NCBI GenBank assembly: GCA_003020945.1
Contig: PXRU01000003.1
Coordinates: forward strand, 72,947-136,946
Origin: Halobacteriales archaeon QS_6_71_20
GTDB taxonomy: Archaea; Halobacteriota; Halobacteria; Halobacteriales; Haloferacaceae
DNA: 64,000 nt
Reading direction: 5' to 3'
In this document: one piece after another, positions 1-64,000 of the stretch
Layout of the letters: every line of letters begins with the position of its first letter
How positions within the stretch are numbered: position 1 is the first letter of the stretch
Made by a program: the position numbers and the translations under genes
Notes under the pieces: generated by a model
The model's database searches: none
Told to the model about the DNA's origin: nothing
Seen by the model: the letters and a program-made list of their open reading frames with translations, nothing else

Positions 1-202
1 CCGCGGAGGTTCACTGACGAGGAGATCGGATCCGCTCGGCGGGCGGCGCGACCGGTCGAGGCGGCACCGCCGGGGAAGAACCGTCCGGCGGTCCGTCCGT
101 GCTGGACGAGCGCGATTCGCCCATCGGGGCCGTTCACACGAGCCGGAGCCGTCGAACCGCCACACACGTGTACGCCGTCCGTCACCCGCCTTCGGCTGCG
201 CT

Positions 203-793
203 TCACCTCTCGGCGTCGCCTGCGGGCGGTGCCGTCTCCAGCCAGCGGACCACTTCCTGTGCGTGTTCGTCCGGCGGAAAGACCGGATAGAACACGTGCT
301 CGACGCGCCCGTCGTCGAGCACGAGCGTCAGCCGCTTCAACAGGTGTTCGCCGGCGACCTCGAACGTCGGGAGGTCGAGACGACCGGCGAACTCGAGGTC
401 GTCATCGCTGAGGAGCTGAAACGGGAGCTGAAGGCGATCCTGTGCCTCACGTTGGTACTCCGTCGACTGCACCGAGAGACCGTACACCCCGCCTACGCCA
501 CGCTCTCGGAGGTCCCGATAGTGATCACGAAAGGTACAGGCCTCCGGTGTGCAGCCTCTCGCCCCCGGAATCGAATCCCAGCCGTCCGGTATCACGTCTC
601 TATCTGGCCGCCCGGTCTTCGGGTAGCAGTACACGACGGTTCGGCCGGCTCGTTTCGAAAGATCGACCGTCGTCCCGTCAGTTGCGGTAAGCGCCACCGG
701 CGGAACAGTCGTATCTGGGAGGTGATCCGCACCGCCGTCGTCGTCCGGCTCCGGGAGATCGTCCGGAAGCGGGAACTCCTCGTTTCCGCTCAT
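203..793 (-). CDS. Peroxiredoxin (BCP/AhpC-TSA redoxin family)
   Basis: VVYCYPKTG...PGARGCTPEACTF peroxidatic motif; likely start MSGNEEF at 793. Confidence 0.9.
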   Translation of the reverse strand: MSGNEEFPLPDDLPEPDDDGGADHLPDTTVPPVALTATDGTTVDLSKRAGRTVVYCYPKTGRPDRDVIPDGWDSIPGARGCTPEACTFRDHYRDLRERGVGGVYGLSVQSTEYQREAQDRLQLPFQLLSDDDLEFAGRLDLPTFEVAGEHLLKRLTLVLDDGRVEHVFYPVFPPDEHAQEVVRWLETAPPAGDAER

Positions 794-868
794 GGGCGAT
801 ATACGAGCAGACTCGTGAAGTAATCGTTCGTGTCTATCGCGGCCGAAAGCCACGCGGCCCGGACAGCC

Positions 869-2698
869 TCACCCGGTGTAGTAGTACTCGCCCTCCCGTT
901 TCTGCTGGCGGTCGAGCTGGGAGTCGGGCTTGTTGATCCGCGGGCGCCCCGTCCGCTCGTCGCGGCGGAACGTGACGTCCAGGTCCGAGAGGAAGTCGTT
1001 CATCCCGGCGCGCATCTCTTGGGGCTGACTCGCGTGGCCCTCGACGGCCGGCTCGCCGTCGAACACCATCAGCCGGTCGGCCAGCAGGTCGATCATGTAG
1101 ATGTCGTGGTCGATGACCAGCACCGTCGCGTCGTGGTTCTCGGCGTACCGCCGGATCGCGGTCGTCGCCTGCACGCGCTGTTCGACGTCGAGGTGAGCCG
1201 ACGGCTCGTCCAGCAGGTACAGGTCGGCGTCCTCGGAGAGACACGCCGCGATGGCGACGCGCTGGCGCTCGCCGCCCGAGAGGTCGGTGAGGCGCTGTTC
1301 CATGATCGGGTTGAGCTGGAGCGGGCGCGCGACCTCGGTGTCCCAGTAGGAGGAGCCGAAGTCGTCGGCGATCGACGAGAGGAACGCGTCGACGCGCATC
1401 GGCTGGTCGATCTCGATGTACTGCGGCTTGTAGGCGATCTCCATCCCGAGGTCGAGAGCACCCTCGTCGGGTTCCAGCTTCCCCGCGAACAGCTTCGCCA
1501 GCGTCGACTTCCCGATCCCGTTGGGGCCGACGATGCCCAGCACCTCCGACTCGTGGACGGCGCCGCCGTCCACCTCCAGGGAGAACTCCCCGTCGCCGTA
1601 CGACTTCGCCATGTCGGGGTACTCGAACAGCACCCGACTCCGGGTGGTCTCCCGGGGCGCGTGGGCGTCGAAGGTGATCGCGTCGGGCCGAATCCGCATG
1701 TTCTCGTTGTCGAGATACCCCTTGAGGTACTCGTTGATGCCGTTGCGCGTGGACTTGGGGTCGGTGACGACGCCGTAGGCGCCGGGCTCGCCGTAGGTGA
1801 CGTGGAGCGTGTCCGCGAGCAGGTCCAAGATCGCGAGGTCGTGCTCCACGACCATCATCGAGCGCTCGCCGTCGTCGGCGAGTTCCCGGACGAGCCGCGC
1901 GGCCGTCATCCGCTGGCCGATGTCGAGGTACGGCGTGATCTCGTCGAGGAAGTAGAAGTCCGCGTCCCGCGCCAGCGTCGCCGCCAGCGCGACCCGCTGG
2001 AGCTCGCCGCCGGAGATGGAGTCGATGTCCTGGTCAATCACGGGGGCGATGTTCAGGCGCTCGACTAGCGAGTCGAGTTCGCCGCGCTCGTCGGTCGCCT
2101 CCAGCAGCTCCCGGGTGTTGCCGTCGAACCGCTTGGGGATCCGGTCGACGTACTGCGGCTTGCGCGCCACGCTGACGTCGCTGTCGACGACGCGTTCGAG
2201 GTAGTTCTGGAGCTCGGTTCCCTTGAACCGCTCCAGCACGGCGTCCCAGTTCGCTTCCTCGTCGTGGCGGCCGAGGTTCGGCACGAGCTCCCCGGAGAGC
2301 ATCTTCACGGCCGTCGACTTCCCGATCCCGTTGGGGCCGAGGATCCCCGTCACGTTGCCGGGCTCGGGCGCCGGCAGCCCGTACAGCCCGAAGGCGTTGT
2401 CGCCGTAGCGGTGGACCGGCTCGTCGTCCAGCTCCGAGGGGAGGTTGATGATCTCGATGGCGTCGAACGGACACTTCTCGACGCAGATGCCGCACGACTC
2501 GCCCAGACAGATCTCCTCGGAGATCCACACCTGGTCGGGGCCGCCGTCGTACGGCTCGCCCTCGTCGTAGCGGTCGCCGCGCTCGACGATGCAGTCCTTC
2601 CCGGTGCGGTTGGGCGGACAGAAGTTCGCGCACTCGTAGTTGCACCGGTCGGGCTGACACCGGTCGAGGTCGACGACCGCGATGCTGTCGTCCGCCAT
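869..2698 (-). CDS. rli: Ribosome recycling ATPase RLI/ABCE1
   Basis: N-terminal Fe-S cysteines (CQPDRC..C...C, CGICVEKCPF); two ABC domains (GPNGIGKS twice, SGGELQR/SGGERQR). Confidence 0.97.
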   Translation of the reverse strand: MADDSIAVVDLDRCQPDRCNYECANFCPPNRTGKDCIVERGDRYDEGEPYDGGPDQVWISEEICLGESCGICVEKCPFDAIEIINLPSELDDEPVHRYGDNAFGLYGLPAPEPGNVTGILGPNGIGKSTAVKMLSGELVPNLGRHDEEANWDAVLERFKGTELQNYLERVVDSDVSVARKPQYVDRIPKRFDGNTRELLEATDERGELDSLVERLNIAPVIDQDIDSISGGELQRVALAATLARDADFYFLDEITPYLDIGQRMTAARLVRELADDGERSMMVVEHDLAILDLLADTLHVTYGEPGAYGVVTDPKSTRNGINEYLKGYLDNENMRIRPDAITFDAHAPRETTRSRVLFEYPDMAKSYGDGEFSLEVDGGAVHESEVLGIVGPNGIGKSTLAKLFAGKLEPDEGALDLGMEIAYKPQYIEIDQPMRVDAFLSSIADDFGSSYWDTEVARPLQLNPIMEQRLTDLSGGERQRVAIAACLSEDADLYLLDEPSAHLDVEQRVQATTAIRRYAENHDATVLVIDHDIYMIDLLADRLMVFDGEPAVEGHASQPQEMRAGMNDFLSDLDVTFRRDERTGRPRINKPDSQLDRQQKREGEYYYTG

Positions 2699-2699
2699 C

Positions 2700-3011
2700 T
2701 TACGCCAGGTTGGCCGACAGGATGACGCCGTAGGAGATGAACCACAGCGTGAACGTCATGAACGCCACGTAGAGGTTGTCCTTGATGCCGAACTCCTCGA
2801 TATCGACGCCGAGGAGCTTCAGCAGCGGTATCTGCGCGAAGACGAAGCCCGCGACCACCAGCAGGGTGAGCCGACCCGTCGCCGCGTCGGCGGAGACCCC
2901 GAAGACAATCGCGGAAACGAGCGCCGCGGCGATCCCCGACAGACACGAGACGGTTGTGACCGTCACCCCGCGGAGGTGGTCGGAGAGCCCCGAAGCTGCT
3001 TCCGTGGCCAT
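2700..3011 (-). CDS. Small conserved membrane protein (EMC6-like), co-oriented upstream of rli
   Basis: 3 hydrophobic helices, GIKDNLYVAFMTF; 1-nt gap to rli. Confidence 0.7.
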   Translation of the reverse strand: MATEAASGLSDHLRGVTVTTVSCLSGIAAALVSAIVFGVSADAATGRLTLLVVAGFVFAQIPLLKLLGVDIEEFGIKDNLYVAFMTFTLWFISYGVILSANLA

Positions 3012-3123
3012 ACGCGACAGTCGACCAGCCGACGACAAAAGGGGTTCGCTTGCCGGAGGACGGCGACACCCCGAATAATGTTCCGTGAATCTTTAAGCGA
3101 GTGGCTTGTTTCGAATCGTAACG

Positions 3124-3462
3124 ATGGCCGCAACCGACGAGGAATCCCTCGACGACCTGCCCCCGAGCGCCAAACTCGTGTTCAAGGTTCTGGAGTACGA
3201 CGGGCCGCTGACGCAGAAGGGGATCGTCGAGGAATCGATGCTCTCCGCGCGGACGGTACGGTACGCGCTCGAACGACTCGAAAACATCGGCGTCGTCGAC
3301 GAGGACGTCTACTTCGCCGACGCGCGGCAGAACCTCTACCAGCTCACCGCCCCACAGACGGCGGAGGCCGACGGCGGGCAGAAGCCGGCGAACGCGGAGT
3401 CACGTACACAGAATGACTCGGACCGGGCTGAAGACGGGCGAGAAGCCTGCTGCGCGGAGTAA
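3124..3462 (+). CDS. Winged-helix (MarR/TrmB-like) DNA-binding protein
   Basis: LPPSAKLVFKVLEYDGPLTQKGIVEESMLSARTVRYALERL; TTTAAG box at ~3092. Confidence 0.85.
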   Translation: MAATDEESLDDLPPSAKLVFKVLEYDGPLTQKGIVEESMLSARTVRYALERLENIGVVDEDVYFADARQNLYQLTAPQTAEADGGQKPANAESRTQNDSDRAEDGREACCAE

Positions 3463-3597
3463 GCGCCACTGCGGTACCCGTCGTCCCACGACTGTCGTCG
3501 TCTGCCGGCTGAGCGCTCGACGAACACCGTTTTACTGTTCACACGGCGCCGTCGAAGAAACCGGACCGTCGCAACGGAAGATCGCGATCGGCACCGC

Positions 3598-4452
3598 TCA
3601 GCCCCGTCGATGGCTCGCGTACGTCCGGAGACGATATCCCACGTGACCCGCCGCGAACGCCGCCGCGGCACACGCCCAGAACACGAGGACGAACGGAAGG
3701 AGGAAGACGCCGAACAGCCACACCCCCAGCGCGAGGGCGAACGTGCCGGCAGTAACTGCGAGCAGCACCGCACCGACCCCCCAGCCGACCAGCAGGGAGC
3801 CGAGGGGTGAACTCGCGGCGACCGGGTCGGCGACGATGGCGTCGACGGCACGCCCGGCAGCGACCCGAAGCGACACGCCGTCGGCCTGCAGCGCGAACGG
3901 GACGGTCGTCCCGCCGACTCCGGCGACCGCCGCGGCACCGACGACGGTGACCACGACCGCGCCACCGAGCGCCGGCGAAAACACCAGTTGAACCAGCCCG
4001 TACGGCGAGAAGATCAGCGCGGTCGGCAGGAGGGGAACCGCGAGCGCAGGGACCGCCACGGCGACCCACCCGAGCGTTCCGGTCACGTTCGTCTCGGGGG
4101 CGTCGACGAGTGCGCGGACGACCAGCAGGTCCAGTCCGACGACGCTCGCCGCGAACGCGAGCGGGAACGTGGACAGTACGAGGAGGGACAGAACCGAGCC
4201 GACTCGACTGTCGAACGCCGACACCCCGAGGACCGCGGCGATCGCCGCGACCCCGCCCGCGAGCGAGAACGGAGCGAACACGGCGGCGATCGCGCTGCCG
4301 GCGACGACGAGAGCGTACGCGGTTCCGACGAGAAACACCAGCGCGAGGTTGTCTCGGATACCCCCGCGTTCAGCCGGCCCCGTCGACCCGAGACCGGACT
4401 CGCCGTGCGTTCCGCAGCGTCGCCGCTCCGGTGCGCCGTCACCGCGGTTCAT
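3598..4452 (-). CDS. Hypothetical multi-pass membrane protein
   Basis: 284-aa hydrophobic ORF; TTTTATA box on the minus strand at ~4474-4480. Confidence 0.65.
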   Translation of the reverse strand: MNRGDGAPERRRCGTHGESGLGSTGPAERGGIRDNLALVFLVGTAYALVVAGSAIAAVFAPFSLAGGVAAIAAVLGVSAFDSRVGSVLSLLVLSTFPLAFAASVVGLDLLVVRALVDAPETNVTGTLGWVAVAVPALAVPLLPTALIFSPYGLVQLVFSPALGGAVVVTVVGAAAVAGVGGTTVPFALQADGVSLRVAAGRAVDAIVADPVAASSPLGSLLVGWGVGAVLLAVTAGTFALALGVWLFGVFLLPFVLVFWACAAAAFAAGHVGYRLRTYASHRRG

Positions 4453-4712
4453 GATCGGTGCACACCTACGGGGTATAAAAGGGTAGCGTGCCGGCAGTTA
4501 CCGATCGGTCGGGGAGCCGGATGCGAGGTTTGAAATCGGAAGCCGGGACCACGGCGACGCGTGCGGTAACGACGACCGCGCGCCGTCGCGCGAACGTCCG
4601 GAGCCGGCCGGCGCGCGAACCGAACAGGCTCCGGTGTCAGCCCCCGAGTGAGATCCGGCTCCGAACCCGGCTCAGACGCCGACGGCCGACGCGCCGCCAC
4701 GGGGCCGGCTCC

Positions 4713-6578
4713 TCACGCCGGGACGACGGTGATCCGCCGCTTGCGGTCGATGGCGTCCTCCAGCTCCTCCGCGATGGCGCTGCCGCGGGACACCTGGATG
4801 TCGCCGCCGCGACCCACGGTGGCGGTGAACAGGTACTCGTCGTCGGCGCGCACCTCCACCGTCTCGCCGACGCCCTCGTCCATCCGGATCACCACGTGGC
4901 GGCCGGTGATCTCCGGCTGGACGACCTCCCCTTTCGGCTCGGGCGTCGGGGCGCCGTCGGCGGGCGACGAGCCGCCGCCGGGCCGCTCGTCGTGGGTCCG
5001 CACGTCGATGTCGATGCCGAGGCGGTTCTCGATGTCGGAGATGCGGCCGCCGCCCTTCCCGATGACGTAGCTGATGTCGTCCTCCTCGACGTAGACGACG
5101 GCGTCGTTCTGTCCCTGCAGCTCCACGTCGACGTGGCCGCGGGCGACCGAGCGGATCTCCCGTTCGATCTCCTGTTTGGCGAGCCGGCCGACGCCCGTCT
5201 GGTCGCGGCCGTCGCCCGTGCCGTCGAGCGGCACCGTGACGACCTGGTTGTTGAAGGTGTAGATCTCGTACTCCGGGACGCCCGTCTCGAAGTCGACCAC
5301 CTGGATCACCGGGCGCGAGAGGTCCTCCGCGGTGAGCCCTTCGGGCACCTTCACCTGCGTCGTCACGTCGTAGACGGTGTCGACGGCGCCGGCCTCGATG
5401 AACACGACGGTGTCGACCACCTGCGGGATCATCCCGAGCTCCACCCGGCCGACGAGCCGCTGGAGCGCGTCGATCGCCCGGGTCGCGTGGGTGACGCCGA
5501 CCATCCCGACGCCCGCGAGGCGCATGTCCGCGAACACCTCGAAGTCGTGAGTTTTGCGCACCTCGTCGTAGATGGTGTAGTCCGGCCGGACGAGCAGCAG
5601 CGAGTCCGCGGTGTTCGCCATGTCGCCGTCGAGGGCGGTGTACTGGGTGATCTCGTCGGACACCTGGAGGTCGCGCGGCTTCTCCATCGTCTTCACCGCG
5701 TAGTCGTTCTCGTTGAGGAACTCCGCGACCGCCTGCGCGAACGTGGACTTCCCGGCGCCGGGCGCCCCCGAGATGAGCACGCCCCGCTGGCGCTCGATGA
5801 AGCGCTCGCGCAGTTCGTCCGCGAACTCGTAGTCGTCCAGCGTCGTCTTCGCGATCGGGCGCACCGCCGTGATCTCGACGGCGTCGGAGAACGGCGGCCG
5901 CGCGACCGCGATCCGGTAGTCGCGGTACTGGACGATCGTCATCCCCGGCTCCGACAGCTCGACGAACCCCTGGCTCGACGCGCGGGCGGTCGCCTCCACC
6001 TCGTCGGCCCACTCGGTCATCCGCGCCTCGTCGCTGGGCTCGGCCCCGTCGACGTGGACGTAGTGGAGGTCGGCGATGTCGCCGCGTTTCGCCTTCGGAA
6101 CGGTGCCCGTCCGCAGGTGGACCGACATCGTGTCCTCGCTGAAGAACCGCTCGATGTCGAGCCCGTCGTCGGCGGTCACGTCCCGCGGCACCGGCTCGAC
6201 GTACTCCACGTCGAGCCCCATCGCCCGCGCGGCCTCCGACTGGACGAAATCGGAGGTGAGCAGCACCGCGTCGTGTTCGACCGCCAGGTCGCGGATCAAC
6301 GCGTCGACGTCGCCCTCGCCGGCCCCCCGCTGCTCGGCGACGCTCGGGCGCCGACCGACGAACTCGGCGTCGATCTTCCCTTCGGCCGCGAGCTCCGCGA
6401 GCCGCTGCAGCTCGCCGAGGCCGTCCCAGCCGGTGTCGCGACCGGCGTTGGCCTGCGCCTCCAGCTCGCCGACGACGGCCTCGGGAACGTGGACGGTCGC
6501 CCCGTCGTAGTCGCCGTCCGCGATGCGCTCCGACACGCGGCCGTCGATGACCGCGCTCGTGTCCGGCACGACGTTCAT
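4713..6578 (-). CDS. PINc/VapC-family ATPase with KH domains (PINA-type)
   Basis: N-terminal PIN (VVPDTSAVID), Walker A GAPGAGKST, C-terminal KH (VIGKGGGRI). Confidence 0.93.
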   Translation of the reverse strand: MNVVPDTSAVIDGRVSERIADGDYDGATVHVPEAVVGELEAQANAGRDTGWDGLGELQRLAELAAEGKIDAEFVGRRPSVAEQRGAGEGDVDALIRDLAVEHDAVLLTSDFVQSEAARAMGLDVEYVEPVPRDVTADDGLDIERFFSEDTMSVHLRTGTVPKAKRGDIADLHYVHVDGAEPSDEARMTEWADEVEATARASSQGFVELSEPGMTIVQYRDYRIAVARPPFSDAVEITAVRPIAKTTLDDYEFADELRERFIERQRGVLISGAPGAGKSTFAQAVAEFLNENDYAVKTMEKPRDLQVSDEITQYTALDGDMANTADSLLLVRPDYTIYDEVRKTHDFEVFADMRLAGVGMVGVTHATRAIDALQRLVGRVELGMIPQVVDTVVFIEAGAVDTVYDVTTQVKVPEGLTAEDLSRPVIQVVDFETGVPEYEIYTFNNQVVTVPLDGTGDGRDQTGVGRLAKQEIEREIRSVARGHVDVELQGQNDAVVYVEEDDISYVIGKGGGRISDIENRLGIDIDVRTHDERPGGGSSPADGAPTPEPKGEVVQPEITGRHVVIRMDEGVGETVEVRADDEYLFTATVGRGGDIQVSRGSAIAEELEDAIDRKRRITVVPA

Positions 6579-6739
6579 ACCGACGTTGGGGCCGGGAGCC
6601 GTTTAAGACTGCCTGCACGCGGCCGCGGGGGAGCGTCGACCGCCTCGTCGACGCCGTGAGCCGCGACGGGGACCGATCGCGGAGCCGGGAGCCCGCCGGC
6701 GACGCCGGAGTTATGCCCGCGCCGGCCGGGCGGGCGGGT

Positions 6740-7864
6740 ATGAGCGACCACGCCGCGAGCGCCGAGGAGCTTCGAGCGCTCGCCCGCGAGCTGGTGTCGA
6801 TCCCGAGCCACGACGACCCGACCGCCGCCGGCGACGCGATCGAGTCGTGGCTCCGCGCGGAAACCGACGCCGCCGTCGAGCGCGACGACCACGGCAACGT
6901 GTTCGCCCGGACCGGGGACCCGGCGGCGCCGACGCTCGCGCTCGTTGGCCACCACGACGTCGTGCCGCCGGGGGAGCCGCAGACGGAGGCGGGTCCCGAC
7001 GGCACGGAGTCGTACGTCGTCGAGGAGCGCGACGGCCGGCTGTACGGGCGCGGCAGCGCCGACATGAAGGGGGCCGTCGCCGCCGCGATGTGCGCCCTCC
7101 GGGACGCCGACCCCGACGGCTGCGAGCTGTGTTTCGCCTCGTTCGTCGGCGAGGAGCGCGGCGGGGTCGGCGCCCGCGCCGCCGTCGCGGACGGCTTCGC
7201 CCCGGAGTACGCCGTCGTCGGCGAGGGGTCGACGAACTACTCCGGCGAGGGCGTCACCGACGTCGTCGTCGCGCACAAAGGCCGGCGCGCGAGCACGCTC
7301 GTCGCGACGGGCGAGAGCGCGCACGCGAGCGTCCCCGGGGAGGGGGCGAACGCGGTGTACCGCGCCTGCGACGCGGTCGACGTGGTCCGCGATCTCCCGT
7401 TCCCGGAGACGACGGTGCGGGGCGAGCCGGTGCGCGGGAGCCTCGCGGTGACGGGGATCGACGGGGGGACCGCCTGGAACGTCGTCCCCGACGGCTGTGA
7501 GGTGACCGTCGACGAGCGGACGGTGCCGGGCGAGCGCGCGCCCCTGGAGCGGGTCGAGCGGGTCGACGGCGTCGAGTGGACGGTGGACCAGGACCTCCCG
7601 CCGATGGCCTGCTCGGACGGCGCGTTCGCCGACACGGCGTTGGCGGCGACCCGGGAGGCGCAGTCGGGGACGCCCGACCACGTCGTGAAGCCGCACGCGA
7701 CCGACGCGGGCTGGCTCGCCGAGACGGGCACCGCGTGCGTGATCTGCGGCGCCGCCGAGTCGGGCGAGGCCCACACCGACGGCGAGAGCGTCTCGCTGGA
7801 CGTGCTCGACCGGTGTTACCGGATCTACCGCGAGGTGGCCGAGCGGGCGAGCGCGTTCGCGTAG
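6740..7864 (+). CDS. M20/DapE-ArgE family metallopeptidase/deacylase
   Basis: GHHDVV, GRGSADMKG, GEE, EAHTDGE motifs. Confidence 0.92.
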   Translation: MSDHAASAEELRALARELVSIPSHDDPTAAGDAIESWLRAETDAAVERDDHGNVFARTGDPAAPTLALVGHHDVVPPGEPQTEAGPDGTESYVVEERDGRLYGRGSADMKGAVAAAMCALRDADPDGCELCFASFVGEERGGVGARAAVADGFAPEYAVVGEGSTNYSGEGVTDVVVAHKGRRASTLVATGESAHASVPGEGANAVYRACDAVDVVRDLPFPETTVRGEPVRGSLAVTGIDGGTAWNVVPDGCEVTVDERTVPGERAPLERVERVDGVEWTVDQDLPPMACSDGAFADTALAATREAQSGTPDHVVKPHATDAGWLAETGTACVICGAAESGEAHTDGESVSLDVLDRCYRIYREVAERASAFA

Positions 7865-7931
7865 CGGGTTATGCACTCGCGTGGCGGGTATGCGTTCGCG
7901 TGAGCCGCGGGCGCGTTCGCGTGGCGGGTAG
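7853..7931. repeat. Degenerate ~19-21 bp tandem repeat (4 copies, GCGTTCGCGTGGCGGGTA-like)
   Basis: Units start at 7853, 7873, 7892 and 7913. Confidence 0.7.
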
Positions 7932-7962
7932 TTGAAGGCAGACGGGCGGCAATTCTTACTCG

Positions 7963-9489
7963 ATGGCTACCGACGCACAGGGCGAGGCCGAGACGGCCGA
8001 CGCCTACGCGGAGCTGGTGGAGCGATTCGAGCGGATCAACGGGGTGCAGGGCGCCGCCGGGGTGCTCGGCTGGGACCAGCAGGTGATGATGCCCGAGGGC
8101 GGCACGCCCGCCCGCTCGAAGCAGCTGTCCGTGCTGTCGTCGCTGGGTCACGAGCTGCTCACCGACGACCGCACCGCGGAGCTGCTCGACGCCTGCGAGG
8201 AGCTCGACCTCGACGGGGAGCGGGCGGCACAGCTCCGGGAGATGCGCCGCGAGTTCGAGCGCGCCGACGCCGTGCCGACGGGGCTCGTCAAGGAGATCTC
8301 CGAGGCCTCCACCGAGGCGCTGAACGCCTGGGAGCGCGCCCGCGAGGAGGACGACTTCGACCGGTTCGCGCCGCACCTGGAGACGCTGGTCGAGCTGAAG
8401 CGCGACTACGCCGAACACATCGACCCCGACCGCGACGCCTACGCGGTGCTTTTCGAGGACTACGAGCCGTACCTCCCGCTGTCGCGGGCCGAGGAGATCC
8501 TGGAGACGCTGAAGGAAACGCTCGTCCCGATGATCGACGAGATCCGCGAGTCGGACGCCGACGTCGCCACCGACGCCTTCGCGGGCGAGTTCCCAACGGA
8601 CGAGCAGGAGGCGCTCTCCCGGGAGGTGCTCACGATGCTGGGGTACGACTGGGACCGCGGCCGCCTCGACCCCTCGACGCACCCGTTCACCTCCGGCAAC
8701 GTGTACGACTGCCGGGTCACGACGCGATACGACGAGTCGGACCCGCTCGGCGGCCTGATGGCGACCGTCCACGAGTTCGGCCACGCGTTCTACAACCTCG
8801 GGCTTCCCGAGGAGCAGTTCGGCACGCCGCTGGGGGAGTCGCGCGACCTCTCGATCCACGAGAGCCAGTCGCGCCTCTGGGAGAACCACGTCGGGCGGTC
8901 GCCGGCGTTCTGGGAGCTGGTGACGCCGAAGTTCGCCGAGCGCTTCGACACGGACGCCACGCCCTGGGAGGCGTACGAGTCGGCCAACCGGGTGTACGAG
9001 AACAACCTCATCCGCGTCGAGGCCGACGAGCTCACATACCACCTCCACATCGTCATCCGGTTCGAGATCGAGCGGGCGCTGATCTCGGGGGAGCTCGACG
9101 TCGAGGACGTGCCGGAGGCCTGGAACGACAAGTACGAGGAGTACCTGGGGATCCGCCCCGACACCGACACGGAGGGCTGTCTGCAGGACATCCACTGGAG
9201 CCACGGCAACTTCGGCTACTTCCCGACGTACTCGCTGGGGTCGGTGCTTTCGAGCCAGCTGTTCAACGCCGCCGAGGACGACATCGGCGACGTCTACGGC
9301 ACGGTCCGCGGCGGCGACTTCGAGCCCCTCCAGGAGTGGCTCCGCGAGAACGTCCACCGCCACGGGAGCCGCTACGAGACGAACGAGCTGGTGCGGGAGG
9401 CCACCGGCGAGGACTTCACCGCCGACTACTTCGTCGACTACGTCCGCACGAAGTACGGCGACCTGTACGACCTGAAGGAGTCGGTGTAG
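7963..9489 (+). CDS. Carboxypeptidase M32 (Taq-type)
   Basis: HPF, TVHEFGHA (HEXXH), IHESQSRLWEN, IRVEADE, GCLQDIHW, GYFPTYSLG. Confidence 0.96.
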   Translation: MATDAQGEAETADAYAELVERFERINGVQGAAGVLGWDQQVMMPEGGTPARSKQLSVLSSLGHELLTDDRTAELLDACEELDLDGERAAQLREMRREFERADAVPTGLVKEISEASTEALNAWERAREEDDFDRFAPHLETLVELKRDYAEHIDPDRDAYAVLFEDYEPYLPLSRAEEILETLKETLVPMIDEIRESDADVATDAFAGEFPTDEQEALSREVLTMLGYDWDRGRLDPSTHPFTSGNVYDCRVTTRYDESDPLGGLMATVHEFGHAFYNLGLPEEQFGTPLGESRDLSIHESQSRLWENHVGRSPAFWELVTPKFAERFDTDATPWEAYESANRVYENNLIRVEADELTYHLHIVIRFEIERALISGELDVEDVPEAWNDKYEEYLGIRPDTDTEGCLQDIHWSHGNFGYFPTYSLGSVLSSQLFNAAEDDIGDVYGTVRGGDFEPLQEWLRENVHRHGSRYETNELVREATGEDFTADYFVDYVRTKYGDLYDLKESV

Positions 9490-9586
9490 GATCGGTCGCG
9501 AATGGAGTTCGCTTCGCCGTAAACGCCGTTTTCGTTCGCTGGACTGTCCCATCGGTTGTCAGTCTCGATACCGCGGGGGCCACTTC

Positions 9587-9699
9587 GGAAGCCCCCGCGG
9601 CTGTCGGGTCGGGGGCCTCGCTGCGCTCCTCGGCCTTCGACCTGCGGTGCTTGCTTCGGCCGCCTTCCCCGACAGCCGCGGCCCCTTCCATTCCCACCC
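9587..9699 (-). repeat. REP-like structured repeat, copy A
   Basis: GGGTGGGAATGGAAGGGGCC...AAGCACCGCAG...GGGGGCTTCC on minus; perfect 14-bp inverted repeat 9595-9608/9668-9681. Confidence 0.8.
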
Positions 9700-9868
9700 G
9701 TGGGTCGGATGGGCCAAGCGTCATCCCCGTTTGTACGGTGTGCACGAACCGCGGTCGGTGGCGTGCGCCGGCGGACCTCCAGTGTCCGCCAAGCGCGCGA
9801 GGGATGAGCGAGGGAGCATGGCGACCGAGCGAATCGGCTGGGGAGGTCGCGGGCCGTGCGGCGGCGTC

Positions 9869-9997
9869 GGGTGGGACTGAAAGGGGCCGGGCGTCCGCGG
9901 GAAGCCCGGGGCCGCAAGCACCGCAGCGGCGTGAGCGAAGCGAACGGAGCGGGGAGCACAGCGTGTCCCGCGCGACCGCAGACGCCCGGGGGCTTTC
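9869..9997 (+). repeat. REP-like structured repeat, copy B
   Basis: GGGTGGGACTGAAAGGGGCC...AAGCACCGCAG...GGGGGCTTTC; inverted repeat 9887-9900/9976-9989. Confidence 0.8.
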
Positions 9998-10095
9998 GGG
10001 AACCACCGTCTCGCGGTGACACGGACGGAAGCGACGAGCCGCGATCCGCCAATTTATCACGCGAACAATTCCACTCTCCGACCGATCATCGATCG

Positions 10096-10929
10096 ATGCG
10101 CCGCTTCACCGCCGACTACCTCGACCGCACGCGCCGCGGGATGTGGGAGAGCCGGGAGGCGCTGTCCCCCCTTGACCTCCCCGGCAGAACCCGGGTCCTC
10201 GACGTGGGCTGTGGCACCGGCGAGCTCACCCGCGTGCTCGCCGAGGAGGCGCCGGCGGCGACTGTGGTGGGCGTCGACGCCGACCGCGAGCTGCTGGGAG
10301 CCGCCCGCGACGCCGACCCCGGCTCCGAGCACGGGGCCGCCTCGACCATCGACTACTGCGCCGGCGACGCCACCCGGCTTCCGCTGCCCGACGGCGCCGT
10401 CGACCTCGTCGTCTGTCAGGCGCTGCTCGTCAACCTCCCCGACCCCGGCGCGGCCGTCCGGGAGTTCGCCCGCGTCTCCTCGGAGCTGGTCGCCGCCGTC
10501 GAACCCGACAACGCCGACGTGACGGTGCGCTCGACCGTCGACAGCGAGGCCGCTCTCGAGGCCCGCGTCCGCGAGGCGTACATCGCGGGCGTCGGCACCG
10601 ACGTGGCGCCGGGCGACCGCGTCGGGGAGCTGTTCGGCGAGGCGGGACTATCGGGCGTCGAGTCGCGGCGCTACCGCCACGAGAAGCGGGTCGAGCCGCC
10701 GTACTCGGAGGCGGACCTCCGCGGGATCGCACGCAAGGCGAGCGGCGCCGGCCTCGCCGACCACGAGACGGAGCTTCGGCGCGAACTCGACGACGCCGGG
10801 GACGACGGCTACGACGCCCTCCGGAGCCGCTGGCGCGAGATGGGTCGGGTGGCCGCCCGGCAGGCGGCCGACCGCGAGTACGAGCGCGTCGAGACGGTGC
10901 CGTTCGACGTGACCGTCGGACGGGTGTAG
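10096..10929 (+). CDS. Class I SAM-dependent methyltransferase
   Basis: VLDVGCGTG motif I, GVDAD, GDATRLP. Confidence 0.92.
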   Translation: MRRFTADYLDRTRRGMWESREALSPLDLPGRTRVLDVGCGTGELTRVLAEEAPAATVVGVDADRELLGAARDADPGSEHGAASTIDYCAGDATRLPLPDGAVDLVVCQALLVNLPDPGAAVREFARVSSELVAAVEPDNADVTVRSTVDSEAALEARVREAYIAGVGTDVAPGDRVGELFGEAGLSGVESRRYRHEKRVEPPYSEADLRGIARKASGAGLADHETELRRELDDAGDDGYDALRSRWREMGRVAARQAADREYERVETVPFDVTVGRV

Positions 10930-10970
10930 CCGGCGGGCCGTCGCCCCTTCCACGCCCGCGACCGGGTCCG

Positions 10971-11618
10971 TCAGACCACGTCGCCGCGGACCGTCGCGCC
11001 CTCCTGTCGCTGTCGGGCGGCTGACATCGCGTCCGCCACGGCTTCGGCCTCCCCCTCGTCGGCGCCGAGCATCTCCAGCGCCTCCGACAGCGTCGGGAAC
11101 GGGAGCTCCCCGCCGCGCAGCTTCGCCATCGTCTCCGTGGCGCGGCGCCCCTCCGCGTACAGCTGTACCCCGCGCGGGTCGAGCACCTGCTCGCGGACGC
11201 CGCGGTCCAGCGCCGCCGTCAGCCGCTGTCTGACGTTGGCGTCGAACGGCGCGTTACATACCTCCAGGTGGACCGGCTCGTCGTCGGGGAGGAGCTGTGC
11301 CGCGAGGCACCGCTCGGGGGCGGCGTGGCCCGCGTCGTTCGCGCGCAGCAGTTCGGGGTGCTCGCGGGCCCACTCCGCCGACACCGACCGTCCGACGCCC
11401 CTCACGCCGTGGGAGCGCTCGAACGCCTCGGCGGCGTCGGGGTCGTCGCTCCGCATGAGCAGGTCCTTCGTCACGTACACGTCGAGGCGGTCGACGGGGT
11501 CGAGCCCGAGCGCCGCGTCGCCGTACACCCACACCTCGCGGACCGGGACCGGCATCGGCCCCTCGTCGACGGCGTCGATGATCGCCTCCACGCGGTCGAG
11601 GGCCGCCTCGCGCTCCAT
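10971..11618 (-). CDS. Conserved haloarchaeal hypothetical protein with a degenerate nucleotidyltransferase-like N-terminus
   Basis: MEREAALDRVEAII...VREVWVYGD...RLDVYV. Confidence 0.75.
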   Translation of the reverse strand: MEREAALDRVEAIIDAVDEGPMPVPVREVWVYGDAALGLDPVDRLDVYVTKDLLMRSDDPDAAEAFERSHGVRGVGRSVSAEWAREHPELLRANDAGHAAPERCLAAQLLPDDEPVHLEVCNAPFDANVRQRLTAALDRGVREQVLDPRGVQLYAEGRRATETMAKLRGGELPFPTLSEALEMLGADEGEAEAVADAMSAARQRQEGATVRGDVV

Positions 11619-11768
11619 ACCCTTCGTTCGGCGCGGGAGCGTGATGCGTCTTACGCGTCGCCGCGGTCCGCCCGTGCTCGGGAGCGACCCCCGTAGCGAC
11701 ATCCCGTTTCGTGTTCCTCGAAGGGGCGCGCCACAACACTCAACTCCGTCCTTGTCGTACGCTGTCAT

Positions 11769-11903
11769 ATGCCACACTGTCCGCACTGCGAGTCGGACCT
11801 CTCGGAGTGGGCCGACACGCTGCGCCGCGCGCCGGAGACGAACGCCCCGCAGGTGTGGACCTGTCCGGACTGCGACGCGGTCATCGGCATCTCCGCCGGC
11901 TGA
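11769..11903 (+). CDS. Small CPxCG-related zinc-finger protein (44 aa, absent from the ORF track)
   Basis: Translated by hand: MPHCPHCESDLSEWADTLRRAPETNAPQVWTCPDCDAVIGISAG*. Confidence 0.8.
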   Translation: MPHCPHCESDLSEWADTLRRAPETNAPQVWTCPDCDAVIGISAG

Positions 11904-11966
11904 CCGCCGCGTCGGCGACACGGCGGGTCGAAACCGGTATGCCCGGCCGCGTGCAAGCCGGCGACG

Positions 11967-12935
11967 ATGGACTGCGACAGGTGCGGCGCCGACGCGGTGA
12001 TGCACGCCGCCTACTCCGGGGCGCATCTCTGTGACGCCCACTTCCGGGAGTCGGTCGAGCGTCGCGTCCGCCGGCGCGTCCGCGAGGACGACCTCCTCGC
12101 CGACGACGCGACGCCCGACGACCCCGACCGGTGGGTGATCGGTCTCTCCGGCGGGAAAGACAGCGTCGTCCTCGCGACGATCCTCCGGGAGACGTTCGCC
12201 GACGACCCCCGCGTGGAGCTCGTCGCCCTCTCGATCCACGAGGGGATCGAGGGGTACCGCGACGAGTCGCTTTCCGCCTGCGAGGAGCTGACCGCCGACC
12301 TCGGCGTGCGCCATGAGACGGTGAGCTACGCCGAGGAGCTGGGCGTCCGCATGGACGAGGTGGCCGAGGACGACCCCGAGAACATGGCGCCGTGTGCCTA
12401 CTGCGGGGTGTTCCGCCGGGACCTACTGGAGACGCACGCCGAGGCGCTCGACGCCGACAAGCTCCTCACCGGCCACAACCTCGACGACGAGGCCCAGACC
12501 GCGCTCATGAACTTCCTGGAGGGGGACGTCGCCCGGATGGCGAGGCAGTTCGACGCCTCGCTGGGCCCGTTCGACCGGCGTCGCGAGACCGACCGCTTCG
12601 TCCCGCGGGCGAAGCCGCTGCGGGACGTCCCCGAGAAGGAGGTCGCGCTGTACTGCCACCTCCGGGGTCTCCCCTCCCACACGGCGGAGTGTCCCCACGC
12701 CAGCGAGGCGTACCGGAGGGAGCTCCGGGATCTCCTCTTGAAACTGGAGGAGCGTCACCCCGGCGTCCGACACTCGATCATGGCGGGCTACGAGGAGCTG
12801 TCGGGCGTGCTCGCCGGCGAGTACCGCGACGGCGGCGACGAGCCCGACCTCTCGCCGTGTGAGAACTGCGGGTCGGAGTCCGCCCGCGACGTCTGCCGGA
12901 AGTGCGAACTGCTCGACGCGATCGAGGCGGCGTGA
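11967..12935 (+). CDS. ncsA: tRNA 2-thiolation protein NcsA
   Basis: N- and C-terminal Zn fingers, SGGKDS PP-loop, CAYCGVFRR, TGHNLDD. Confidence 0.95.
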   Translation: MDCDRCGADAVMHAAYSGAHLCDAHFRESVERRVRRRVREDDLLADDATPDDPDRWVIGLSGGKDSVVLATILRETFADDPRVELVALSIHEGIEGYRDESLSACEELTADLGVRHETVSYAEELGVRMDEVAEDDPENMAPCAYCGVFRRDLLETHAEALDADKLLTGHNLDDEAQTALMNFLEGDVARMARQFDASLGPFDRRRETDRFVPRAKPLRDVPEKEVALYCHLRGLPSHTAECPHASEAYRRELRDLLLKLEERHPGVRHSIMAGYEELSGVLAGEYRDGGDEPDLSPCENCGSESARDVCRKCELLDAIEAA

Positions 12936-13067
12936 CCGGCGGGCCGTCGACGGCGTGTCCGTCGTCTCAGCGACGCTTCGGCGCGTAAACGGCCGTTCCG
13001 GTGCGGTGACGTCGCTCGCCGGTCGAAAACGGAGAGAACTGTCGGCGTCGGTCGACGACCGTCGGCG

Positions 13068-14273
13068 TCAGCGGATGACGTCGAGGCCGTTGTTGCGCTC
13101 GCTCGTCCGCTCGCGCCCGCCGTCGGACTGCCAGGCGCCCTCCTGGCCGCCGCTGGCGGCCGCTTCCGCGTTGGCCTTCGCGTCGAAGTCCACATCGGAG
13201 GCGCTCGCGCCCTCGATGGACTGGCGGGATTTGTCGGCCTGCTTCTGCGTGCTCGGGCCGAGCACCTGCGCGCTCTGGACGCCCGTCATGATCGCCATGA
13301 CGCGCACCTTCCCCTTGTACTCCTCCTGGATCCGCGCGCCCCAGATGACGTTGGCGCTTGCCTCCAGCCGCTCGGTGATGTTGTCGGCGATCCCCTCGGC
13401 CTCCTTCAGCGTGAGGTCGGGGCCGCCGGTGATGTGGACGAGTCCGCCCGACGCGCCGCGGTAGTCCACGTCCAGCAGCGGGTGGTTCATCGCGTCGTTG
13501 ACCACCTCCCGGGTCTTGTTCTTGTCCTGGGTCTCGCCGACGAGCATCACCGCGACGCCGCCCTGGTTCATGATCGTGGACATGTCCGCGTAGTCCAGGT
13601 TGATGAGCGACGGCTGGGTGATGGTCTCGGAGATGCCCTTCACCGTCTCGGCGATGATCTGGTCCATCACCGAGAACGCCTTCCCGATCGGGAGGTTCGG
13701 GACGTAATCGAGGAGCCGATTGTTGTCGAGGACGATGATCGAGTCGGCCTCGTTGCGAAGGGACTCAAGCCCCTCCTCGGCCTTGACCGTGCGGGCGCGC
13801 TCGACGTTGAACGGCGTCGACACCATGCCGACGACGATCGCGCCCTGCTCTTTGGCGATCTTCGAGACGACCGGCGCCGCGCCGGTGCCCGTCCCGCCGC
13901 CCATGCCGGCGGTCACGAACACGAGGTCCGCGTCGCCGAGCACCTCCTTGATCGTTCCCTGGGCCATCTCGGTGGCGCGCTCGCCCATGCTGGGGTCGCC
14001 GCCGGCGCCGAGCCCCTGGGTCAGCGACTTGCCGACGAGGATCTTCGTGTCGGCCTCGATCATCTTGAGGTGCTGTTTGTCCGTGTTGATGGCGACGGTG
14101 TCCGCGCCGTCGACGCCGATGTTGTACAGTCGGTTGATGGTGTTGTTGCCCGCGCCGCCCGCGCCGACGATGACGATCCGGGGCTCCCCGAACTCGTCGT
14201 CGTCGTCCATCGCCGACATGTCGCGCTGCTCGGCCTCCGCGTTCGCCAGGGCGTCCTGAACGATGTCCTGCAT
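13068..14273 (-). CDS. ftsZ2: Cell division protein FtsZ2
   Basis: [17 protein letters not shown] tubulin signature, NLDYAD; lies downstream of cdrS. Confidence 0.97.
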
Positions 14274-14278
14274 CGCGA

Positions 14279-14467
14279 TTACACCTTGGCCCAGCTGCGC
14301 TTGCTCCGGTCGCCCCGTCCGCGCTCACCGGACTCGGCCTGCTCGTTGAGCATGTCGCGGACGGCCGAGCGGATCGCCTCGCTGCGGTTCGGGAACTCCC
14401 CCGTCTCGACCATCTGTTCGACCTCCTCGATCTGCTGTTTCGGTATCCGTAGTGTCACACGCTCCAT
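14279..14467 (-). CDS. cdrS: Ribbon-helix-helix regulator CdrS
   Basis: [37 protein letters not shown]...WAKV, directly upstream of ftsZ2. Confidence 0.93.
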
Positions 14468-14482
14468 TTGTACATTCCCCCG

Positions 14483-14679
14483 GTAAGACGACAGCACGCG
14501 GGTGCGTGCCCTCACGGGCCGTCCCCGGGGTTTCCCCGCCCCGAGGCGGCCTGTAAGACGAGCCGTCTTACGCACCAGTACCAATATGTGCGTTGTATAT
14601 AAAACTACCGCCGGTTGTATGACAGGTGCGTCCGGCTTGTCTTACAGAGCACCGACGCGCGTCGCCGGCGGCGTCTTAC
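14483..14679. promoter_or_regulatory. cdrS promoter region with TATA box and clustered GTAAGAC/GTCTTAC boxes
   Basis: TTTTATATA on minus at 14596-14604; motif at 14483, 14553, 14565, 14639, 14673. Confidence 0.65.
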
Positions 14680-15290
14680 CGCCCCTCGAGTACGTCGGCC
14701 GCGGGCGTCCGCCGGCCACAGCCCGGGCAAAAGCCCCAGTCGGAGCGCAGTTCGTCGCCGCACTCACAGAACAGCCGACGGCTCGCCTTCTCGCCGCAGT
14801 TGGGACAGTACACGTGGTCCTCGGAGACCCCCTCCCCGCACTGCACGCAGGCCGTCGCCCCCGTGTCGGACGCGCCGCCGGCACCGGACGCGTCCGACGC
14901 CGACGGATCGACGGACCGCGAGGTGTCGGACGCCCCCTCCTCGACGGCGGCGTCGCCGGTCCCGTCGACGCTGACGGTGAGGTTCACCTCGGGCGTCGCG
15001 GCGGGCGCGCCGAACGGTCGCGCCCCCTCGCGGCCGTGACGGGGACCGAGCGCCTCGTCCAGCCGCGCCGCCACCAGTTCGTCGACCCGGGCCGCGAGCG
15101 CGTCGTCGAGTGCGGAGCCACGCCCGGCGTCGCCGTCGGACGGCTCCGCGCCGTCGTCGGGAGCGGCCGACCGCTCCGCCCCGTCGAGGTAGCTGCGGAG
15201 CGCCTCCCGCATGACCTCGCTTTTCGACGCCTCGAACCCTTCGAGGCGGTCGACGAGGTCCGCGTCCGCGCGGAAGGTGATCTTGCTCAT
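14676..15290 (-). CDS. cdrL: RHH plus double zinc-ribbon regulator CdrL
   Basis: MSKITFRADADLV RHH; C-terminal CVQC..CPNCG..CECG..CPGCG; upstream of cdrS-ftsZ2. Confidence 0.88.
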   Translation of the reverse strand: MSKITFRADADLVDRLEGFEASKSEVMREALRSYLDGAERSAAPDDGAEPSDGDAGRGSALDDALAARVDELVAARLDEALGPRHGREGARPFGAPAATPEVNLTVSVDGTGDAAVEEGASDTSRSVDPSASDASGAGGASDTGATACVQCGEGVSEDHVYCPNCGEKASRRLFCECGDELRSDWGFCPGCGRRTPAADVLEGR

Positions 15291-15455
15291 GGCTGCCACG
15301 TATTCACACCGTACACATCAATCTGTCCCAACGTCTGGAGGAGGAGAGACGGCGCCGGTGTCTTACACGCCGCCGCGAGGCCCCGCGAACCGTCGGGGGT
15401 ACCGTCCCGAGGCACGATCACAGTCGTCATACGCGCGCCGGCCGACGTGGGACAC

Positions 15456-16442
15456 ATGCAGCACCGCGAACTCGGCGGCGTCGGCGAGGTGACGGCGGTC
15501 GGGCTCGGCACGTGGAACATCGGCGGCGACTGGGGCGACGTCTCGGACGAGGAGGGCCGCGAGGCCGTCCGGACGGCGCTGGACGCCGGCGTCGACTTTA
15601 TCGACACCGCCGACGTGTACGGCGACGGGCGCAGCGAGCGCCACGTCGGACACGTGCTCGACGAGCGCGACGCCCACGACGCGGTGACGGTCGCGACGAA
15701 GGCCGGACGCCGGCTCGACCCCCACGCCGCCGACGGCTACACCGCCGAGAACCTGGAGCGGTTCGTCGACCGCTCCCGGGAGAACCTCGGCGAGGACACC
15801 CTCGATCTGCTCCAGCTTCACTGCCCCCCGACTGACGTGTACTACGACCGGAGCGTCTTCGACACGTTCGCGGACCTGCGCGCACGCGAGAAGATAGCGA
15901 ACTACGGCGTCAGCGTCGAGCGCGTCGAGGAGGGGCTGAAGGCGATCGAGTACCCCGGCGTCGAGACGGTCCAGATCGTGTTCAACCCGCTCCGCCAGCG
16001 CCCGGCGGAGCTGTTCCTCGAGGAGGCCGCCCGCCGCGACGTGGGCGTCGTCGTTCGCGTGCCGCTCGCCTCGGGGCTGTTGATCGGGACGATCGACCGC
16101 GACACGGAGTTCCCGGAGAACGACCACCGCAACTTCAACCGCGACGGCGAGGCGTTCGACGTGGGCGAGACGTTCGCCGGCGTCCCTCTCGGCGCCGGCG
16201 TCGACGCCGTCGAGGCGCTGGAGCCGCACGTCCCGGAGGGGATGAGCCTCGCGCAGTTCACGCTCCGGTGGATCCTCGACTTCGACGCCGTCTCGACGGT
16301 CATCCCCGGGTCAACGACGCCCGACCACGTCGAGGACAACGTCGCCGCCGCGGAACTGGACCCGCTTTCCCACCGGCTCCACGGCGTCGTCCGCGACGTG
16401 TACGAGGACCACGTCGCCGAGCACGTCCACCACCACTGGTGA
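15456..16442 (+). CDS. Aldo/keto reductase
   Basis: GLGTW, FIDTADVYG, ATKAG, DLLQLH. Confidence 0.93.
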   Translation: MQHRELGGVGEVTAVGLGTWNIGGDWGDVSDEEGREAVRTALDAGVDFIDTADVYGDGRSERHVGHVLDERDAHDAVTVATKAGRRLDPHAADGYTAENLERFVDRSRENLGEDTLDLLQLHCPPTDVYYDRSVFDTFADLRAREKIANYGVSVERVEEGLKAIEYPGVETVQIVFNPLRQRPAELFLEEAARRDVGVVVRVPLASGLLIGTIDRDTEFPENDHRNFNRDGEAFDVGETFAGVPLGAGVDAVEALEPHVPEGMSLAQFTLRWILDFDAVSTVIPGSTTPDHVEDNVAAAELDPLSHRLHGVVRDVYEDHVAEHVHHHW

Positions 16443-17109
16443 ACGAGGCCGGAGCGACCTCCCTTCGAACGTGACTGTCGGGCTCGCGGACGCGGGGCCG
16501 GAGTGAGAACGACCGCGGTTCCTCGGCGTTGTCAGACAGGTCCCGTTCCGCTCGCTGCGGCGGCTCATACGTCGATATCAAGCTCCACGGCGACGGAGCC
16601 GTCGCCGATCGGACCCCGGTAGACAAACCGATACTGATCCACAGGAAGGTCGGGACAGTCATCTAGGACGTCGGCCGGGTCCGCTTCGGGGCGGACGTAT
16701 CCGTTTCCAGTGCCGAGACGCGCGAAGAGCCCTGCGAGACGGAGAGAGCCCGAGAGCAACGACCGATGATTCGTTGATCCACGACGGCTCGGCCGAGAAC
16801 GAGTCTCTTCCGGGGAACCACTCCGAGCCGGCGAGTCGGCTCCGGTCATCGCGGAGACCGGTACGAGGGAGCGTCTTCCGATGGGTCATCGGTCGGATCC
16901 GGTCGGAGCGCCGCTGTGAGCGTGGAACGGTCCTCGGTGCCGAGTGTGGTCGAGAGCGACTCCGCGAACGAGGGCGTTCCAGCGTGTTCGGATCAGTAGG
17001 AAGAGGTATTTTGTATCGCGATATGGGATTTACGACGTGCACTACGGCGTCCGAGACGCCCCGGACACCGGTTCCCCACGCTTTTGCTCGCCGCCCCGCA
17101 CCCGCACGC

Positions 17110-18294
17110 ATGGCGACGAGACTCCCCGACTCCGAGTACGACGCGCGACTCGCGGAGGTGCGCGGACGGCTCGCGGACGCCGACGCGGCGGCGGCGACGT
17201 TCTTCGACGCGACGAGCATCGAGTACCTCTCGAGCTTCCACCACATCCAGACCGAGCGGCCGGTCGTCCTCGCGGTCACCCCGGACCGCATGGAGATCAC
17301 GGTGCCCCGGCTCGAAGTGGAGCGCGTGGCGTCGAACCCCCGGATCGATGCGGTCCATAGCTACTTCGATTACCCGCAGGGGAAGTCGATCGAGACCGCC
17401 GCGGAGATGCTGGCCGGAATGGGCGTCGAGTCGGTCGTCTCCGACGCCGACGGCGCCCCCGGAGTGATGGGCTACGAGGGCCCCGCGCTCTCGGAGTTCG
17501 TCGCGGTGGAGCATCAGTCGTGGGTCGACCGGATGCGCTGGGAGAAGACAGACGGCGAGGTCGCCCTCGTGCGGGAGTCGGCGAAGTGGGCGAACCTCGG
17601 GCACCGGTATCTCGCCGAGCACACCGAGGTCGGCGCCCACCCGGTCACCGTGAGCCAGCGGGCCAGCATGGAGGCGTCCCGTGCGATGCTGGACGCGCTC
17701 GGCGACCGCTATGCGGTGCGGACGCGGGGTGGCGGCCCCGTCCACGCGGGCTACATTTCGGGCGAGGAGACCGCCCTCCCGCACGGCCACACCCCCAACG
17801 AGCGCCTCTCCGAGGGCGACGTGTTGATCACCGGCGCGTCGGCGAACGTCGACGGCTACCGCTCGGAACTGGAGCGGACGATGTTCGTCGGCGAGCCCGG
17901 CGACGAGCAGGTCCACTACTTCGAGCTGATGGTGGAGGCCCAGGACATCGCGATCGACGCGCTCGGCCCCGGCGTCTCCATCGCCGCCGTCGACGAGGCG
18001 GTTCACGACTACTTCCGCGAGCAGGGGATCGAGGAGTACGCCCGGCACCACGTGGGCCATAACATCGGCCTCGGGGGCCACGAGCCGCCGTACATCGACC
18101 GCGGCTGGGACGAGTACGACTATGTCGACGACGGGGACGAGACGATGGCGCCCGGGCAGATCTACACCATCGAGCCGGGGATCTACACCGGGGAGTACGG
18201 CTACCGCCACTCCGACACGGTCGCGATCACCGAGGACGGCATCGAATGGCTGACGTTCTTCCCCCAGGACCTGGAGTCGAATATCATCCGGTAG
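17110..18294 (+). CDS. M24 family Xaa-Pro aminopeptidase/dipeptidase
   Basis: Creatinase-like N-domain; HHVGHNIGLGGHE, TIEPGIY, RHSDT. Confidence 0.92.
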   Translation: MATRLPDSEYDARLAEVRGRLADADAAAATFFDATSIEYLSSFHHIQTERPVVLAVTPDRMEITVPRLEVERVASNPRIDAVHSYFDYPQGKSIETAAEMLAGMGVESVVSDADGAPGVMGYEGPALSEFVAVEHQSWVDRMRWEKTDGEVALVRESAKWANLGHRYLAEHTEVGAHPVTVSQRASMEASRAMLDALGDRYAVRTRGGGPVHAGYISGEETALPHGHTPNERLSEGDVLITGASANVDGYRSELERTMFVGEPGDEQVHYFELMVEAQDIAIDALGPGVSIAAVDEAVHDYFREQGIEEYARHHVGHNIGLGGHEPPYIDRGWDEYDYVDDGDETMAPGQIYTIEPGIYTGEYGYRHSDTVAITEDGIEWLTFFPQDLESNIIR

Positions 18295-18569
18295 GCGCGA
18301 CCGACGCTCCCCGTCTCCGACCGCGCCGACGGCCGTATCTCGCTACGCGCCGCTCCCGAGCGGCGCCCCGACGACCGCGTTGTGCGACGAATCGCCCGCA
18401 TCGCTGCCGTTCGACGCCGGATCGACGACAGGGGAGCGGCCGCCCCTCGAACAGTCATAAATCACATGCTGCGATAGCGAACCGGTGTCCGCGTCGGTCC
18501 AGGCGTAAGCCGGCCGGCGGGGACGGCTCGGCCCGGAGCCTTTTGTCGCCGCGGCGACCACGAGCGGCC

Positions 18570-19202
18570 GTGATAGCCGTCTCGTTCGACCTGTTCGGCA
18601 CGCTCGTCGAGGTCGACCGCGTCGACGACCCCGCCGACGCCGTCGCCGGGGAGCTTCGGCGCCGCGGCGTCGACGTGCCCGACGACTGGGCGGACGCTTA
18701 CCGCGAGCCGCACGTCGACGCGCCCGCCGGCGCGGAGGTCCCGCTTCCGGCCCACGTCAGCCGGGCGCTCGCCTCCTGCGGCGTCGACGCCCCCGGGAAC
18801 GCCGCCCGGCGTGCCGTCGTCTCGGCGTTCGACCCCGACGTTCGGACGCGCGAGGGCGCCGTCGACGCCGTCGCCGGCGCCCGGGATCGCGGGCCAGTCG
18901 GCCTGCTGTCGAACTGCGCGGTGCCGGAGCTGGTCGGGCGGACGCTCGTCCGCTCGGACCTCGCACGCGAGGACTTCGACGCCGTCGTCTCCAGCGTCGC
19001 CTGCGGGTGGCGCAAGCCCGACCGCCGGGCGTTCGAGCGGGTCGCCGACGCGCTCGGCGTCGCGGTCGGGAAGCTGGTGCACGTCGGCGACGACCCCAAG
19101 ACCGACGGCGGTGTGACCGACCATGGCGGTCGGTTCGTCGACGTGGCCGAGGAGTCGCTGGCGAAGTTGGCGGCGACATGGCGCGGCGAGAACGGCGTGT
19201 AG
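18570..19202 (+). CDS. HAD-family hydrolase
   Basis: SFDLFGTL motif I, LLSN, RKPD, HVGDD; GTG start inferred. Confidence 0.88.
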   Translation: MIAVSFDLFGTLVEVDRVDDPADAVAGELRRRGVDVPDDWADAYREPHVDAPAGAEVPLPAHVSRALASCGVDAPGNAARRAVVSAFDPDVRTREGAVDAVAGARDRGPVGLLSNCAVPELVGRTLVRSDLAREDFDAVVSSVACGWRKPDRRAFERVADALGVAVGKLVHVGDDPKTDGGVTDHGGRFVDVAEESLAKLAATWRGENGV

Positions 19203-19253
19203 CCGAGGAGAACGGAGCACCACGGCAGTCCGGAACCGAAGCCGAGAGCCGCA

Positions 19254-21239
19254 TCAGGCTCCGGTGACGAGGAACAGCAGGATCGAGATGGCCAGCGACG
19301 CGAGGATCACCGCCGCCGCGAGCGCGCCGCCCATCGAGACGGCGGCGTTGGCGTGGCTGGCCAGCGACTCGGTGCGGTCGTTGCCGAACACGGTCACCTC
19401 GGCGTGTTCCGTCTCCATCCCCGCCTCCACCGGCTCGACGTCGGCGACCGCCTCGCCCGCGAGGTCGACCACCATGTCCGTCAGCTCGCCGGGGTCGAGG
19501 GCCGCCCCCACCTGGTTGTCGGCCTCGACGGTGTTGACGACGTGGGTGTCGGTGGTCATGACCTCCGCCTCGTCCACGTCGGTCGCCGCGACCGCCGCGT
19601 CGACGAGGCGGTCGCGGAGCCCGGGCTCCATGTTGTTGCCGTCGACGAGCACGTACGCGGTTCGCTGCGGGTCGGCCGCGCCGGCCCCTCGGTCCGCGTC
19701 CGCGTCGGTGGTCGCGCCGGCGTCCCGATTGGAGCCGGCGTCGGCCACCTCGGTCACCATCACGCGGACCCCGAGCGGGCCGATGCCGTCCTTGGGTTGC
19801 CACGTCGTCGGCTCCCAGGCGACGCCGACCGAGAGGTCGCCGCGAGCGGCGATCTCGAGCCGGTCGCCGACCCGCGAGGCGGCCCGGATCATGTCGAACG
19901 ACCGGGTCGACCCCGGCGTGACGTGGCCGAGGTCGGGGCCGTCGAGCCCGTTGTTGGAGTTGTGCGCGTCCGCCAGCAGCACGTCGTCGAGCCCGCCCGT
20001 GCGCGCCTCCGTCGCCGCCGAGAGGCCGACGGCGTACTCCACGTCGTCCGCGAAGCCCGGGGCGAACGTGGACACGAGCAGCGCGTCGTCGTCGAACGCC
20101 TGGCCGAGGATCGACGCCTCGCCGGCGGCCTCGCGGACGCTCTCGCTGGCCTCCCGCGAGTAGGTGAGCCGCGAGTCGGCGCGCTCGGCGGCCGCGATCA
20201 CGGCGTCGACCTCGCGCTCGGTGACGAGGTTGAAGTCGTGGCCGGCGGTCGCGTGCGGCGGGAACGCCAGCCCGTCGGCCGCCTCCGCGACCCGCACCGG
20301 GAGGTTGCCGCCGCCGATCTCCCCCATCGGCCCGGGGTGGACCATCGGAAGCACCCACCGGGCCTTCTCGGTGCCGTCGAGCGTCCGGAACGCGAGTACG
20401 GTGACGGGGACGACCGCCTCCTCGCCGAGCTGCTCGAAGAAGTCCTCCAGCTCGCGGCTCCCCTCGGCGACGTGGCCGATGAACCCCTGGAGGAAGTCGA
20501 GCACGGAGACGCCCAGCGTGTTGCGCCACGGCCGGTCGACGACGTAGAGGAAGGTGCCCACCGCGACGGCGTACAGCAGGCAGGTGAGCCCGAGAACGAG
20601 GAAGTGGTCGGGGCTGATCGCCGACAGCTCCGAGGGCGCCTCGTCCGGACGCGCGAGATACGGCGCGAGGAACGTCTCCAGCAGCGGGCCTCCCACCTCG
20701 ACCACGCGGAGCGTCCCGCTGTACACGAAAAGCAGCAGCGCCGCGGTGGCGGTCTGGAGGCTGGCGGGCACCGCCGCGACCGGCAGCGAGGAGCGCGAGA
20801 CGGCCATGATGACGAGCAGCCGCAGCGCGAACACCGACGCCAGCGCGACGACCAGCACGTCGAAGACGAACCGCTGCCCCAGCGGCGTGAGGTACGACGC
20901 CAGCGCGCCGACCGTGAGGAACGCGACAATGACGACCTCACACACCAGCGCGAGCAGCGACGAGCGGTTGCGGGTCAGCTTCCCGCCGACGAGGCGGTCG
21001 ACCCAGGCGGTGGCGAAGCCGGCGATGACCGTCGGCACGCCGATGAAGAAGATCCCCTCCCAGGCGTCGCGTCCGACGAACAGCACGCCCCGCCACACCT
21101 GCGTCGCCTCGGGTCGCTCGAAGGCGCCGACGCCGGCGACGGCCGCGAGCAGCAGGGCGAACGCGACCGACGTGTACCACGACGGCGCCCGGAAGACAAA
21201 CCGCGAGAGACCGGCGAGGTTGCTCTGGGTCGCAGTCAT
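19254..21239 (-). CDS. DUF2070-family membrane protein
   Basis: N-terminal TM region plus soluble domain with HPGP, HAT, DAHN, DGNN, TTDTH. Confidence 0.85.
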   Translation of the reverse strand: MTATQSNLAGLSRFVFRAPSWYTSVAFALLLAAVAGVGAFERPEATQVWRGVLFVGRDAWEGIFFIGVPTVIAGFATAWVDRLVGGKLTRNRSSLLALVCEVVIVAFLTVGALASYLTPLGQRFVFDVLVVALASVFALRLLVIMAVSRSSLPVAAVPASLQTATAALLLFVYSGTLRVVEVGGPLLETFLAPYLARPDEAPSELSAISPDHFLVLGLTCLLYAVAVGTFLYVVDRPWRNTLGVSVLDFLQGFIGHVAEGSRELEDFFEQLGEEAVVPVTVLAFRTLDGTEKARWVLPMVHPGPMGEIGGGNLPVRVAEAADGLAFPPHATAGHDFNLVTEREVDAVIAAAERADSRLTYSREASESVREAAGEASILGQAFDDDALLVSTFAPGFADDVEYAVGLSAATEARTGGLDDVLLADAHNSNNGLDGPDLGHVTPGSTRSFDMIRAASRVGDRLEIAARGDLSVGVAWEPTTWQPKDGIGPLGVRVMVTEVADAGSNRDAGATTDADADRGAGAADPQRTAYVLVDGNNMEPGLRDRLVDAAVAATDVDEAEVMTTDTHVVNTVEADNQVGAALDPGELTDMVVDLAGEAVADVEPVEAGMETEHAEVTVFGNDRTESLASHANAAVSMGGALAAAVILASLAISILLFLVTGA

Positions 21240-21300
21240 CCGTGTTGACGGGTGGGAACGCGGTCGAGGATTAAAAACCGGACGTACTTCCCGCGCGGCT

Positions 21301-21855
21301 CTACCGACAGATCTCGACGAAGTTCTCGAAGACCTCCCGCCCCCGCTCGGTGTGGCTCACCTCGGGGTGCCACTGGACGCCGTAGAGGTCGCGGTCGGTG
21401 TCGGACATCGCCTCGACGCCGCAGACGTCGCTGTCGGCGGTGACGGCGAACCCCTCGGGCGGCTCGACCACCTCGTCGGCGTGGCTGGCCCACGTGCGCG
21501 TCTCCGGCGCCAGCGACCCCACGAGCGGGTCGTCGTCGCCCCGGATCCGCACGTCGACGTCGGCGTAGCCGCCGTAGTCTCCCGACTCCACGCGCCCGCC
21601 CAGCTCCGTGGCGATGAACTGTAGCCCCAGACAGATGCCGAATACGGGGACGTCCAGGTCGAGGTACTCCGAACACCGGCCGACGCGGTCGATGCTCGGC
21701 CCCCCCGAGAGGACGATCCCGTCGGCGTCGATCTCGTCGGGGTCGGTGTCGTTGTCGAGGATCTCCGTCTCGACGCCCACGTCTCGGAGCGCGCGGCCCT
21801 CCAGATGTGTGAACTGCCCGTGGTTGTCGATCACCACGATGCGCGGCTCGCTCAT
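21301..21855 (-). CDS. guaAa: GMP synthase subunit A (glutamine amidotransferase)
   Basis: IDNHGQFTH, LSGGP, GICLG, QWHPEV. Confidence 0.95.
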   Translation of the reverse strand: MSEPRIVVIDNHGQFTHLEGRALRDVGVETEILDNDTDPDEIDADGIVLSGGPSIDRVGRCSEYLDLDVPVFGICLGLQFIATELGGRVESGDYGGYADVDVRIRGDDDPLVGSLAPETRTWASHADEVVEPPEGFAVTADSDVCGVEAMSDTDRDLYGVQWHPEVSHTERGREVFENFVEICR

Positions 21856-21940
21856 ACGCGGTGTTGCGCGGACGTGGTGAAAAGCGGCCCGCTTCCCGGC
21901 GGGGGATGCACGGACGTGACTACCCGCCGCCGATGCCCGG

Positions 21941-22510
21941 TCAGCCGTCGTCGTCGAGGCGCTCGCTGGCCGCCGAGAACTCCAGCTCGCCCAGCTCGTC
22001 GCCGCGGCGCGACTCCCGCTCGGCGACCGCCTCCGGGTCGGGACTCGCGTCGTCGTCGACGCGGGCGAACGACCTGTGGACCTTCGTGTGACACCAGCGA
22101 CAGAGGCCGACGGTTATCTCGTGGGACGGCTCGCGTCCGCCGTCGCGAGTGGACTCAGCCTCCCGCGTCTCCCCGGCTCCCGCCGTGTGCTCGCCGTACG
22201 AGAGGTGGTGCGCCTCGACGAGCGGCCGGCGGTCGTCGTGGGCGATCCGCACCTCCCGCAGCCCGCAACGGACGCACTCCTTGGCGTCAGTGGTCGAACG
22301 GTAGTGCGGACAGTCGCGCCACTCGACGTCCTCGTCGGCGACGACGCAGACGTGGTCGTCGCGGCGGCGGGCGGCGGCGAACTCCGGGTCGTCGCCCGCC
22401 CGCTCCAGTGCGAAGCGGCAGCGACCGTCGCCGGTGAGGTGGTCACAGCGGCCGGCGAATTCGTAGGGGTCGTCGACGCCGACCGGTGTCCCGTCTGGCG
22501 TCTCCTCCAT
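21941..22510 (-). CDS. Conserved haloarchaeal Cys/His-rich protein with an HNH-like C-terminus
   Basis: CVRC...EAHHLSY...ITVGLCRWCHTKVH. Confidence 0.75.
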   Translation of the reverse strand: MEETPDGTPVGVDDPYEFAGRCDHLTGDGRCRFALERAGDDPEFAAARRRDDHVCVVADEDVEWRDCPHYRSTTDAKECVRCGLREVRIAHDDRRPLVEAHHLSYGEHTAGAGETREAESTRDGGREPSHEITVGLCRWCHTKVHRSFARVDDDASPDPEAVAERESRRGDELGELEFSAASERLDDDG

Positions 22511-22639
22511 ACGGATCGTGGGTCGCTGCTCGGGCAAAAAGGCTCACCCCCGCGGGACGGAGATTCCCTGCATGGCCCCGCCGCGCCCCGACCGTCGGAA
22601 GGGGGTACGTTGATGCCGCCGGACCGAGGACGACCCGGC

Positions 22640-23017
22640 GTGCGAGTGATCCATCGCCCCGCGGCCGTCGAGCCGGAGGAGCGCGCGCTGGCGCCGACCA
22701 AGCGGGTGCTCGCCGACGACGTCGAGGTGGCGGACTCGGGGCTCTCGCAGCTGCTGGGACTGATGTTCCGTCGGTCGGTGCCCGACGACTACGCGCTCGC
22801 CTTTCGGTTCGAGGCGGCGGACTCCCGGAGCCTCCACATGCTGTTCGTCCCGTTCGCCATCGACGCCGTCTGGCTGGTCGAGGGGGAGGTGACGAAGGTG
22901 AAACGCCTGCGGCCCTGGATCGGGCTGGGCTGGGGGAGGGCGGACACGATCGTCGAACTCCCGGCGGGGGCCGCCGACGACGTCGAGCCGGGCGACGCCG
23001 TCGTGGTCGAGGGGTGA
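22640..23017 (+). CDS. DUF192 domain protein
   Basis: GLMFR, LHMLFVPFAIDAVW, IVELPAG. Confidence 0.85.
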   Translation: MRVIHRPAAVEPEERALAPTKRVLADDVEVADSGLSQLLGLMFRRSVPDDYALAFRFEAADSRSLHMLFVPFAIDAVWLVEGEVTKVKRLRPWIGLGWGRADTIVELPAGAADDVEPGDAVVVEG

Positions 23018-23190
23018 CCCCAGTCCGAGCCGCGCCGCGAAGCGACCGTCGCCCCCTACGGCGACGCGGCGTGGTTCGCGCTCGTCGGGCCGTGGAACCT
23101 CTCGCTGCTGGCGTAGCGGGGCCGCGCGGGACGGGGCGCCGGCGGGAGTGACTCCGGACGTATTTATCGGATGCGGCCCAAGCGGCGGCC

Positions 23191-23520
23191 GTGAGCTACG
23201 TCGTCGAGGTGAAGCCGTCCGCCCGCAAGGCGAACGCGGCGGTCGGCCACGCCGTCCTCCGGGAGGGGGCCCGCCGCGAGTTCGGCGACCGCGGCGCCGC
23301 GGAGGCGTGGGCCGAGGGGCTCTCGACGGGCGCCGACCGACCGGTGTGGATCCACGCAGCCCACCCCGCCGACCGCAGCGGGGTGGACGCGTACCTCGTC
23401 TCCCGGCAGCGCCAGCTGCTCGACCTCGACGGCGCGTACGACAAGCGACGCCGGCGGCTCCGCGGCGACGACGTCAGCGAGCCCGGCACGCTCGGGGCGT
23501 TCACCGACGGCGGCGAGTAG
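23191..23520 (+). CDS. Hypothetical protein
   Basis: 109-aa ORF with haloarchaeal codon usage; TTTATC box upstream. Confidence 0.6.
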   Translation: MSYVVEVKPSARKANAAVGHAVLREGARREFGDRGAAEAWAEGLSTGADRPVWIHAAHPADRSGVDAYLVSRQRQLLDLDGAYDKRRRRLRGDDVSEPGTLGAFTDGGE

Positions 23521-23632
23521 CGCCGGATGCCGGCGAGCGCCCCGACGACGGCGGCGAGTGCTGCCGTGTCGCGACCGGCCGGCGCACGACAGGGGAGGGT
23601 TTAGGACGCGCCCGCCGGTACGTGAACCCGAT

Positions 23633-24106
23633 ATGGTAGCAGAAGGCGACACCGCGCCGACGTTCACCGCGACGTACAAGGGCAGCGACCACGAGTCGTT
23701 CGACCTCGACGACCACCTCGGCGACGGGCCGGTCGTGCTCGCGTTCTTCCCGGGGGCGTTCACGCCGCCGTGTTCCAACGAGATGGTCGCGCTGGAGGAG
23801 CACGCCGACCGCTTCGCCGACGCCGACGCGACGCTGTTCGGCGTCAGCGCCGACTCGGCGTTCTCGCTGGGCGCGTTCGCCGACGAGCACGACCTCTCGT
23901 TCGACCTCGTCAGCGACATGGACGGCGACGCCATCGACGCGTACGACCTCACGATGGACATCGCCGACCTCGGCCTGCACGGCATCGCCAACCGCGCCGT
24001 GTTCGTCCTCGACGACGACGGCACCGTCGTGTACGAGTGGGTCGCGGACGACCCGACGAACGAGCCGGACTACGAGGAACTGCTTGACGCCGTCGAGTCG
24101 GCCTGA
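23633..24106 (+). CDS. Peroxiredoxin (AhpC/TSA family)
   Basis: FFPGAFTPPCSNEM, GVSADS, RAVFVLD. Confidence 0.92.
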   Translation: MVAEGDTAPTFTATYKGSDHESFDLDDHLGDGPVVLAFFPGAFTPPCSNEMVALEEHADRFADADATLFGVSADSAFSLGAFADEHDLSFDLVSDMDGDAIDAYDLTMDIADLGLHGIANRAVFVLDDDGTVVYEWVADDPTNEPDYEELLDAVESA

Positions 24107-24164
24107 GCCGGCATCGCCCGACTTCCGGGCCGGACGGTCGCTCCACGTCGCTGATAACGGCAGG

Positions 24165-24275
24165 ACGGCTCCTCACGGTTCGCTCCGTTCACGGCTCATT
24201 CCGTTCGCCGTTCGCGCCGTGGCCTCGCTTCGCTCGGCCACGCACCGCTCACCGTTCGTCGCGTCGCTCGCGTCA
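24165..24275. repeat. Low-complexity (CGTT/CGCT)n stem-loop region 3' of the tRNA
   Basis: Repeated GTTCGC/CGCTC units; GTGGCC...GGCCAC hairpin. Confidence 0.5.
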
Positions 24276-24279
24276 GAAG

Positions 24280-24364
24280 CGCCGAGGGGGAGATTTGAAC
24301 TCCCGAGTCCGAATGGACAGCAGATTTCGAATCTGCCGCCTTGGCCAGGCTAGGCTACCTCGGC
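24280..24364 (-). tRNA. tRNA-Ser(CGA)
   Basis: Acceptor GCCGAGG/CCTCGGC, anticodon stem GCAGA-TTCGAAA-TCTGC, long variable arm, GTTCAAATC T-loop; CCA not encoded. Confidence 0.97.
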
Positions 24365-24477
24365 TCACCTTCACGTCCGGCGGTCAGCCTGTAAACCGTT
24401 TCGGTTCGTCCGACCGGTCGGAGGCGGCGTCGGCGGGAACCCCGAGGCTTCTTGCCCGGGGAGCGCCCTCGCACCAC

Positions 24478-25446
24478 ATGGACGTTTCCGACGCGAGCGC
24501 GGCCTGTGGGGACGTGCTCGACACCCTCCGCGCCGCGATCGTCGCCGAGGACGACTTCTTCGAGGAGATCCTCCTCGGCCTGCTCTCCCGGGGTCACGTG
24601 CTGATCGAGGACGTGCCCGGAACGGGGAAGACGCTCACCGCGCGGTCGATGGCGACCGCGCTGGGGCTGTCGTTCTCGCGGGTGCAGTTCACGCCCGACC
24701 TGCTCCCCTCCGACGTCACCGGCACGACCGTCTACGACGAGGGGAGCGGCGAGTTCGAGTTCAGCGAGGGGCCGATCTTCGCGAACGTCGTGCTCGCCGA
24801 CGAGATCAATCGCGCGCCGCCGAAGACGCAGGCGGCGCTTCTGGAGGCGATGGAGGAGGAGCAGGTGACCGTCGACGGCGCCACCCACGACCTCCCGGAG
24901 CCGTTCTTCCTCATCGCGACGCAAAATCCCGTCGAGCAGTCGGGCAACTTCCCGCTGCCGGAGGCGCAGCTCGACCGCTTCGCGGTGAAGACCTCGATGG
25001 GCTACCCCGACCTCGCGGGCGAGGTGGAGCTGCTCCGCCGGCGCGCCGGCCGGCTCGACCAGGAGCCCGGCGTCGAGCGCGTGCTCGACGAGGAGCGCGT
25101 GCTGGGCGCCCGCGAGGCGCCCGAGTCCGTCCGCGTCGACGACGACCTCCTGGAGTACGTCGCCGCGGTCGCGCGGGCGACCCGACGGGACCGCCGGGTC
25201 GAGGTGGGCGTCTCCCCGCGGGGCACCCAGCGGCTGTTCGAGGCGACCCGCGCGGCCGCCACGGTCGCCGGCCGGGAGTTCGTCACGCCGGACGACGTCA
25301 AGCGGGTCGCGGGGCCCGTGCTCGCCCACCGGCTCGTGCTCACGCCGGACGCGAAGGTGAACGACGTGGCGAAACCGGACGTGCTCGCGGCGGTGCTCGA
25401 CGGCGTCGAGGTACCGACCGTCGACGGCGCCGAGGTCGCCGAGTAG
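24478..25446 (+). CDS. MoxR-family AAA+ ATPase
   Basis: EDVPGTGKT, QFTPDLLPSD, LADEINRAPPKTQAALLEAM, ATQNPVE. Confidence 0.96.
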   Translation: MDVSDASAACGDVLDTLRAAIVAEDDFFEEILLGLLSRGHVLIEDVPGTGKTLTARSMATALGLSFSRVQFTPDLLPSDVTGTTVYDEGSGEFEFSEGPIFANVVLADEINRAPPKTQAALLEAMEEEQVTVDGATHDLPEPFFLIATQNPVEQSGNFPLPEAQLDRFAVKTSMGYPDLAGEVELLRRRAGRLDQEPGVERVLDEERVLGAREAPESVRVDDDLLEYVAAVARATRRDRRVEVGVSPRGTQRLFEATRAAATVAGREFVTPDDVKRVAGPVLAHRLVLTPDAKVNDVAKPDVLAAVLDGVEVPTVDGAEVAE

Positions 25447-25503
25447 CCTCGACCCGCCCCCGATCCGGGGTCGACTCCGGCCCGGTCCGCGAACCCCCGA
25501 TCC

Positions 25504-25998
25504 TCACCGGAGCGCGCTCACCAGCGCGATCGCCCCGACCAACAGAAACACGAGCGCGACGACCGGCTGCCCGCCGGCGGCGGCGGCGTACACCCCGAAC
25601 GCGACCGCGGCGGCGACGGCGCCGACCGAGATCGACCCCGCGGCGTGGGTTGCGAGGTTCCGGATGACGTCCGTCTCGCGGCCCAGCTGGTCGCCGAGGC
25701 CGACGGCGTGCTCGCCCAGGTCCCACGACAGCGCGGCCGAGAGCCCGCCGACCAACAGCGGTCCCGGCCCGGCGCCGGAGACGCCGCCCGCCAGCAGCGT
25801 CGCCGCGACCAGCGAGACGGCGCCCCAGCCGAGCGCCCGGCGCGACCCGGCGAGCGTCCCGCCGCCGACCAACAGGACGCCGACGGCGGCGACCGCGCCG
25901 GCCGGCGCCGAGACGACGCCGAGCGCCGCCGCCCCCGTCGCCGCCGAAAGCGCCGCGACCGCGACGCCGGACCGCGGCGGCCGCCGGGTGATCGTCAC
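25504..25998 (-). CDS. Small membrane protein of the MoxR/DUF58 module
   Basis: Ala/Gly-rich TM ORF, SWDLGEHAVGLGDQLGR; GTG start overlaps the DUF58 stop. Confidence 0.75.
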   Translation of the reverse strand: MTITRRPPRSGVAVAALSAATGAAALGVVSAPAGAVAAVGVLLVGGGTLAGSRRALGWGAVSLVAATLLAGGVSGAGPGPLLVGGLSAALSWDLGEHAVGLGDQLGRETDVIRNLATHAAGSISVGAVAAAVAFGVYAAAAGGQPVVALVFLLVGAIALVSALR

Positions 25999-27386
25999 CG
26001 CGACCACCTCGCGGCGGCCCGCTCCAGTTCCGTCGCCAGCGGCTCGTCGCCCCATTCGAGCACGCGCAGCCCGGCCGAGCGGAGCCCGGAGACCCGGTTC
26101 GCCCGCTCGACGCGCGCGAGCCGTCGCCCCGGCGTGTCGTCGGCGGTCGGGTCCGGCGAGATGACCGTCACGGCGTGGCCGTAGGCGTCGAGTCGTCGGG
26201 CGACGGTCGCCGCGTAGTCGTCCGTCAGCGGCGTACAGAAGATGACCTGCGCGTCGGCGGGGAGCCACCGCCGGAACCGCCGGAGCCAGGAGGTCGGGAG
26301 GAACCGCTCGTCGCTGGGCGTCGGCGCCAGCGCCGGGTGGGTCGCCAGTAGGTCGCGGACGCGGGCGGCGTGGTCGTCGCCGACGCCCGGCTCCAGCAGG
26401 CAGTCGCCGGGGCCGAACGCGGCGACGCCGACCCGGTCGCCGCCGTCGAGCAGCGCCGGCACGGCCTGTGAGGCCGCCTCGACGCCCCGCTCGACGGCGT
26501 TGGCCGACTCGTCGTCGGGGGCGAGGTACGATCCCCGGCGGGCGTCGACGCAGACGACGACCGTCGCGGCGCGCTCCTCGCGGAACTGCAGCGTCGACAG
26601 CTCGCCGGTCCGGGCGTACCGCGCCCAGTTCACCCGCTTTGCGGGGTCGCCGTGGCGGTACTCCCGCGTCGAGTGGAACTCCAGGCCGGCCCCGCCCACG
26701 TCCGTCGGCACGCGGCCCGAGTAGACGGTCGTCAGCCCGCGCAGCGGCAGCGACGTGGACGCCTCCAGTTCGGGGGTACACCGCAGCGTCGTCGCCCCCC
26801 CGGCCGCCACCCGCGCGTCGCGCTCGCGAGAGCCGCTGGGGTTGCGCGCGACGACGTGGACGGGGTCGAACTCGTGGGCGCCCCGTACCGCCGTCAGCGT
26901 GTAGCGCAGAGTCGCCGTCCGCCCGGGTCGCAGCGCCGTCCCGAGCCGCGCGGACCCCTCGGTCGCCAGCGCCGCCGGGACGCCGTCGACGATCCGAAGG
27001 TCCGGGAGGACCCGGTCGCCGTCGTTGCGGACGCGCAGCGTCACGGTCACCTCGTCGCCGGGGTCGGGGGCCGGCTCGGACAGTTCACGCTCCAGCGTTA
27101 ACTCCGGGTCGGGCGCCGTGTCGCCGCGGGCGTAGGCGGCGAAGGCGACGCCGACGGCGCCCGCCAGCACCAGCGGCGGGTGACGCAACAGCACGCCCAG
27201 CGCCACCGGGATCAGCGCCAGCCCGGCCATCCCGGCCCACCTGCCGGTGGGGACGATCCCCTTCGGCCGGAGCTGAGGGGGGAGCCCGTCGGGGACGTTC
27301 CGTCCGTTGGCGGCGTCGTCGGTCGACGAGCGGCCGTCGCGGGTGGCTCCGCCGTTCCCGCCGGCGCGTGTGCTCCGCCCGCTCAT
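25995..27386 (-). CDS. DUF58 (vWA-like) domain protein
   Basis: GLEFHSTREYRHGDPAKRVNWARYAR, VVCVDAR; likely start MSGRSTR. Confidence 0.9.
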   Translation of the reverse strand: MSGRSTRAGGNGGATRDGRSSTDDAANGRNVPDGLPPQLRPKGIVPTGRWAGMAGLALIPVALGVLLRHPPLVLAGAVGVAFAAYARGDTAPDPELTLERELSEPAPDPGDEVTVTLRVRNDGDRVLPDLRIVDGVPAALATEGSARLGTALRPGRTATLRYTLTAVRGAHEFDPVHVVARNPSGSRERDARVAAGGATTLRCTPELEASTSLPLRGLTTVYSGRVPTDVGGAGLEFHSTREYRHGDPAKRVNWARYARTGELSTLQFREERAATVVVCVDARRGSYLAPDDESANAVERGVEAASQAVPALLDGGDRVGVAAFGPGDCLLEPGVGDDHAARVRDLLATHPALAPTPSDERFLPTSWLRRFRRWLPADAQVIFCTPLTDDYAATVARRLDAYGHAVTVISPDPTADDTPGRRLARVERANRVSGLRSAGLRVLEWGDEPLATELERAAARWSR

Positions 27387-27922
27387 CCGCGGACCTCCGC
27401 GAGCGCGTCGACGGTGCGGGTGACGGCGAACCGGAACTCCACGTCGGCGCCGAGCAGGCCGCGGAGGCGGACGGACCGCGGCGTCGCCACCCCCGAGCCG
27501 AGATACCACGCCGCGACCGGGTCGTCGGTCCACGTGCCGTCGTCGACGGCCGCCTCCGCCGCGTCCTCGCCGTAGTCGCCGCGCGCCCGGAGCGTCTCGA
27601 CGGTGACTCGACGGAGCCGGCGGTGGAACTCCCGGCGTTTGCGCACGCTCGCGCGAGAGTGGCCTCGCGCCGAGACGACGGCGTCGGCGTCGTCGCCGGG
27701 GACGGGCACCCGGTAGCGGTCCTCGGGGTCGCCCGTCTCGACGGCGCGGCGGTCGTCCGTCCGGGCCTCGTTGGCGTAGCGGAGCCCCTGCATCAGCGCC
27801 AGCACGCCCGCGCCGGTGACGAACACGTACGTCAGGTCGAACAGCCCCGCGAGGCCCCGCTGGACCACGACGACGAGCCCGAACGCCACGGCGACGACGC
27901 CGAGGACCGCGCTCCGCCTCAC
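27383..27922 (-). CDS. Membrane-anchored hypothetical protein of the MoxR/DUF58 module
   Basis: Two N-terminal TMs, GTWTDDPVAAWYL; overlapping start/stop codons on both sides. Confidence 0.75.
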   Translation of the reverse strand: MRRSAVLGVVAVAFGLVVVVQRGLAGLFDLTYVFVTGAGVLALMQGLRYANEARTDDRRAVETGDPEDRYRVPVPGDDADAVVSARGHSRASVRKRREFHRRLRRVTVETLRARGDYGEDAAEAAVDDGTWTDDPVAAWYLGSGVATPRSVRLRGLLGADVEFRFAVTRTVDALAEVRG

Positions 27923-29085
27923 CGGGGACCACCCGGCCCGCCGGCGTCCCCCGTCCCGTCGGTGTCGTCAGTGTCGTCTGGCGCGTCGGCGTCGTCCGCG
28001 CCGTCCGTCCCGTCGGCGTCCGCCGCACCCATCTCGTCGACGTCGCTCGCCCCGTCCATTCTGTCGATGTCGCCCGCCTCATCCATTCTGTCGGCGTCGC
28101 CCGACCCGTCCGGTGCGTCGAGGTCGGCGATCCCGTCCGCGCCGTCGCCGGTGTACCCGGCCTCGATCCGGCGCAGCGCCTCGATGGCCGCCGCCTCGCG
28201 CTCTGGGGTCGCGGGCTCGCCGCCGTAGCGGACGGTCTCGAACGTCTCCGTCAGCGCGGTCACGTCCTCGCGGGCCATTCCCGCCTCGACGGCGGCGTCG
28301 GCGAACTCCGCAGGCGTCGTCGACCGCGGGGAGTCGACGGCAAGCGCGGCGGTCATCCCGCGCCACGCGCGGTACACCTCGTTCGCCAGGTCGGCGTCGG
28401 ACTCCAGCCGGTCGGCCGCGTCGCCGGCGACCCGCCCGACCTCTCGGCGGCGCTCGGGGGCGGGCGGCTCCGGCGGCTCGTCGGCCAGCGACTCCTCGTC
28501 GTCGCCGGTGGAGACGAAAAGCAGCAGGACGCTCCCGGCGATCGCGACGAGCAGCAGCAGCCCGGCCAGCGCCGTCGGCGTCGACAGCGCCTCGCCGGCG
28601 GCGTCAGCCCCGGCGGAGCCGCCGCCGCCCGGAAGCGAGTCCACCGCCGGGAACGAGAGGCCGTCGTCGCCGTCCCCGTCCGGCGACGGGCAGAGGGCGA
28701 ACGCCGCGTACAGTATCCCGGGGGGGACCAGCGACGCGCCGACGAACAGCCCGCTGATCGTCCACGAGCGCGTCGTCCGACGGATGGCGAGGAGGTAGCC
28801 GACGACCCCGACGGCGATCCCCGCGAGCAGCCGCGGGTCGGTGAGGACCGGATAACAGAGCTGTCCCGAGCGCTCCTCGATGGGGAGGCCGAACGACCCC
28901 GCGTCGCCGCCCAGGTCGACCGGGCCGTTCTCCCCGTCTCCGACGCCGCTCTCGTCGCTGACGCTGCCGGCGCCGACGCCGCCGCTCGCGCTCGTCGTCG
29001 CCGAGTCGAGCGTGGCGGCGGCGACGCCCAGCGCGAGCACCGCGAGGAGGGCCAGAGCGGCGGTCGCGAGGGTCCGGCGGTCCAC
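27919..29085 (-). CDS. DUF4129 domain membrane protein with an acidic low-complexity tail
   Basis: NEVYRAW...TPAEFA...LTETFETVRYG; GTG start inferred at 29085. Confidence 0.85.
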   Translation of the reverse strand: MDRRTLATAALALLAVLALGVAAATLDSATTSASGGVGAGSVSDESGVGDGENGPVDLGGDAGSFGLPIEERSGQLCYPVLTDPRLLAGIAVGVVGYLLAIRRTTRSWTISGLFVGASLVPPGILYAAFALCPSPDGDGDDGLSFPAVDSLPGGGGSAGADAAGEALSTPTALAGLLLLVAIAGSVLLLFVSTGDDEESLADEPPEPPAPERRREVGRVAGDAADRLESDADLANEVYRAWRGMTAALAVDSPRSTTPAEFADAAVEAGMAREDVTALTETFETVRYGGEPATPEREAAAIEALRRIEAGYTGDGADGIADLDAPDGSGDADRMDEAGDIDRMDGASDVDEMGAADADGTDGADDADAPDDTDDTDGTGDAGGPGGPR

Positions 29086-29198
29086 AATGTACGCCGGTAG
29101 CGGGGGACCCGGCTCAAACCTTTCGACGGCCGCGAGACGGCGGAGACGAGCGGACCGAACGGGCGAGGGCCCCGCCCGTCGCACCGTCGTCCGGAGCG

Positions 29199-30234
29199 TC
29201 AGTACGTCAGCAACACCTGCAGCGCCTCGTCCGGCTCCCGATCGAGCAGGTCGTACGCCGCCGGCGCCTCCGCGACGGGGAACCGGTGAGTGATGAGTCG
29301 CTCCGTGTCGATCGTCCGGAGGCGTCGCCACGCGGTCGAGAGCCGTCGGTCGACGGTCCAGCGCCCGCGGCGCTCGGGCGCGAGCGTGCTCACCTGGCTG
29401 GCCCGGAGCTCGATCCGGCTCCGGTGGAACCGCCCGTCCAGCGACAGCTCCGTCGGCTTCGTCCCGTACCACGAGCCGACGACGACCCGGCCGCCGTAGC
29501 CCGTCAGGTCGACGGCGCCGTCGAGCGCCGCGGGGTTGCCCGACAGCTCGTACGTCAGGTCCGCCCGGGTCGGCCCGGAGCCGTCGTCGACTCCGGCGCC
29601 GTCGGCGTCGGCGTCCGAGTCGCCCGCGGCGGAGGCGGGCTCGGGCGACGCCGTCGGCGCCCATCGCCGTCGAGCGCTCGCGGCGGAACGGCCGGTACTC
29701 GGTCGTCACCAGCTCCGCAAGCGGGAACCCGGCGAGCACGGCGGTCGTCAGCAGGCCGACGACCCCCTGCCCGACGACGACGACGCGCTCGCCGACCGCC
29801 GGCTCGCCGTCGAGCGCGAGCGTCACCGCCGTCTCGACGTTCGGGAGGAACACTGCCGTCTCCGGGTCGATCCCGTCGGGGACCCGGCTCACGGCGTCGA
29901 CCGCGACGGCGAAGTCGCCGGCGTGCGGGTGGAAGGCGATCACCGTCTCGCCCGCCCACGCCGGGTCGACGTCCGGGCCGACCGCCCGCACGGTGCCGAC
30001 CGTGGCGTAGCCGTACGGGAACGGGTAGTCGAAGGAGCCGGACAGCGGGTCGAGCGTCTCGTCGGCCGCCAGCTCGCGGTCCACCTCCCCGCGGTACAAC
30101 AGCAGCTCCGTCCCCGAGCTGATCGCCGACACCGTCGCGTCGACCGCCACCTCGCCCGGGCCGGGATCGGCCACCGGCGTCTCCCTGACCTCGACCTCGC
30201 GGGGACCGGTGAAATACACCGTCGGCGCCGGCAC
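29199..30234 (-). pseudogene. Zn-dependent alcohol/threonine dehydrogenase-like gene with a frameshift near 29653
   Basis: Frame 1 gives SAISSGTE...GQGVVG...AMGAD; a second frame gives ELSGNP...VGSWYG...THRFPV..LQVLLTY*. Confidence 0.8.
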
Positions 30235-30418
30235 GGGTCAGTCCGTCCCCGCCGCCCCGGCAGTCAGGTCACGTCGGCGGCCGGCGACCCGGCGTCGTCG
30301 GCGGGCGCTTCTGTCGACAGTGCGTGTAGTCATCGGATCACGGTTGGTTGCGAGGAAAATAACTGCTTGGACGGGAACCGGACGGCGGCGGCCGGACGGA
30401 GCCGACGGACGACCCTTA

Positions 30419-30662
30419 CTACACGGGTCCGCGGTAGGTCGCGTCGCCGAAGCCCAGTGACGGGTAAAACACAGGCTGGAGTAGCCACAGCCCCGGCTCG
30501 TAGCCGACGCCCTTGCCGAACGACTTCGCGACGTCGATAGAACCTTCGCCGTCCCGGCGACGAGCGCGACGAGGACGGCGAGCTGAACCACGAGTACGGC
30601 CGCCGTCGGTTTGGACGAGTACGGGGGACACTACCGTTCTCCCGTAGTCCGTCGCCGGGTCA
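30419..30662 (-). pseudogene. Internally deleted DUF5684-like small membrane protein
   Basis: VQLAVLVALVAGTAKV in one frame, IDVAKSFGKGVGY..GLWLL.PVFYP.LGFGDATYRGP in another. Confidence 0.55.
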
Positions 30663-30707
30663 TGGTCCCCGTGCCGACCGCGGCGATACCGACCCGAGGC
30701 CCGGTCG

Positions 30708-31256
30708 CTACGGGAGGTCGCTGAACGCGGCCTTCGCGCCGACGCTGTCGAGCGACGCGTCGACCGCCTCGCGGGCCGTCTCCAGTTCCGACAGGATCCG
30801 CTCGTACTCCTCGGTCGACTCCTCGCCCGCGACCTCAAGCGTCGCCTTCTTCGACGCGAGCGCGAAGTAGCGCTGACTGGCGTCGTTGTAGTTCGCCCGC
30901 TCAATCAACACCTCGACGAGCCCGATCAGCTCGGGCTGCTCGACCGGCTTCACGCGGTAGTCGTCGAACGGCATGTCGACGATATCGACGGTCGGCTCCA
31001 CCGCCGTCAGCATCGCCACCCGGCAGTCGATGCCGGAGTCGCGCAGCCCCCGGAGCACCTCCTCGCCGCACATCTCCGGCATCCGCCGGTCGAGCAGCAC
31101 GACGTCGAGGGAGTCGTCGGCCGCCTCCAGCGCCTCGTGGCCGCCGGTCGCGGTCGTCACGTCGTATCTGTCGGAGAGGTAGCTCTCGTGCAGCGAGACG
31201 AGCGCCTCCTCGTCGTCGACGAGGAGCACGCTGGCGTCGGAGGCGTCGGCTACCAC
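30708..31256 (-). CDS. Response regulator with HalX domain
   Basis: LLVDDE, LLDRRMP, FDDYRVKP, YFALASKKATLE; start uncertain. Confidence 0.88.
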   Translation of the reverse strand: MVADASDASVLLVDDEEALVSLHESYLSDRYDVTTATGGHEALEAADDSLDVVLLDRRMPEMCGEEVLRGLRDSGIDCRVAMLTAVEPTVDIVDMPFDDYRVKPVEQPELIGLVEVLIERANYNDASQRYFALASKKATLEVAGEESTEEYERILSELETAREAVDASLDSVGAKAAFSDLP

Positions 31257-31395
31257 CTCCACACCCCCGTCACAGTTCTCATCGGTACGACTCAACGGAC
31301 CGGGAGTCAAAAAGCCGCCGCCCCAGTTATCAAACGTTGTATCTCATCGAACGCCGGAATCGCGAGCGGCGGTCACGTCGCCGGCGTCGGCGCGG

Positions 31396-32310
31396 TCACT
31401 GCATCGCCTTCACCCAGCCGGGCACGGCGGCCATCCCCTCCTTGTCCGCCCAGCCGTGCGACCGGAGGTACGCCTCCAGCGTGTCGAACTCGAAGCCGAA
31501 CCGCTCCGGGAGGGCGTCGACGTCGGCGGAGTAGCCCACCTCGTTGAACCACTCACACATCACGGTGAACTCCTCGCCGAAGCTCTCGTAGGCGTCCTCG
31601 ATGGGGACGTGGACGGCCTCGACGTCGACCCCGGTGACCGCCGAGAGGGTGTCGGCGGTCTCCGCGAGCGTCAGTTCGTCGCCCGCGAGGTCGGTCGACT
31701 CGCCGACGAACTCGTCGGGGTTCTCGAACGCGACGGCCGCGGCGTGGCCGAGGTCGTCGTTGCTCACCATCTGGAGGCTCACGCCCTCCGCCAGCGGGAG
31801 CGCGAGCGTCCCCTCGTCGACGATGTCCTCGGCGAACGCCTCGAGGTTCTCGAAGAAGAACACGGGCTTGAGCATCGTCCACGGGAGATCCAGGCTCCGG
31901 ATGTGCTCGTCGATCTCGCCGGCGGAGTCGAAATGTGGGACTCCCGTGTCCTCGTCGTGGCTGCCGACGCCCGAGAAGACGAACTGCTCGACGCCCTCCT
32001 CGGCGGCGACGTCGGCGACGTTCTTGCCCTGCCGGACCTGCGCGTCGCACCCCTGCGTCCAGAAGTTCGTGACCGCGAACACCGCGTCGGCGTCGGCGAC
32101 GGGCTCGCGCAGCGTCTCGGGGTCGTTCAGGTCGCCTTCCACCGTCGTGACGCCCCGGTCCGCGAGTTTCCGGGCCGCGTCGCTCGACGCATCGCGGGTC
32201 AGCCCGTGGACGTCGAAGTCCCGCTCGCTCGCGAGCAGGTGGTCGACGACGGCGCCGCCCTGGTTTCCGGTCGCTCCCACCACGAGTACGCTCTCGATCG
32301 AGTCGCTCAT
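31396..32310 (-). CDS. NmrA/HSCARG-family NAD(P)-binding protein
   Basis: VVGATGNQGG, VPHFDS, LKPVFFFEN. Confidence 0.92.
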   Translation of the reverse strand: MSDSIESVLVVGATGNQGGAVVDHLLASERDFDVHGLTRDASSDAARKLADRGVTTVEGDLNDPETLREPVADADAVFAVTNFWTQGCDAQVRQGKNVADVAAEEGVEQFVFSGVGSHDEDTGVPHFDSAGEIDEHIRSLDLPWTMLKPVFFFENLEAFAEDIVDEGTLALPLAEGVSLQMVSNDDLGHAAAVAFENPDEFVGESTDLAGDELTLAETADTLSAVTGVDVEAVHVPIEDAYESFGEEFTVMCEWFNEVGYSADVDALPERFGFEFDTLEAYLRSHGWADKEGMAAVPGWVKAMQ

Positions 32311-32403
32311 CGGACGGTCGTTCGGTCGGGGAGCGTATATTCTTGCTCTAACGGGCGTGGAACCGGGTGACGTCGGTGTTATCGGATGACCGCCGGCCGG
32401 GGG

Positions 32404-32508
32404 ACTGGAGATTACGGAGCCGATCGTCGGGGGATTGACGACTGGGGGACGGATCGGCGGAAGACTGGTCGCCGGAGAACTGATCGCTGGAGGACAGGTC
32501 GCCGGCAC
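32404..32508. repeat. Degenerate 15-bp tandem repeat, about 7 units
   Basis: ACGGATCGGCGGAAG/ACTGGTCGCCGGAGA/ACTGATCGCTGGAGG/ACAGGTCGCCGGCAC. Confidence 0.65.
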
Positions 32509-32574
32509 GACCGCGCCGATCACACGCGATCGACGGCCCCCGAAGTCGTGACCGGGCGACGCGCGAACGGCGGG

Positions 32575-33687
32575 CTACGGCTCGCTCACGCGCAGGACCG
32601 GTTTGATCGTCTCGCCGGACTCGGAGTCGGCGACCGCCCGCTCGATCTCCTCGAAGTCGTAGTAGGTGACCAGCTCGTCGAAGGGGAACGCCCCCTGGCG
32701 GTACAGCTCAACGAGGTCCGCGATGAACTCGTCGCGGTCGGAGTCGCCCTCGACGATCCCGGTGATCGTCCGGCCGTTGATGAGGAGGTCGTTCACGTCG
32801 TAGCTCGCCTCCGCGCCCAGCGGCGGCGCGCCGACGATCCCCGCGGTGCCGCGCTGCGTGAGCGACGCGACCGCCTGTTCGGCCACGTCGGGGACGCCGG
32901 TCGTCTCGACGGCGTACTCGACGCCGCCGTCCGTCGCCTCCCGGACGGCCCCGACCACGTCCTCGACGCCCTCGGGGTCGATGGTCGCCGTAGCTCCGAG
33001 CTCGTCGGCCTTCGCCAGCCGGTTGTCCTTCAGGTCGACGGAGACGATTTCGGTACACCCCTTCAGCTTTGCCGCCATCACCGCCGAGAGCCCGACCGAG
33101 CCCGCGCCGAAGACGGCGATCGACGAGCCCGTCTGGGGGTCGAGGCTGTTGATCACGCCGCCCGCGCCCGTCTGGACGCCGCAGCCGAGCGGGCCGAGCA
33201 GCTCCAGGGGCACGTCGTCGGCGACGGGGACGACGTTGCGCTCGGTGGCCATCGCGTGGGTCGCGAACGACGACTGCCCGAAGAAGCGGCCGTGGACCGG
33301 CTCGCCGTCGCGCGAGAGCGGCGTGCTCCCGTCCTCCGGGCGAACGCCGCCGAAGTTGTACGCGAAGAACTCGTCGCAGTAGGCGGGGTGGCCCGCCCGG
33401 CAGTGTCGACAGGTGTCGTCGGAGTCGAAGCTCATCACCACCCGGTCGCCCGGCTCCACGCGGGTGACGGCCGAGCCGACCGACTCGACCACGCCCGATC
33501 CCTCGTGCCCGAGAACGATCGGGAGCGGCGAGGGGTACTCCTGGTCGCGGACGATCAGGTCGGTGTGACAGACCCCGGCGCCGACGACCCGCACCACTAC
33601 CTCGTCGGGGGCGGGGTCGCCCAGCTCCAGCGTGTCGATCTCGAACGCCCCGCCCTCCTCCTCGACGACCGCCGCGCGGATCTCCAT
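32575..33687 (-). CDS. Zn-dependent NAD(P) alcohol dehydrogenase (aryl/benzyl alcohol type)
   Basis: CHTD, GHEGSG, CRHC...C, GPLGCGVQTG, GAGSVG. Confidence 0.93.
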   Translation of the reverse strand: MEIRAAVVEEEGGAFEIDTLELGDPAPDEVVVRVVGAGVCHTDLIVRDQEYPSPLPIVLGHEGSGVVESVGSAVTRVEPGDRVVMSFDSDDTCRHCRAGHPAYCDEFFAYNFGGVRPEDGSTPLSRDGEPVHGRFFGQSSFATHAMATERNVVPVADDVPLELLGPLGCGVQTGAGGVINSLDPQTGSSIAVFGAGSVGLSAVMAAKLKGCTEIVSVDLKDNRLAKADELGATATIDPEGVEDVVGAVREATDGGVEYAVETTGVPDVAEQAVASLTQRGTAGIVGAPPLGAEASYDVNDLLINGRTITGIVEGDSDRDEFIADLVELYRQGAFPFDELVTYYDFEEIERAVADSESGETIKPVLRVSEP

Positions 33688-33870
33688 GCGTGTGTCATGG
33701 TGTCGACTCACATAGCTGTACTCCCGACACGACCGCGCGCTGGGTTCCGTCGTGGCCCGGCGTCGCGACGTTCACTCGACCGTAGTTCGCCGGGCAGGGC
33801 ATCGGTGTCGCCTCGTGGCGATCCCGCGGCGACGGGGTCGAGACGAACGAAGAGAAAGGGCGACCCGTCG

Positions 33871-34029
33871 TTACCGCTCGACCGCGTCGTACGGCACCGG
33901 AACGACTCCGTAGCGGCCGAAGTGCCGCTTGAGGAACGTCTCGATCCGGCCGAACGTCGGCCGCGCCGTCATCGCCGGCAGATACATCTCTTCAGTCCGA
34001 TCGCGCGTCTCAGTTTGTGACCCACTCAT
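33871..34029 (-). CDS. Putative 52-aa small protein upstream of the ADH
   Basis: MSGSQTETRDRTEEMYLPAMTARPTFGRIETFLKRHFGRYGVVPVPYDAVER; TTAAA box ~60 nt upstream. Confidence 0.5.
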   Translation of the reverse strand: MSGSQTETRDRTEEMYLPAMTARPTFGRIETFLKRHFGRYGVVPVPYDAVER

Positions 34030-34189
34030 GGCGATCTCAGATAGGTGCGTCGGGTGCATGAGCTACCGGGGGTACATCTTCGTGGGTTTAAGTACGTACT
34101 TTTCATGTCACGAGTTATCACCGAGTATTCCAAACGTACACTCGAAATAGCGCGCGTTAGCAAACATAGGGGATGCTAACATGGGGCAT

Positions 34190-34610
34190 GAAATCGGTGT
34201 ATCTGTGGCGAACATCGCGGCGGATGATCGGCCGAGCACCGCGTCCCAGTTCGTCCCGACGTCGAGGCAGCCGTTGAGATGCGTCCGGATGGCAACGCGG
34301 CCGACGAATCATCCATGACAGTCTCGGGGTCGACGCCCTCTCCCCTCGGCCGTGATTCGATGTCGATTCGCTTGTCGGCGGTCACGTCGTCGGCCGCAGC
34401 AGCCGGCGGAGATCCTCGGCTTCGCCGTCGACGGGCTCTATCTCGGCCGCCCGTGTCACGGCCGCCAGCACTGCCCGGTCGTGGAACGCCGTCAACTCCC
34501 GGAGGCTCGCATCGTTCGCCCGGCGCGTCGCCAGCCGCTCGTCGATGTCGTCCAAGCCGCGTCGCTCCACGACCCGGTCGAGTTTACGCGTCCCGTCCTG
34601 ACAGTATTGG
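34190..34610 (-). pseudogene. Multiply frameshifted RdfA (rod-determining factor A)-like gene
   Basis: Three frames give KLDRVVERRGL...SLRELTAF.DRAVL...RLL / DDVTADKRIDIESR..GEGVDPE / IRTHLNGCLDV. Confidence 0.6.
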
Positions 34611-34750
34611 TGGCCGTAGAACCGCCGGCGTCGAAACTCCGAACCGAAGGTCTCGGACCGCATACGGATACTGTTATCAAGACCGGTGTCAAATACGAGG
34701 ACAGAACGCCGGACGGGGGATCGCCGCCGACAGCCGGCTACGAGGCCACG

Positions 34751-35410
34751 ATGTCGATCACGGTGAAGCTCCACGTCAAACACGAGCGACTCGCGCTAGT
34801 GCCGACGCTGCGACGACTCGGCGACGTGTACATTCGCGTCATCACGCACAGCGACACGGACCCGGACGCGAGCGTCTTCCCGTTCCTCATCGAACACGAC
34901 GACCGGGCGGCCCTCGAAGCCGCGCTCGACGAGGACCCCACCGTCGCGTCGTATGAGAGCGTCGACTGGACCGACGGCGTCGGGATGCACTACATCGAGC
35001 ACACGTCGGAGACGAAGCTCATCAGCCCCGTCGTCACGTCGGTCAACGGCTTCATGATGAAGACGGAGACGAGGGGGATGGGCTGGCTCGTCCAGCTCCT
35101 GTTGCCGGACCGGCAGGCGCTCAACACCGTCTGGGAGTACGCGAACGACAACGACATCGCGCTGGACATCGTCGAGATATACGGGAAAGGCGGCGACGTC
35201 GGCGAGCGGTCCTACGGGCTGACGGACGAACAGCGCGTAGCGCTCACGACGGCGTATCGAGCGGGCTACTTCAACGAGCCGCGCGACATCTCGCTCAGCG
35301 AGGTGGCCGACGAGATGGGACTGTCCTCGACGGCGATGAGCGGACGGCTCCGTCGGGGCGTCGGGAACCTCATCGCCGCGACGCTCGACGACACGGACGT
35401 CGAGGAGTGA
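34751..35410 (+). CDS. Bacterio-opsin activator-type HTH-10 regulator
   Basis: C-terminal LTDEQRVALTTAYRAGYFNEPRDISLSEVADEMGLSSTAMSGRLRRG. Confidence 0.92.
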   Translation: MSITVKLHVKHERLALVPTLRRLGDVYIRVITHSDTDPDASVFPFLIEHDDRAALEAALDEDPTVASYESVDWTDGVGMHYIEHTSETKLISPVVTSVNGFMMKTETRGMGWLVQLLLPDRQALNTVWEYANDNDIALDIVEIYGKGGDVGERSYGLTDEQRVALTTAYRAGYFNEPRDISLSEVADEMGLSSTAMSGRLRRGVGNLIAATLDDTDVEE

Positions 35411-35413
35411 GCG

Positions 35414-35680
35414 TCACTCCGGGCCGTTCTGCCGTCGCGTCACCGGCCGCAGCGCCGCGGCGTCTTTGCTGTAGTCGAGCCAGACGCTGAGCACGGACGC
35501 GACTATCAGCAGGTAGACGGGAAAAAGCACGAGGAGCGTGTAGCCGGCGGCGATGAGCGCGAGTTCGCCGGTCCAGTAGAGAGCGACGACGGCGACGAGT
35601 CCGGTGACGGCCGCCGCGAGCATCCCGAACCGGAAGGCGGCCGCGGCCGCACGGCCGGGGCGAACGCGGATGGAGACCAT
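35414..35680 (-). CDS. Small two-TM membrane protein
   Basis: Hydrophobic 88-aa segment; start could instead be 35707. Confidence 0.6.
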   Translation of the reverse strand: MVSIRVRPGRAAAAAFRFGMLAAAVTGLVAVVALYWTGELALIAAGYTLLVLFPVYLLIVASVLSVWLDYSKDAAALRPVTRRQNGPE

Positions 35681-35800
35681 GCCGTGAGCTACGGTCCAGG
35701 CGGACATAAGCGTGCCCGGGGGACGATAGCGACCCCAACTTAAACCTCTGGTAGAGTACTGGTGATGCTTTATTTGCGGGTGCCTGTTTAGTTCTCGCGA

Positions 35801-37180
35801 ATGTCGAACGAGCGAGACCATCCCAACCACCCGAGTGTGGACCAATCGGATCGGACCGTTCCGAGGAATCTACGGCAAACCGGCGACCCGAACATCGAGA
35901 TGCTGATGTCGACGCGCGTCCGCAAGTCGCCCTTCTTCCACAAGTCGTTCAACGAGAACGGCGCGTGGCGCTGTACCGTCTACAACCGCATCTATCATCC
36001 GCGCGGACTCGTCGAACCCGAAGACGGCGGCGCGATGGCCGAGTACGAGGCGCTGACCAACGCCGTCACGCTGTGGGACGTGGCCGTCGAGCGGCAGATC
36101 CGCGTGAAGGGGCCCGACGCCGAGGCGCTCACCGACTACGTCGTCACCCGTGACGTGACGGGCATGGACCCGATGGACGGGAAGTACGTCATCCTCTGTA
36201 ACGAGGACGGCGGCGTCCTCAACGACCCGGTGTTGCTCCGGCCCGAGGAAGACGAGTTCTGGTTCTCCATCTCCGACTCGACCCTGATGCAGTGGCTCCA
36301 GGGCGTCAACGTCGACAACGAGTTCGACGTCGAGATCGACGAGATCGACGTCGCCCCGATGCAGATCCAGGGACCGCTCTCCGAGGACGTCATGATCGAC
36401 GTCGTCGGCGAGGAGGTACGCGACATCGCCTACTACGGGCTGATGGAGGCCGAGGTCAACGGCTGTGAGGTGCTGATCAGCCAGACCGGCTTCTCCGGCG
36501 AGAAGGGCTTCGAGATCTACGTCAAGGACGCACAGAAGAACGCCGAGCGGGTGTGGGACCCGGTCCACGACAGCGTCGTCGACCACGGCGGGATGCAGAT
36601 CGCTCCCGGTCACCACCGCCGCATCGCCGCGGGTATCATGTCGTGGGGACAGGACCTCGACCACGAGACCTCGCCGTTCCAAGTCAACCTCGGCTACCAC
36701 GTCCCGGACGACAAGGAGGCCGACTACATCGGCAAGGAGGCGCTGGAGGAACAGAAAGAACGGATCGAGAACGGCGAGTATCCGTTCACGCACAAGCTCA
36801 TCGGCCTGAAGATGGCCGGCGAGCCGATCCGCGATTACGCGCCGGACTTCTGGCTCATCTCCGACCCGGAGACGGGCGAGGAGTGCGGCTACCTCACCTC
36901 GCCGTGGTGGAACCCGGACCTCGAGACCAACATCGGCATGGGGTTCGTCCCGGCCGAGAAGATCGAGGAAGTGACCGATACGCCGCTCAACGACGAGATC
37001 TACGACGAGGAGCTGGACCTGGAGTTCCGGGTCCACCTCCCCGACGAGTACTCCGAGGAGCCCGGCGAGCCGACGTTCGCGACGGCCGCGACGGTGCCGT
37101 TCAAGGAGTCGGTCAATCCGAGCGCCCGCGAGCAGGCGAAGCTGAACGCCCGCAAGGAAGCAGAGCAGAGCAGCGACTGA
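35801..37180 (+). CDS. Stand-alone GcvT-family THF-dependent methyltransferase, DmdA-like
   Basis: STRVRKSPF, TVYNR, LWDVAVERQ..GPDA, GGVLNDPV, SISDS, TGFSGEKGFE, RRIAAG..SWGQD. Confidence 0.85.
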   Translation: MSNERDHPNHPSVDQSDRTVPRNLRQTGDPNIEMLMSTRVRKSPFFHKSFNENGAWRCTVYNRIYHPRGLVEPEDGGAMAEYEALTNAVTLWDVAVERQIRVKGPDAEALTDYVVTRDVTGMDPMDGKYVILCNEDGGVLNDPVLLRPEEDEFWFSISDSTLMQWLQGVNVDNEFDVEIDEIDVAPMQIQGPLSEDVMIDVVGEEVRDIAYYGLMEAEVNGCEVLISQTGFSGEKGFEIYVKDAQKNAERVWDPVHDSVVDHGGMQIAPGHHRRIAAGIMSWGQDLDHETSPFQVNLGYHVPDDKEADYIGKEALEEQKERIENGEYPFTHKLIGLKMAGEPIRDYAPDFWLISDPETGEECGYLTSPWWNPDLETNIGMGFVPAEKIEEVTDTPLNDEIYDEELDLEFRVHLPDEYSEEPGEPTFATAATVPFKESVNPSAREQAKLNARKEAEQSSD

Positions 37181-37272
37181 ACGGCGACCGAACAGCGTCG
37201 CACACTCCTCTCTTTTTCGACGACACCGCGAGCACCGCCGGAGTGATTACGTCGCGTACACTCCCGTCGACT

Positions 37273-37833
37273 GTGACTTACGGCGACCGAACGGTAGAGA
37301 CGTTCCTGACGGAGCTCGCGGCCGAGGCGGTGCCTCCCGCCGGCGGCACCGCGACGGCCGTCGTGGGTGCGGGGGGCGCGTCGCTCTGTGAGATGGTCGC
37401 CCGTCACGCCGACGGAGACGTTCGCGTCGACGGATCGACGGCACGGGCGACGCTCGACGCGCGGCGAGCGCGACTGCTCACGCTCGCGGACGCGGACGCG
37501 GCGGTGGTCGACGCTCTGTTCGCCGGCGACGGCGGCCCGCGGGAGCGCAAGCGCGCCGTCGGCGTCCCGCTGGCGATCGCGGAGGCGTGCGGTGACGTGC
37601 TGGCGGTCGGAGCCGCGGTCGTCGAGCAGGGCGAGGGACCGGTCGTCGCCGACGCGGTCACGGGTGTGTTCCTCGCTCACGGGGCGTTGCGCGCGGCGCT
37701 GTTCACGCTCCGGACGAATCTCTCGTCGGTCGCAGACGAGTCGTTCGTCGCAGAGACGGATCAGCGAGCGGCGGAGCTGGAGGCGGCGGCGGTGACGGCG
37801 TTCGCGCGGGCGACGGACGGCGTCGGCGGGTGA
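37273..37833 (+). CDS. Formiminotetrahydrofolate cyclodeaminase/cyclohydrolase family protein
   Basis: TVETFLTELAAEAVPPAGGTATAVVGAGGASLCEMVAR; GTG start inferred. Confidence 0.8.
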   Translation: MTYGDRTVETFLTELAAEAVPPAGGTATAVVGAGGASLCEMVARHADGDVRVDGSTARATLDARRARLLTLADADAAVVDALFAGDGGPRERKRAVGVPLAIAEACGDVLAVGAAVVEQGEGPVVADAVTGVFLAHGALRAALFTLRTNLSSVADESFVAETDQRAAELEAAAVTAFARATDGVGG

Positions 37834-37838
37834 GTCGG

Positions 37839-39086
37839 CTACTCGTACAGCGGGAACTCGTCGGTGAGTTCGTCGACCCGCGTCGCGACCCCTTCGACGG
37901 TGGCGTCGTCCTCCGGCGCGTCCACGACGCGGGCGATGAGGTCGGCCACCTCGCGGCAGGCGGCTTCGTCGAAGCCGCGGGTGGTGAGGCCGGGCGTACC
38001 GGCGCGGATGCCCGAGGGATCGAACGGTGAGCGCGTCTCGCCGGGTACCGTGTTCGCGTTCAGGACGATGTCGGCCCGCTCCAGCGCTTCCTCGGCCGTG
38101 CCGCCGGTCGTGTCGGGATGGGAGGGCCGGAGGTCGACCAACACGAGGTGGGTGTCGGTGCCGCCGGAGACGATCTCGAAGCCGTGCTCGTGGAGTCGGT
38201 CGGCGAGCGCCCGAGCGTTGGCGACGGTCTGTCGGGCGTACTCCTCGAACTCGGGCGTGAGCGCCTCCTTGAAGCCGACGGCCTTGCCCGCGACGTTGTG
38301 CATCGCCGGGCCGCCCTGCGCGCCGGGGAAGACGGCGCTGTCGACGTCGTCGGCGTGCTCCTCGTCGCACATGATGATCCCTCCTCGTCCCGCGCGGACG
38401 GTCTTGTGCGTCGACCCGGTGACGAAGTCCGCGACGCCGACCGGCGACCGGTGGACGCCGGCCGCGACGAGGCCGGTGATGTGCGCGATGTCCGCCAGAT
38501 GGTACGCGTCGACCGCGTCGGCCGCTTCCTGAACCCGCTCCCACTCCACTTCGCGGGGGTACGCCGAGTAGCCCGACACGACGATGTCGGGGTCGAACGC
38601 CTCCGCGTGCTCGCGCAGGCCGTCGTAGTCGACGTAGCCGGTCTCCGGGTCGACCTCGTACTGTTCCACCTCGTAGGTCTGACCGGCGAAGTTCGCCGGG
38701 TGGCCGTGCGAGAGGTGGCCGCCGTGGGTCAGGTCAAGCGAGAGGATCTTGTCGCCCGGATCGAGCACCGCGAGGTAGACGCTCATGTTCGCCTGCGACC
38801 CGGAGTGGGGCTGGACGTTGACGTGCTCGGCACCCCACAGCTCCTTCGCGCGTTCGATGGCGGCGGTCTCGACCTCGTCGGCGAACTCGCAGCCGCCGTA
38901 GTAGCGCTCGCCGGGATATCCCTCGGCGTAGTTGTTCGTCAGCTCCGAGCCCTGCGCCGCCATCACGGCCTCGGAGACGTGGTTCTCGCTCGCTATCATC
39001 GCCAGCGTGTCCTCCTGTCGACGGCGCTCGCCGGCGAGCGCGTCGGCGACGGTCGGGTCCGTCTCTCGGACTGTCTCGTACACCAT
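37839..39086 (-). CDS. glyA: Serine hydroxymethyltransferase
   Basis: IASEN, YAEGYPGERYYGG, NVQPHSGSQAN, STHKT. Confidence 0.97.
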   Translation of the reverse strand: MVYETVRETDPTVADALAGERRRQEDTLAMIASENHVSEAVMAAQGSELTNNYAEGYPGERYYGGCEFADEVETAAIERAKELWGAEHVNVQPHSGSQANMSVYLAVLDPGDKILSLDLTHGGHLSHGHPANFAGQTYEVEQYEVDPETGYVDYDGLREHAEAFDPDIVVSGYSAYPREVEWERVQEAADAVDAYHLADIAHITGLVAAGVHRSPVGVADFVTGSTHKTVRAGRGGIIMCDEEHADDVDSAVFPGAQGGPAMHNVAGKAVGFKEALTPEFEEYARQTVANARALADRLHEHGFEIVSGGTDTHLVLVDLRPSHPDTTGGTAEEALERADIVLNANTVPGETRSPFDPSGIRAGTPGLTTRGFDEAACREVADLIARVVDAPEDDATVEGVATRVDELTDEFPLYE

Positions 39087-39232
39087 ACCCGTGTCAGGGA
39101 CCGGAATCAGATAAAGCGGCCGCCGGCACGACCTACCACGTCCGTGACTGGATGTGTCCTCGGTGTATGACTGGACGCTCCCGTCCGGCAGCGATCGGCG
39201 TTCGGATTACTTTGATATGGGATCGCATACAG

Positions 39233-40561
39233 ATGTCAACAACCATGTCCGAACGGACGAGGCGGCGGATGCTGAAGCGACTCGGAGCCGGCGGGACCGT
39301 CGGGGTCGTCTCCCTGGCCGGGTGTGCCCAGCAGGAGGAAGGCGGCGGCGGCGAGACCGACACCGGCGGCGGCGAGACCGACACTGACGGCGGCGGCGGC
39401 AGCGACGACTCCGGCGGCGACGAGTCGATCACCATCGGGACGATATTCCCGGTCACGGGGACCAACAGCGCCTACGGCGGGGGCCACCAGGAGGCGGCGA
39501 ACCTGGCGGTCGAGGAGATGAACGATGCCGGCGGGCCGCTGGACCGCGAGGTCGACATCGTCAACCGCGACACGGAGGGGAACCCCTCGCGGGCGGCCCA
39601 GAAGTTCCGGACGATGATCAACGAGGAGGGGATCGTCGGCCTGGTCGGTCCCTACTCCAGCGGCATCGGGACCACGCTGGCCCCGGTCGCCCGCGACAAC
39701 CGCGTGATGGAGGTCAGCAACGGCAACACCTCGCCCGCGCTTGCGACGGCCGGCGTCAACGAGGAAAACGATGTGAAGTACTACGGCCGGACCTCGCCGA
39801 ACGACGTCCAGCAGGCGCTGGTGATGGGCCGTATTCTGAACCAGCGGGTGGAGGCGGAGACCGCGTCGTTCCTCTACGTCGACAACCCGTACGGTCAAGG
39901 GCTCGCCGAGCGAGCGAGCGAGAACTTCGACGGGGAGACGCTCGATCTGGTGGGTTACTCCAAGCAGACCAACGACTACACGTCGACGCTGGACGCCGTC
40001 TTCGAGGGGGATCCGGACGCCGTCGGCGCGGTGATGTATCCCGGAAACGGTCGCACGATCCTGAACCAGTGGGACCAGGGCGGCTACGGGGGCCAGTGGG
40101 TCGCCGCGGAGGCCATCCTCTCGCCACAGCTACTGTCGGACCTCTCGGACATCGTCGAAGGGATGTTCATCACCTCCCCGCAGACCGCGAACAGCGAGAC
40201 GTTCATCGACAACATGGGCGGCGAGGAGGCAGTCACCCAGTTCGCGCCCCACGCCTACGACGCGACCTACTTGGAGGGGCTGGCGCTCCAGCGGGCCGGC
40301 GAGGCCAGCGGGACCGCCATCGCGGAGAACATCCGGAGCGTCTCGCGGGGCGACGGCACGACGGTCGGCGTCGGCGAGTTCCAGGCCGGGAAGGAAGCCC
40401 TGGCCGACGGCGAGTCGATCAACTACGAAGGTACCTCCGGCTCGGTCGACCTGAACGAGAACCTCGAACCGGTCGTGCCGTACCGCATCCTGCAGGCCTC
40501 CGACGGCGAAGCCGAGGTCATCGAGGAGGTGCCCCTGAGCTACTTCGAGGGCAAGATGTAG
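39233..40561 (+). CDS. Liv-type ABC transporter substrate-binding lipoprotein (Tat)
   Basis: RRRMLK twin-Arg, LAGC lipobox, type I periplasmic-binding fold motifs. Confidence 0.92.
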   Translation: MSTTMSERTRRRMLKRLGAGGTVGVVSLAGCAQQEEGGGGETDTGGGETDTDGGGGSDDSGGDESITIGTIFPVTGTNSAYGGGHQEAANLAVEEMNDAGGPLDREVDIVNRDTEGNPSRAAQKFRTMINEEGIVGLVGPYSSGIGTTLAPVARDNRVMEVSNGNTSPALATAGVNEENDVKYYGRTSPNDVQQALVMGRILNQRVEAETASFLYVDNPYGQGLAERASENFDGETLDLVGYSKQTNDYTSTLDAVFEGDPDAVGAVMYPGNGRTILNQWDQGGYGGQWVAAEAILSPQLLSDLSDIVEGMFITSPQTANSETFIDNMGGEEAVTQFAPHAYDATYLEGLALQRAGEASGTAIAENIRSVSRGDGTTVGVGEFQAGKEALADGESINYEGTSGSVDLNENLEPVVPYRILQASDGEAEVIEEVPLSYFEGKM

Positions 40562-40636
40562 GCGGAGCGGACCTCGACGCGGCGTGCAGCGCAGGAACGC
40601 ATCGGGATTTACTTCGAGCACACGAGTACCGTCGGT

Positions 40637-41839
40637 ATGGGCATCGAGATCGAACCGGAGTGGCAGCCGGCGACCAAGCTGAACGTCGTCGGCGGGGCGC
40701 TCGATTTCACGTCGGTGGAGCCGATCCCGGACGGCGTCACCCGAGACCGGATCGAGGAGATCTGCTACACGATACGGGAACTGTACGGCGAGTACGTCGA
40801 CGAATTCGTCGCCGAGACCGACCTCTCCCGACGGGAGGCACAGACTTGGGTGCTCCGGACGCTCGCCCACCAGGGAACCGACCGCCTCTCCTACGAGGCC
40901 GTCGGGCTGTACATCTGGGCCATCGGCCGGGCGACCGAGGGGGACCCGCTCTCCCGGACGATCGTCACGGACTACTACGAGCGGGCCGAGCGGAAGATCG
41001 AGCGCGCCGAGGCGACCCTCAAGCGGGCCGGGCCGCCGCCGTACCCCGACGACGTGTACGACGACCCCGCCGTTCTCTGGGTGGACGCGCCCGTCGCCGA
41101 CCGGCTCCGGGAGCGTCGCCAACCCGAGGAGACGTACAGCGACGTGATCAAGCGGCTGCTGGACGGGACGACGGCGGGGCTGTCGCTGGCCGAACTGATC
41201 GAGACCTACCGGTCGGAACGGGGCTCCGACTACGTCGCCGTCGAGACGGTGTACCCGGAGTGGGACCACGAGTTCCGACTGGTCGTCGGCGTCGACGAAC
41301 CGGGGGCGACCCCGGCCGCCGTCGAGAGAGCGACGGCCCTCCGGGTCGGCGACGAGCCGCGAGCGTTCACCGTCGACGAGACGACGGAGCCGACGCACGC
41401 CGACGCGCACCTCGTCGGCTTCGCCGACACCGCCGACCTGTCGGTGCCCGTCGAGGACGGCGTCGAGACGGTTCGACGGGCGCTGGCGGGCGTCGAGCGC
41501 ACGCTACCGGAACTGGTCGACGACCTCCGATCCGCCGGCGGGACGGCGCTGGCCGTCGCCGACGAGCCCGCGGGTGCCGGCGCGAACCTCCACCCGGTGT
41601 TCCCGGAGTCGGCACCCGCGGACGCGCTGGCGCATCTCGAACGGCTGGCCCTCGACGACCGGACGCTGTCCGTCGGTCGGGTGTCGCCGGTCGACGCCGA
41701 GAAATACCGGGGATCGGACCACGAGACGACGCTGTTGTGGGCGGGCGACGGGGGCGACCTCGGTCGCCGCCCTCTCCCCGACGATCCCGCCGAGCGGCGC
41801 GAACTGTTCCCGGCGCGGGTGCTCGCAACGAGCACCTGA
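40637..41839 (+). CDS. Conserved haloarchaeal hypothetical protein
   Basis: 400-aa acidic ORF; LSRREAQ HTH-like and ETYSDVIKRLLD RHH-like segments. Confidence 0.7.
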   Translation: MGIEIEPEWQPATKLNVVGGALDFTSVEPIPDGVTRDRIEEICYTIRELYGEYVDEFVAETDLSRREAQTWVLRTLAHQGTDRLSYEAVGLYIWAIGRATEGDPLSRTIVTDYYERAERKIERAEATLKRAGPPPYPDDVYDDPAVLWVDAPVADRLRERRQPEETYSDVIKRLLDGTTAGLSLAELIETYRSERGSDYVAVETVYPEWDHEFRLVVGVDEPGATPAAVERATALRVGDEPRAFTVDETTEPTHADAHLVGFADTADLSVPVEDGVETVRRALAGVERTLPELVDDLRSAGGTALAVADEPAGAGANLHPVFPESAPADALAHLERLALDDRTLSVGRVSPVDAEKYRGSDHETTLLWAGDGGDLGRRPLPDDPAERRELFPARVLATST

Positions 41840-41868
41840 TCTCAGTGTGCGCGGTACGCACCGGCCCG

Positions 41869-42576
41869 TCAGCCACCCAGATACAACTCCCGAACCTCCT
41901 CGCTCTCCAGCAGCTCCTTACCGGTTCCCTCGTACCGGTTCTCCCCCATATCCAGCACGTACCCCCAGTCCGAGACCGAGAGAGCCTGCTGTGCGTTCTG
42001 CTCGACCATGAGGATGGCCGTCTCCGTCTCGTCGCGGATGCCGACCAGCCGGTCGAACATGTCGTCGACGAGGTCCGGCGCGAGACCGGCGGACGGCTCG
42101 TCGACGAGGATCAGGCCGGGGTCCAACATCAGCGCCGACGAGAGCGCGAGCATCTGCTGTTGCCCGCCGGACATCGCCCCGGCCTTCTGGTGCTGGCGCT
42201 CCCGGAGAACCGGGAACCGGTCGAACGCGGCTCGGAAATCCTCCTCGCGGGGGTCGGCGTCGATGTAGGCCCCCATCTCCAGGTTCTCCCTGACCGTGAG
42301 GTTCGGGAAGACGTTCTCGCGTTGCGGGACGTAGCAGAGCCCCTGCTCTGTCACCTCGTCGGCCCGCAGGTCGGTTATCTCCCGCCCCTCGAAGGTGACC
42401 GTCCCCGACCAGCAGTCGATGAGTCCGTAGATGGCCTTCATCAGCGTCGACTTCCCCGCACCGTTCGGGCCGATGACCGTGACGATCTCCTCCTCGCCCA
42501 CGTCGACGTCGACGCCGTGGAGTATCTCTGCGTCGCCGTAGCCGGAGACCACGTCCCGAGCTTCCAGTAGCGACAT
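41869..42576 (-). CDS. Liv-type ABC ATP-binding protein (LivF-like)
   Basis: GPNGAGKST, MSGGQQQM, LVDEPSAGL. Confidence 0.95.
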   Translation of the reverse strand: MSLLEARDVVSGYGDAEILHGVDVDVGEEEIVTVIGPNGAGKSTLMKAIYGLIDCWSGTVTFEGREITDLRADEVTEQGLCYVPQRENVFPNLTVRENLEMGAYIDADPREEDFRAAFDRFPVLRERQHQKAGAMSGGQQQMLALSSALMLDPGLILVDEPSAGLAPDLVDDMFDRLVGIRDETETAILMVEQNAQQALSVSDWGYVLDMGENRYEGTGKELLESEEVRELYLGG

Positions 42577-42577
42577 C

Positions 42578-43546
42578 TCAGTCCACCCCCAGATAGGCGT
42601 CGACGACGCGCTGGTTCCGCCTGATCTCCTCGGGCGGTCCCTGAACGAGCTTCTTCCCCTCGTTCATCACGACGATGGTGTCGGAGAGGTTCATGATGAC
42701 CTCCATGTCGTGTTCGACGATACAAAACGTGTACCCCTCGTCCCGAAGCGTCTCGATACGGTCCATCAGCTTCTCGGTCAGCGCCGGGTTGACGCCGGCG
42801 ACCGGCTCGTCCAGCAGGACGAGCTGCGGGTCGAGCATGAGGACCCGTCCCAGCTCCAGGAGCTTTCGCTGGCCGCCGGAGAGGTTGCCCGCCCGCTCGT
42901 CGGCGACGTGATCGATCTCCAGCAGCTCCAGCATCCCGGTGGCCCGGTCGTACAGGTCGGCCTCCTCGCGAGCGACCGCGCCGCGTCGGAGCCACGCGTT
43001 CACGAGGTTCTCGCCGGACTGTGCCTGCGGCGCGAGCATCAGGTTCTCGCGGGCGGTCATATCCCCCAGTTCGCGGGTGATCTGGAAGGTTCTGGCCAGC
43101 CCCTCGCGGGCCAGCATGAACGGGCGGCTGTTCTTGTGGCCGTCGTAGGCCTGCTTGGCTGCCTCCTGTCCGACGTACAGCCCCGCGCCGAGTCCCGTTC
43201 CGACCGCGCCCACCCCGAGACTCGCCGCGGTGCCGAGTCCGGCCAGTCCGAAGGCCGCGACGCCGCCGAGGCTGCCGAACGTGAGCCCCGAGGCCCCGCC
43301 CCAGACCAGCCGCTCGTCGCTGCTGGGAGCCATTAGATCCTGAAGCTCCCGGCCGTCGTAGCGGACGGTCCCGCCGTCCGGCTCGTAGAAGCCGCTGATG
43401 AGATTGAACGTCGTGGTCTTGCCCGCGCCGTTCGGGCCGATGAGGCCCGTTATCGATCCCGACTCGATGTCGAAGGTCGCGCCGTCGACGGCGACGATAC
43501 CGCCGAAGCTCTTCCGGAGTTCCTCGACTTCGAGGATAGCACTCAT
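42578..43546 (-). CDS. Liv-type ABC ATP-binding protein (LivG-like) with a hydrophobic insertion
   Basis: GPNGAGKTT, LSGGQRK, LLDEPVAG, IVEHD; ~65-aa Gly/Ala/Leu insert after Walker A. Confidence 0.92.
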   Translation of the reverse strand: MSAILEVEELRKSFGGIVAVDGATFDIESGSITGLIGPNGAGKTTTFNLISGFYEPDGGTVRYDGRELQDLMAPSSDERLVWGGASGLTFGSLGGVAAFGLAGLGTAASLGVGAVGTGLGAGLYVGQEAAKQAYDGHKNSRPFMLAREGLARTFQITRELGDMTARENLMLAPQAQSGENLVNAWLRRGAVAREEADLYDRATGMLELLEIDHVADERAGNLSGGQRKLLELGRVLMLDPQLVLLDEPVAGVNPALTEKLMDRIETLRDEGYTFCIVEHDMEVIMNLSDTIVVMNEGKKLVQGPPEEIRRNQRVVDAYLGVD

Positions 43547-45303
43547 TCGTCGTCACCCCCGTCGGCGCGGGCCGGAACTCCGTCGCGGGGTCCGGCCGCC
43601 GTCGTCCCGTCGGCAATAGGGGTGCTGTAGTCGGCTCTGCCGAGGACGCCGTCCGGCAGGTAGTAGAGGACGACGAGAAAGAGCACTCCCATCGCGGCCA
43701 GCCGGAACGCCAGCACGTTCACTCGTAGCGCCGGCGGGAAGAAGGAAGCCAGCTGGATCGTCGCCTGTTGGAACGCCCAGAAGACGGCGGCCCCGAGGAT
43801 GGTCCCCTTGTTGTTGCTGGCCCCGCCGATGAAGACAATGAGCAGGGCGATGAACGTCACCCGCGGGGCGAACGTGACGAACGTGAGCCCCTGCGTGTAC
43901 ATGGCCCACAGCGCCCCGGCGAACCCACCCAGCGCCGAGCCGAGGACCATGCTCTGGACCTTGTAGACGAACGGGTCCTTGCCCAGCGAGCGGACCACGT
44001 CCTCGTCGTTGCGGACGGCCCGGAGCACCCGACCGAAGGGCGACCGAGCGGTTAGCTCCAGCAGGTAGTACGCCCCGAGCATGAACAGGAGCACGCCGGC
44101 CAGCAGGAACCGCTGGTAATCCACCCGGACGGTCAGACGCCCGAGACCCGTGACGAGATAGTCGACGCCCACGTCGCCGCCGAAGGCCAGCGCCCAGATC
44201 AGGTTGGCGAACAGCGTCCGGAGCGCTCCGGAGAGATCGCCGCCGGCGAGCGGTCCCACGAGCGGGAGGACGAAGTACCACACCGAGACGAACCACAGCG
44301 ACCCGGCACCGATGATCCGGAGCTTGCCGGCGGCGAACCACTCGCGGGTCCGAACCGCCCGGTAGAAGCCGCCGACGAGCGCCGTCAGGAGCGCCAGCGT
44401 TCCGGCGATCTTCACCGCGACGCTCCCGGCGTAGGGGATGGGCAGCAGCGCGACGAGGAGTCCGGTCCCGAGACCGATCCCGGCGAGCCACTCTCGTCTG
44501 CCGAGCCGGTCGACGCGGGCGCTCACCACGACGAGGACGACCGCCCAGACGAACAGGGAGACGACGACGCCGGCCGGCAGGATGGCGTCCGCGAGCAGCA
44601 GAACCCCGCCCGACAGTGTCCCGGCGACGATCCCGCCGACAGCGGCAACTCTGCCCCGGCCCAGGTCCCCGGCAGCCGCGCCGAACGACCCCGCGAAGTA
44701 CAGGGACGACGCCGGGAGGCGGGTCGCGGGGTCGCGCTCACCGCCGAGCACGGCCAGCGCGACGGCCCAGACGACCGCCGCCGTGACGGCGAACAGCGTC
44801 GGCGTGGCCGGGACGGTCGCCCCGACGACCGGGAGGGTGAGCTCCGAGTTTAGCAGCAGGGGGAAGTTCCCCTTCAGCGGCGGGCTGTACCCCCGTAACG
44901 CGTCGGGGCCGTTGGCGAACCAGGTCTCGGCCTGAACGAACCGCTGGAAGATGACCGAGACGCCGAGCACCGTGATGGCGAGGTAATCCTCCCGAAGCCG
45001 GATGGTCGGAAGCGCGACCAGCCCGCCGATGACGCCCGCGACGACCGTCGCGACGACGATTCCGACCAGCCAGTTCCCGACCACCGGCACGTCCGCCAGC
45101 CCCGCGACGTAGGCCGTGAAGTCCCCCGGATCGTCCGGCGGGAGCACGAAGAACACCGAGACGTACGCCCCGACGAGGAAGAAGCCGACGTGGCCGAAGT
45201 CCAGCAGCCCCGTGTGGCCGTACTTCAGCGTCAGGCCGTACGACAGGATGGCGTATATCCCCACCACCACCACGAACGAGATGACGACATCGGCGACCGC
45301 CAT
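43543..45303 (-). CDS. Liv-type ABC permease (LivM-like), extended
   Basis: GHTGLLDFGH, RLREDYLAIT, SPFGRVLRAVRNDE, IGGASN. Confidence 0.9.
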   Translation of the reverse strand: MAVADVVISFVVVVGIYAILSYGLTLKYGHTGLLDFGHVGFFLVGAYVSVFFVLPPDDPGDFTAYVAGLADVPVVGNWLVGIVVATVVAGVIGGLVALPTIRLREDYLAITVLGVSVIFQRFVQAETWFANGPDALRGYSPPLKGNFPLLLNSELTLPVVGATVPATPTLFAVTAAVVWAVALAVLGGERDPATRLPASSLYFAGSFGAAAGDLGRGRVAAVGGIVAGTLSGGVLLLADAILPAGVVVSLFVWAVVLVVVSARVDRLGRREWLAGIGLGTGLLVALLPIPYAGSVAVKIAGTLALLTALVGGFYRAVRTREWFAAGKLRIIGAGSLWFVSVWYFVLPLVGPLAGGDLSGALRTLFANLIWALAFGGDVGVDYLVTGLGRLTVRVDYQRFLLAGVLLFMLGAYYLLELTARSPFGRVLRAVRNDEDVVRSLGKDPFVYKVQSMVLGSALGGFAGALWAMYTQGLTFVTFAPRVTFIALLIVFIGGASNNKGTILGAAVFWAFQQATIQLASFFPPALRVNVLAFRLAAMGVLFLVVLYYLPDGVLGRADYSTPIADGTTAAGPRDGVPARADGGDDE

Positions 45304-46733
45304 CAGCTACCCCCCGTGATGCCCTCGGGCTTGATCAACAGGACGAGCAGCAGCACGACGAACGCGACCGGCACCCGATACGTGGCGCTCAGCCCCGGAA
45401 CGGCGAAGATGGCGACCTCCATCGCGAGACCGACGACGTAGCTCCCGAGGATCGCACCGTAGACGGAGATACCCCCGAGGATGACCCCGGCGAACATCGG
45501 GAGCAACAGGAAGAAGCCGAGGTTGATGGTGATGTTGCTGAACAGGAACCCCAGCAACACCCCGGCCACGGCCGCGAACATCCCCGCGATGATCCAGACG
45601 ACCATCATCACGCGCCGGGTGTTGATCCCCCGGATCATCGCGAGGTCGCGGTTGTCGCTGGTCGCACGCATCGCCTTCCCGAGCGTCGTCGCCCGGAGCA
45701 GATAGTGGAGCAGGCCCATCATCGCCAGCGCGATGCAGACGATACCCACCCGGAGGGGGGAGGTCCGCAGTCGCGTACTGACGAGCGGGTCCGACGGCAC
45801 GTCGGCACCGCCCGAGAGGACCGCTCCCCCGATCAGGAGGACGGCGGCACTGCCGAGCGCCGCCGCCAGCCGCGGACCGACGACGGCCGCGGAGCCCCGC
45901 CGCCACCGGTAACCGGCCACCGCAACCGCGCTCGCGACGACGAGCAACGCGACAACCTCCAGCCAGCCGTATCCCAGCGCGAGCAGTTGGGTGGTCTCGC
46001 CGCCTCGCGTTTCGAGGACGGTCGCCGTGACGCCGTCGCCGGCGATCGAGAAGTCGACGAACTTCGCGAACGTGAAGTCGACGCTCCGGCCGGCGACCGG
46101 GACGGTAGTCTCCACCTCGTAAAATCGGATGTCGCCGCCGAACACCGTCTGGATGCTGAACCGAATGACGAACGCCATCGCCAGCGAGACGACGAGCATC
46201 ATCGCGAGTTCGACGCCTTTCTCGCGGAACTTTCGGTAGACGAGCGACTCCGTCAGCGGCACGATGGCCCCCAGTAGAACCACGGCGAACAGCAACGCCG
46301 CGGGATACGACGGAAGCCCGGCGACCACGAGCGCGCCGACGAGGACGGCGACCGCCGCGTGGACGCCGAGACCGACCGTCGGTGGCGCGTCGATACCCCA
46401 CCAGCTTCCCTTGAGGGCGCGAACGCCCCCGAGGTGGTAGACGGAACCCAAAACGCCGGCCGTCGAGAGCAAGAAGACGATTCCGGCCCCTGCGGTTCCG
46501 ACTGCACGAGGACCGGTCGCGAACACGTCGAACAGCGGAACCGACCCGGGCTTGTTGACCAGCAGCGCCGCGTACGCGCCCAGCGTGAGGAGGTCGCCGT
46601 GGGCGAAGTTCGGCACCTCGGCGATGTCGTACACGAGCGCGAGACCGATCGCGCCAAGCGAGATGATGCTCCCGGTGACCAGCCCAGTCAGCATCGCGTT
46701 CGGCAAACCGATCGTCGGAGCCATGTTCGCCAC
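45303..46733 (-). CDS. Liv-type ABC permease (LivH-like), extended
   Basis: AIGLALVY...NFAHGD, TTLGKAMRATSDNRDLA, ILGG. Confidence 0.9.
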   Translation of the reverse strand: MANMAPTIGLPNAMLTGLVTGSIISLGAIGLALVYDIAEVPNFAHGDLLTLGAYAALLVNKPGSVPLFDVFATGPRAVGTAGAGIVFLLSTAGVLGSVYHLGGVRALKGSWWGIDAPPTVGLGVHAAVAVLVGALVVAGLPSYPAALLFAVVLLGAIVPLTESLVYRKFREKGVELAMMLVVSLAMAFVIRFSIQTVFGGDIRFYEVETTVPVAGRSVDFTFAKFVDFSIAGDGVTATVLETRGGETTQLLALGYGWLEVVALLVVASAVAVAGYRWRRGSAAVVGPRLAAALGSAAVLLIGGAVLSGGADVPSDPLVSTRLRTSPLRVGIVCIALAMMGLLHYLLRATTLGKAMRATSDNRDLAMIRGINTRRVMMVVWIIAGMFAAVAGVLLGFLFSNITINLGFFLLLPMFAGVILGGISVYGAILGSYVVGLAMEVAIFAVPGLSATYRVPVAFVVLLLVLLIKPEGITGGS

Positions 46734-46832
46734 GTGTTACCCCCGCACGCATATTGCTTTCTTCACCTCACCGAACTGACCGGAGAACGACGCGACCCGC
46801 GGATCGTCGGGCAGAACCGTTCCGAGAGATGG

Positions 46833-47687
46833 CTACTCCAGCCGACCGCGCCGCCACTTCTCGGTGTCGGGCGTCTGATTGAACGTGTACACGTGGAGGC
46901 CACGGATGTCGTACGCCGGGTCGTCGACGTGCGGTGCGAGGCCGTCGACCAGCTCGTTCGGCTCGTAGTTGCCCCGGGAGCCGACGAGCTGTTTGACGAA
47001 GCCGAGCACGCCGGTCGTCTTCTTCAGGAACTTCACCGAGTCGCCGACGCCCACCTTCTGTGAGATGCCCATCAGCCGCTTGTAGTTCATGACGCCCGGG
47101 ATGCCGACCTCGACGGGCAGGTCGACGCCGCGGTCGCGAACGTCCTCGACCCACTCGATGACGGCGTCCGGGTCGTAACAGATCTGCGTGACGATGTACG
47201 TCGCGTACGGCGCCTTCTGTGCCATCGCTTCGGCCAGCGTGTCGTCGTCGAGGAAATCGTGGCCCTCCGGGTAGCCGGTGATGCCGACCTCCTCGAACTC
47301 GTACGGCATCTCGTCGAGCGCGATCAACAGCTCGTGTGCGGAGTCGAACGCACCGGCCGGCTCCTCGCGGTCGCCGCCGGGCACGAAGATATCCGTCACG
47401 CCGGCGTCGGTCAGTCGACGGGCGATCTCCCGCAGCTGGTCGCGGTCCTCGACGTAGCGCGCCGCGACGTGTGGGACGACGTCGTAGCCCGCGGCGGCCG
47501 CCTCCTCCGTGCGCTCGACCGTCGTCTCGATACCCAGCTGCGGCGACGTCGTGATCGCGATCGTCGCGTCGTCCGGGAGGTGTGTGACCTCTTCCTCGAA
47601 GCTCTCGAAGGGCATCAACTCGAAGCGGACGCTCGTGAGCAGCTCCTCGACTCCCGTTCTGTCGACGGATCGTGTGCGTAGGGCCAT
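46833..47687 (-). CDS. metF: Methylenetetrahydrofolate reductase (MetF-like)
   Basis: VPHVAAR, PGGD, GITGYPEGH, VTQICYD, LHVYTFNQ. Confidence 0.85.
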   Translation of the reverse strand: MALRTRSVDRTGVEELLTSVRFELMPFESFEEEVTHLPDDATIAITTSPQLGIETTVERTEEAAAAGYDVVPHVAARYVEDRDQLREIARRLTDAGVTDIFVPGGDREEPAGAFDSAHELLIALDEMPYEFEEVGITGYPEGHDFLDDDTLAEAMAQKAPYATYIVTQICYDPDAVIEWVEDVRDRGVDLPVEVGIPGVMNYKRLMGISQKVGVGDSVKFLKKTTGVLGFVKQLVGSRGNYEPNELVDGLAPHVDDPAYDIRGLHVYTFNQTPDTEKWRRGRLE

Positions 47688-47747
47688 CGATTGTTACCTG
47701 GTTTCGTTATGGGGTTATTTGATGTAAGGGTTGCCAGCCGAACCTGT

Positions 47748-48761
47748 TTAAGTAGCGGCGTCGGGCATGCCGTGCCGGCGGATGTGCCGGACGACTTCGT
47801 CGCGCATGGGGCCGCGATGGTCGTCGGCCACCCGGCGTGTGACCTGATCGAGCAGGCCGAGCCGACGCAGTAACTCGCGCGTCCGCTCGTGGCCGAGGCC
47901 GAGGTCGCGGTCGACCTCGTGCACCGTCGCGGCCTCGACGACCGCGTCGACGAGGTCCGTGACGCCGACGCCGTCGGGAAGGCCGATGCCGTCCGCGACG
48001 AGCTGTTCGTCCGCCGGCACGCCGGTCGACGGTTCGGTCGCGGCGTCCTCGTCGGTCTCGGCCGTCCGTGGGCCGCCGTCCTCGGCGCCCTCGGTGTCAC
48101 GCTCCGTCGAGTCCGACTCGTAGTTGTCCGGCGTGTGAACGCCCGCATCGACCATGTACCGGCGGACCGTCTCGGCGACGACATCCATCTCGATCAGTCG
48201 GCTCATCTCCTCGAACGTCTCACAGGCGTCGTACAGCGTCCGCAGATACGCCGTGTCCTCGTACGGCGGCACCGACTCGTCCCTGACGGCGTCGAGTTCC
48301 GGCTGTGCGGTCGCTGCTGTGCCGGTTCCGTCGTCGGTCGCGGGGTCGGCGGTCGCCGCGGGCGCGTCCCCGGTGTCCGTCTCCGTCGCGGCGGGGTCCG
48401 GGGCGGTCCCGTCGTCGCTCCGCTTCGGGTCGAGCGTGAACTCGTGTGTACAGCGGAGCGCTCCCTCGTCGGTCACGGCGACGGTCTCCGTTCCGCCGGG
48501 CGCGATCGGCACCGTCGGCGGGAGCAGCGTTTCGAGGGAGGGCGCTTGAAACCGAACACGCAGTTCCTCGTCCTCGGTCACCGTCGCCGACTCGGGCGTG
48601 AAGACGTCGTGCGTGCCGGCCTCCAGCGCATGGTCGACGACGAGCCGGACGGTCACGTCCGTGTCCCCCATGGCCGCCTCGACGGACTGTACGGACCCGC
48701 CGTGTGACTCACACGTATCCACGACGTCGGACAGGACGTCGAACGCGGGTCGCCGAACCAT
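47748..48761 (-). CDS. Haloarchaeal hypothetical protein with an HTH-like central and C-terminal region
   Basis: PPYEDTAYLRTLYDACETFEEMS...ETVRRYMVDAGVH. Confidence 0.7.
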   Translation of the reverse strand: MVRRPAFDVLSDVVDTCESHGGSVQSVEAAMGDTDVTVRLVVDHALEAGTHDVFTPESATVTEDEELRVRFQAPSLETLLPPTVPIAPGGTETVAVTDEGALRCTHEFTLDPKRSDDGTAPDPAATETDTGDAPAATADPATDDGTGTAATAQPELDAVRDESVPPYEDTAYLRTLYDACETFEEMSRLIEMDVVAETVRRYMVDAGVHTPDNYESDSTERDTEGAEDGGPRTAETDEDAATEPSTGVPADEQLVADGIGLPDGVGVTDLVDAVVEAATVHEVDRDLGLGHERTRELLRRLGLLDQVTRRVADDHRGPMRDEVVRHIRRHGMPDAAT

Positions 48762-49391
48762 ATGTCTACGTCACAATGACATGTTATGGAGCATCACAGT
48801 ACGTGCGGAATACGCAACCCATTCAAGAGGTCCGAACGGGTTCGCCCGTCCCGAACGACGTGGCGCCTCAGCCCGACGCACGGAGCGCGGCCGGTCGCTC
48901 ACCCGCCACGACCGTGCCGCTCGACAGGTCGAGCGCCCGCAGCAGTCGCTCGACGCCGTCCGCCCCCGTCTCGGCAGTCGGACGCGGGACGCCCCGGCCG
49001 TTCGCCAGCTTCGCGGTGATGGCCGGGACGCTCGCCCGCGCGGGCGTGACTCGAAACCCTCCGGTCGACGAGTCGGCGTCGCACCGCCGGTCGTCCGGAA
49101 CCTGCTGAACCGAACCGACGACACCCACCGCTGGCTCGCGTTCGGCCCGCCGCCGGTCGGCACAGCCGAGGGCTTCGGAAGCTACGCCTTGCCGGAAAGG
49201 AGGGATAGCTGCCGGCCGATCGCGGCGGGTTCCGAGCCTGATACCGCAGCGGGGGCATCACACGATTTCTTAACGCCGTCGCCACTGGCAAGTACTGGAC
49301 CGCGACGTGCCTGTTCGTGTACACGTCGAGGCGGGCGGCGAGACTGGCGATAGCTATATCCGGCCGTCACGACCAACTTAGGACCGAACTT

Positions 49392-51897
49392 ATGGACTCC
49401 ACCGAGAGCCTCCCGTCGCGGGCGGACACGGTCATCGTCGGCGCGGGGATCGTCGGCTGTAACGTCGCGTATCAACTGACGAAGCTCGGACGTGAGAACG
49501 TGGTCGTCGTCGACCAGGGTCCGATGCCCACGACCGGCGGCTCCTCGACGCACGCGCCGGGTATCATGTTTCAGACGGCGGAACCGAAGACGCTCAGCCA
49601 GTTCGCGAACTACAGCCGGAAGCTCTACACCGACCTCGAAGGCGCGGACGGCCGACAGGCGTACAACGAGACGGGCGGCATCGAGGTGGCCCGCAGCGAG
49701 GAGCGGATGGCGTTCCTCCAGCGCCGGGTCGAACACGCGAAGGCGTGGGGGATCGAGGACCCGCAGCTGCTCTCGCCCGAGGAGGTCACCGACCACCTCC
49801 CGCTCGTCGACGAGAGCCGGATACTGGGCGGCTACTACTCGCCGACGGACGGGCAGGTGTCCGGCGTCGTGGCGTGTGACGCGCTGGCCCGCGAGGCCAT
49901 CGACCGTGGCGCGACGTTCGTGCCACACACCCGCACCGAGGACGTTCGAACCGAGGGCGGGTCGGTGGAGGGCGTCGTCACCGAGAACGGCACCATCGAG
50001 TGCGACGAGGTGGTCGTGGCGACGAACATCTGGGCGCGTCAACTCGGCGAGAAGCTCGGCGTCCACCTGCCGGTGACGCCGGTCGAACACCAGTACACGA
50101 TGACCGAATCGCTGGATGAACTCGCCGACGGCGCGGTCGACGTGACCGACCACCCGCTGTTCGAGAACTACGAGAACGTCTCCGGCGAGAAGGCGAAACG
50201 GCTGTTGGTCGGGCCCGACCGGCCCATCCTGCGCGACCAGGACAACGCGATGTACTTCCGAACCCACGGCGACTCCTACGGCATCGGCTCGTACAACCAC
50301 GAGCCGGTCGTGCCGGACCCGCAGGAGCTGGGCGGCAACACGGCGGACGGACAGGGGTCGGTCCACGAGTTCACCGAGCAGCACATGAACTCGGCGACCC
50401 ACCCCGACCGCCCGCACAAGCCACCCCGGCAGGCCAGCGACGAACTGCTGCCGGCGACCGCGGGCAAGGAGTTGGAGTTCAGCTACAACGGGATGTTCGC
50501 GGAGTCGCCCAACGGCCTGCCCGTGATGGGCCCGGTGCAGGAGTACGACGGCCTCTGGACGGCCGCGGCCATCTGGGTCACGCACGCCGGCGGCGCGGCG
50601 AAGGCGCTCGCGGAGTGGATGGAGACGGGCGTGCCGAGGCTCGACGACGGGCCGATCGACCTCGCGCACTGTGACGTGAACCGGTTCGACGACCACGAGG
50701 GGAGCTGGGACTTCGCCCGCGACATCGGCGGGGAGGAGTACCGCATCGTCTACAACGTCATGCACCCGAAGTGGGTGTGGACCGAGCAACAGCGGGACAT
50801 CCGGCGCACGCCGATGTATCACACCCACGAGGAGATGGGCGCGGAGCTGTGGGCCGAGGCCGGCTGGGAGGAGCCGCAGTGGTTCGAGTCGAACGCCGAC
50901 CTCGTCGACCGCTACGCCGACCGGATACCCGACCGCGACGGCTGGGAGGGGCAGTACTGGTCGCCGATCGAGGGCGCGGAGGCGCTCCACGTCCGCAACG
51001 CCGTCGGTCTCCACGACATGACCTCGTTCAACAAGATGGAGGTGGTCGGCTCCGAGGCGGGCGCGTTCGTCCAACGACTGTGTACGAACGACATGGACCT
51101 CGACGTCGGCGAGGTGAAGTACACCCTGATGTGCAACGAGGGCGGCGGTGTCCGCGCGGACATCACCGTCACGCGCACCGACGAGAACCGGTACCTCCTC
51201 CTGACGACCGGCCGCGAGGTCGGGAACAACCACGTCGCGTGGGTGCGCGAGCAGTCGCCCGAGGGCGTCGTCGTCACCGACGCGACCTCCAGTCTGGCCG
51301 CGATGGTGTGTACCGGCCCCGACGCGCGGAAGGTGCTCTCGGAGGTGACCGACGTCGATCTCTCCGACGAGGCGTTCCCGTTCTTCACCAGCCAGCAGTT
51401 CTTCGTGAAGAACGTGCCCGTCACGGCGTTGCGGGTCTCGTACGCCGGCGAACTCGGCTGGGAGCTGTACACGCCCTCCGAGTACGGCGAACGGCTCTGG
51501 GAGCACGTCCTCGAAGCCGGCGCGGAGTACGACATCCGGCCGTACGGCAACGGCGCGCTCGACTCGCTGCGCATCGAGAAGGGGTTCCGGCTGTGGGGGA
51601 AAGACCTCCACACGGAACACACGCCCGCCGAGGCCGGTCTCGGCTGGGCCGTCGACATGGACACCGACTTCATCGGCAAGGACGCGCTAGACGGTGCTCG
51701 ACAACCGGCCCGTGTTTACACCCGAGGGTGACGAGTCGCTCGGCTACGTCCACAGCGCGGAGTACGGCTACACGGCGGGTGCCTGCGTCGCCTACACCTA
51801 CCTCCCGCCGGAGTACGCGGAACCAGGCACCGACCTGGAGATCCTCTTCGAGGGCGACCGCTACGCGGCGACGGTGCGCGAGGAGCCGCTCGTGTAA
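49392..51897 (+). pseudogene. DMG/sarcosine dehydrogenase-like FAD/THF protein (paralog 1), frameshifted by an apparent ~60-nt deletion near 51690
   Basis: GAGIVG FAD motif, GGSSTHAPG, GcvT domain; main frame stops at 51731 while the C-terminal domain continues in another frame (51694-51897, ...EEPLV*). Confidence 0.8.
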
Positions 51898-52291
51898 ACT
51901 ACCCCGTCCTACTCGCTCCCTCCCGCCTTGCGGCGGTCGGTCACTCCTTGAGGACGGGGCTTTACCGAAGCGACATTTGCCCCGCGACCTCATGCGGTTC
52001 GAGAGAGCTTCGCTCTCTCGTCGTCACGAAAGGCGCGAAGCGCCTTTCGAACGGCATGGACGCGGCCCGGCTTCCTCCTGCCGTTCCACGGTGGAGGCGG
52101 CGGGTCGGAGCAGTGCTGCGACCCACGCTTCCCGGACCTGTGCCGTGGACTGTCCCGCCGGTTTGATTCCCGGTGTTCTCGCGCTCCATCCCCAAGCGGG
52201 GAACGGGAGTCCACCCCGTTCGCGGTCGTCGTTCCCGAGTATAGGGTGCGACGGCGTTGCCGTCGCACCGCGGGTGCCAGTTTACTCGTGG
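51894..52291 (-). ncRNA. Putative OMEGA (omega/reRNA-like) scaffold; strand inferred
   Basis: Run of perfect hairpins (52000-52020, 52027-52049, 52201-52221, 52245-52269) ending in the RE hairpin with a GCAA loop on minus. Confidence 0.5.
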
Positions 52292-53442
52292 AGAGCGTGT
52301 CATAGAATAGTTCTCGCACCCTTCGAGTGACGATCCGATGAGCGGTAAATACAGGAGGTGTACGTAACAGGCCTGGTCACTCCGTTGACTTAGAAGGTTG
52401 TCTTTGAATGTCGATTGTCACTGGCCGAGCGTCTCGTCTCATGTGTCTGTATCCGAGCGCGATTAGTATTCCAGAGACCGCAGCAACCGGGACAAATGAC
52501 GGGACTGCGGACGGATCGAAGGGCACCACCGTGGCGTTGCCGAACCCGTGAACGAAGCCGGCGTACCACACGTTCTGCGTCAGATAGTAGATGACACCGT
52601 AGGTGATCCCCGGAATTAGGTTCCCCAGGATGATCAACGGGATCGCGGTTGGGGGTACGCCTTCCAGCAATAGCCCGATGGGAATATGCGCGACGCCGAA
52701 CAAGACCGCTCCACCGAGAATCCCGACTGTGGCGGACAGTCCATGCGAGCGAGAACTCACAAGCGCGGTACATTTGTTCTGCACGTATCCCCGGAAGACG
52801 AACTCCTCAGTGAGCCCGTTCGAGACGGTGAGTGTGAGTAGAAACCAGATCGGAACCCAGTACCACGGCATATCGAAGGCAAAGCCGAGTTGTGCGGTCG
52901 CTCCCGTGACGACGAGATATCCCACGCCGACGATGCTAACCCATCCCCAGAGGACTCCGAACGCGACGACCGCGGGCAGGAACGTCGATCTACTGAGGCC
53001 GACAGCGGACGCTGAAACGCCCTCATACCGAAGCACGCCCCAAGTACCAAGAATGAGAATCAGCATGAACGGAAAGCTTAGGATGGCCGACAGATGTTTC
53101 GGATATTCCGACGACTCAGGGCCCAAAACCGCCGTGTGAGCGGTCACCGAGGCAGCCGCGACAATACTCACGAATGAAACGAGCGCAACGAGAGGGACCA
53201 AACTGGGAATGAAACGGAGGTGACGTGGTGATGTGCTCATGCGTCTGTGGTCTCGACAGTAGAGTAATAAAATATTTCGAGGATAGATGAGGAAGCTGTT
53301 AACTTCTGTAATCATCAGCGAGGACCTGCTGGTCACCTCGGAACCCACTACTGGCTTGGTAAGTTCACAATCCCGCGTAACGGTTGATATACTCTGTCTC
53401 GTGTGAAAGGAACTGCTGTGTGAACCCTTCTATGACACGCTC
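52292..53442. mobile_element. TIR-bounded non-autonomous mini-transposon carrying a passenger gene
   Basis: 26-bp TIRs (22/26 match, outer 15 bp perfect: GAGCGTGTCATAGAA) at 52293-52318 and 53417-53442; direct repeat CGTGG at 52287-52291 and 53443-53447. Confidence 0.85.
52377..53240 (-). CDS. CPBP/CAAX-family intramembrane glutamic metalloprotease
   Basis: EEFVFRGY, FGVAH, HGFGN motifs; multi-TM; visibly AT-richer than the flanks. Confidence 0.9.
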   Translation of the reverse strand: MSTSPRHLRFIPSLVPLVALVSFVSIVAAASVTAHTAVLGPESSEYPKHLSAILSFPFMLILILGTWGVLRYEGVSASAVGLSRSTFLPAVVAFGVLWGWVSIVGVGYLVVTGATAQLGFAFDMPWYWVPIWFLLTLTVSNGLTEEFVFRGYVQNKCTALVSSRSHGLSATVGILGGAVLFGVAHIPIGLLLEGVPPTAIPLIILGNLIPGITYGVIYYLTQNVWYAGFVHGFGNATVVPFDPSAVPSFVPVAAVSGILIALGYRHMRRDARPVTIDIQRQPSKSTE

Positions 53443-53790
53443 CGTGGCACCTACTATCCCGAACTTACACCGGGGTAGTAGTGTTCAGAAAATAGCCGGA
53501 AGAAAGCTAATTCTTTCGATACCGACGGTTGCCCGGATGATGACGGCGATCCCTCTCCTCCCTACTCGCGCCTTCGGCGCTCGTTGAGGAAGGAGGCTCC
53601 TCGCGTATGAACGCTGAGTCGTATCGCCCGCCTGTCAGGCTGTGGGCGTGGGCGGGCGGTCGCGGGCGTGACACCGCGACGGATGGCTTTCGGACGAAAC
53701 GCCACGTAGAACAGTTCTCGACGCAGTTTTCGGTGATTCGACACCCGCTTTACCGGTGTATTTATCCCCGCGACAACCGCGGAACGTGCC

Positions 53791-56343
53791 ATGAGCGGTG
53801 GAAAACTCCCTACGAAGGCGGAGACGGTGGTCATCGGTGCCGGCGCCGTCGGCTGTAGCGTCGCCTACCATCTGACCGAACTCGGCGCGGAGGACGTGGT
53901 CGTCGTCGATCAGGGACCGCTCCCGGTCACGGGCGGGTCGTCCGTCCACGCGCCGGGTATCGTGTTCCAGACGTCCCCCTCGAAGATACAGACGAAGGCC
54001 GCCTACTACACCAGTCGGCTGCTGTCGGACGCCGGCGTGTACGACGAGGTCGGCGGCATCGAGGTCGCCCGCAGCGAGGAGCGGATGGACTTCCTCCGCC
54101 GGCGCGTGGAGTGGGCGACGGCCTACGGCCTACCGGAGCCACAGCTGCTCTCGCCGGAGGAGGTCACCGACCGCCTCCCGATGGTCGACGAGTCGGAGAT
54201 ACTCGGCGGCTACTACTCGCCGACGGACGGCCGCGTCGACGGCATCGGCGCGCTCCAGTGGTACATGGAGCAGTCGCCGGCCGCCTTCTACGGAGAGACG
54301 GAGGTCGAGGACATCGACGTGGCGGGCGGCGAGGTGAACGCGATCGAGACCGACCGTGGACGCATCGACTGCGAACGGTGCGTCATCGCCACCAACAACT
54401 GGGGCTACCAGACCGGGCAGCTGGCGGGACTCGATCTACCCATCGCGCCGGTCGAACACCAGTACGTCGTCACGGAGCCGATGGACGAGCTCGCGGGGTT
54501 CGACACTTCCGTCGGCGACAACACAACCGGATTGGACGTGCCCGGCGACCGCTCCATCGCCGAGTACATGAGCGAGGGGCCGACGCTCCCCGTCGGCCGG
54601 GACCAGGACCACTCGCTGTACTTCCGCAACCACGGCGACGCGCTCGGCATGGGGTCGTACAACCACGAGACGCTCTCGGTCGACCCCGAAGCGATGGGGA
54701 CGAACAGCGAGCAGCGACAGGCCTCCGTCAGGGGGTTCTCGCGGGAGCACTGGGAGCGGCCCACCCACCGCGGCCGCGACAAGTCCGCCAAGCGGGCGTT
54801 CGACGAACTCCTCCCGGCCACCGAGGACGTCGAGTACGAGGCGACGGAGAACGGCATCTTCGTGTTCACGCCCGACGGGATGCCCGCCGTCGGCCCGACC
54901 GCGGCCGTCGACGGGCTGTGGACAGGGCTCGCCGTCTGGTGGACCCACTCGGGCGGCTACGGTCGCATCCTCGCCGAGTGGATGGAGAACGGCGTCCCGC
55001 GGCTCCCCTCGGGACCGGTGGACACGGGCGGCATCCACGTCCGCCGGTTCGGCCCCCACGCCGGCGAGAAGGACTACTTCGTCGACCGCGGGGGGAGACG
55101 CTACGAGCAGGTGTACAGCATCGTCGAGCCGCGCTGGCAGCCCGACGACCACCGCGGCCTCCGGACGAGTCCGTTCTACCACCGTCAACAGGAGTTGGGC
55201 GCGGAGTTCTATCAGGCGGGCGGCTGGGAGTCGCCGCAGTGGTACGAGTCGAACGCCGACCTCGTCGACCGCTACGCGAACCGGATCCCCGAACAGGACG
55301 GCTGGCAGGCGATCAACCGCTCGGAGATCGAGGCGGCCGAACATCTCCACACCCGCGAGCAGGTCTCGATGTTCGACATGACCACGTTCTCCTCGATCAT
55401 GGTGGAGGGGCCGGACGCGGAGGCGTATCTCCAGCGGGTCTGCTCGAACGACGTGGCCATCGACGAGGGGCAGGTGCGCTACTCGCTGCTGTTGAACGAG
55501 GGCGGCGGCATCCTCGCGGACGTGACGGTCGTCCGGCTGGACGACGAGCGGTACATGATGACGACCGGCGGCGGCAACTCGCCGGGCATCCACGGCGGCT
55601 GGCTGGCCGACCACGCCCCCGAGACCGTCTCCGTCCACGTCGAGGAAGGCGCGAAGTCGACCATCGGGTTGTGGGGGCCGAAGTCGCGGCTCCTGCTCCA
55701 GCGGTGTACGGACGCCGACGTGACGAACGAGGGGTTCCCGTACTTCACGGCGAAGCGGATCTACGTCGGCGAGGTGCCGGTCGTCGCGCTCCGTGTCTCC
55801 TACGTGGGTGAACTCGGCTGGGAGCTGTGGGCCCCGACCGAGTACGGCCGGCGGCTCTGGGACACCCTCTGGGAGGCGGGGCAGGACCTCGACGTGCGGC
55901 CGATGGGCGGCGGCGCGCTGAGTTCGATGCGGCTCGAGAAGGGGTTCCGGCTGTGGGGGACGGATATCGACACGGACGCCAACCCCTTCGAGGCCGGTCT
56001 CCCCTTCGCCGTCGACATGGACACCGACTTCGTCGGCAAGGACGCGCTGGAGGCCGCCCGCGCCGACGGGGTCGACAGCCGAGCGACGCCGCTCACGCTC
56101 GACAACTCGACCGACATCATGCTGAGTGGCCGACCCGTCCTGAAAGACGGCGAGGCCATCGGCTACGTGCAGGCCGGGAACTACGGCTACACGATCGGCG
56201 AATCCATCGCGTACACCTACGTGCCGAGCGAGCACGCCGAGGCCGGCACCTCGGTCCGGATACGGTGTGAGGGCGAGACGTATGACGCGACGGTTCGGGA
56301 CGAGCCGCTGTTCGACCCCGGCCGTGAGAAGATCCTTCGATGA
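53791..56343 (+). CDS. DMG/sarcosine dehydrogenase-like FAD/THF protein (paralog 2, intact)
   Basis: GAGAVG, GGSSVHAPG, FDMTTFS, RVSYVGELGWE, RLEKGFRLWG, EPLFDP. Confidence 0.93.
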   Translation: MSGGKLPTKAETVVIGAGAVGCSVAYHLTELGAEDVVVVDQGPLPVTGGSSVHAPGIVFQTSPSKIQTKAAYYTSRLLSDAGVYDEVGGIEVARSEERMDFLRRRVEWATAYGLPEPQLLSPEEVTDRLPMVDESEILGGYYSPTDGRVDGIGALQWYMEQSPAAFYGETEVEDIDVAGGEVNAIETDRGRIDCERCVIATNNWGYQTGQLAGLDLPIAPVEHQYVVTEPMDELAGFDTSVGDNTTGLDVPGDRSIAEYMSEGPTLPVGRDQDHSLYFRNHGDALGMGSYNHETLSVDPEAMGTNSEQRQASVRGFSREHWERPTHRGRDKSAKRAFDELLPATEDVEYEATENGIFVFTPDGMPAVGPTAAVDGLWTGLAVWWTHSGGYGRILAEWMENGVPRLPSGPVDTGGIHVRRFGPHAGEKDYFVDRGGRRYEQVYSIVEPRWQPDDHRGLRTSPFYHRQQELGAEFYQAGGWESPQWYESNADLVDRYANRIPEQDGWQAINRSEIEAAEHLHTREQVSMFDMTTFSSIMVEGPDAEAYLQRVCSNDVAIDEGQVRYSLLLNEGGGILADVTVVRLDDERYMMTTGGGNSPGIHGGWLADHAPETVSVHVEEGAKSTIGLWGPKSRLLLQRCTDADVTNEGFPYFTAKRIYVGEVPVVALRVSYVGELGWELWAPTEYGRRLWDTLWEAGQDLDVRPMGGGALSSMRLEKGFRLWGTDIDTDANPFEAGLPFAVDMDTDFVGKDALEAARADGVDSRATPLTLDNSTDIMLSGRPVLKDGEAIGYVQAGNYGYTIGESIAYTYVPSEHAEAGTSVRIRCEGETYDATVRDEPLFDPGREKILR

Positions 56344-57587
56344 CCGCCTCCGGATCCGACGGCGTCGGCGTGTCGTACGCCGACATCGAGCGGGCCCGCG
56401 AACGGCTCGACGACGACCGGGTCGTGAAGCGGACGCCCGTCGAGGAGAGCACGTCGCTGGGCGAGTTCGTCGGCGGCGAGGTTCACCTGAAGCTGGAACA
56501 TCTCCAGTGGACGGGGTCGTTCAAGACCCGCGGCGCGTACAACAAGATCAGTCAGGACGTGGCGGCGGGCGTCGACGAGTTCGTCGCCGCGAGCGCCGGC
56601 AACCACGCACAGGGAGTCGCGCTCGCGGCTGCCGAGTGCGGGGCCGAGTCGACCATCTGCATGCCGAAGGGCGCGCCGCAGGCGAAGGTCGACGCCACCC
56701 GCGACTACGGCGCGACGGTCGAACTCGTCGGGGAGGACTTCCGCGAGACGATGGACCACGCCCAGTCGCTCGTCGAGGAGTCCGACGCGGAGTTCGTTCA
56801 CGCCTACGACGACCCGGACATCATCGCCGGACAGGGGACGCTCGGCATCGAGATGTATCACGACTGTCCGGACGTCGACGCCGTCGTCGTGCCCATCGGC
56901 GGCGGCGGCCTCATCGGCGGCGTCTCGACGGCGATCAAGCATCTCTCGCCGGAGACCCGGATGATCGGCGTGCAGGCGACGGGCGCGGAGACGGTCCACG
57001 AGAGTCTGGACAAGGGGATGCCCGTCGCGCTCGACGAGGTGGACACCATCGCGGACGGCATCGCCACGGGCGGTATCTCGGAGCGAACGCTGGAGATCAT
57101 CGAGCGAAACGTCGACGAGGTGGTCACCGTCTCGGACGCCCAGATCGCCCGCGCCATCCTCCTGCTGCTGGAGCGGGCAAAGCAGGTCGTCGAGGGGGCC
57201 GGCGCCGCGTCCGTCGCGGCCGTTCTGAGCGACGACGTGAACGTCGAGGGCGAGACGGTGATGCCGCTGCTGTGCGGCGGTAATCTCGACATGACGATGA
57301 TGCGTACGCTGGTGGTCAACGCGCTCACCGACCGCAAGCAACTGCTCCAGTTGCGCGTGCGCATCGACGACAAACCGGGGACGATGGCGGAGTTGTCGGG
57401 CATCGTCGGCGCGCACGGCGCGAACATCCACACCGTCCGCCACGACCGCGCGGTCGGCGATCTGGCCGTCGGCGAGGCGTATCTCGTCTTCAACGTCGAG
57501 ACGGCCGGCGCGAAGCAGGCCGCGTCGATCATCGACGACATCGAGCGGGCCGGCTACCCGGTCGAGGACGTCAGCGACCCCGCGTAG
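56340..57587 (+). CDS. ilvA: Threonine/serine ammonia-lyase with a C-terminal ACT domain
   Basis: TGSFKTRGA, SAGNHAQG, PIGGGGL, DKPG ACT; ATGA overlap with the upstream gene. Confidence 0.93.
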   Translation: MTASGSDGVGVSYADIERARERLDDDRVVKRTPVEESTSLGEFVGGEVHLKLEHLQWTGSFKTRGAYNKISQDVAAGVDEFVAASAGNHAQGVALAAAECGAESTICMPKGAPQAKVDATRDYGATVELVGEDFRETMDHAQSLVEESDAEFVHAYDDPDIIAGQGTLGIEMYHDCPDVDAVVVPIGGGGLIGGVSTAIKHLSPETRMIGVQATGAETVHESLDKGMPVALDEVDTIADGIATGGISERTLEIIERNVDEVVTVSDAQIARAILLLLERAKQVVEGAGAASVAAVLSDDVNVEGETVMPLLCGGNLDMTMMRTLVVNALTDRKQLLQLRVRIDDKPGTMAELSGIVGAHGANIHTVRHDRAVGDLAVGEAYLVFNVETAGAKQAASIIDDIERAGYPVEDVSDPA

Positions 57588-57639
57588 CGACTGTCGGTGT
57601 TCGGATACGCGGATCGTCGCTCGGCCGAGAACCCGCGGT

Positions 57640-57746
57640 GGGTGGGACTGAAAGGGGCCGGGCGCTACGGGAAGCACGGCGAAGTAAGCACCGCAGCCCG
57701 ACCGAAGGGAGCGCGAGACGCGCGACCGTAGCGTCCGGGGGCTTTC
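57640..57746 (+). repeat. REP-like structured repeat, copy C
   Basis: GGGTGGGACTGAAAGGGGCC...AAGCACCGCAG...GGGGGCTTTC; inverted repeat 57658-57670/57726-57738. Confidence 0.8.
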
Positions 57747-57858
57747 TACACCACGGTGGCGGCTCAGTCTCCACTATCATCCGTATCTGAACACGACCAT
57801 AGTGACGGTGGTGTTCAAATAAGACCGTACGAGCCGCCATAGACAGTGTGACCAGTTT

Positions 57859-57968
57859 GGAAGCCCCCGCCGGCTCGACTTCCGGGCCTCGCTGTGGTCC
57901 TCGGCCTTGGTCCGCAGTCCTTGCGTCGTCCGGGTTCGTCGAGCCGGCGGCCCCTTCCGGTCCCACCC
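57859..57968 (-). repeat. REP-like structured repeat, copy D
   Basis: GGGTGGGACCGGAAGGGGCC...AAGGACTGCGG...GGGGGCTTCC on minus; perfect 13-bp inverted repeat 57867-57879/57938-57950. Confidence 0.8.
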
Positions 57969-58071
57969 GACCGCACTCGCTCGGTCAGCTATCGCCCATC
58001 CGAACACCACCGTAGCGGGCGGGCAAAGCTACTTGACCCCGGTCCGGATGATCTCGAAGCGGGCTTCACGG

Positions 58072-58515
58072 ATGTACGACGAGATACTCATCCCGTACGA
58101 CGGGAGCGACGAGGCGCGGAAGGGGGCGCGACACGGCGTCGAACTGGCGGCCGCACTCGGGTCGGCGGTCCACGCGCTGTACGTGATCGACCTTCCGGGC
58201 GCACCGCGGGCGATGGCGCTGCGCGACGACGAGGACGAGATGCGCGAGCGCTACCGCGAGTACGGCGAGGAGGTGCTCGAAGAGGTGGCAAACATGGCGG
58301 CGGAACACGGCGTCGACTGCTCGGCGACCATCCGAAGCGGGTCCGTGAGCGAGGAGATCGTCGATTACGCCGACGAGGCGGGAACGAACGCTATCGTCAT
58401 GGGGTCGGCCTACCGTGGCAAACTCGGAAACATCCTCGGCGGCGCCGCCGACAGGGTGGTTCGGAGCGCGACGGTGCCGGTCATCACCCATCGGATGCGC
58501 GTCGACGAGATCTGA
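58072..58515 (+). CDS. Universal stress protein (UspA)
   Basis: ILIPYDGS, IVMGS, LGGAADRVVRSATVPV. Confidence 0.93.
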   Translation: MYDEILIPYDGSDEARKGARHGVELAAALGSAVHALYVIDLPGAPRAMALRDDEDEMRERYREYGEEVLEEVANMAAEHGVDCSATIRSGSVSEEIVDYADEAGTNAIVMGSAYRGKLGNILGGAADRVVRSATVPVITHRMRVDEI

Positions 58516-58595
58516 TACTGCCTCCGTGTCCGCTCGGGCGCGACCGTACGCCTCCGTGCGGTCAGCCGGTCCATAGAGCCGTCGATCGCCGTCGC

Positions 58596-58757
58596 TCACT
58601 CGTCCAGCAGATACGTCTCTCGAAGGTAGATGGTGAGGCTGGCACACAGGAAGCTGAACCCCGCCGCGCGGAACGACCCGACCGTCATCCCGAACAGCGC
58701 GGCACCGAAGAGGAGAACCGCGAGCAGGGCCGCCGCGGTCGCCGAGACGTTTCGCAT
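58596..58757 (-). CDS. Small two-TM membrane protein (53 aa)
   Basis: MRNVSATAAALLAVLLFGAALFGMTVGSFRAAGFSFLCASLTIYLRET. Confidence 0.55.
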   Translation of the reverse strand: MRNVSATAAALLAVLLFGAALFGMTVGSFRAAGFSFLCASLTIYLRETYLLDE

Positions 58758-59137
58758 ATCTCGCGTCACCAAACTGCCGATGTAAAGAGTGTCGGCTCGG
58801 GCGGCGATCCGCGACGCGCGCCGCTCCGGCAAACACAACCGGTAATCTTTCTGTTATTTCGTCACACGAACGAACCGCACCCTCGGAGGAAACGTGTCCA
58901 CACTGATCACGCGGACGAAAACAGCCGGTCTGACGGCGTCTCGTGCCGGTGTGTGGCGGATCCTTCGCAGCGTTCGGGCAAGGTTTAACAATGCATCCTC
59001 CTATGGTGGGGGTGAAGTTGTGTATAGTTAGCACGAATCAACTACGGAGGCGGCGACGCCCGTAGCGACGCGAGCGTACGCGCACGGACGTAGACACACC
59101 ATGCACACGACCGAACACGGCCGGACGGGAGGATCGT

Positions 59138-60901
59138 ATGTCAAACGGTGACGATACCACGGGCGAGATATCCGACGGATTGCAGGTGGAGCTGTTCCAC
59201 CCGGAATCCGACCGAGAGCCGGGCGATACGAACATCCAGCGGTTCGGCTTCGACATCCATCCCGTCGTCTTCCCGATCGCGCTGGTGACCATCGGGGCGT
59301 TCATCGCGATCACCCTTCTCGGGCCGCAGTTCGGGTTCGACATCGCCGGCGCGTACACCTGGCTGTTCGAGTGGATCGGCAGCACCTTCGGGTGGTTCTA
59401 CCTCCTGGCGGTGAACGCCTTCATCGTCGTCCTGCTGTACTTCGCGTTCAGCAAGTACGGCAACATCAAGATCGGCGGCGTCGAAGCCGAAAAGGAGTTC
59501 AGCGACTTCTCGTGGATGGCGATGCTGTTCAGCGCGGGCATGGGGATCGGTCTCATGTTCTTCAGCGTCTCCGAGCCGTTGTACTACCTACAGACGCCGC
59601 CGAGTTTCTTCGGCGTCGAGGCCGGAACCGGCGCGGCCGGCGCGGCAGCGATGGCACAGACGTTCTTCCACTGGGGCTTCCATCCGTGGGCCGTCTACGG
59701 GCTGGTCGGGCTCGGGCTGGCGTTCTTCTCGTTTAATCGTGGGCTCCCGCTCACCTTCCGGTCGATATTCTGGCCGCTGCTCGGCGACCGTATCTACGGG
59801 TGGCCGGGCCACCTGATCGACCTCGTGACGGTGTTCGCGACGCTGTTCGGCCTCTCGACGTCGTTAGGGCTGGGCGTCGCACAGGTGAACACCGGACTCT
59901 CGTACGTGCTCGGGGGTGAGATGCTCGGGATCGCCAGTATTCCGACCGGCACTATTCCGCAGGTCCTGCTCATCGCAGCGATCACTGGCATCGCGACGCT
60001 GTCCGTTGCGGCAGGGCTCGACGGTGGGGTCAAACGATTGAGTACTCTGAACCTCTACATAATGTTCAGCCTGCTCGGCTTCCTGCTCGTCGTCGGCCCG
60101 ACGGTCTACATCTTCGGCGCGTGGGTCGAGGGGCTCGGCATGTACCTGCAGAACGTCATCGGGCTGGGCTTTTTCACCGGGACGCTCGGCGCGGCGGCCA
60201 ACGGGACGCCGACCGCGTGGACCGTCTTCTACTGGGGCTGGTGGATAGCGTGGTCGCCGTTCGTCGGCATGTTCATCGCGCGTATCTCGAAGGGACGGTC
60301 CGTCCGGGAGTTCATCCTGGGCGTCCTGTTCCTGCCCGCGCTGTTCTCGACGCTGTGGCTGTCGACGTTCGGTGGCTCGGCGCTGTTCAATTCGCTGGCC
60401 GGCAACGGCGCGGCGATGGCGACCTACAACGAGGTCGGACAGACCGTCGCGATGTTCGCCGTGCTCCAGCAGTTTCCGCTCGGCGCGGTGTCGGGGCTGC
60501 TGGCGACGCTTCTGGTCATCACGTTCTTCGTCACCTCCTCCGACTCGGGGTCGCTGGTCATCGATCACCTGACCTCCGGCGGGAAACACGACGTGCCGAA
60601 GACCCAGCGCATCTTCTGGGCGGTCACCGAGGGCGTGGTCGCTTCGCTGCTGCTCGTCGGCGGCGGGTTGTCGGCACTCCAGACGGCGGCCATCACGACG
60701 GGGCTGCCGTTCGCGTTCATCCTCTGTCTGATGTGTTACACCGTGTATCTCGGGCTCGACAACGAGTACGAGATACTCGAGTCGGAGGCGTTCGCGGAGC
60801 GCATCCAGGACATGACCGTGGAGGACGATATGGACGTAGTCACCGCCGGCGACGAGATGGTGACCGACATCAGAGAGGAGGACACGACGAGCAGCGACTG
60901 A
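59138..60901 (+). CDS. BCCT-family (betaine/choline/carnitine) transporter
   Basis: SWMAMLFSAGMGIGLMF, FHWGFHPWAVY, WTVFYWGWWIAWSPFVGMFIARISKGR, FFVTSSDSG. Confidence 0.96.
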   Translation: MSNGDDTTGEISDGLQVELFHPESDREPGDTNIQRFGFDIHPVVFPIALVTIGAFIAITLLGPQFGFDIAGAYTWLFEWIGSTFGWFYLLAVNAFIVVLLYFAFSKYGNIKIGGVEAEKEFSDFSWMAMLFSAGMGIGLMFFSVSEPLYYLQTPPSFFGVEAGTGAAGAAAMAQTFFHWGFHPWAVYGLVGLGLAFFSFNRGLPLTFRSIFWPLLGDRIYGWPGHLIDLVTVFATLFGLSTSLGLGVAQVNTGLSYVLGGEMLGIASIPTGTIPQVLLIAAITGIATLSVAAGLDGGVKRLSTLNLYIMFSLLGFLLVVGPTVYIFGAWVEGLGMYLQNVIGLGFFTGTLGAAANGTPTAWTVFYWGWWIAWSPFVGMFIARISKGRSVREFILGVLFLPALFSTLWLSTFGGSALFNSLAGNGAAMATYNEVGQTVAMFAVLQQFPLGAVSGLLATLLVITFFVTSSDSGSLVIDHLTSGGKHDVPKTQRIFWAVTEGVVASLLLVGGGLSALQTAAITTGLPFAFILCLMCYTVYLGLDNEYEILESEAFAERIQDMTVEDDMDVVTAGDEMVTDIREEDTTSSD

Positions 60902-61020
60902 CCGTCCGCGGCTCCTTCTCTCGACGGCGCGCAGCGAGTCATGCGGATTCCGGCAACCGTTTACCGCTACGACCGCGCGACTGCGTGCGGTCGATACGGG
61001 AGTGACGGAGAGCGGTCCTA

Positions 61021-61236
61021 TCAGTAATACTCCCACTCGTCCTCGTCGTCGCCGCGCCGCACCTCGTCGTCGCCCGGCTCCTCGTCGGGCCACTCCACGC
61101 CGTCGCCTCGGAGATTTCGGTACGCGAACGCGCCGAACGCGACCAGCATCATGAGGAACAACAGCGACCCGACGGCCACGACCGCCTGCGCGAGGGAGCC
61201 GACGAGCCCGCCCCCGATCGCCTGTAGCGGCAGCAT
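61021..61236 (-). CDS. Small membrane protein with an acidic tail (71 aa)
   Basis: Single TM plus DEEPGDDEVRRGDDEDEWEYY. Confidence 0.7.
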   Translation of the reverse strand: MLPLQAIGGGLVGSLAQAVVAVGSLLFLMMLVAFGAFAYRNLRGDGVEWPDEEPGDDEVRRGDDEDEWEYY

Positions 61237-61267
61237 ACACCGACTACGACGGGCTGTGGAAAGAAAG

Positions 61268-61876
61268 CTACCGTCGTTCGGCCGCTTCCGACTCGACCGT
61301 GCGTTCCCCGTGAACCCAGTTGCGCGTCTCCTCGCCGACGCCCACGGCCGCGACGGCGACCCAGACGGACAGCGCGGAGAGCGTCGACAGCGCAACCCAC
61401 GGGACGGCACTGAGCGACGCCCCGATGACCGCGCCGACCCACGGCCGACGGACACTCTCTATCTCGGTGAGATACGCCCCGACGACGAGATAGCCGAAGC
61501 TACCGAGCGTCAGGACGGCGCCGGCGACGAGGAGGCCGCCGGCGAGTCGAACCGCGTCGCCGCCGACCCCGAGCCGACCCGCCTGCGTGAACAGATAGCC
61601 GCCGACGAACGCGACCAGCCCGAACGCGATGCCGCCGTAGACCACCGCGCTCGGGGAGCCGTCGGCCGTCCGGTCGACCGCTCGGTCGACGACCGCCGCC
61701 CGGCGGGACAGGAGGAGCGCCTCCGCGACCAACACGAGGAGGAACGCGACCGCTCCCCGGGCGACGCCGGAGAGCTCACCGATGGCCGGGAGAGCCCCGA
61801 GCTGTGCCGGCTGGGCGACGAGCGGCGTGAACACGGCTCGACGCTGGACCGAACGGGGTGAAAAGCTGTCGCTCAA
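61268..61876 (-). CDS. Hypothetical membrane protein
   Basis: Multi-TM ORF; start uncertain. Confidence 0.6.
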   Translation of the reverse strand: MSDSFSPRSVQRRAVFTPLVAQPAQLGALPAIGELSGVARGAVAFLLVLVAEALLLSRRAAVVDRAVDRTADGSPSAVVYGGIAFGLVAFVGGYLFTQAGRLGVGGDAVRLAGGLLVAGAVLTLGSFGYLVVGAYLTEIESVRRPWVGAVIGASLSAVPWVALSTLSALSVWVAVAAVGVGEETRNWVHGERTVESEAAERR

Positions 61877-61946
61877 GCCGTTCGGCGGCGTGCGAGCCGG
61901 GGGTGGGCGGGCAACTTATTTGCGTGGCCGCGTATCGGCACACGTC

Positions 61947-62366
61947 GTGACAGATCCCTTGCAGACCCTGTTTCGCGGGCTGAAGGGCACCGGACGGCGG
62001 CTACTGAAGCCGCTACGGCGCGGCGACGGCCCCAACAAGTTCCGGCTGTCGGCCGTCGACACGGCGACGACGACCCACGACGGCGACGCCGGCTGGGCGA
62101 GGCGGCCGCCCGCGACGCTGGAGTGTCCCCGATGTGGCAGCGACATCCTCCAGCACAACGCCCGCGACAGCATCGACTGTCCCCGCTGTGTCGCGGAGTT
62201 CGGCTACGAGGAGTTTCCCGAGTTGGAACTGAAGGGGCTCACCTGTCCGGTGTGTCGCAGCGAGATGGTTCACGGCCAGCGACACCCCGAGCAGTTCGAC
62301 GTCGTCGAGTGGGCCACCTGCGACGCCTGTCGCTACCACTGGGAGTTCAAACACTCGTACTCCTGA
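61947..62366 (+). CDS. Multi-zinc-ribbon (CPxCG-like) protein
   Basis: CPRC, CPRC, CPVC and CDAC motifs; GTG start inferred. Confidence 0.75.
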   Translation: MTDPLQTLFRGLKGTGRRLLKPLRRGDGPNKFRLSAVDTATTTHDGDAGWARRPPATLECPRCGSDILQHNARDSIDCPRCVAEFGYEEFPELELKGLTCPVCRSEMVHGQRHPEQFDVVEWATCDACRYHWEFKHSYS

Positions 62367-62381
62367 TCTCGCCCGGTCCGG

Positions 62382-64000
62382 CTACTCTCCGCCGGCGGCG
62401 TCGACGGTCTCCAGCACCGCCGCGTTCTCCGCCACGTCGTGCACCCGAACCACGTCGACGCCCCGTTCGGCGGCCATCGCCGTCGCCGCCAGCGTCGGCG
62501 GGAGCCGGTCGTCGGGCGTCGCACCGACCCCGGCGAACATCGACTTCCGCGAGTGGCCGACCATCACCGGACAGCCGAGCGCCCGCAGTTCGGCGATCCG
62601 GTCGAGCAGTTCGAGACTCTCCGCGCCCGTCTTCCCGAAGCCACAGCCCGGATCGACGACGATCCGCGAGCGGTCGATCCCGGCCCGCTCGGCCGCGAGT
62701 ACGCGCTCGGTCAGCTCGCCGAGCACGTCGCCGACCACGTCGTCGTACGCGGGATCCGCGTCGGGGTCGACGGGCGCGGACTCGCTGTGCATCACCACGA
62801 CCGAGGCGTCGTGGTCGGCGACGACGAACCGCATCTCCGGGTCGGCGAGCCCCGAGACGTCGTTGACGATCTCCGCGCCGGCGTCGAGCGCGGCGTCGGC
62901 GACGGCCGCCTTGCGGGTGTCGACGGACACCGGCACGTCGAGACCGTCGAGCGCGTCGACCACCGGTACGACGCGGTCGATCTCCTCGCCGGCGTCGACC
63001 GACTCCGCGCCCGGACGGGTGGACTCGCCGCCCACGTCGATTACGTCCGCGCCGTTGGCCGCCATCTCCTCCGCGCGGTCGAGGGCCGCGTCGAGGCGGT
63101 CGTACTCGCCGCCGTCGTGGAAGGAGTCCGGCGTCACGTTCAGGATGCCCATCAGGGCCGTCGAGTCGCCGTCGAGCGGCGGGGCCGGCGTGGGCGGCGC
63201 GAGCGCCGTCTCGACGTCGGTCGCCACGCTTCCCAATCCCCGTTCGTCGGTGTCCAGCGCGTCGGCGAGCGCCCGGAGGTCGCCGACGCTACCCGCCAAC
63301 ACCGTCTCGACGTGCTTCTCCGGCGCGCCGACGGCGGAGCGGCGACACGTGACGCCGACCGTCTCGGCGCGGGACGCCACCGCGGCGGCCTGCCCGCGCC
63401 GGAGCGAGGTCGTCAGGACGCGCTGGTCGACCGCCGCGGGCGCGTCGCCGTCGAACGTCGCTCCCGCGAACGTCGCGTCGGCGCTCGGTCGGCGGCCGCG
63501 CCCCTTCGGCACGACGTTCCGGGTCCAGCGGTCGCGCGCCTCGGCGACGGCGTACAGCGACCCGGTCACGAGCACGAGGTCGTCGGAATCGGCGGCAGCC
63601 AGCGCCCGCTCGGTGGCTTCCGGCACGCAGGCCACCTTTCGGACCCGGTCAGCGTGGCCGTCGAAGGCACCCGCGAGGGTGATGACCTCCTCGGCGCGGT
63701 CCACCGCCGGCCGGGTGACGAACGCGGTGTCGACCGCGGGCAGTCGCTCGATTATCCCGTCGTGGTCTTTCTCCGCCATCGCGGCGAAGACGACGTGGAG
63801 GTCGTCGTACTCGACCCGGTCGAGCAGGCGCGCGAGCGTCCCGACGGCCCCGGGGTTGTGCGCCCCGTCGAGGACGACCCGTGGCTCGGTCGCCACGGCC
63901 TCGAAACGGCCGGGTAGCGTGGCCTTCCGGAGGCCCGTGGCAATCGTGGCCGGGGCAACGTCCGCGACCTGTCGGGCCAGCGTCGCCGCGACGCCCGCGT
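62382..64000 (-). CDS. folP: Haloarchaeal FolC-linker-FolP fusion (folylpolyglutamate synthase/dihydropteroate synthase), 5' part outside the window
   Basis: LPGRFE, LDGAHNP (FolC); MGILNVTPDSFHDGG, IDVGGESTRPG, DPGCGFGK, GHSRKS (DHPS). Confidence 0.95.
   Translation of the reverse strand, partial: AGVAATLARQVADVAPATIATGLRKATLPGRFEAVATEPRVVLDGAHNPGAVGTLARLLDRVEYDDLHVVFAAMAEKDHDGIIERLPAVDTAFVTRPAVDRAEEVITLAGAFDGHADRVRKVACVPEATERALAAADSDDLVLVTGSLYAVAEARDRWTRNVVPKGRGRRPSADATFAGATFDGDAPAAVDQRVLTTSLRRGQAAAVASRAETVGVTCRRSAVGAPEKHVETVLAGSVGDLRALADALDTDERGLGSVATDVETALAPPTPAPPLDGDSTALMGILNVTPDSFHDGGEYDRLDAALDRAEEMAANGADVIDVGGESTRPGAESVDAGEEIDRVVPVVDALDGLDVPVSVDTRKAAVADAALDAGAEIVNDVSGLADPEMRFVVADHDASVVVMHSESAPVDPDADPAYDDVVGDVLGELTERVLAAERAGIDRSRIVVDPGCGFGKTGAESLELLDRIAELRALGCPVMVGHSRKSMFAGVGATPDDRLPPTLAATAMAAERGVDVVRVHDVAENAAVLETVDAAGGE

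Follow-up and report, generated by a model that had tools for sequence, protein, structure and literature searches.

The window, i.e. the whole 64,000-nucleotide stretch that was analysed, belongs to a 32-contig draft genome of Halobacteriales archaeon QS_6_71_20 whose assembly is 93.9% complete. Pfam and NCBIfam profile matches confirmed the genes listed in an earlier note on this DNA (a BCCT transporter, a Liv-type ABC transporter, a DmdA-like protein, two flavoenzymes, MetF, GlyA and IlvA), with the exception of a cyclodeaminase. A transcription regulator of the HTH_10 (BAT) type (34352..35410, + strand; PF04967, 59 bits), whose real start is probably later than annotated since the orthologues are about 220 aa long, precedes the gene for a 459-aa DmdA-like protein of GcvT fold (35801..37180, +; PF01571, 140 bits). 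These are followed by serine hydroxymethyltransferase GlyA (37839..39086, −; PF00464, 493 bits), a Liv/urea-type periplasmic binding lipoprotein (39152..40561, +; PF13458, 145 bits) and the LivF, LivG, LivM and LivH ABC transporter genes (41869..46733, −; PF00005, PF12399, PF02653), which are co-directional with and downstream of a divergent MetF of 284 aa (46833..47687, −; PF02219, 46.7 bits). Adjoining the latter, as in 40 of 80 Halobacteria loci, is the gene for a conserved acidic hypothetical protein of 337 aa (47748..48761, −), possibly a regulator; with no Pfam, NCBIfam or PDB match it was rejected as the cyclodeaminase. No family match was obtained for the unassigned open reading frames of the region (40637-41839, 47748-48761, 57894-58988 and others), and OCD-family matches in this genome were found only outside the window, with FolD on another contig.

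The pair of proteins described earlier as dimethylglycine/sarcosine dehydrogenase-like does consist of two flavoenzymes with DAO, FAO_M and GCV_T domains, but both are closest to dimethylglycine oxidase and one is truncated. The intact flavoenzyme 2 (DH2, 850 aa; 53791..56343, +), which also carries GCV_T_C, has as its best PDB match the Arthrobacter dimethylglycine oxidase 1pj5 (580 bits, versus 326 bits for mammalian DMGDH), and 1pj5 is likewise the best match of flavoenzyme 1 (DH1; 49317..51897, +) at 540 bits. Both are thus nearer to the Arthrobacter oxidase than to the dehydrogenases, and the proposed O2 independence of the complete route is consequently unsupported. From tblastn and alignment against orthologues, the DH1 frame is open over 49317-51731 and the rest of the C-terminal part is encoded in a different frame, up to 51897; an 80-nt frameshifting deletion near 51688 leaves the protein without its C-terminal barrel domain (GCV_T_C). 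Complete catabolism may therefore not run in this genome. Further damage is seen on either side of DH1. A 172-nt remnant (48910..49081; blastn against locus L172 of the nearest relative, QH_7_66_36) is what is left of a gene for an AstE/DoeB-like deacylase, which that relative retains in full and which gives an AstE_AspA family match in relatives, and a 1.7-kb insertion (51894..53617) with a CAAX/CPBP protease gene (52377-53348, −; PF02517) occupies a site that is empty in L172. This insertion is absent from all 80 related loci and lies outside the pathway. In combination, the frameshift in DH1, the loss of the AstE-like gene and the inserted element reveal that the island is partly eroded in this genome.

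The gene for an ACT-domain threonine/serine ammonia-lyase of the IlvA type (56340..57587, +; 428 bits to TIGR01127, where the cut-off is 378.75) overlaps the DH2 stop by 4 nt. It is followed by a universal stress protein (57907..58515, +; PF00582, 93 bits) and a BCCT-family transporter (59138..60901, +; PF02028, 579 bits), a single-copy gene in this genome whose product scores 470 bits against TIGR00842 (cut-off 407.55). The FolC-FolP fusion named in the earlier note is present as well (62382..63998, −; PF00809 and PF02875), although beyond position 60901, where that note had ended the island, and it runs off the window end. GlyA, IlvA and FolC-FolP are all second copies: the housekeeping GlyA is 80% identical and lies beside FolD on contig C30, an IlvA-type paralogue with 49% identity is found elsewhere on contig C3, and the FolC-FolP paralogue (48% identical) is on contig C29. 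These are dedicated copies, and they support the route set out below.

Conservation of the neighbourhood across Halobacteria, which the earlier note had suggested examining, was found for the core and not for the Liv genes. When 80 Halobacteria loci were compared over 10 kb around the DmdA-like gene, a MetF-like gene was present in 62 and the HTH_10 gene lay upstream in 58, so that regulator, DmdA-like protein and divergent MetF form the conserved core. Its usual companions are the flavoenzyme pair (43/80), GlyA (27/80), the IlvA-type dehydratase (23/80) and the BCCT transporter (18/80), with universal stress protein and FolC-FolP genes in 14 and 7 loci, respectively; a grouping of this kind is not due to chance. 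In Haloplanus-type loci a monomeric sarcosine-oxidase-like gene takes the place of one flavoenzyme. Other neighbours in relatives are FolD, in 13 loci, and formate-THF ligase, in 7, in parallel with the ligM-metF-ligH operon. Conversely, the Liv ABC genes and their binding protein occur in only 3 of the 80 loci; from this distribution they are a lineage-specific insertion outside the conserved unit, and not the pathway component they had been taken for. The gene for a 400-aa acidic protein (40637..41839, +; no family match, GC3 0.90, coding-type) travels with the insertion in the same 3/80 loci.

The DmdA-like protein is 74-94% identical across Halobacteria. Its best NCBIfam match is DmdA (NF009133) at 244 bits, short of the cut-off of 410, and its best PDB match is DmdA as well (3tfh, 144 bits; Thermotoga maritima GcvT, 138 bits). 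It shares with DmdA an NDP motif and the N-terminal region, whereas GcvT has a DDL motif, and the folate-binding Glu and Tyr are retained. The MetF-like protein, for its part, has a single close, full-length solved relative, the Sphingobium S6MTHFR (7xg9, 116 bits; next best match 51 bits). This "type 4" MTHFR oxidises CH3-THF as the partner of THF-dependent demethylases (PMC11868366), and the haloarchaeal protein is accordingly a candidate type 4-like, 5-methyl-THF-oxidising enzyme; the fact that only two of the seven S6MTHFR signature residues are kept counts against oxidation. The gene is single-copy and the sole MTHFR of this genome. It is not a housekeeping gene of Halobacteria, since the control, Haloferax volcanii, gives no MTHFR-family match, and it is dispensable for methionine synthesis in this class since searches for a MetF of the divergent type were negative in 308 of the 401 genomes sampled. 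Of these 401 genomes, which include related ones and are not independent samples, 89 have the DmdA-like gene and 88 of those also have the divergent MetF, which makes the two a tight module. As 16 of the 89 carriers are without dimethylglycine-oxidase-like genes, the module also works without further demethylation.

The earlier note was right that no BHMT-, GbcAB- or MtgB-type first-step gene lies in the window, and this extends to the rest of the genome: profile searches for BHMT (PF02574), MttB (PF06253) and a GbcA-like Rieske oxygenase were negative for the whole assembly, at 93.9% completeness. Likewise, 191 Halobacteria genomes yielded no BHMT-domain match. Among the 114 genomes with dimethylglycine-oxidase-like genes, 113 carry the DmdA-like gene (45), a CntA/GbcA/Stc2-like Rieske oxygenase (40) or both (28), and one carries neither; by comparison, only 37 of the 287 genomes lacking the oxidase genes have either. 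By coordinates, some 20 of the 40 Rieske-only genomes have the Rieske gene next to their oxidase genes. The simplest explanation of the either/or pattern is that both enzymes are sources of dimethylglycine. The closest non-haloarchaeal relatives of the DmdA-like protein are bacterial proteins of soil-metagenome origin, encoded within choline/betaine-to-glycine clusters. Gene order there is BADH-like aldehyde dehydrogenase, DMGDH-like, DmdA-like, MetF-like, beside soxB-soxD-soxA, and another locus has a ProW/ChoW-like permease and ETF. These clusters encode all steps from choline to glycine except betaine demethylation, and for the MetF that accompanies the bacterial DmdA-like genes S6MTHFR is again the top match.

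Based on these comparisons, the island appears to serve catabolism of a methylated osmolyte, glycine betaine being favoured, with its methyl groups passed to folate, and we give this reading a probability of roughly 0.55. Betaine would be imported by the BCCT transporter. The DmdA-like protein, a candidate onium-compound:THF methyltransferase, would then most likely transfer one methyl directly to N5 of tetrahydrofolate, yielding dimethylglycine and 5-methyl-THF, and the divergent MetF would oxidise the latter to 5,10-methylene-THF. To our knowledge, the GcvT family offers no precedent for passing an N-methyl group of a quaternary amine straight to THF. The pairing of a DmdA-like enzyme with an oxidising reductase as the betaine first step, which the earlier note had put forward, is nonetheless most likely the best reading; its support is comparative, from the co-occurrence, the kinship with S6MTHFR, the missing first-step enzymes, the Rieske pattern and the bacterial clusters, and betaine, DMSP and other onium compounds are all candidates for the methyl donor. 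The two flavoenzymes would deliver the remaining two methyls as methylene-THF, converting dimethylglycine via sarcosine to glycine. Glycine and methylene-THF would be combined to serine by the extra GlyA, and serine could be split to pyruvate and ammonia by the extra IlvA-type dehydratase, with the second FolC-FolP, joined by DHFR, FolD and formate-THF ligase in related genomes, maintaining the folate pool and oxidising surplus C1 units.

We take seriously, while leaning against it, the possibility that the pathway is decaying in this genome, with betaine degradation incomplete and at most one or two methyls harvested. The lesions in and around DH1 point this way, as does the nearest relative, QH_7_66_36, in which DH1 is also broken, at a different place, and the module is carried by only one of ten sampled genomes of the same genus. 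However, QH_7_66_36 carries a MAG label and the genome studied here is a 32-contig draft; both assemblies are apparently metagenome bins, and artefacts of the assembly or the population could account for the lesions. The genes for the DmdA-like protein, DH2, MetF, GlyA, IlvA and BCCT are moreover intact. Arthrobacter dimethylglycine oxidase accepts sarcosine too, and if DH2 does the same it might suffice alone.

Glycine betaine as the substrate must also be weighed against another quaternary amine (choline, proline betaine, carnitine or a trimethylammonium compound), with the flavoenzymes fed otherwise, from creatinine via creatine to sarcosine or from imported dimethylglycine or sarcosine. 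The BCCT protein reaches 496 bits against the betaine equivalog NF047988, under its cut-off of 650, and the inserted Liv system may import an amino-acid-like substrate. The 28 genomes combining the module with a Rieske oxygenase are a point against betaine, and suggest a division of labour together with the MtgB-like gene, all seven sampled carriers of which also have the DmdA-like/MetF module. In Halobaculum gomorrense the MtgB-like gene, whose product matches glycine betaine methyltransferase (9yce/2qne) at 363 bits, neighbours the oxidase genes, and the DmdA-like enzyme there might have another substrate. Haloquadratum walsbyi, the growth of which is reportedly not enhanced by betaine (PMC3102087), has the DmdA-like gene (L070, L076), which again counts against betaine. 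Creatininase and the AstE/DoeB-like deacylase are often neighbours in clusters of the window type; still, only 6 of 80 loci include a creatininase and no match was seen in this window. Given the 113/114 pattern and the one step missing from the bacterial clusters, we consider a different amine unlikely.

A true DMSP/sulfonium demethylase, forming methylmercaptopropionate and 5-methyl-THF while the oxidase-like genes serve a separate betaine/sarcosine route, seems decidedly improbable. In its favour, DMSP uptake is possible for BCCT carriers. DmdA is the top match in both NCBIfam and PDB, sulfonium-to-THF methyl transfer is the sole established chemistry of this GcvT-family branch, characterised DmdA being reportedly specific for DMSP-like sulfonium compounds (PMC5395565), the oxidase genes are absent from the 16 carriers, and a serine acetyltransferase gene neighbours the module in some loci. 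However, the DmdA equivalog cut-off is missed by far and a Phe replaces the Trp reported as a DMSP-specific contact (PMC7487153), which together make DMSP less likely than betaine. In addition, acyl-CoA ligase, acyl-CoA dehydrogenase and enoyl-CoA hydratase of the dmdBCD type are not among the annotated neighbour families, and both the bacterial clusters and the complementary distribution of a Rieske oxygenase acting on quaternary amines indicate an N-methyl substrate.

Finally, a T-protein-like helper that traps formaldehyde or aminomethyl groups as methylene-THF, with a reductive MetF making methyl-THF for methionine during growth on methylated amines, would fit the GcvT fold, the almost equal GcvT and DmdA scores and the sole MTHFR, but is very hard to reconcile with a complete gcvT-gcvH pair elsewhere in the genome, folate-binding domains in the flavoenzymes themselves, the dispensability of MetF for methionine synthesis, an NDP motif that matches DmdA and not GcvT, and a MetF-like protein that is remote from NAD(P)H-dependent MTHFRs and related to the oxidising S6MTHFR.

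On comparative evidence, the island (34352-63998 of the window) is best explained by folate-coupled demethylation of betaine, as proposed in an earlier note made from the sequence alone; a cyclodeaminase, the Liv transporter and O2-independence of the whole route, which had been part of that proposal, found no support. The BCCT transporter would import glycine betaine, and the DmdA-like enzyme would convert betaine and THF to dimethylglycine (DMG) and 5-methyl-THF. The latter would be oxidised by the MetF-like enzyme, with two DMG-oxidase (DMGO)-like flavoenzymes (DH1 and DH2), GlyA and an IlvA-type dehydratase completing the route to pyruvate. In the most novel form of this reading, the DmdA-like protein would be a glycine betaine:THF N-methyltransferase, a fourth route independent of O2, corrinoid and homocysteine, that would operate with a methyl-THF-oxidising, type 4-like MetF, be functionally interchangeable with a CntA/GbcA-like Rieske oxygenase in Halobacteria and be common to soil and marine bacteria; the probability of this reading is put at about 0.5.

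The host assembly comprises 2.65 Mb in 32 contigs (93.9% complete), and the window, with a GC content of ~0.68, is part of contig C3. Genes were called by third-position GC and named from Pfam and NCBIfam. The island opens with an HTH_10 regulator (34352-35410, + strand), the DmdA-like GCV_T protein (35801-37180, +) and GlyA (37839-39086, -), followed by a Liv-type binding protein (39152-40561, +), an acidic hypothetical protein (40637-41839, +) and LivF/G/M/H (41869-46733, -). Next are the divergent MetF (46833-47687, -), a conserved acidic hypothetical protein of 337 aa (47748-48761, -), DH1 with DAO, FAO_M and GCV_T domains (49317-51731, +), a CAAX/CPBP protease (52377-53348, -) and DH2 (53791-56343, +). 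The IlvA-type ammonia-lyase (56340-57587, +) overlaps the DH2 stop, and Usp (57907-58515, +), BCCT (59138-60901, +) and a FolC-FolP fusion (62382-63998, -) complete the set. These family calls match the genes named in the earlier note, i.e. BCCT, a Liv ABC transporter, the DmdA-like protein, two flavoenzymes, MetF, GlyA, IlvA and FolC-FolP. The cyclodeaminase was not recovered: the unassigned ORFs of the region match no Pfam or NCBIfam family and no PDB structure, and a search of the whole genome placed no OCD-family gene within the window, its two members both lying outside.

Second copies of the island's GlyA, IlvA and FolC-FolP are present in the genome; BCCT and MetF are single. An ordinary gcvT-gcvH pair is found on contig C8, and FolD is likewise on another contig, not in the window. 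The BCCT protein matches PF02028 with 579 bits and TIGR00842 with 470 bits (cut-off 407.55). Its score against the betaine-specific equivalog NF047988 (496 bits) is below the cut-off of 650, so that betaine is a candidate substrate. A k-mer search of the cluster's promoter-like gaps for a shared operator gave only GC-rich matches at chance level. The 337-aa protein (47748-48761) is strongly acidic, with no detectable family, and its C-terminal part appears helix-turn-helix-like by eye. At 16774-18294, ~17 kb upstream of the island, lies the gene for an M24 peptidase whose N-terminal domain is of the creatinase/prolidase type. A further stand-alone GCV_T-domain gene (19702-20415) and an ornithine-cyclodeaminase-family gene (31676-32620, both in contig coordinates) are encoded on contig C3, at 40-50 kb distance upstream from the window.

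The DmdA-like protein has a stand-alone GcvT/aminomethyltransferase fold (PF01571, 140.6 bits) with a weak GCV_T_C match (22 bits). Its best NCBIfam match is DmdA (NF009133, 244 bits, under the equivalog cut-off of 410), and its best solved relative is DmdA of Pelagibacter ubique (3tfh, 144 bits), just above Thermotoga maritima GcvT at 138 bits. In the alignment, the N-terminal region and an NDP motif are common to the DmdA-like protein and DmdA, whereas GcvT has DDL at that position; the folate-binding Glu and Tyr are retained. A Trp reported to be the DMSP-specific contact of DmdA (W171 in PMC7487153, index 197 of 3tfh) is aligned with a Phe (GFSGEKGFEIY), the residue roles being taken second-hand from PMC7487153 and PMC5395565. 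In combination, the shared N-terminal region and NDP motif, the Phe in place of Trp and the score below cut-off identify a predicted member of the DmdA-like methyltransferase type rather than a DmdA equivalog. The proposed chemistry is the same as that of DmdA, in that N5 of THF would receive a methyl group from an onium compound without redox change. However, the window protein is archaeal and exceeds DmdA by ~90 aa, its N-terminus being extended and its C-terminus forming an acidic tail, and is found among betaine/DMG/sarcosine genes and BCCT rather than dmdBCD or acuI. Moreover, its proposed substrate is an N-methyl and not an S-methyl compound; we know of no precedent for N-methyl transfer in the GcvT/DmdA-type family.

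The MetF-like protein matches PF02219 only weakly (46.7 bits). Its only full-length solved match is 7xg9/7xlf, at 116 bits over residues 5-278; the next-best solved match reaches 51 bits and the E. coli-type MTHFRs ≤ 23 bits. The 7xg9 structure is that of S6MTHFR from Sphingobium lignivorans SYK-6, the founding type 4 MTHFR, which oxidises CH3-THF, not NADH, and is encoded with THF-dependent demethylases such as LigM, DesA and Dmt (PMC11868366). The published survey of type 4 enzymes covered bacteria only, and archaea, DmdA and betaine are not mentioned there (PMC11868366). Their signature consists of the motifs Leu48-Pro49, Phe215/Cys219 and Pro268-Phe269, and also Arg78 (PMC11868366). Alignment with S6MTHFR shows Pro49 and Phe269 to be kept in the MetF-like protein, the other positions being changed (Leu48 to Ser, Arg78 to Tyr, Phe215 to Ile, Cys219 to Val and Pro268 to Thr). 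Since two signature residues are kept and five others differ, the qualified label of a putative "type 4-like" MTHFR is used. The pairing resembles LigM/DesA with S6MTHFR and LigH in SYK-6, and Dmt with N20MTHFR (PMC11868366), in that a MetF that oxidises CH3-THF is linked genetically with a THF-dependent demethylase of the GcvT family. As in those systems, formate-THF ligase and FolD adjoin the module (the DmdA-like and MetF-like genes) in relatives. Conversely, the known substrates there are aryl methyl ethers, and LigM, with 24 bits, is no more than a remote relative of the DmdA-like protein.

Known enzymes for the conversion of betaine to DMG were sought in the rest of the genome, a search for BHMT, GbcAB and MtgB that the earlier note had advised, and none is encoded. 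The own genome gave no match to BHMT (PF02574, S-methyl_trans), to GbcA-like Rieske oxygenase (NF058607) or to the MttB superfamily (PF06253), and its five Rieske-domain proteins are small or do not have a ring-hydroxylase catalytic domain. A BHMT-type domain was also absent from 191 Halobacteria genomes. The DmdA-like route would achieve the same overall conversion as BHMT, GbcAB/BmoAB and MtgB-MtgC-MtgA; unlike these, it would need no O2, homocysteine or corrinoid, the methyl group going directly to THF.

The phyletic search covered 401 evenly sampled Halobacteria genomes, with 191 used for BHMT and MttB. The DmdA-like gene was found in 89 of the 401, the MetF-like gene in 93 and both in 88. 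A control search gave no MTHFR-family match in Haloferax volcanii; the MetF-like gene is therefore accessory and goes with the DmdA-like gene. The control for GbcA did find a match in H. volcanii, for which DMG-oxidase-like genes have been reported (PMC3102087). DMG-oxidase-like (DH) genes are present in 114 of the 401 genomes, of which 45 carry the DmdA-like gene only, 40 a Rieske oxygenase only, 28 both and a single genome neither; the other 287 genomes, which have no DH genes, include only 37 with a DmdA-like or Rieske gene. Coordinates put the Rieske gene a few kb or less from the DH genes in about half (~20) of the 40 Rieske-only genomes, and in some Haloarcula species it is located inside the cluster. 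The best named relatives of this oxygenase are GbcA (~135 bits, never above cut-off), CntA (6y8j) and Stc2 (3vca). The pattern of either, or both, spans ~30 genera, in which related genomes are non-independent samples. In Halobacteria, the CntA/GbcA-like Rieske oxygenase and, rarely, an MtgB-like protein take equivalent positions in the cluster. Of the 191 genomes, 7 have MttB-family genes (PF06253), among them that of Halobaculum gomorrense, which is of the host's genus. The DmdA-like/MetF-like module is present in every one of the seven, six of which are devoid of DH genes. In H. gomorrense (G073:C10) an intact MtgB-like gene at L174:2306-3787, with 363 bits to the glycine betaine methyltransferase 9yce/2qne, is situated between the formate-THF ligase and FolC-FolP genes, adjoining DH2 and DH1. 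There is no corrinoid protein gene near it, as the sole B12-binding domain match of that genome is on a different contig (C5).

Conservation of the neighbourhood, a check that the earlier note had called for, was assessed from genes ≤ 10 kb from the DmdA-like gene at 80 species-level loci, relatives of the protein being found at 74-94% identity in many Halobacteria genera. The MetF-like gene is present at 62 of the 80 loci, the HTH_10 regulator at 58, both flavoenzymes at 43, the 337-aa hypothetical, which adjoins the MetF-like gene, at 40, GlyA at 27, IlvA at 23 and BCCT at 18. Further recurring neighbours are FolD (13 loci), DHFR (9), formate-THF ligase (7) and FolC-FolP (7). The CAAX protease was found at none of the 80 loci. 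The Liv-type ABC transporter, which had been counted as a pathway member, is present at only 3/80 and was thus ruled out as part of the core. Gene-order maps revealed three recurrent layouts around the DmdA-like gene. The window type runs HTH_10, (DHFR), DmdA-like, (Usp), (GlyA), MetF-like, hypothetical, (AstE/DoeB-like), (creatininase), DH, DH, IlvA. The second type consists of BCCT, IlvA, FolD, DmdA-like, MetF-like and (serine acetyltransferase), with no DH gene nearby, and the Haloplanus type of BCCT, DH, a monomeric sarcosine-oxidase-like gene, DmdA-like, MetF-like and the Rieske oxygenase. A creatininase gene lies between the AstE-like and DH genes in six related loci (e.g. L018:17527-18291). 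This placement may mean that the DH flavoenzymes are supplied with sarcosine from creatinine or creatine.

Outside the haloarchaea, the nearest DmdA-like relatives are 40-50% identical, carry generic names and belong to Actinomycetota and Gemmatimonadota metagenome bins. A scan with the family alignment yielded 80 metagenome loci, mostly from soil, and in 15 of these a MetF-like gene adjoins the DmdA-like gene; for the one MetF-like protein tested (locus L092), 7xg9 was again the best solved match. Loci L092 and L093 share the order aldehyde dehydrogenase (BADH among the top matches), DMGDH-like, DmdA-like and MetF-like, then soxA-soxD-soxB on the opposite strand. In a third locus, L094, the DmdA-like gene is accompanied by genes for a ProW/ChoW-like permease, an aldehyde dehydrogenase, a DMGDH-like protein and ETF. 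Clusters of this type hold genes for all steps from choline to glycine except betaine to DMG.

The claim that the whole route is independent of O2 is not supported by the flavoenzymes. DH1 and DH2 score 540 and 580 bits against Arthrobacter dimethylglycine oxidase (1pj5), compared with 304 and 326 bits against mammalian DMGDH, and are clearly nearer to the oxidase. This closeness is suggestive only as regards their electron acceptor and substrate. Both are closest to the DMGO of the Arthrobacter DMGO/sarcosine oxidase cluster (Meskys et al. 2001, as cited in PMC3102087), which presumably leads to serine and then pyruvate via GlyA and serine dehydratase, the same logic as in the window island. 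However, the Arthrobacter cluster combines DMGO with a heterotetrameric soxBDAG, whereas the window has two paralogous DMGO-like enzymes, a dehydratase of the PLP-dependent IlvA type and an explicit candidate for betaine to DMG.

In combination, these comparisons make it quite probable that the module is a methyl-THF-forming demethylase of onium compounds coupled to an oxidising MTHFR. Betaine is slightly favoured as the substrate of the DmdA-like enzyme. Counted as weaknesses of the betaine reading are the 16 genomes that carry the DmdA-like gene but no DH genes, the seven coexistences with MtgB-like genes, the 28 genomes in which the module coexists with a Rieske gene, and an old report that betaine did not enhance growth of H. 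walsbyi (PMC3102087). No betaine demethylase of a folate-dependent or GcvT type turned up in the searchable open literature, nor did any account of the haloarchaeal cluster, apart from a 2011 remark that four haloarchaea have DMG-oxidase-like genes close to BCCT genes (PMC3102087). New here are the either/or/both pattern with the Rieske oxygenase, the MtgB-like minority, the explicit link to the type 4 MTHFRs already described and the erosion of the island.

Glycine betaine is among the most abundant osmolytes of saline habitats. To our knowledge, the first step of its demethylation has no assigned enzyme in many organisms in which the later steps are clearly encoded. If correct, the betaine:THF N-methyltransferase reading would give the GcvT/DmdA family a new activity, extend the recently described scheme of a demethylase with a methyl-THF-oxidising MTHFR from the breakdown of lignin and herbicides to the turnover of osmolytes, and to archaea, and show how betaine could be used by haloarchaea without BHMT, GbcAB or MtgB. 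It would also change the interpretation of metagenome "DmdA-like" genes, now often counted as DMSP demethylases or glycine-cleavage T proteins. The Rieske either/or pattern points to a direct genetic test in laboratory haloarchaea.

The island itself shows lesions when compared with the corresponding locus of its nearest relative, Halobacteriales archaeon QH_7_66_36 (L172), with which it shares segments of 86-96% DNA identity. An 80-nt deletion near 51688, evident against L172 and orthologues, frameshifts DH1 (49317-51731) and removes its C-terminal barrel domain; DH1 therefore has no GCV_T_C, and the four-domain DMGO/DMGDH architecture is complete in DH2 only. Directly after the DH1 frame, a 1724-nt insertion (51894-53617) carries only the CAAX/CPBP protease gene; at this point L172 is unoccupied and has just 12 nt. 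The sequence end EPLV* is part of the C-terminal remainder of DH1, which is out of frame. The AstE/DoeB-like deacylase gene, common in relatives between the MetF-linked hypothetical and DH1 (14/80 loci), is reduced to a 172-nt remnant at 48910-49081 (counterpart L172:2849-3796). DH1 of L172 (4394-6920) is also split in two frames, near L172:5570 and thus at another position than the window lesion, and in either genome DH2 is intact. The label of QH_7_66_36 is that of a MAG and the own genome is a 32-contig draft; the lesions may reflect genuine decay or be artefacts. The island proteins are 93-95% identical to those of two genomes (G156 and G066) of a GTDB family other than the host's, and the module is present in only one of ten sampled same-genus genomes, which together suggests that the island was acquired by lateral transfer among haloarchaea.

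What the first reader, a model, noticed from the sequence alone, without database searches (positions are those of the whole stretch)
51894..53606. Nested, transposase-free element: an orphan OMEGA-type IS605 derivative carrying a protease-loaded mini-transposon
Seen: two related imperfect hairpins in the same orientation, at 51902-51959 and 53555-53595. The minus strand ends GGGGTAGTTTAC, and TTTAC pairs with GTAAA just 5' of the hairpin. The other end abuts TTCAT (ATGAA on plus). There is no TnpA, TnpB or IscB ORF. Removing the inner TIR element leaves ~560 nt of near-continuous hairpins. Established: IS200/IS605 ends are co-oriented hairpins with a 4-5 nt target motif and no TSD, and TnpB/IscB guide RNAs derive from the element end plus flank. 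Inference: this is a stand-alone omega-RNA locus usable in trans by a TnpA/TnpB encoded elsewhere, now carrying a passenger gene where tnpB would be.
Basis: partly seen in the sequence, partly recalled or inferred. Interest (0 to 1): 0.85.

Follow-up and report, generated by a model that had tools for sequence, protein, structure and literature searches.

The report
Nested transposase-free mobile elements in Halobaculum
This stretch is a pile-up of three transposase-free mobile elements: a small IS200/IS605-type "PATE" sitting exactly on a host gene's stop codon, later hit by a 58-nt mini-repeat and by a cassette carrying a membrane protease gene; this kind of nesting is already known in salt-loving archaea, but this PATE family has an unusually large, conserved folded core.

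Summary
The outer element runs 51894-53613, not to 53606. It reads left end to right end on the minus strand, next to a CTCAG target, not TTCAT.

It belongs to a ~465-500-nt non-coding IS200/IS605 derivative (PATE) family. I found intact copies in over 25 haloarchaeal genomes. Its ends and first three core hairpins match a tnpB-only IS family, of which this genome holds one copy on contig C4.

Two later insertions are proven by copies that lack them:
- a 58-nt double-hairpin mini-repeat (51996-52053);
- a 1151-bp cassette (52292-53442) with IS5-like inverted repeats and a 5-bp CGTGG duplication, carrying a CPBP/Rce1-like protease gene.

PATEs, their possible guide RNAs used in trans, and PATEs hit by small repeats and MITEs are all published, so the kind is known.

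Two points seem unreported. The family carries an extra ~175-200-nt covarying module that the tnpB relatives lack. The family's ends also mimic stop codons: 17 of 46 IS copies and 9 of 48 PATE copies replace a convergent gene's TGA with TAA, as happens here.

RNA expression and TnpB use could not be tested. This copy is split by the cassette and is probably inactive.

The parts
51894..53613 (-). Outer non-autonomous IS200/IS605-type element (PATE). The left end is at 53613 and the right end at 51894. It is about 504 nt once the two inserts, the cassette's target duplication and the GC repeat are removed.
   Evidence: Seventeen aligned full-length copies share these boundaries. Copies without either insert exist in G001 and G004. 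More copies were found.
53614..53618 (-). Target motif (TAM) CTCAG just 5' of the left end. The family consensus is TTCAG. On the plus strand it reads C-TGA-G, the host gene's original stop codon.
   Evidence: The motif is NTCAG in all 17 copies, TTCA in 15 of 20 PATE copies and TTCAG in 20 of 26 IS copies. The empty site was reconstructed.
53555..53595 (-). Subterminal hairpin of the left end.
   Evidence: It folds and shows covariation in helices 2-4. The same hairpin type lies 60-250 nt upstream of tnpB in 5 of 9 loci. nhmmer matches the left end upstream of tnpB in the related IS family.
53448..53485 (-). Core hairpin 1, cut off from hairpins 2-3 by the cassette.
   Evidence: Partial R1 model hit at 53431-53485. 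Helix 5 has 5 pairs with compensatory changes.
52292..53442 (.). Inner 1151-bp cassette with terminal inverted repeats GAGCGTGTCATAGAA.., a MITE or mobile-insertion-cassette type.
   Evidence: Inverted repeat pair I1. The cassette is absent from the G001 and G004 PATE copies. The same repeats bound a 1067-bp IS that encodes a DDE_Tnp_1 transposase, 147-bp MITEs and a different cargo in G027.
52287..52291 (.). Left copy of the 5-bp target duplication CGTGG. The right copy is at 53443-53447.
   Evidence: Uninterrupted PATE copies read GGTGG once at this position.
52377..53240 (-). Cargo gene: CPBP/Rce1-like intramembrane protease, 287 aa from the ATG at 53240.
   Evidence: Pfam PF02517, E = 4e-16. 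Homologues at 64-86% identity are ordinary chromosomal genes without the inverted repeats.
52242..52291 (-). Core hairpins 2 and 3.
   Evidence: Partial R1 hit at 52242-52314. Helices 6-8 show compensatory changes.
51996..52053 (.). 58-nt double-hairpin small mobile repeat with GGTTCGA..TCGAACG ends, flanked by GC on both sides.
   Evidence: Absent from other PATE copies. Many copies occur in other haloarchaea. Fold z = -5.4. Other copies sit inside IS605-type ends.
51960..52241 (-). Extra conserved structured module of the PATE core (interrupted by the 58-nt insert). It has no counterpart in the related tnpB elements.
   Evidence: Alignment and covariation. The tnpB elements have only ~33 nt between the R1 region and the right-end hairpin. 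It has no Rfam family.
51902..51959 (-). Subterminal hairpin of the right end.
   Evidence: Fold; helices 19-21. nhmmer matches it 21-83 nt after the tnpB stop in the related IS family. A sub-threshold Rfam DUF3800-X hit lies here.
51894..51899 (-). Right-end terminus GTTTAC. On the plus strand it reads G-TAA-AC and supplies the host gene's present stop codon (TAA, 51895-51897).
   Evidence: The family-wide pattern is shown.

Best explanation
The locus is a pile-up of three non-autonomous mobile elements.

1. Shown: a ~500-nt PATE, a transposase-free IS200/IS605 derivative, inserted 3' of a CTCAG target on the minus strand. That target is the C-TGA-G stop codon of a convergent DMGDH-like gene. 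The element's GTTTAC terminus reads G-TAA-AC on the gene strand, so the protein still ends ...EEPLV.

2. Shown: a 58-nt double-hairpin small mobile repeat and a 1151-bp IS5-like inverted-repeat cassette with a 5-bp duplication later inserted into the PATE. The cassette carries a captured CPBP protease gene.

3. Shown by homology: the PATE consists of the left end, the omega-RNA-bearing 3' portion and the right end of a tnpB-only IS family. One intact copy of that family lies in this genome (C4, 435-aa TnpB). The PATE also has an extra ~175-200-nt covarying module.

4. Inferred: intact family members are moved by a Y1 TnpA supplied in trans.

5. Inferred: they are transcribed from the left-end promoter into an omega-like RNA. 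A cognate TnpB could load this RNA and cut the empty TTCAG-plus-flank site.

6. Inferred: this copy is probably a dead remnant. The cassette splits the core, and the assembly holds no TnpA and no matching IS5-like transposase.
For: Architecture:
- Copies lacking both inserts exist in G001 and G004.
- Seventeen full-length copies from other genomes share the boundaries.
- A core-motif scan found 39 more loci, with up to 10 or more copies per genome.
- Four orthologous loci lack the element and end EEPLV*/EEPLL*.

Family link:
- The left-end hairpin type lies upstream of tnpB in 5 of 9 loci.
- The PATE HMM matches the left end 80-160 nt before tnpB and the right end 21-83 nt after it.
- Model R1 (core hairpins 1-3) hits the tnpB 3' end in 79 of 80 loci and in the own-genome copy L033 (29.6 bits, E = 5.6e-6).
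- A tnpA+tnpB element has related ends.

Folded core:
- 25 of 94 predicted pairs carry compensatory changes, against 10.4 +/- 2.1 in shuffles and 3-8 in slid controls. The G.U pairs fit only the minus strand.

Cassette:
- Its inverted repeats are those of a 1067-bp DDE_Tnp_1 IS.
- CPBP homologues elsewhere lack the repeats.

Stop-codon pattern.

Literature: PMC3119063 and PMC10055086.
Against:
- Rfam's omega RNA (sotRNA) and HEARO models do not match.
- None of the tnpB elements I sampled carries the extra module, so the core is not simply a known omega RNA.
- No Y1 TnpA gene and no IS5-like transposase were found in the 94%-complete assembly.
- The left-end region of this copy is diverged.
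- The 79 R1 hits are homologous loci, so they are not independent tests.
Confidence: 0.8

Rival explanations
1. The conserved core encodes a structured RNA whose role has nothing to do with TnpB guidance. It could be a regulatory or element-maintenance RNA that merely rides on IS605-type ends.
For: - The extra ~175-200-nt module has no counterpart in the sampled tnpB elements.
- It has its own covariation.
- It also occurs with a different type of end hairpin in L054, L056 and L197.
- No omega RNA family in Rfam matches it.
Against: - Core hairpins 1-3 and the terminal hairpin are homologous to the tnpB 3' region where omega RNAs lie.
- At least 10 of 18 genomes carrying the PATE motif also appear in the truncated list of genomes with the cognate TnpB clade.
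Confidence: 0.25
2. The conserved interior folds as single-stranded DNA and serves transposition (TnpA recognition or stability of the excised circle). No functional RNA is involved.
For: - IS200/IS605 elements move as single-stranded DNA of the top strand, and G.T wobble pairs also form in DNA.
- The structure is strand-specific for that strand.
Against: - From established knowledge of IS608 and ISDra2, TnpA needs only the subterminal hairpins and cleavage sites.
- Terminal-only PATEs of 52 bp appear to be mobile (PMC3119063).
- A ~350-nt conserved multi-helix interior is not needed for that.
Confidence: 0.08
3. The hairpins are chance features of a GC-rich intergenic spacer, or a terminator, and there is no outer mobile element.
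For: Energy z-scores for the hairpins alone are modest, and the whole-element fold has z = -0.86.
Against: More than 50 homologous copies sit in unrelated flanks with identical boundaries, and orthologues show the empty site.
Confidence: 0.01

Closest known systems
PATEs (palindrome-associated transposable elements) of Haloquadratum walsbyi and Natronomonas (Dyall-Smith et al. 2011, PMC3119063)
   Same: - Transposase-free, with no inverted terminal repeats and no target duplication.
- Near-terminal palindromes related to IS605-type (IS1341/tnpB) transposons, and a 4-5-nt targeting sequence.
- Frequently hit by small mobile repeats (SMR-A) and MITEs, forming element pile-ups.
   Different: - This family is ~465-500 nt long and conserved at 72-89% identity across several haloarchaeal families.
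- It has a large covarying core, including a ~175-200-nt module not found in the related tnpB elements.
- I did not compare its sequence with the named HqIRS families, because their sequences were not at hand.
PATE-like elements with omega RNAs in Geobacillus stearothermophilus (Meers et al. 2023, PMC10055086)
   Same: A minimal IS605-type element without genes. It is proposed to be moved by TnpA in trans, and its omega RNA to be used by a TnpB encoded elsewhere.
   Different: - This one is archaeal and has different ends.
- Whether it makes an omega RNA is only inferred here.
- The core is about 155 nt longer than the omega-RNA region of the cognate tnpB element (~345 nt against ~190 nt, measured from hairpin 1 to the right end).
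sotRNAs (omega RNAs) of IS1341-type tnpB genes in Halobacterium salinarum (Gomes-Filho et al. 2015, PMC4615843; Rfam RF02656 and RF02657)
   Same: A sense RNA element at the 3' end of haloarchaeal tnpB elements, abutting the right end. The PATE's core hairpins 1-3 map to that region of a TnpB clade.
   Different: Neither the window nor intact PATE copies match the Rfam sot models. There is also no tnpB gene in the element.
Mobile insertion cassettes and cargo MITEs (for example the MIC231 elements of Bacillus cereus; recalled from my own knowledge, not checked here)
   Same: The inverted repeats of an IS flank a passenger gene instead of a transposase, with a target duplication, and the cassette is moved in trans.
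   Different: - Here the repeats are those of a haloarchaeal ~1067-bp DDE_Tnp_1 (IS5/IS4-like) IS.
- The cargo is a CPBP protease.
- A sister cassette in G027 carries an unrelated 202-aa ORF.
IStrons (IS605-type elements fused to group I introns; 10.1101/2023.11.20.567912)
   Same: An IS605-family element that makes its own insertion phenotypically silent for the host gene.
   Different: Silence here comes from ends that mimic stop codons (TGA replaced by TAA), not from RNA splicing. I found no intron features.

Membership tests
IS200/IS605 non-autonomous derivative (PATE) | Co-oriented subterminal hairpins at both ends; no terminal inverted repeats | tested here: met
   The termini are CGTTC.. 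and ..GTTTAC, with no inverted repeat.
IS200/IS605 non-autonomous derivative (PATE) | No target duplication; a conserved 4-5-nt target abutting the left end only | tested here: met
   NTCAG lies before the left end in all 17 copies, and the flanks are otherwise unrelated.
IS200/IS605 non-autonomous derivative (PATE) | Ends homologous to those of tnpB- or tnpA-bearing elements | tested here: met
   (L199 reads left end, tnpA, tnpB, right end).
IS200/IS605 non-autonomous derivative (PATE) | Too short to encode a transposase, with no transposase ORF | tested here: met
   None of the 39 loci has tnpB inside the element.
IS200/IS605 non-autonomous derivative (PATE) | Evidence of mobility: copies at unrelated sites and an empty site | tested here: met
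TnpB omega RNA (OMEGA guide RNA) | Scaffold at the 3' end abutting the right end, on the tnpB strand | tested here: met
   Met by homology only. R1 hits the tnpB 3' end in 79 of 80 loci and in L033, and the right-end hairpin is shared.
TnpB omega RNA (OMEGA guide RNA) | Match to curated omega RNA (sotRNA) models RF02656/RF02657 | tested here: not met
   No hit at E <= 1 in the window or in four intact copies.
TnpB omega RNA (OMEGA guide RNA) | Stable transcript whose 3' guide extends past the right end | not testable with these tools
TnpB omega RNA (OMEGA guide RNA) | Bound by TnpB and directs TAM-dependent DNA cleavage | not testable with these tools
   This needs an experiment.
IscB omega RNA / HEARO | Match to the Rfam HEARO model, or an adjacent iscB gene | tested here: not met
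   No Rfam hit and no IscB ORF.
Rfam DUF3800-X RNA (RF02984) | Score at or above the gathering threshold of 38.2 bits | tested here: not met
   Scores were 31.8 bits in the window and 25-30 bits in other copies, on the right-end hairpin only.
IS5/IS4-like (DDE_Tnp_1) MITE or mobile insertion cassette | Terminal inverted repeats identical in type to those of an autonomous IS | tested here: met
   The repeat AG(G/C)GTGTCATAGAA..GTTC bounds a 1067-bp IS with a 330-aa DDE_Tnp_1 transposase.
IS5/IS4-like (DDE_Tnp_1) MITE or mobile insertion cassette | Target-site duplication and a demonstrable empty site | tested here: met
   CGTGG is duplicated, and uninterrupted PATE copies read GGTGG once. The G027 cassette shows 8 bp, so the duplication length is not constant.
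Small mobile repeats (SMR-A-like) of haloarchaea | Very short, with terminal inverted repeats, no clear duplication, and a preference for PATE or IS605-type ends | tested here: inconclusive
   It is 58 nt with GGTTCGA/TCGAACG ends and a 2-nt GC repeat. Copies sit inside IS605-type right ends and inside another PATE copy. I made no sequence comparison with HqIRS42, 43 or 55.

The most novel reading that the evidence does not exclude
This PATE family may be a self-standing mobile RNA gene. It would be an enlarged omega-like RNA with an added ~175-200-nt covarying module, expressed from the left-end promoter without any tnpB. The module would give it a function beyond ordinary TnpB guidance, or adapt it to compete for a TnpB supplied in trans. 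The family and its parent IS may also have evolved ends that mimic stop codons (TTCAG reads C-TGA-A; GTTTAC reads G-TAA-AC), so that landing on a convergent gene's stop codon is silent.
Probability: 0.3. Interest if true: 0.6.

Novelty: new member of a known kind. Interest (0 to 1): 0.4.

Why it matters
On its own, this locus is an ordinary example of mobile-element nesting in a haloarchaeon and is probably inactive. Three things give it some wider value.

1. It defines a widespread, well-bounded PATE family with a cognate TnpB clade and a candidate TnpA. That makes a convenient archaeal system for testing whether gene-less elements supply guide RNAs in trans.

2. It exposes a conserved, covarying RNA-like module that is absent from Rfam.

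3. It shows that a fifth to a third of surviving copies of this IS family replace a host stop codon in frame. This is a simple way for single-strand transposons to insert without harm, and it can mislead gene annotation at 3' ends.

Tried and rejected
- **Second copies in the same genome.** BLAST of every segment found none. The hairpin motif regex found only the two ends. That regex missed the L033 element, whose hairpin reads TTGAGGC.
- **TnpB remnants inside the PATE.** tblastn and tblastx of nine TnpB proteins gave nothing significant.
- **tRNA-like origin of the GGGTTCGACTCCC motif.** ARAGORN found no tRNA or tmRNA.
- **Rfam identity.** Only a sub-threshold DUF3800-X hit on the right-end hairpin. 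The DUF3800 paper offers no function (PMC5737381).
- **Energy z-score of the whole element.** Not significant (z = -0.86), so I relied on covariation instead.
- **A tnpB element carrying the extra module.** None in 80 loci of the cognate clade, 39 core-motif loci or a sample of 400 genomes.
- **Whether the CPBP cassette travels as a unit.** Homologues at 64-86% identity lack the inverted repeats.
Rejected by the family alignments.


Full report
**Setting**

The window is contig C3:72947-136946 of a 2.65-Mb, 32-contig, 94%-complete haloarchaeal assembly. The genus is Halobaculum: relative G004's contig C11 has the same length (269,439 bases) as a Halobaculum gomorrense record, NZ_FQWV01000004.1, that carries the same element.

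The finding lies between two tandem paralogous genes for DMGDH-like enzymes (DAO + GCV_T domains). A low-GC stretch (47-58%, against 66-70% in the flanks) spans about 52300-53500.

**Checking the observation**

The two hairpins exist at the stated places and share the motif CC..CTACTCGC...TTGAGGA..GG. That motif occurs nowhere else in the assembly.

Both hairpins fold better on the minus strand.

No TnpA, TnpB or IscB ORF lies inside. The only Pfam hit is a CPBP/Rce1-like protease at 52377-53240, minus strand.

**The nesting is proven by comparison**

A search of 40 relatives matched the region in separate pieces. In G001 (two copies) and G004, window pieces 51893-51995, 52054-52291 and 53546-53604 lie next to each other as one ~455-nt element. 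This shows three things:
- There is an outer element.
- The 58 nt at 51996-52053 are an insertion. It is a double hairpin with GGTTCGA/TCGAACG ends and GC on both sides.
- The stretch 52292-53442 is an insertion with a 15-bp perfect inverted repeat (26 bp at 85%) and a 5-bp CGTGG duplication. Uninterrupted copies read GGTGG once at that point.

**Boundaries and family**

A search of 400 genomes of the order found full-length copies (72-89% identity, 460-500 nt), 1-2 per genome, in several families and always in different flanks.

Seventeen aligned copies start (N)TCAG|C and end GGGGTAGTTTAC.

A scan for a 30-nt core motif found 39 more loci. There are at least 10 in Saliphagus infecundisoli and at least 5 in Haloarchaeobius amylolyticus. 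None has a tnpB gene inside the element.

**Relation to IS200/IS605**

- The right-hand hairpin type lies 60-250 nt upstream of tnpB genes (OrfB_IS605 plus the Cas12f1-like TNB domain) in 5 of 9 loci, with tnpB running away from it. It is therefore a left end in the minus orientation.
- This genome holds four tnpB genes and no Y1 tnpA gene.
- One of them (L033, contig C4, 435 aa, NCBIfam guided_TnpB) has a left end starting TTCAG|CAG, the same hairpin type, and a right end finishing GGGTGGGGTAGTTTAC.
- Its clade is widespread at 75-90% amino-acid identity.
- A PATE profile matches the left end 80-160 nt before tnpB and the right end 21-83 nt after it in these loci.
- A covariance model of PATE core hairpins 1-3 (R1) hits L033 36-108 nt before the tnpB stop (29.6 bits, E = 5.6e-6). 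It hits 79 of 80 clade loci at the same place and on the same strand. These loci are homologous to each other, so they are not independent tests.
- A tnpA+tnpB element with related ends exists in Halegenticoccus tardaugens (L199).
- At least 10 of 18 genomes with the PATE motif also appear in the truncated top-80 list for the TnpB clade.

**A folded core**

RNAalifold predicts 94 pairs, and 25 of them carry compensatory changes. Shuffles give 10.4 +/- 2.1 (0 of 500 reach 25), and slid controls give 3-8. Overall, 96% of cells are paired. Many G.U pairs are valid only on the strand that reads left end to right end.

In the tnpB elements, only ~33 nt separate the R1 region from the terminal hairpin. 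In the PATE the gap is ~208 nt. So the PATE has an extra conserved module of ~175-200 nt, including the near-invariant GAGAACACCGGGAATTAAATCGGCGGGACAATCC and a variable closing hairpin.

This module has no Rfam family. It is not a tRNA. It also occurs with a different type of end hairpin in L054, L056 and L197.

A TTTAA/CTTAA box about 30 nt upstream of hairpin 1 could be an archaeal promoter. This is inference only.

**The insertion site**

Orthologues in four relatives lack the element and end ...EEPLV* or ...EEPLL*. Removing 51894-53613 restores ...CTC GTC TGA. The occupied allele reads CTC GTG TAA, with the TAA supplied by the right end.

This is a family-wide property. TTCAG reads C-TGA-A on the other strand, and GTTTAC reads G-TAA-AC in the same frame. 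I tested for an open frame of at least 100 codons with GC3 of at least 0.8, on the opposite strand, ending exactly at the TAA supplied by the element.

| Set | In-frame with the supplied TAA | Control frame 1 | Control frame 2 |
|---|---|---|---|
| PATE copies (n = 48) | 9 | 0 | 1 |
| tnpB IS copies (n = 46) | 17 | 0 | 0 |

The window copy is one of the 48 but misses the cutoff, because the gene's frameshift cuts its frame at 68 codons (GC3 0.91).

As a baseline, 11.9% of the 4047 TTCAG/CTCAG sites in this genome are such stop codons, and 30.9% lie in the other two frames of opposite-strand genes. The surviving copies therefore fit purifying selection plus a silent landing on stop codons. I found no published mention of this.

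**The cassette**

Its inverted repeats, AG(G/C)GTGTCATAGAA..GTTC, occur in about half of 400 haloarchaeal genomes. They bound three kinds of element:
- a 1067-bp IS encoding a 330-aa DDE_Tnp_1 transposase;
- 147-bp MITEs;
- in G027, a cassette with an unrelated 202-aa ORF.

No such transposase was found in this assembly. CPBP homologues at 64-86% identity are ordinary chromosomal genes without the repeats, and the similarity stops at the ORF. So the protease gene was captured.

The gene lies on the same strand as the PATE, between core hairpins 1 and 2. The insertion also splits the core.

**The 58-nt repeat**

It has many copies in other haloarchaea. Some lie inside IS605-type right ends, and a longer ~125-nt variant lies inside another PATE copy. 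This matches the SMR-A behaviour described for Haloquadratum.

**Comparison with what is known**

Dyall-Smith et al. 2011 (PMC3119063) defined PATEs and showed their ends resemble those of IS605-type transposons. They also showed that small mobile repeats and MITEs preferentially insert into them. Meers et al. 2023 (PMC10055086) state that PATEs often encode omega RNAs that would need a TnpB acting in trans.

**Verdict**

- The architecture is firmly established.
- The guide-RNA function is plausible for intact family members but untested.
- This copy is probably inert.

Noticed in passing
window 51894-51899 and 53614-53618; loci L072-L151 and L160-L198: The ends of this IS family mimic stop codons. 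The target TTCAG reads C-TGA-A and the right end GTTTAC reads G-TAA-AC on the other strand, in the same frame. 17 of 46 tnpB IS copies and 9 of 48 PATE copies end a long high-GC3 convergent frame exactly at the supplied TAA, against 0-1 in the control frames. The baseline is 11.9% of target sites.
   Followed up: yes
window ~51688-51694 (gene 49317-51897): The upstream DMGDH-like gene lacks 68-80 nt that are present in four orthologues. This shifts the frame just before the GCV_T_C domain, so the gene looks like a pseudogene, unless it is an assembly error.
   Followed up: partly
L152 (G027:C34) 3010-3837; L153; L154: The same inverted-repeat family occurs in three forms: a 1067-bp IS with a DDE_Tnp_1 transposase, 147-bp MITEs, and an 828-bp cassette carrying an unrelated 202-aa ORF with no Pfam match. 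The cassette has an apparent 8-bp duplication, GTAACGTT.
   Followed up: partly
L054, L056, L197: Here the PATE core, including the extra module but lacking hairpin 3, is combined with a different end hairpin type (CCCACGACT..AGTCGTGGG) and ends in ..GTAGCTTAC. This suggests the core is a module exchanged between elements with different ends.
   Followed up: partly
L192 3823-5367: In Saliphagus infecundisoli a PATE copy abuts a tnpB reading frame that is truncated at residue ~375 (43% identical to L033). This looks like a PATE inserted into another IS605-type element.
   Followed up: no
L017, L015, L047: The 58-nt double-hairpin repeat sits inside IS605-type right-end hairpins in other genomes. 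A ~125-nt four-hairpin variant replaces part of the PATE core in G137.
   Followed up: partly
L044 2539-2683 (minus strand): A sub-threshold Rfam sot0042 (omega RNA) hit (37.7 bits, gathering score 88) lies ~570 nt downstream of a PATE copy in G286. I did not examine it.
   Followed up: no
own genome, contigs C2, C4 and C10 (L032-L035): The genome has four apparently intact tnpB genes of at least two end types, but no Y1 tnpA was detected in the 94%-complete assembly.
   Followed up: partly

Follow-up and report, generated by a model that had tools for sequence, protein, structure and literature searches.

Where a GcvT-family oxidoreductase gene of Halobacteriales archaeon QS_6_71_20 ends, its coding strand runs into foreign sequence at the stop codon, which raises the questions of what was inserted there, whether the host protein was left unchanged, and whether an RNA made from the element would be directed against the empty allele of the same gene. 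These questions were addressed in the window, by which we mean the whole 64,000-nt stretch of DNA analysed. A first-pass annotation had placed a silent insertion at 51894-53606, with a TnpB-type guide on the minus strand next to a TTCAT motif or, as an equivalent reading, an IscB-type guide on the plus strand next to ATGAA. The insertion of approximately 1.7 kb proved to be real, and its parts are collected in Table 1.

Table 1. Features of the insertion and its surroundings (positions in the window)
Feature	Position	Strand	Size or basis
Host gene, GcvT-family FAD oxidoreductase	49392..51897	+	Pfam DAO + FAO_M + GCV_T + GCV_T_C
Guide template and protospacer	51874..51893	-	ACGAGCGGCTCCTCGCGCAC, directly 3′ of the element right end
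Whole composite element	51894..53613	-	1720 nt; empty-allele junction CTCGT|CTGAG and BLAST ends
Right-end module, structured, resembling an omega-RNA scaffold	51894..52291	-	Family alignment, covariation
Small hairpin module inside the scaffold	51981..52057		TTCGAAAGGCGC..GCGCCTTTCG and CGAGAGAGC..GCTCTCTCG; alignment gap
Nested mobile cassette	52292..53442	-	1151 nt; 26-nt terminal inverted repeats 52293-52318 and 53417-53442
CPBP/Rce1-like intramembrane protease gene, 287 aa	52377..53240	-	Pfam PF02517, E = 5.5e-16
Left-end module of the PATE	53448..53613	-	Starts CGTTCATACGCGAGGAGCC; family alignment, homology to the L003 left end
TCAG target and transposon-adjacent motif (plus-strand CTGA)	53614..53617	-	Family alignment and empty alleles
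Downstream paralogue of the host gene, 850 aa	53791..56343	+	

Empty alleles were reached via the host protein, with the downstream paralogue as the synteny anchor, in three metagenome contigs (L078, L079, and L080) that derive from relatives at 92-93.5% DNA identity and not from the same population; an exact look-up of the downstream paralogue returned no record. These contigs read ...GAGCCGCTCGT|CTGAGTTCG..., where the bar marks the insertion point, and the junction stretch itself is GCCGCTCGT|CTGAGTTCGCTCGTCGTATCGCC, with no duplicated bases. BLAST of the window against the empty alleles gave an alignment that ended at 51893 and resumed at 53618, and the bases CTGA (53614-53617), read directly from the empty alleles, set the right end at 53613. 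The left boundary at 51894 was thus confirmed, whereas the previously proposed right boundary fell 7 nt short. Deleting 51894-53606 does yield CTC GTA TGA, as the first-pass annotation had calculated; however, its predicted junction CTCGTATGAA, looked for in orthologues as it had suggested, was absent, and the real junction in the three syntenic contigs is CTCGT|CTGAG, that is, CTCGTCTGAG rather than CTCGTATGAACGCTGAG. The short C terminus that it expected of orthologues was found, ending in EPLV* or EPLL*. A search of the JGI metagenomes for any empty junction with the pattern GCGCGAGGAGCCGCTCGT N{0,30} GTCGTATCGCCCGCC, whose variable gap covers the earlier junction too, returned 0 matches; this exact pattern missed the real empty alleles because of 8 extra nt and differing nearby bases. 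A boundary after TCAGC was also considered and rejected: it would add a 33-codon extension, and the empty alleles show cleavage after TCAG. Boundary guesses from a single copy can therefore miss by several bases and yet give a plausible-looking junction.

Read directly, 51874-51897 is GTGCGCGAGGAGCCGCTCGTGTAA, and the occupied allele ends CTC GTG TAA. The insertion turned GTC TGA of the empty allele into GTG TAA, so that ...EPLV* is encoded by both; the claim of silence therefore stood, although by a route other than the junction first proposed. The present host stop TAA (51895-51897) is supplied by the element, and the original stop, TGA at 53615-53617, now lies beyond the other end of the insertion. 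The host gene of this genome has lost 80 nt, and with them its reading frame, after approximately 51688, a site where orthologues carry 68-81 nt more. The same insertion occupies the locus in a second strain (contig L077, 99.6% identical), in which the host gene is intact.

The composite resolved into two units, a 564-nt PATE and 1156 nt made up of a nested cassette plus a single copy of the duplicated target. This duplication, CGTGG, lies at 52287-52291 and 53443-53447. G+C content is 55% in the cassette compared with 67-69% in the scaffold (51894-52291) and two neighbouring genes. The same cassette was found from repeat to repeat, at 96.6% identity, at an unrelated site (L085), where it is flanked by the target duplication AGAAT. 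Its CPBP protein gave only sub-threshold CPBP matches in NCBIfam, and L077 encodes an identical product. We had to discard the earlier assignment of the CPBP gene as cargo of the outer element, since it belongs to this inverted-repeat cassette, a mobile unit independent of the outer PATE. Movement of the composite as one unit has no evidence, because the PATE-cassette junction had 0 matches at other sites in the metagenomes.

The ends of the outer element were then defined by its family. The core sequence of the right-end module was present at 46 loci, and the family is spread over Saliphagus, Haloarchaeobius, Halegenticoccus, Natrinema, Haladaptatus, Halorubrum, Halobaculum, and metagenome-assembled genomes. 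Every copy with a detectable right end (about 35) finished with GGGGTAGTTTAC on the minus strand and continued into unrelated flanks that differed from copy to copy, as at 51894. At the left end, aligned over 32 copies, an unrelated flank was followed by TCAG, a conserved stretch of 18 nt (C plus 17), and a hairpin. The flanking motif was TCAG in 29 of the 32 copies and TCGG in the other three, with T, C, and G invariant, and a further T stood directly before it in 20. TTCAT, which the first-pass annotation took for the motif, corresponds to element bases 3-7 of the left end counted from the C after TCAG, and its complement ATGAA (53607-53611) lies inside the left-end module, whereas TCAG or TCGG precedes the hairpin by 18 nt in all copies. 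The subterminal hairpins at approximately 51901-51960 and 53537-53596 are related in sequence and in direct orientation, and there are no terminal inverted repeats, as is characteristic of PATEs; insertion precisely 3′ of a short motif without target-site duplication, seen in L078-L080, is characteristic of IS200/IS605 elements. Separately, we observed 11 nt of perfect complementarity between 51877-51887 and 53595-53605, where the family-conserved left-end segment GCGAGGAGCC faces host codons for R-E-E-P. It was taken as chance because it is absent at the right-end flanks of other copies.

Both ends could be traced to TnpB-encoding elements. An element of the same genome, L003 (guided_TnpB), has a left end approximately 80% identical to that of the window PATE over 53 nt and a right end that aligns over the last ~65 nt; its TnpB (435 aa) is intact (NF040570, 161.9 bits), and it uses the same flanking motif and right-end terminus. 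This terminus is also common to L026, which carries DUF2080 and TnpB. Beyond the two ends, the comparison with L003 gave one borderline 55-nt stretch with a score of 37-39, against a mean of 24 ± 3.7 and a maximum of 39 in shuffles. In TnpB elements, the homologue of the end beside 53613 is the left end, upstream of tnpB, and this correspondence places the functional strand on minus, as the first-pass annotation had it. No transposase or nuclease gene was found inside the element, its sole Pfam-positive ORF being the CPBP gene of the nested cassette. With five TnpBs as tblastn queries against the PATEs, the window copy had no significant match; the sole hit below E = 0.01 was the L002 TnpB over 55 residues on the opposite strand of copy L046 (E = 5.6e-4). 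By eye only, a decayed '...SPVLKE...' C-terminal motif could be seen beside the right end. No IscB or HNH match was detected in the element, and with ends that match TnpB elements the IscB-type alternative on the plus strand was dropped. As to identity and origin, the insertion (51894-53613) is thus very probably a non-autonomous IS200/IS605 element (PATE) of the TnpB/IS1341 lineage.

The right-end module, which closes with a terminal hairpin (51895-51964) plus the motif GTAGTTTAC, shares 82-85% identity with PATE-like copies of approximately 480 nt on Natrinema, Haladaptatus, and Halobaculum plasmids, which lie in stretches without an annotated gene. The predicted structure has 76 pairs, with 97.4% of cells paired, and 11 compensatory pairs were counted compared with 4.0 ± 1.3 in shuffles (0 of 500 reached 11) and 0-3 in slid controls. 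Long-range helices are invariant, and covariation neither supports nor contradicts them; many G-U pairs are valid on the minus strand only. A small hairpin module in the window copy is also present in L046, L049, L066, and L069, is missing from shorter family copies, and by itself matches many haloarchaeal plasmid stretches without a listed gene (hits H6-H15). At the level of Rfam, RF02656 (sot0042; gathering threshold 88 bits) had no match in window 51500-54000 at E ≤ 1, unlike L002 of the same genome, another TnpB element, which scored 111.9 bits. RF02984 (DUF3800-X RNA) scored 31.8 bits on the minus strand at 51895-51964, below its gathering threshold of 38.2, and the corresponding hairpin of L039 scored 32.6 bits. 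None of the fetched loci held a TnpB gene with a matching full-length scaffold. The best candidate partner for the PATE RNA is the L003 TnpB, a putative match because the two elements align only at their ends and over the borderline stretch.

Comparison with IS608 and ISDra2 showed the same insertion 3′ of a 4-5-nt motif without duplication, and IS608 spacing is followed, the left hairpin being preceded by ~18 nt and the right one followed by ~8 nt; unlike both, the window PATE has neither tnpA nor tnpB inside and its motif is TCAG. The right end finishes with TTAC, and AAAG lies just 5′ of the right hairpin, which presumably represents the TTAC/AAAG pairing of IS608. The nested 1151-nt unit resembles mobile insertion cassettes in having 26-nt inverted repeats, a 5-bp duplication, and a single CPBP gene but no transposase, and in occurring also at an unrelated site. 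In Geobacillus stearothermophilus, ISGst PATEs code for omega RNAs on which a TnpB provided in trans would act (Meers et al. 2023, PMC10055086). Like them, the window PATE lacks a protein gene of its own, has subterminal hairpins at both ends and a conserved left flanking motif, would take its guide from the right-end flank, matching only the empty site or donor joint, and would rely on any TnpA or TnpB acting in trans. It differs in residing in a haloarchaeon, in a motif that is TCAG and not AT-rich, in a much longer conserved scaffold (~350-400 nt), and in carrying a nested foreign cassette. HqIRS PATEs and IS1341-type elements of Haloquadratum walsbyi, including the nesting of mobile elements in PATEs, were described by Dyall-Smith et al. 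(2011, PMC3119063). The H. walsbyi PATEs likewise lack a transposase, inverted terminal repeats, and a target duplication, have near-terminal palindromes related to those of IS605-type elements, and are often hit by other small mobile elements; unlike HqIRS as described there, the window PATE belongs to a different sequence family that spans many genera. The sotRNA/omega RNA of Halobacterium IS1341 TnpB (RF02656, which the window PATE does not match; PMC4615843, PMC12558985) is also a structured RNA at the 3′ end of haloarchaeal TnpB-type elements, on the tnpB strand, that ends at the right end.

Taken as a whole, the locus is probably best explained by a silent PATE insertion at a stop codon, a later cassette insertion, and the published TnpB mechanism. 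The PATE inserted directly 3′ of TCAG without duplication, most likely by TnpA-type single-strand 'peel-and-paste' as published for IS200/IS605 elements. On the plus strand this motif is the C|TGA of the host gene, and the right end, GTAAAC, turns the split C TGA into G TAA with the protein still ending in EPLV*. The CPBP inverted-repeat cassette landed inside the PATE afterwards. A minus-strand RNA running through the ~400-nt scaffold and past the right end would carry the 20-nt guide ACGAGCGGCTCCTCGCGCAC. This guide, as first proposed, was correct and matched L078 and L079 at 20 of 20 positions and L080 at 19. In L078 and L079 it is preceded by CTCAG, and the same 20 nt in the window are preceded by TTTAC, which upholds the claim that guide and flanking motif are combined only in the empty allele. 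Because the guide adjoins TCAG when the site is empty and TTTAC when it is occupied, empty or excised copies could be cut by a compatible TnpB acting in trans, after which the element would be restored through recombination with an occupied copy. Such matching of the guide to the empty site alone is a standard and already known property of IS200/IS605 TnpB elements (Meers et al. 2023). By analogy with the model published there, a trans-acting TnpB could plausibly drive the element in a polyploid cell here, and that TnpB cuts empty copies in this organism today seems possible, if somewhat unlikely.

There is about an even chance that the PATE is instead an inert fossil, its guide match an automatic by-product of insertion, with no TnpB loading its RNA and no drive. 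The PATE is single-copy in its genome, its scaffold has 1 or 2 broken pairs in a long-range helix, contains an additional hairpin module, and lies just downstream of a 1.15-kb cassette, and, as noted, none of the fetched loci offered a TnpB gene together with a full-length match to the scaffold. In this strain the host gene has meanwhile decayed to a pseudogene, and the insertion shows no turnover, being fixed in two strains. However, many copies from many genera keep a scaffold of ~350-400 nt at ~80% identity and show compensatory changes, which argues for selection on its structure, and the genome has in L003 an intact TnpB element with matching motif and terminus. A nuclease-independent role, in which the RNA would read into at least the last 20 nt of the host mRNA as a sotRNA-like antisense regulator, is improbable. 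It would accord with the conserved minus-strand structure, with the frequent location of the family at 3′ ends of convergent genes, and with sotRNAs reported in PMC4615843 as functional non-coding RNAs of haloarchaea, but the flanks differ for each copy, so any antisense role would be incidental, and transposition fully explains the end architecture and the TCAG/TTAC motifs. The exact initial model (51894-53606, TTCAT or ATGAA motif, junction CTCGTATGAA, interchangeable IscB reading) has next to no chance of being right, the workable EPLV* arithmetic and the short orthologue C termini notwithstanding, given the real empty alleles, the 32-copy alignment, and the TnpB-like ends described above.

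A C|TGA stop codon is occupied by 9 of 25 independent family copies compared with 6.8% expected. A rather doubtful proposal is that the end motifs are matched, such that TCAG, outside the left end, and ...GTTTAC, with which the right end closes, read C-TGA and G-TAA in the same frame on the opposite strand, making insertions silent at the C|TGA stop codons of convergent genes. The 3′ ends of genes would then offer the family safe harbours, and with TnpB in trans in a polyploid cell, silent copies and their nested cargo, here the CPBP protease cassette, could be driven to fixation by the cutting of empty alleles. Survivorship alone may account for the share of stop codons, and the tendency is new only as a detail; the PATE passages of PMC3119063 describe no stop-codon preference.

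TnpB elements are very abundant in haloarchaea and have been little tested there. This locus offers a clean natural example in which occupied and empty alleles, an omega-RNA-like PATE, and a guide toward its own empty site occur together, and the exact reagents are available: the motif TCAG, the 20-nt guide, a candidate TnpB, and the donor-joint sequence. For the family, the tendency toward C|TGA together with the restored TAA suggests a means of low-cost persistence in gene-dense genomes.

The spacing between the host gene, whose product is a GcvT-family FAD oxidoreductase carrying DAO, FAO_M, GCV_T and GCV_T_C domains, and its downstream paralogue is 1893 nt in the window versus approximately 150–300 nt in relatives (181 nt in the closest ones), which shows that about 1.7 kb has indeed been inserted. 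An ENA metagenome contig from a second strain (L077, 99.6% identical to the window) carries the same insertion and an intact host gene. Relative to this contig and to orthologues, 80 nt are missing from the window's host gene; the frame is shifted, making the gene a pseudogene in this assembly, independently of the insertion. Searching with the repaired host protein (C-terminal 432 residues) retrieved three JGI contigs with empty alleles (L078–L080), which represent a sister lineage rather than the window organism's own population: they show 97% host-protein identity over those residues and 92–93.5% DNA identity, synteny is the same, and host gene and paralogue lie 181 nt apart. BLAST alignment of the empty alleles to the window ended at 51893 and restarted at 53618 beyond an 8-nt indel, and in between they carry a CTGA matching window 53614–53617. 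The element is therefore 1720 nt long and ends at 53613; the first-pass annotation had placed its left boundary correctly, at 51894, and its right one, at 53606, 7 nt short.

The window reads GTGCGCGAGGAGCCGCTCGTGTAA at the host gene's end (51874–51897), and the ORF terminates in ...REEPLV*, with codons CTC GTG TAA. The short C terminus is native, since six orthologues from relatives end in EPLV*, EPLL*, EPLLD* or EPIHGG*. Removal of 51894–53606 does yield CTC GTA TGA as had been calculated, and the insertion is silent as proposed, EPLV* being encoded by both alleles. The predicted junction, CTCGTATGAA, occurred in none of the six orthologues (0/6), and the actual one, ...GTGCGCGAGGAGCCGCTCGT/CTGAGTTCGCTCGTCGTATCGCC... 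in L078–L080, differs: the native CTC GTC TGA became CTC GTG TAA. The flanking motif is TCAG, at the window site CTCAG, with the preceding T found in 20 of 32 copies; TTCAT, the motif named earlier, is located within the element's left end. The guide given there, ACGAGCGGCTCCTCGCGCAC, was correct and matched L078 and L079 at 20/20 positions and L080 at 19/20; the combination of guide and motif is present in the empty site only. Likewise, the minus strand is the functional one as had been assumed, and an IscB reading on the plus strand found no support.

Two further observations concern the flanks. Eight nucleotides, GTTCGCTC, directly to the right of CTGA are missing in the window and present in all three empty alleles, and L081, a Halosegnis contig that is more distant, carries 11 nt there; this deletion is derived and lies outside the element, beside the motif. 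In addition, the guide target (CGCGAGGAGCC) and the left-end interior (GGCTCCTCGCG) form an 11-nt perfect inverted repeat, which is probably due to chance, because the left-end segment is kept across the family and the flanks of other copies show no such match.

Features in and around the element (window coordinates)
Feature	Coordinates	Strand	Remark
Host gene	49392–51897	+	
80-nt loss in host gene	51688–51689		
Guide template	51874–51893		
Inverted repeat, guide-target arm	51877–51887		11 nt
PATE	51894–53613	−	
Right-end scaffold	51894–52291		non-coding; left 400 nt of insert
Terminal hairpin	51895–51964	−	
Double-hairpin module	51981–52057		within scaffold
Nested CPBP cassette	52292–53442		26-nt inverted repeats, CGTGG duplication
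Segment homologous to short plasmid module	53448–53613		
Inverted repeat, left-end arm	53595–53605		11 nt
8-nt deletion	53617–53618		
Downstream paralogue	53791–56343		

Terminal inverted repeats, a target duplication and a transposase ORF were all lacking in the element, and this identifies it as a PATE (a non-autonomous IS200/IS605 element); Dyall-Smith et al. (PMC3119063) described PATEs of haloarchaea. Its scaffold region is 82–85% identical to elements of approximately 480 nt that lie in stretches lacking an annotated gene on Natrinema, Haladaptatus and Halobaculum plasmids; there, this module is joined directly to a short one whose homologue in the window is 53448–53613. Scanning for a 21-nt core located 46 loci, spread over many haloarchaeal genera. 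On the minus strand of the window, the right end of every copy is GGGGTAGTTTAC, followed by unrelated sequence, and the left end comprises unrelated flank, TCAG, 18 conserved nt (consensus CAAGCGGTAGCGCGGAGCC; window CGTTCATACGCGAGGAGCC) and a hairpin. PATE-type ends also bracket intact TnpB genes, namely in a Haladaptatus DUF2080+TnpB element and in L003, an element of the same genome whose 435-aa TnpB matched NF040570 (guided_TnpB) at 161.9 bits. The PATE left end in both Haladaptatus halobius (L026, ~4440–4530) and Halegenticoccus tardaugens (L036) abuts, head to head, that of a second hairpin-ended element, which in H. halobius is a DUF2080+TnpB element. The junction is near-palindromic (GCTGAATTG / CAATTCAGC), suggesting either that target motifs overlap or that the two form a composite unit.

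The CPBP/Rce1-like gene, previously regarded as cargo of the element, is the sole gene of a nested cassette. Excising the cassette in silico brings back the family alignment, and its G+C content is 55% versus 67–69% in the scaffold and the two neighboring genes. The cassette also occurs alone in another JGI contig (L085, 3300021446), where it is 96.6% identical from repeat to repeat and sits at an unrelated site, flanked by a 5-bp duplication of its own (AGAAT); it is thus a separate mobile unit that inserted into the PATE, rather than cargo picked up by it. The PATE-cassette composite was found at no other site. Close CPBP homologues lie mainly on very short contigs, fitting a repeated mobile unit. 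The whole is a TnpB-lineage haloarchaeal PATE with a nested mobile cassette, a kind already known.

Alignment of 12 non-redundant copies on the minus strand gave a consensus fold of 76 pairs, with 97.4% of cells paired. Compensatory changes occurred in 11 pairs, compared with 4.0 ± 1.3 in shuffles (0/500 reached 11) and 0–3 in slid controls. The fold contains numerous G-U pairs, which would not pair on the opposite strand; its long-range helices are invariant and hence carry no covariation information. In the window copy, one or two of the pairs are broken, and it contains the double-hairpin module, which shorter copies lack. That module alone matches many haloarchaeal plasmid stretches without a listed gene (80–92% identity) and may represent a very small mobile hairpin repeat, of a kind reported to target PATEs. 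Rfam sot0042 gave no match to the PATE scaffold. Another TnpB element of this genome, L002 (G000:C2), contains at 1709–1886 an omega RNA of the canonical haloarchaeal type (sot0042, 111.9 bits); the genome has four TnpB loci of at least three end types. The terminal hairpin scored below the gathering threshold of Rfam DUF3800-X (38.2 bits), at 31.8 bits in the window and 32.6 bits in L039 (643–712, minus strand); part of that orphan family may be IS200/IS605 end hairpins.

The logic of a guide directed against the empty site is textbook. According to the established IS200/IS605 mechanism (PMC10055086), TnpA would insert a single-stranded circle 3′ of the motif, an RNA running out through the right end would direct TnpB to the donor joint or the empty allele, and recombination with an occupied copy would restore the element. 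Omega RNAs are often encoded by PATEs, and TnpB must serve these RNAs in trans (Meers et al., PMC10055086). L003 is the candidate partner; only end sequences are common to it and the PATE, so that compatibility is unproven. Cutting of empty copies by TnpB in the window organism is possible but doubtful, and the main rival, that the PATE is an inert relic, has about an even chance of being right.

Empty sites were reconstructed for 25 independent copies (L040, L042, L046, L049, L051, L054, L062, L066 and others). In 9 of them, the TGA in the motif's complement terminated a convergent ORF at least 200 codons long, C/TGA becoming G-TAA; among all CTGA sites of those loci, only 6.8% do so (binomial p = 2e-5). 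Clear Pfam domains were present in eight of these ORFs (MscS, class-V aminotransferase, integrase, helicase C-terminal [PF13307], cupin, GTP cyclohydrolase III, EIIA-man and DICT), and the final residue was the same in 10 of 11 cases. The stop of a Halobaculum limi gene annotated DUF1616 is likewise the element's TAA. By rough estimate, about one in four of the sites that tolerate an insertion is a stop-codon site, so survivorship could account for much of the excess. The stop-codon swap is possibly general for the PATE family, and it is a neat detail of PATE insertion.

Follow-up and report, generated by a model that had tools for sequence, protein, structure and literature searches.

Organization of the locus

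The window analyzed here, a stretch of 64,000 nucleotides from contig PXRU01000003.1 of Halobacteriales archaeon QS_6_71_20, contains at positions 51894–53617 a block in which a cassette of 1150 bp (52293–53442), carrying a single gene for a predicted intramembrane protease, lies within a repeat element of ∼510 bp, referred to below as the outer element. The locus is a three-level nesting, which orders the insertion events in time. Its features are listed below in window coordinates.

51894–52291, minus strand: outer element, part towards its right end; plausibly a transposase-less TnpB-type (IS200/IS605) derivative
51996–52053: double-hairpin mini-insertion of 58 bp in the outer element, absent from all ∼20 other copies examined
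52273–52291: split hairpin, comprising the 5' arm GGTGCCA, the loop and the first 3 nt of the 3' arm; the remaining 3' arm is at 53448–53451
52287–52291: target-site duplication, left copy CGTGG, read directly, then an extra A at 52292
52293–52318, plus strand: terminal inverted repeat, end A, 26 nt
52293–52349: IS-derived shell, end A, ∼57 bp, from alignment with loci L142–L144; absent where homologues of the gene lie outside a cassette
52350–53372, minus strand: captured segment, comprising the CPBP gene with ∼130 bp upstream and ∼25 bp downstream
52377–53240, minus strand: CPBP/Rce1-like glutamic intramembrane protease gene, 287 aa, intact (PF02517)
53265–53272, minus strand: TATA-like box TTTTATTA (gene strand), 25–32 nt upstream of the ATG
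53373–53442: IS-derived shell, end B, ∼70 bp, from alignment with L142–L144
53417–53442, minus strand: terminal inverted repeat, end B, 26 nt
53443–53447: target-site duplication, right copy CGTGG, read directly
53448–53617, minus strand: outer element, rest beyond the cassette, from alignment with other copies

The inverted ends of the cassette are complementary at 22 of 26 positions (85%), and the outer 15 nt, GAGCGTGTCATAGAA, are perfectly matched, as described in a first-pass annotation made from the letters of this DNA. This 15-nt sequence has two sites in the window, both of them cassette ends, compared with 0.06 expected by chance, and elsewhere in the 2.65-Mb assembly it is represented by a single solo site with one mismatch. 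The first-pass annotation had also reported a target duplication of 4–5 bp, (C)GTGG, and CGTGG is indeed found on both sides, together with an extra A on the left, giving the arrangement ...ACTCGTGG-A / element / CGTGG-CACC.... The duplication is off register by one base and can be described either as a 5-bp CGTGG plus the extra A at 52292 or as a 6-bp CGTGGC in which one base has changed; both descriptions lead to the identical empty site. The AT-richer interior noted earlier is reflected in a GC content of 0.553 for the cassette versus 0.696 for the window, and in a GC3 of 0.66 for the protease gene versus 0.93 for the neighboring gene. Equally consistent with the earlier description of a lone CPBP gene, the encoded protein matches PF02517, and no transposase is found inside the cassette either in the list of open reading frames or in tblastn searches using ISH11-type and ISH3-like transposases.

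The outer element is present in ∼20 copies in other Haloferacaceae genomes, where it is uninterrupted and in all cases collinear across the cassette junction. Joining the window flanks yields GGTGCCA-N9-TGGCACC, and the 14 uninterrupted copies that were read at the junction have a GGAGCCA-N9-TGGCTCC hairpin at the same place, with variants that keep their pairing by compensatory changes (for example, GGCGTCG/CGACGCC). The first-pass annotation was correct about where the cassette inserted and about the hairpin that its removal restores, and the covariation among the uninterrupted copies strengthens the hairpin argument. At the level of the whole block, 12 bp are found in place of 51894–53617 in a relative that is 94–96% identical (MAG QH_7_66_36, locus L260), and Halobaculum gomorrense likewise lacks the block at its syntenic locus.

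On its minus strand the outer element finishes with a terminal hairpin followed by ...GGGGTAGTTTAC, which matches the 3' end of the resident TnpB element on contig 4, where the hairpin and GGGGTAGTTTAC come after the gene for a 435-aa TnpB on its sense strand. A structured-RNA motif of Rfam, DUF3800-X, gives a weak match to the minus strand at 51895–51964, and beyond the terminal hairpin of ∼60 nt the outer element resembles none of the TnpB loci in the genome. Because the contig 4 TnpB element shares the terminal motif and the weak Rfam match falls at the same spot, the outer element is plausibly a TnpB-less derivative of the IS200/IS605 type with an omega-type RNA on its minus strand.

Cognate insertion sequence

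Of 401 Halobacteriales genomes scanned, 211 contain the end motif AGNGTGTCATAGAA, frequently with tens of copies per genome; a control scan with the reversed pattern gives scattered single matches only. Pairs of AGNGTGTCATAGAA ∼1067–1070 bp apart enclose one DDE_Tnp_1 transposase of 330–335 aa and have duplications of 7–8 bp. Autonomous elements with these ends have lengths of 1063–1070 bp and transposases of 330–344 aa, and the plasmid annotation of this transposase is IS5-like ISH11, ISHma6, ISNpe17 or ISHla6. Both ends were extracted from 28 of 30 full-length autonomous loci, with duplications of 5–10 bp across the extracted set. The commonest autonomous end, found at most of the 28 loci, is GAGGGTGTCATAGAA, and three loci (L181, L182, and L184) have exact GAGCGTGTCATAGAA at both ends, identical to the cassette tips; relatives of L184 are annotated as ISNpe2 or ISHti7. 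A 405-bp MITE of the ISH11 class has at its left end the same 23 nt with which end A begins, and the subterminal motif of shell end B, CACAGCAGTTC-TTTCA, is common to other non-autonomous elements of that class. The first-pass annotation had left room for inverted repeats that match no autonomous IS; the search leads to autonomous ISs of the ISNpe2/ISH11 group, and comparison of the terminal sequences shows that the cassette ends belong to the ISH11/ISNpe2 group of the IS5 family.

The autonomous elements ISNpe2, ISHti7, ISH11, and ISHma6 resemble the cassette in their 15-nt tip, which is identical in ISNpe2-like elements and one base off in ISH11 and ISHma6, in a length of ∼1.07 kb, similar to that of the cassette, and in duplications of 5–10 bp. 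They differ in encoding a DDE transposase of 330–344 aa, which the cassette does not have, and in an interior unrelated to that of the cassette.

Haloarchaeal genomes commonly contain solo ISH11-type ends. Inspection of the surroundings of ten solo or unpaired GAGCGTG-type ends for an autonomous IS yielded mostly solo ends or short MITEs. A 558-aa ISH3-like DDE transposase from genome G029, where it adjoins a solo end, was considered as the cognate enzyme and rejected because 30 full-length relatives of it are without the end-repeat.

The passenger gene

The protease matches PF02517 with 59.4 bits (cut-off 22.4) and an E-value of 4e-16, and it contains the motifs EExxxR (E145, E146, R150), FxxxH (F181, H185), and HxxxN (H231, N235), the residues of which are invariant in an alignment of 14 homologues. 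Myxosortase-type models of NCBIfam also match, all below their cut-offs. The AlphaFold2 model is confident, all-helical and multi-pass, with a pLDDT of 86. Compared with the PDB by Foldseek, this model had no solved structural relative at E ≤ 0.001, and a profile of the protease likewise had no significant match among PDB sequences; with no solved relative of the predicted structure, the family assignment rests on the Pfam match and the motifs.

A haloarchaeal TATA box at 25–32 nt upstream of the ATG has the spacing expected for a leaderless mRNA, and the spacing of TTTTATTA would accordingly give a leaderless or near-leaderless protease mRNA. The box is kept in a second copy of the cassette (L141, described below), and an AT-rich stretch lies at the equivalent place in L142. 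The two copies of the gene, in the window and in L141, differ at 26 of 864 coding positions (3.0%) and the non-coding parts of the two cassettes at 14 of 286 positions (4.9%). The codon differences comprise 16 synonymous and 10 non-synonymous changes, corresponding to a dN/dS of roughly 0.2 and indicating that the protease gene has been under purifying selection while in the cassette. Intact and subject to such selection since the copies diverged, the gene is probably expressed and useful. A role in immunity or resistance would fit bacterial CPBP proteins, to judge by analogy.

Origin of the captured segment

The best match to the protease among the 401 genomes of the order is at 60%. Within the same genus, no protein homologue was found at E ≤ 1e-10 in the five genomes sampled, and no DNA match to the protease gene was found in thirteen genomes. 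Metagenome loci that are 84–87% identical to the captured segment are without the end-repeats, and the homology of these metagenome relatives to the cassette spans ∼52350–53372 only, which leaves the outer ∼57 and ∼70 bp as the shell. Homologues at 64–65% are found in ordinary chromosomal neighborhoods of a housekeeping kind, one beside shikimate-pathway genes and another beside tRNA-editing and YdjM genes, and no toxin or immunity partner was found in those neighborhoods that were checked, nor do they point to a substrate. The GC3 difference given above, and the lack of a homologue in the same-genus genomes searched, show that the protease cargo is of foreign origin, in agreement with the first-pass annotation. 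That annotation had envisaged that the protease might be syntenic in relatives and there be without inverted repeats; the gene is instead missing at the syntenic locus of close relatives.

A second copy and the class of the cassette

The closest protein relative of the protease, with 97% identity, is encoded on a metagenome contig of 1472 bp (L141) that is 96.6% identical over 1148 bp to window positions 52295–53442. Its homology to the cassette stops exactly at both repeat tips, its flanks are unrelated, and it has a 5-bp duplication of its own, ATTCT. The existence of a second copy with other flanks and its own duplication indicates that the cassette has moved as a whole unit. This particular cassette is known in two copies: a scan of the genome and metagenome contig collections with the exact pattern of end B gave nothing further, a scan with the pattern of end A gave small MITEs only (151–405 bp, in Halorubrum, Haloferacaceae, and Natrialbaceae genomes), and blastn of the cassette against a plasmid collection gave no match.

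As a whole, these features are very probably best explained by a mobile insertion cassette (MIC) of the ISH11/ISNpe2 group. The ends are homologous to those of an IS, there is no transposase, a passenger gene is present, the 5-bp duplication is like that of the cognate ISs, and more than one site is occupied. A coding element of 1150 bp is to be called a MIC rather than a MITE. The non-autonomous, gene-carrying element put forward in the first-pass annotation is thereby borne out and given a sharper identity, whereas two of its labels have to be given up: "MITE-like" would denote an element of a few hundred bp without a full-size gene, compared with 1150 bp and a 287-aa gene here, and "transporter" would denote an IS that keeps its transposase, of which the cassette has none.

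MICs are typified by IS231-MIC231 of Bacillus cereus (De Palmenaer et al., 2004, as cited in PMC3129680), and a further example is the qnrS2 MIC on Aeromonas plasmids (PMC5444012). The cassette shares with them the IS-type ends, the lack of a transposase, one unrelated passenger gene, the flanking duplication, presumed mobilization in trans, and shells with varying cargo. It differs from IS231-MIC231, which is bacterial and has an IS of the IS4 family, in being archaeal, with IS5-family ends and a CPBP cargo. Transporter ISs (tIS; Siguier et al., 2009), as they are cited in PMC3129680, keep a transposase next to the passenger; they are likewise IS-bounded units with a passenger gene, and the cassette departs from that description in being without a transposase. 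Among haloarchaeal elements, the ISH11-class MITEs MITEHsal2, 3, 11, and 14 are active in Halobacterium salinarum populations (Pfeiffer et al., 2019, PMC7002104), and a duplication of 7 bp is reported for this class in the same work. These MITEs are similar to the cassette in end-repeat class, in being non-autonomous, and in having short duplications, but they are ∼400 bp in length, whereas the cassette extends over 1150 bp around a full-size gene with its promoter region. The type of cassette is already known from bacteria, and the locus reveals no new mechanism; no report of an archaeal MIC was found in a limited search of the literature.

Proposed history and alternative explanations

In the proposed sequence of events, a DAO-GcvT gene would first have received the outer repeat of ∼510 bp at its stop codon, and the hairpin of the outer element would then have been interrupted, in its loop and 3' arm, by the cassette. 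The IS-derived ends of ∼57 and ∼70 bp, with putative transposase-binding repeats, enclose ∼1 kb of captured foreign DNA, and the cassette would move only if an autonomous relative provided a cognate DDE transposase (330–344 aa) in trans. The transposase would cut at the tips of the repeats, and staggered insertion would leave the duplication, of 5–6 bp in this case. We infer mobilization in trans from the structure of the ends, and in the same way the protease gene would use its own promoter and its product would be an active protease. No ISH11-type transposase was found by tblastn in the assembly (94% complete, 32 contigs), so that the cassette is now probably stranded. Two other elements with ISH11-type ends, both decayed and of low GC, lie at 5403–6318 of contig 20 and 14643–15344 of contig 13; a Pfam scan of their open reading frames gave no matches, and they indicate that the IS family was once active in this genome.

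It might be supposed that the ends are a chance match, or that two unrelated solo IS ends happen to surround an acquired gene, in which case the unit would never have moved whole. Although the frequency of solo ISH11-type ends in haloarchaeal genomes and the one-base displacement of the cassette duplication would agree with this supposition, L141 is bounded by both ends, with homology ending at the tips and its own duplication, and ∼14–20 paralogous copies of the outer element supply precise empty sites; such an origin is thus exceedingly improbable. A different question is where the insertion took place. The cassette may have entered the outer element in a donor, and the outer element, cassette, and 58-bp insert may have arrived as a composite of 1.7 kb, by means of IS200/IS605 machinery or by recombination after gene transfer. 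Consistent with such an arrival, the genome has one copy each of the outer element, the cassette, and the 58-bp insert, it has no ISH11-type transposase, and the whole block is missing from the 94–96% identical relative. On the other hand, no cassette-bearing copy of the outer element was found in the other genomes searched, and the decayed ISH11-type elements show that the IS family was formerly active here. Arrival as a composite is therefore regarded as possible but rather unlikely, and it would alter the place of the event and not the identity of the cassette.

The orientation of the cassette raises the further question of whether the two elements are coupled. The first-pass annotation suggested that read-through from the protease gene could supply the precursor of the putative omega RNA. 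On this reading, a transcript from the protease promoter could pass through end A, continue along the minus strand of the outer element, and provide the precursor of an orphan omega RNA for a TnpB encoded elsewhere, with a guide that would lie just beyond 51894. The protease gene does point into the outer element, the genome has four TnpB-like genes, the resident contig 4 element ends with a hairpin and GGGGTAGTTTAC as does the minus strand at 51894, and the weak Rfam structured-RNA match is on the same strand at 51895–51964; moreover, between 52377 and 51894 there is neither a hairpin followed by a T run nor any run of more than three T, as judged by a terminator scan built for bacteria. However, the 58-nt double hairpin, without counterpart in the ∼20 other copies, lies within the putative scaffold, ∼100 nt short of its end, and interrupts it, the cassette itself has split a conserved hairpin of the outer element, and beyond the terminal hairpin of ∼60 nt the outer element is unlike any resident TnpB locus. 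Read-through of this kind is accordingly considered improbable. More doubtful still is the idea that the nesting is functional, in that the cassette promoter would revive the orphan omega RNA with a guide matching the unoccupied allele, and the resident TnpB would cut genomes that are free of the block. If this were true, TnpB cutting of block-free genomes would favor the joint retention or spread of both elements.

Sister cassettes

The interpretation of the cassette as a MIC of the ISH11/ISNpe2 group can be set beside further elements with ISH11-type ends, the cargoes of which are listed below with the duplications read for them.

Sister element: 269-aa proteasome-like protein; 8-bp duplication
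Sister element: 202-aa protein with no assigned function; 9-bp duplication
Sister element: 185-aa membrane protein
Sister element: HD-domain hydrolase
Sister element: ArsN1/PAT-type acetyltransferase; 8-bp duplication
Sister element: HalOD1 protein; 6-bp duplication

Together with the cassette, its empty sites, and its second copy, these elements indicate that the ISH11/ISNpe2 group yields, beyond non-coding MITEs, shells that ferry single, apparently promoter-equipped genes between genera, with a range of cargo that includes a membrane protease, an acetyltransferase of the arsinothricin/phosphinothricin type, an HD hydrolase, and small regulators. Cassettes with an IS shell would represent a simple and under-annotated route of gene transfer in archaea, since genome annotation would show their genes as ordinary chromosomal ones. 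The exchange of cargo is most directly visible in the elements carrying the HD-domain hydrolase and the acetyltransferase (L052 and L053), in which the shell ends and the left flank are alike and the interiors are unrelated; the modularity described for IS231-MIC231 is thus seen in these two shells as well.

Insertion site of the outer repeat

The ~510-bp outer repeat, plausibly a transposase-less IS200/IS605-type element and split by the cassette, sits on the stop codon of the first of two tandem DAO-GcvT (dimethylglycine-oxidase-like) paralogues:

49317–51897, DAO-GcvT gene, the outer repeat sitting on its stop codon
53791–56343, second DAO-GcvT gene

The mutual DNA identity of the paralogues is ∼67–69%, and the tandem arrangement is kept in Halobaculum gomorrense. 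Relative to two relatives, the gene at 49317–51897 has 80 bp deleted at ∼51696, a loss that shifts the frame and leaves ORFs 49317–51731 and 51694–51897 in different frames. As read from the sequence, this gene looks like a pseudogene in QS_6_71_20, or else the assembly is in error here.

At the corresponding site of MAG QH_7_66_36 (94–96% identical), 12 bp (L260:2816–2827) replace the whole 1.7-kb nested block 51894–53617, comprising outer repeat, cassette and a 58-bp insert. All four copies of the outer repeat that were checked start at the TAA stop of a gene lying upstream; besides the DAO-GcvT gene, these genes are one for a biotin ligase and two ORFs, one of 369 aa and one TnpB-like. Two further features are as follows:

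51996–52053, 58-bp double-hairpin mini-element inside the outer repeat, predicted fold energy −32 kcal/mol
Own genome contig 4, L108:1283–2670, TnpB gene (435 aa), followed by a terminal hairpin and GTAGTTTAC

The mini-element was not found in any of the ∼20 other copies of the outer repeat examined and occurs once in the QS_6_71_20 genome; other Halobaculum genomes carry copies of ∼80–91% identity at several sites. The hairpin and GTAGTTTAC behind the contig 4 TnpB gene resemble the 51894 end of the repeat, and a weak match to Rfam DUF3800-X at 51895–51964 probably represents a terminal hairpin of this same type.

Elements with related ends

Elements sharing end A (the cassette terminal inverted repeat at 52293–52318) or having decayed ISH11-type ends are as follows:

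Halalkaliarchaeum sp. AArc-CO plasmid, L008:1502–1906, 405-bp “MITE” with end A, four copies in that genome
Own genome contig 20:5403–6318, low-GC element (GC 0.51) with decayed ends, 220-aa ORF
Own genome contig 13:14643–15344, low-GC element (GC 0.57) with decayed ends, 152/162-aa ORFs

Neither low-GC element has a clear duplication, and their ORFs gave no Pfam matches. Plasmids from Halorientalis, Halorhabdus, Halobacterium salinarum DSM 3754 and Natrinema carry the “MITE” with 81–89% conservation; because several of these plasmid records label it as a CopG-type ribbon-helix-helix protein, it may be coding as well. Two other elements, L052 (G256:C9) and L053 (G414:C11), have in common their ISH11-type shell ends of ∼70–85 nt each and their left flank, whereas their interiors are unrelated, holding an HD-domain gene and an ArsN1/PAT acetyltransferase gene, respectively. 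Judged from this pair of sequences, the shell appears to stay constant while the cargo inside it is swapped.
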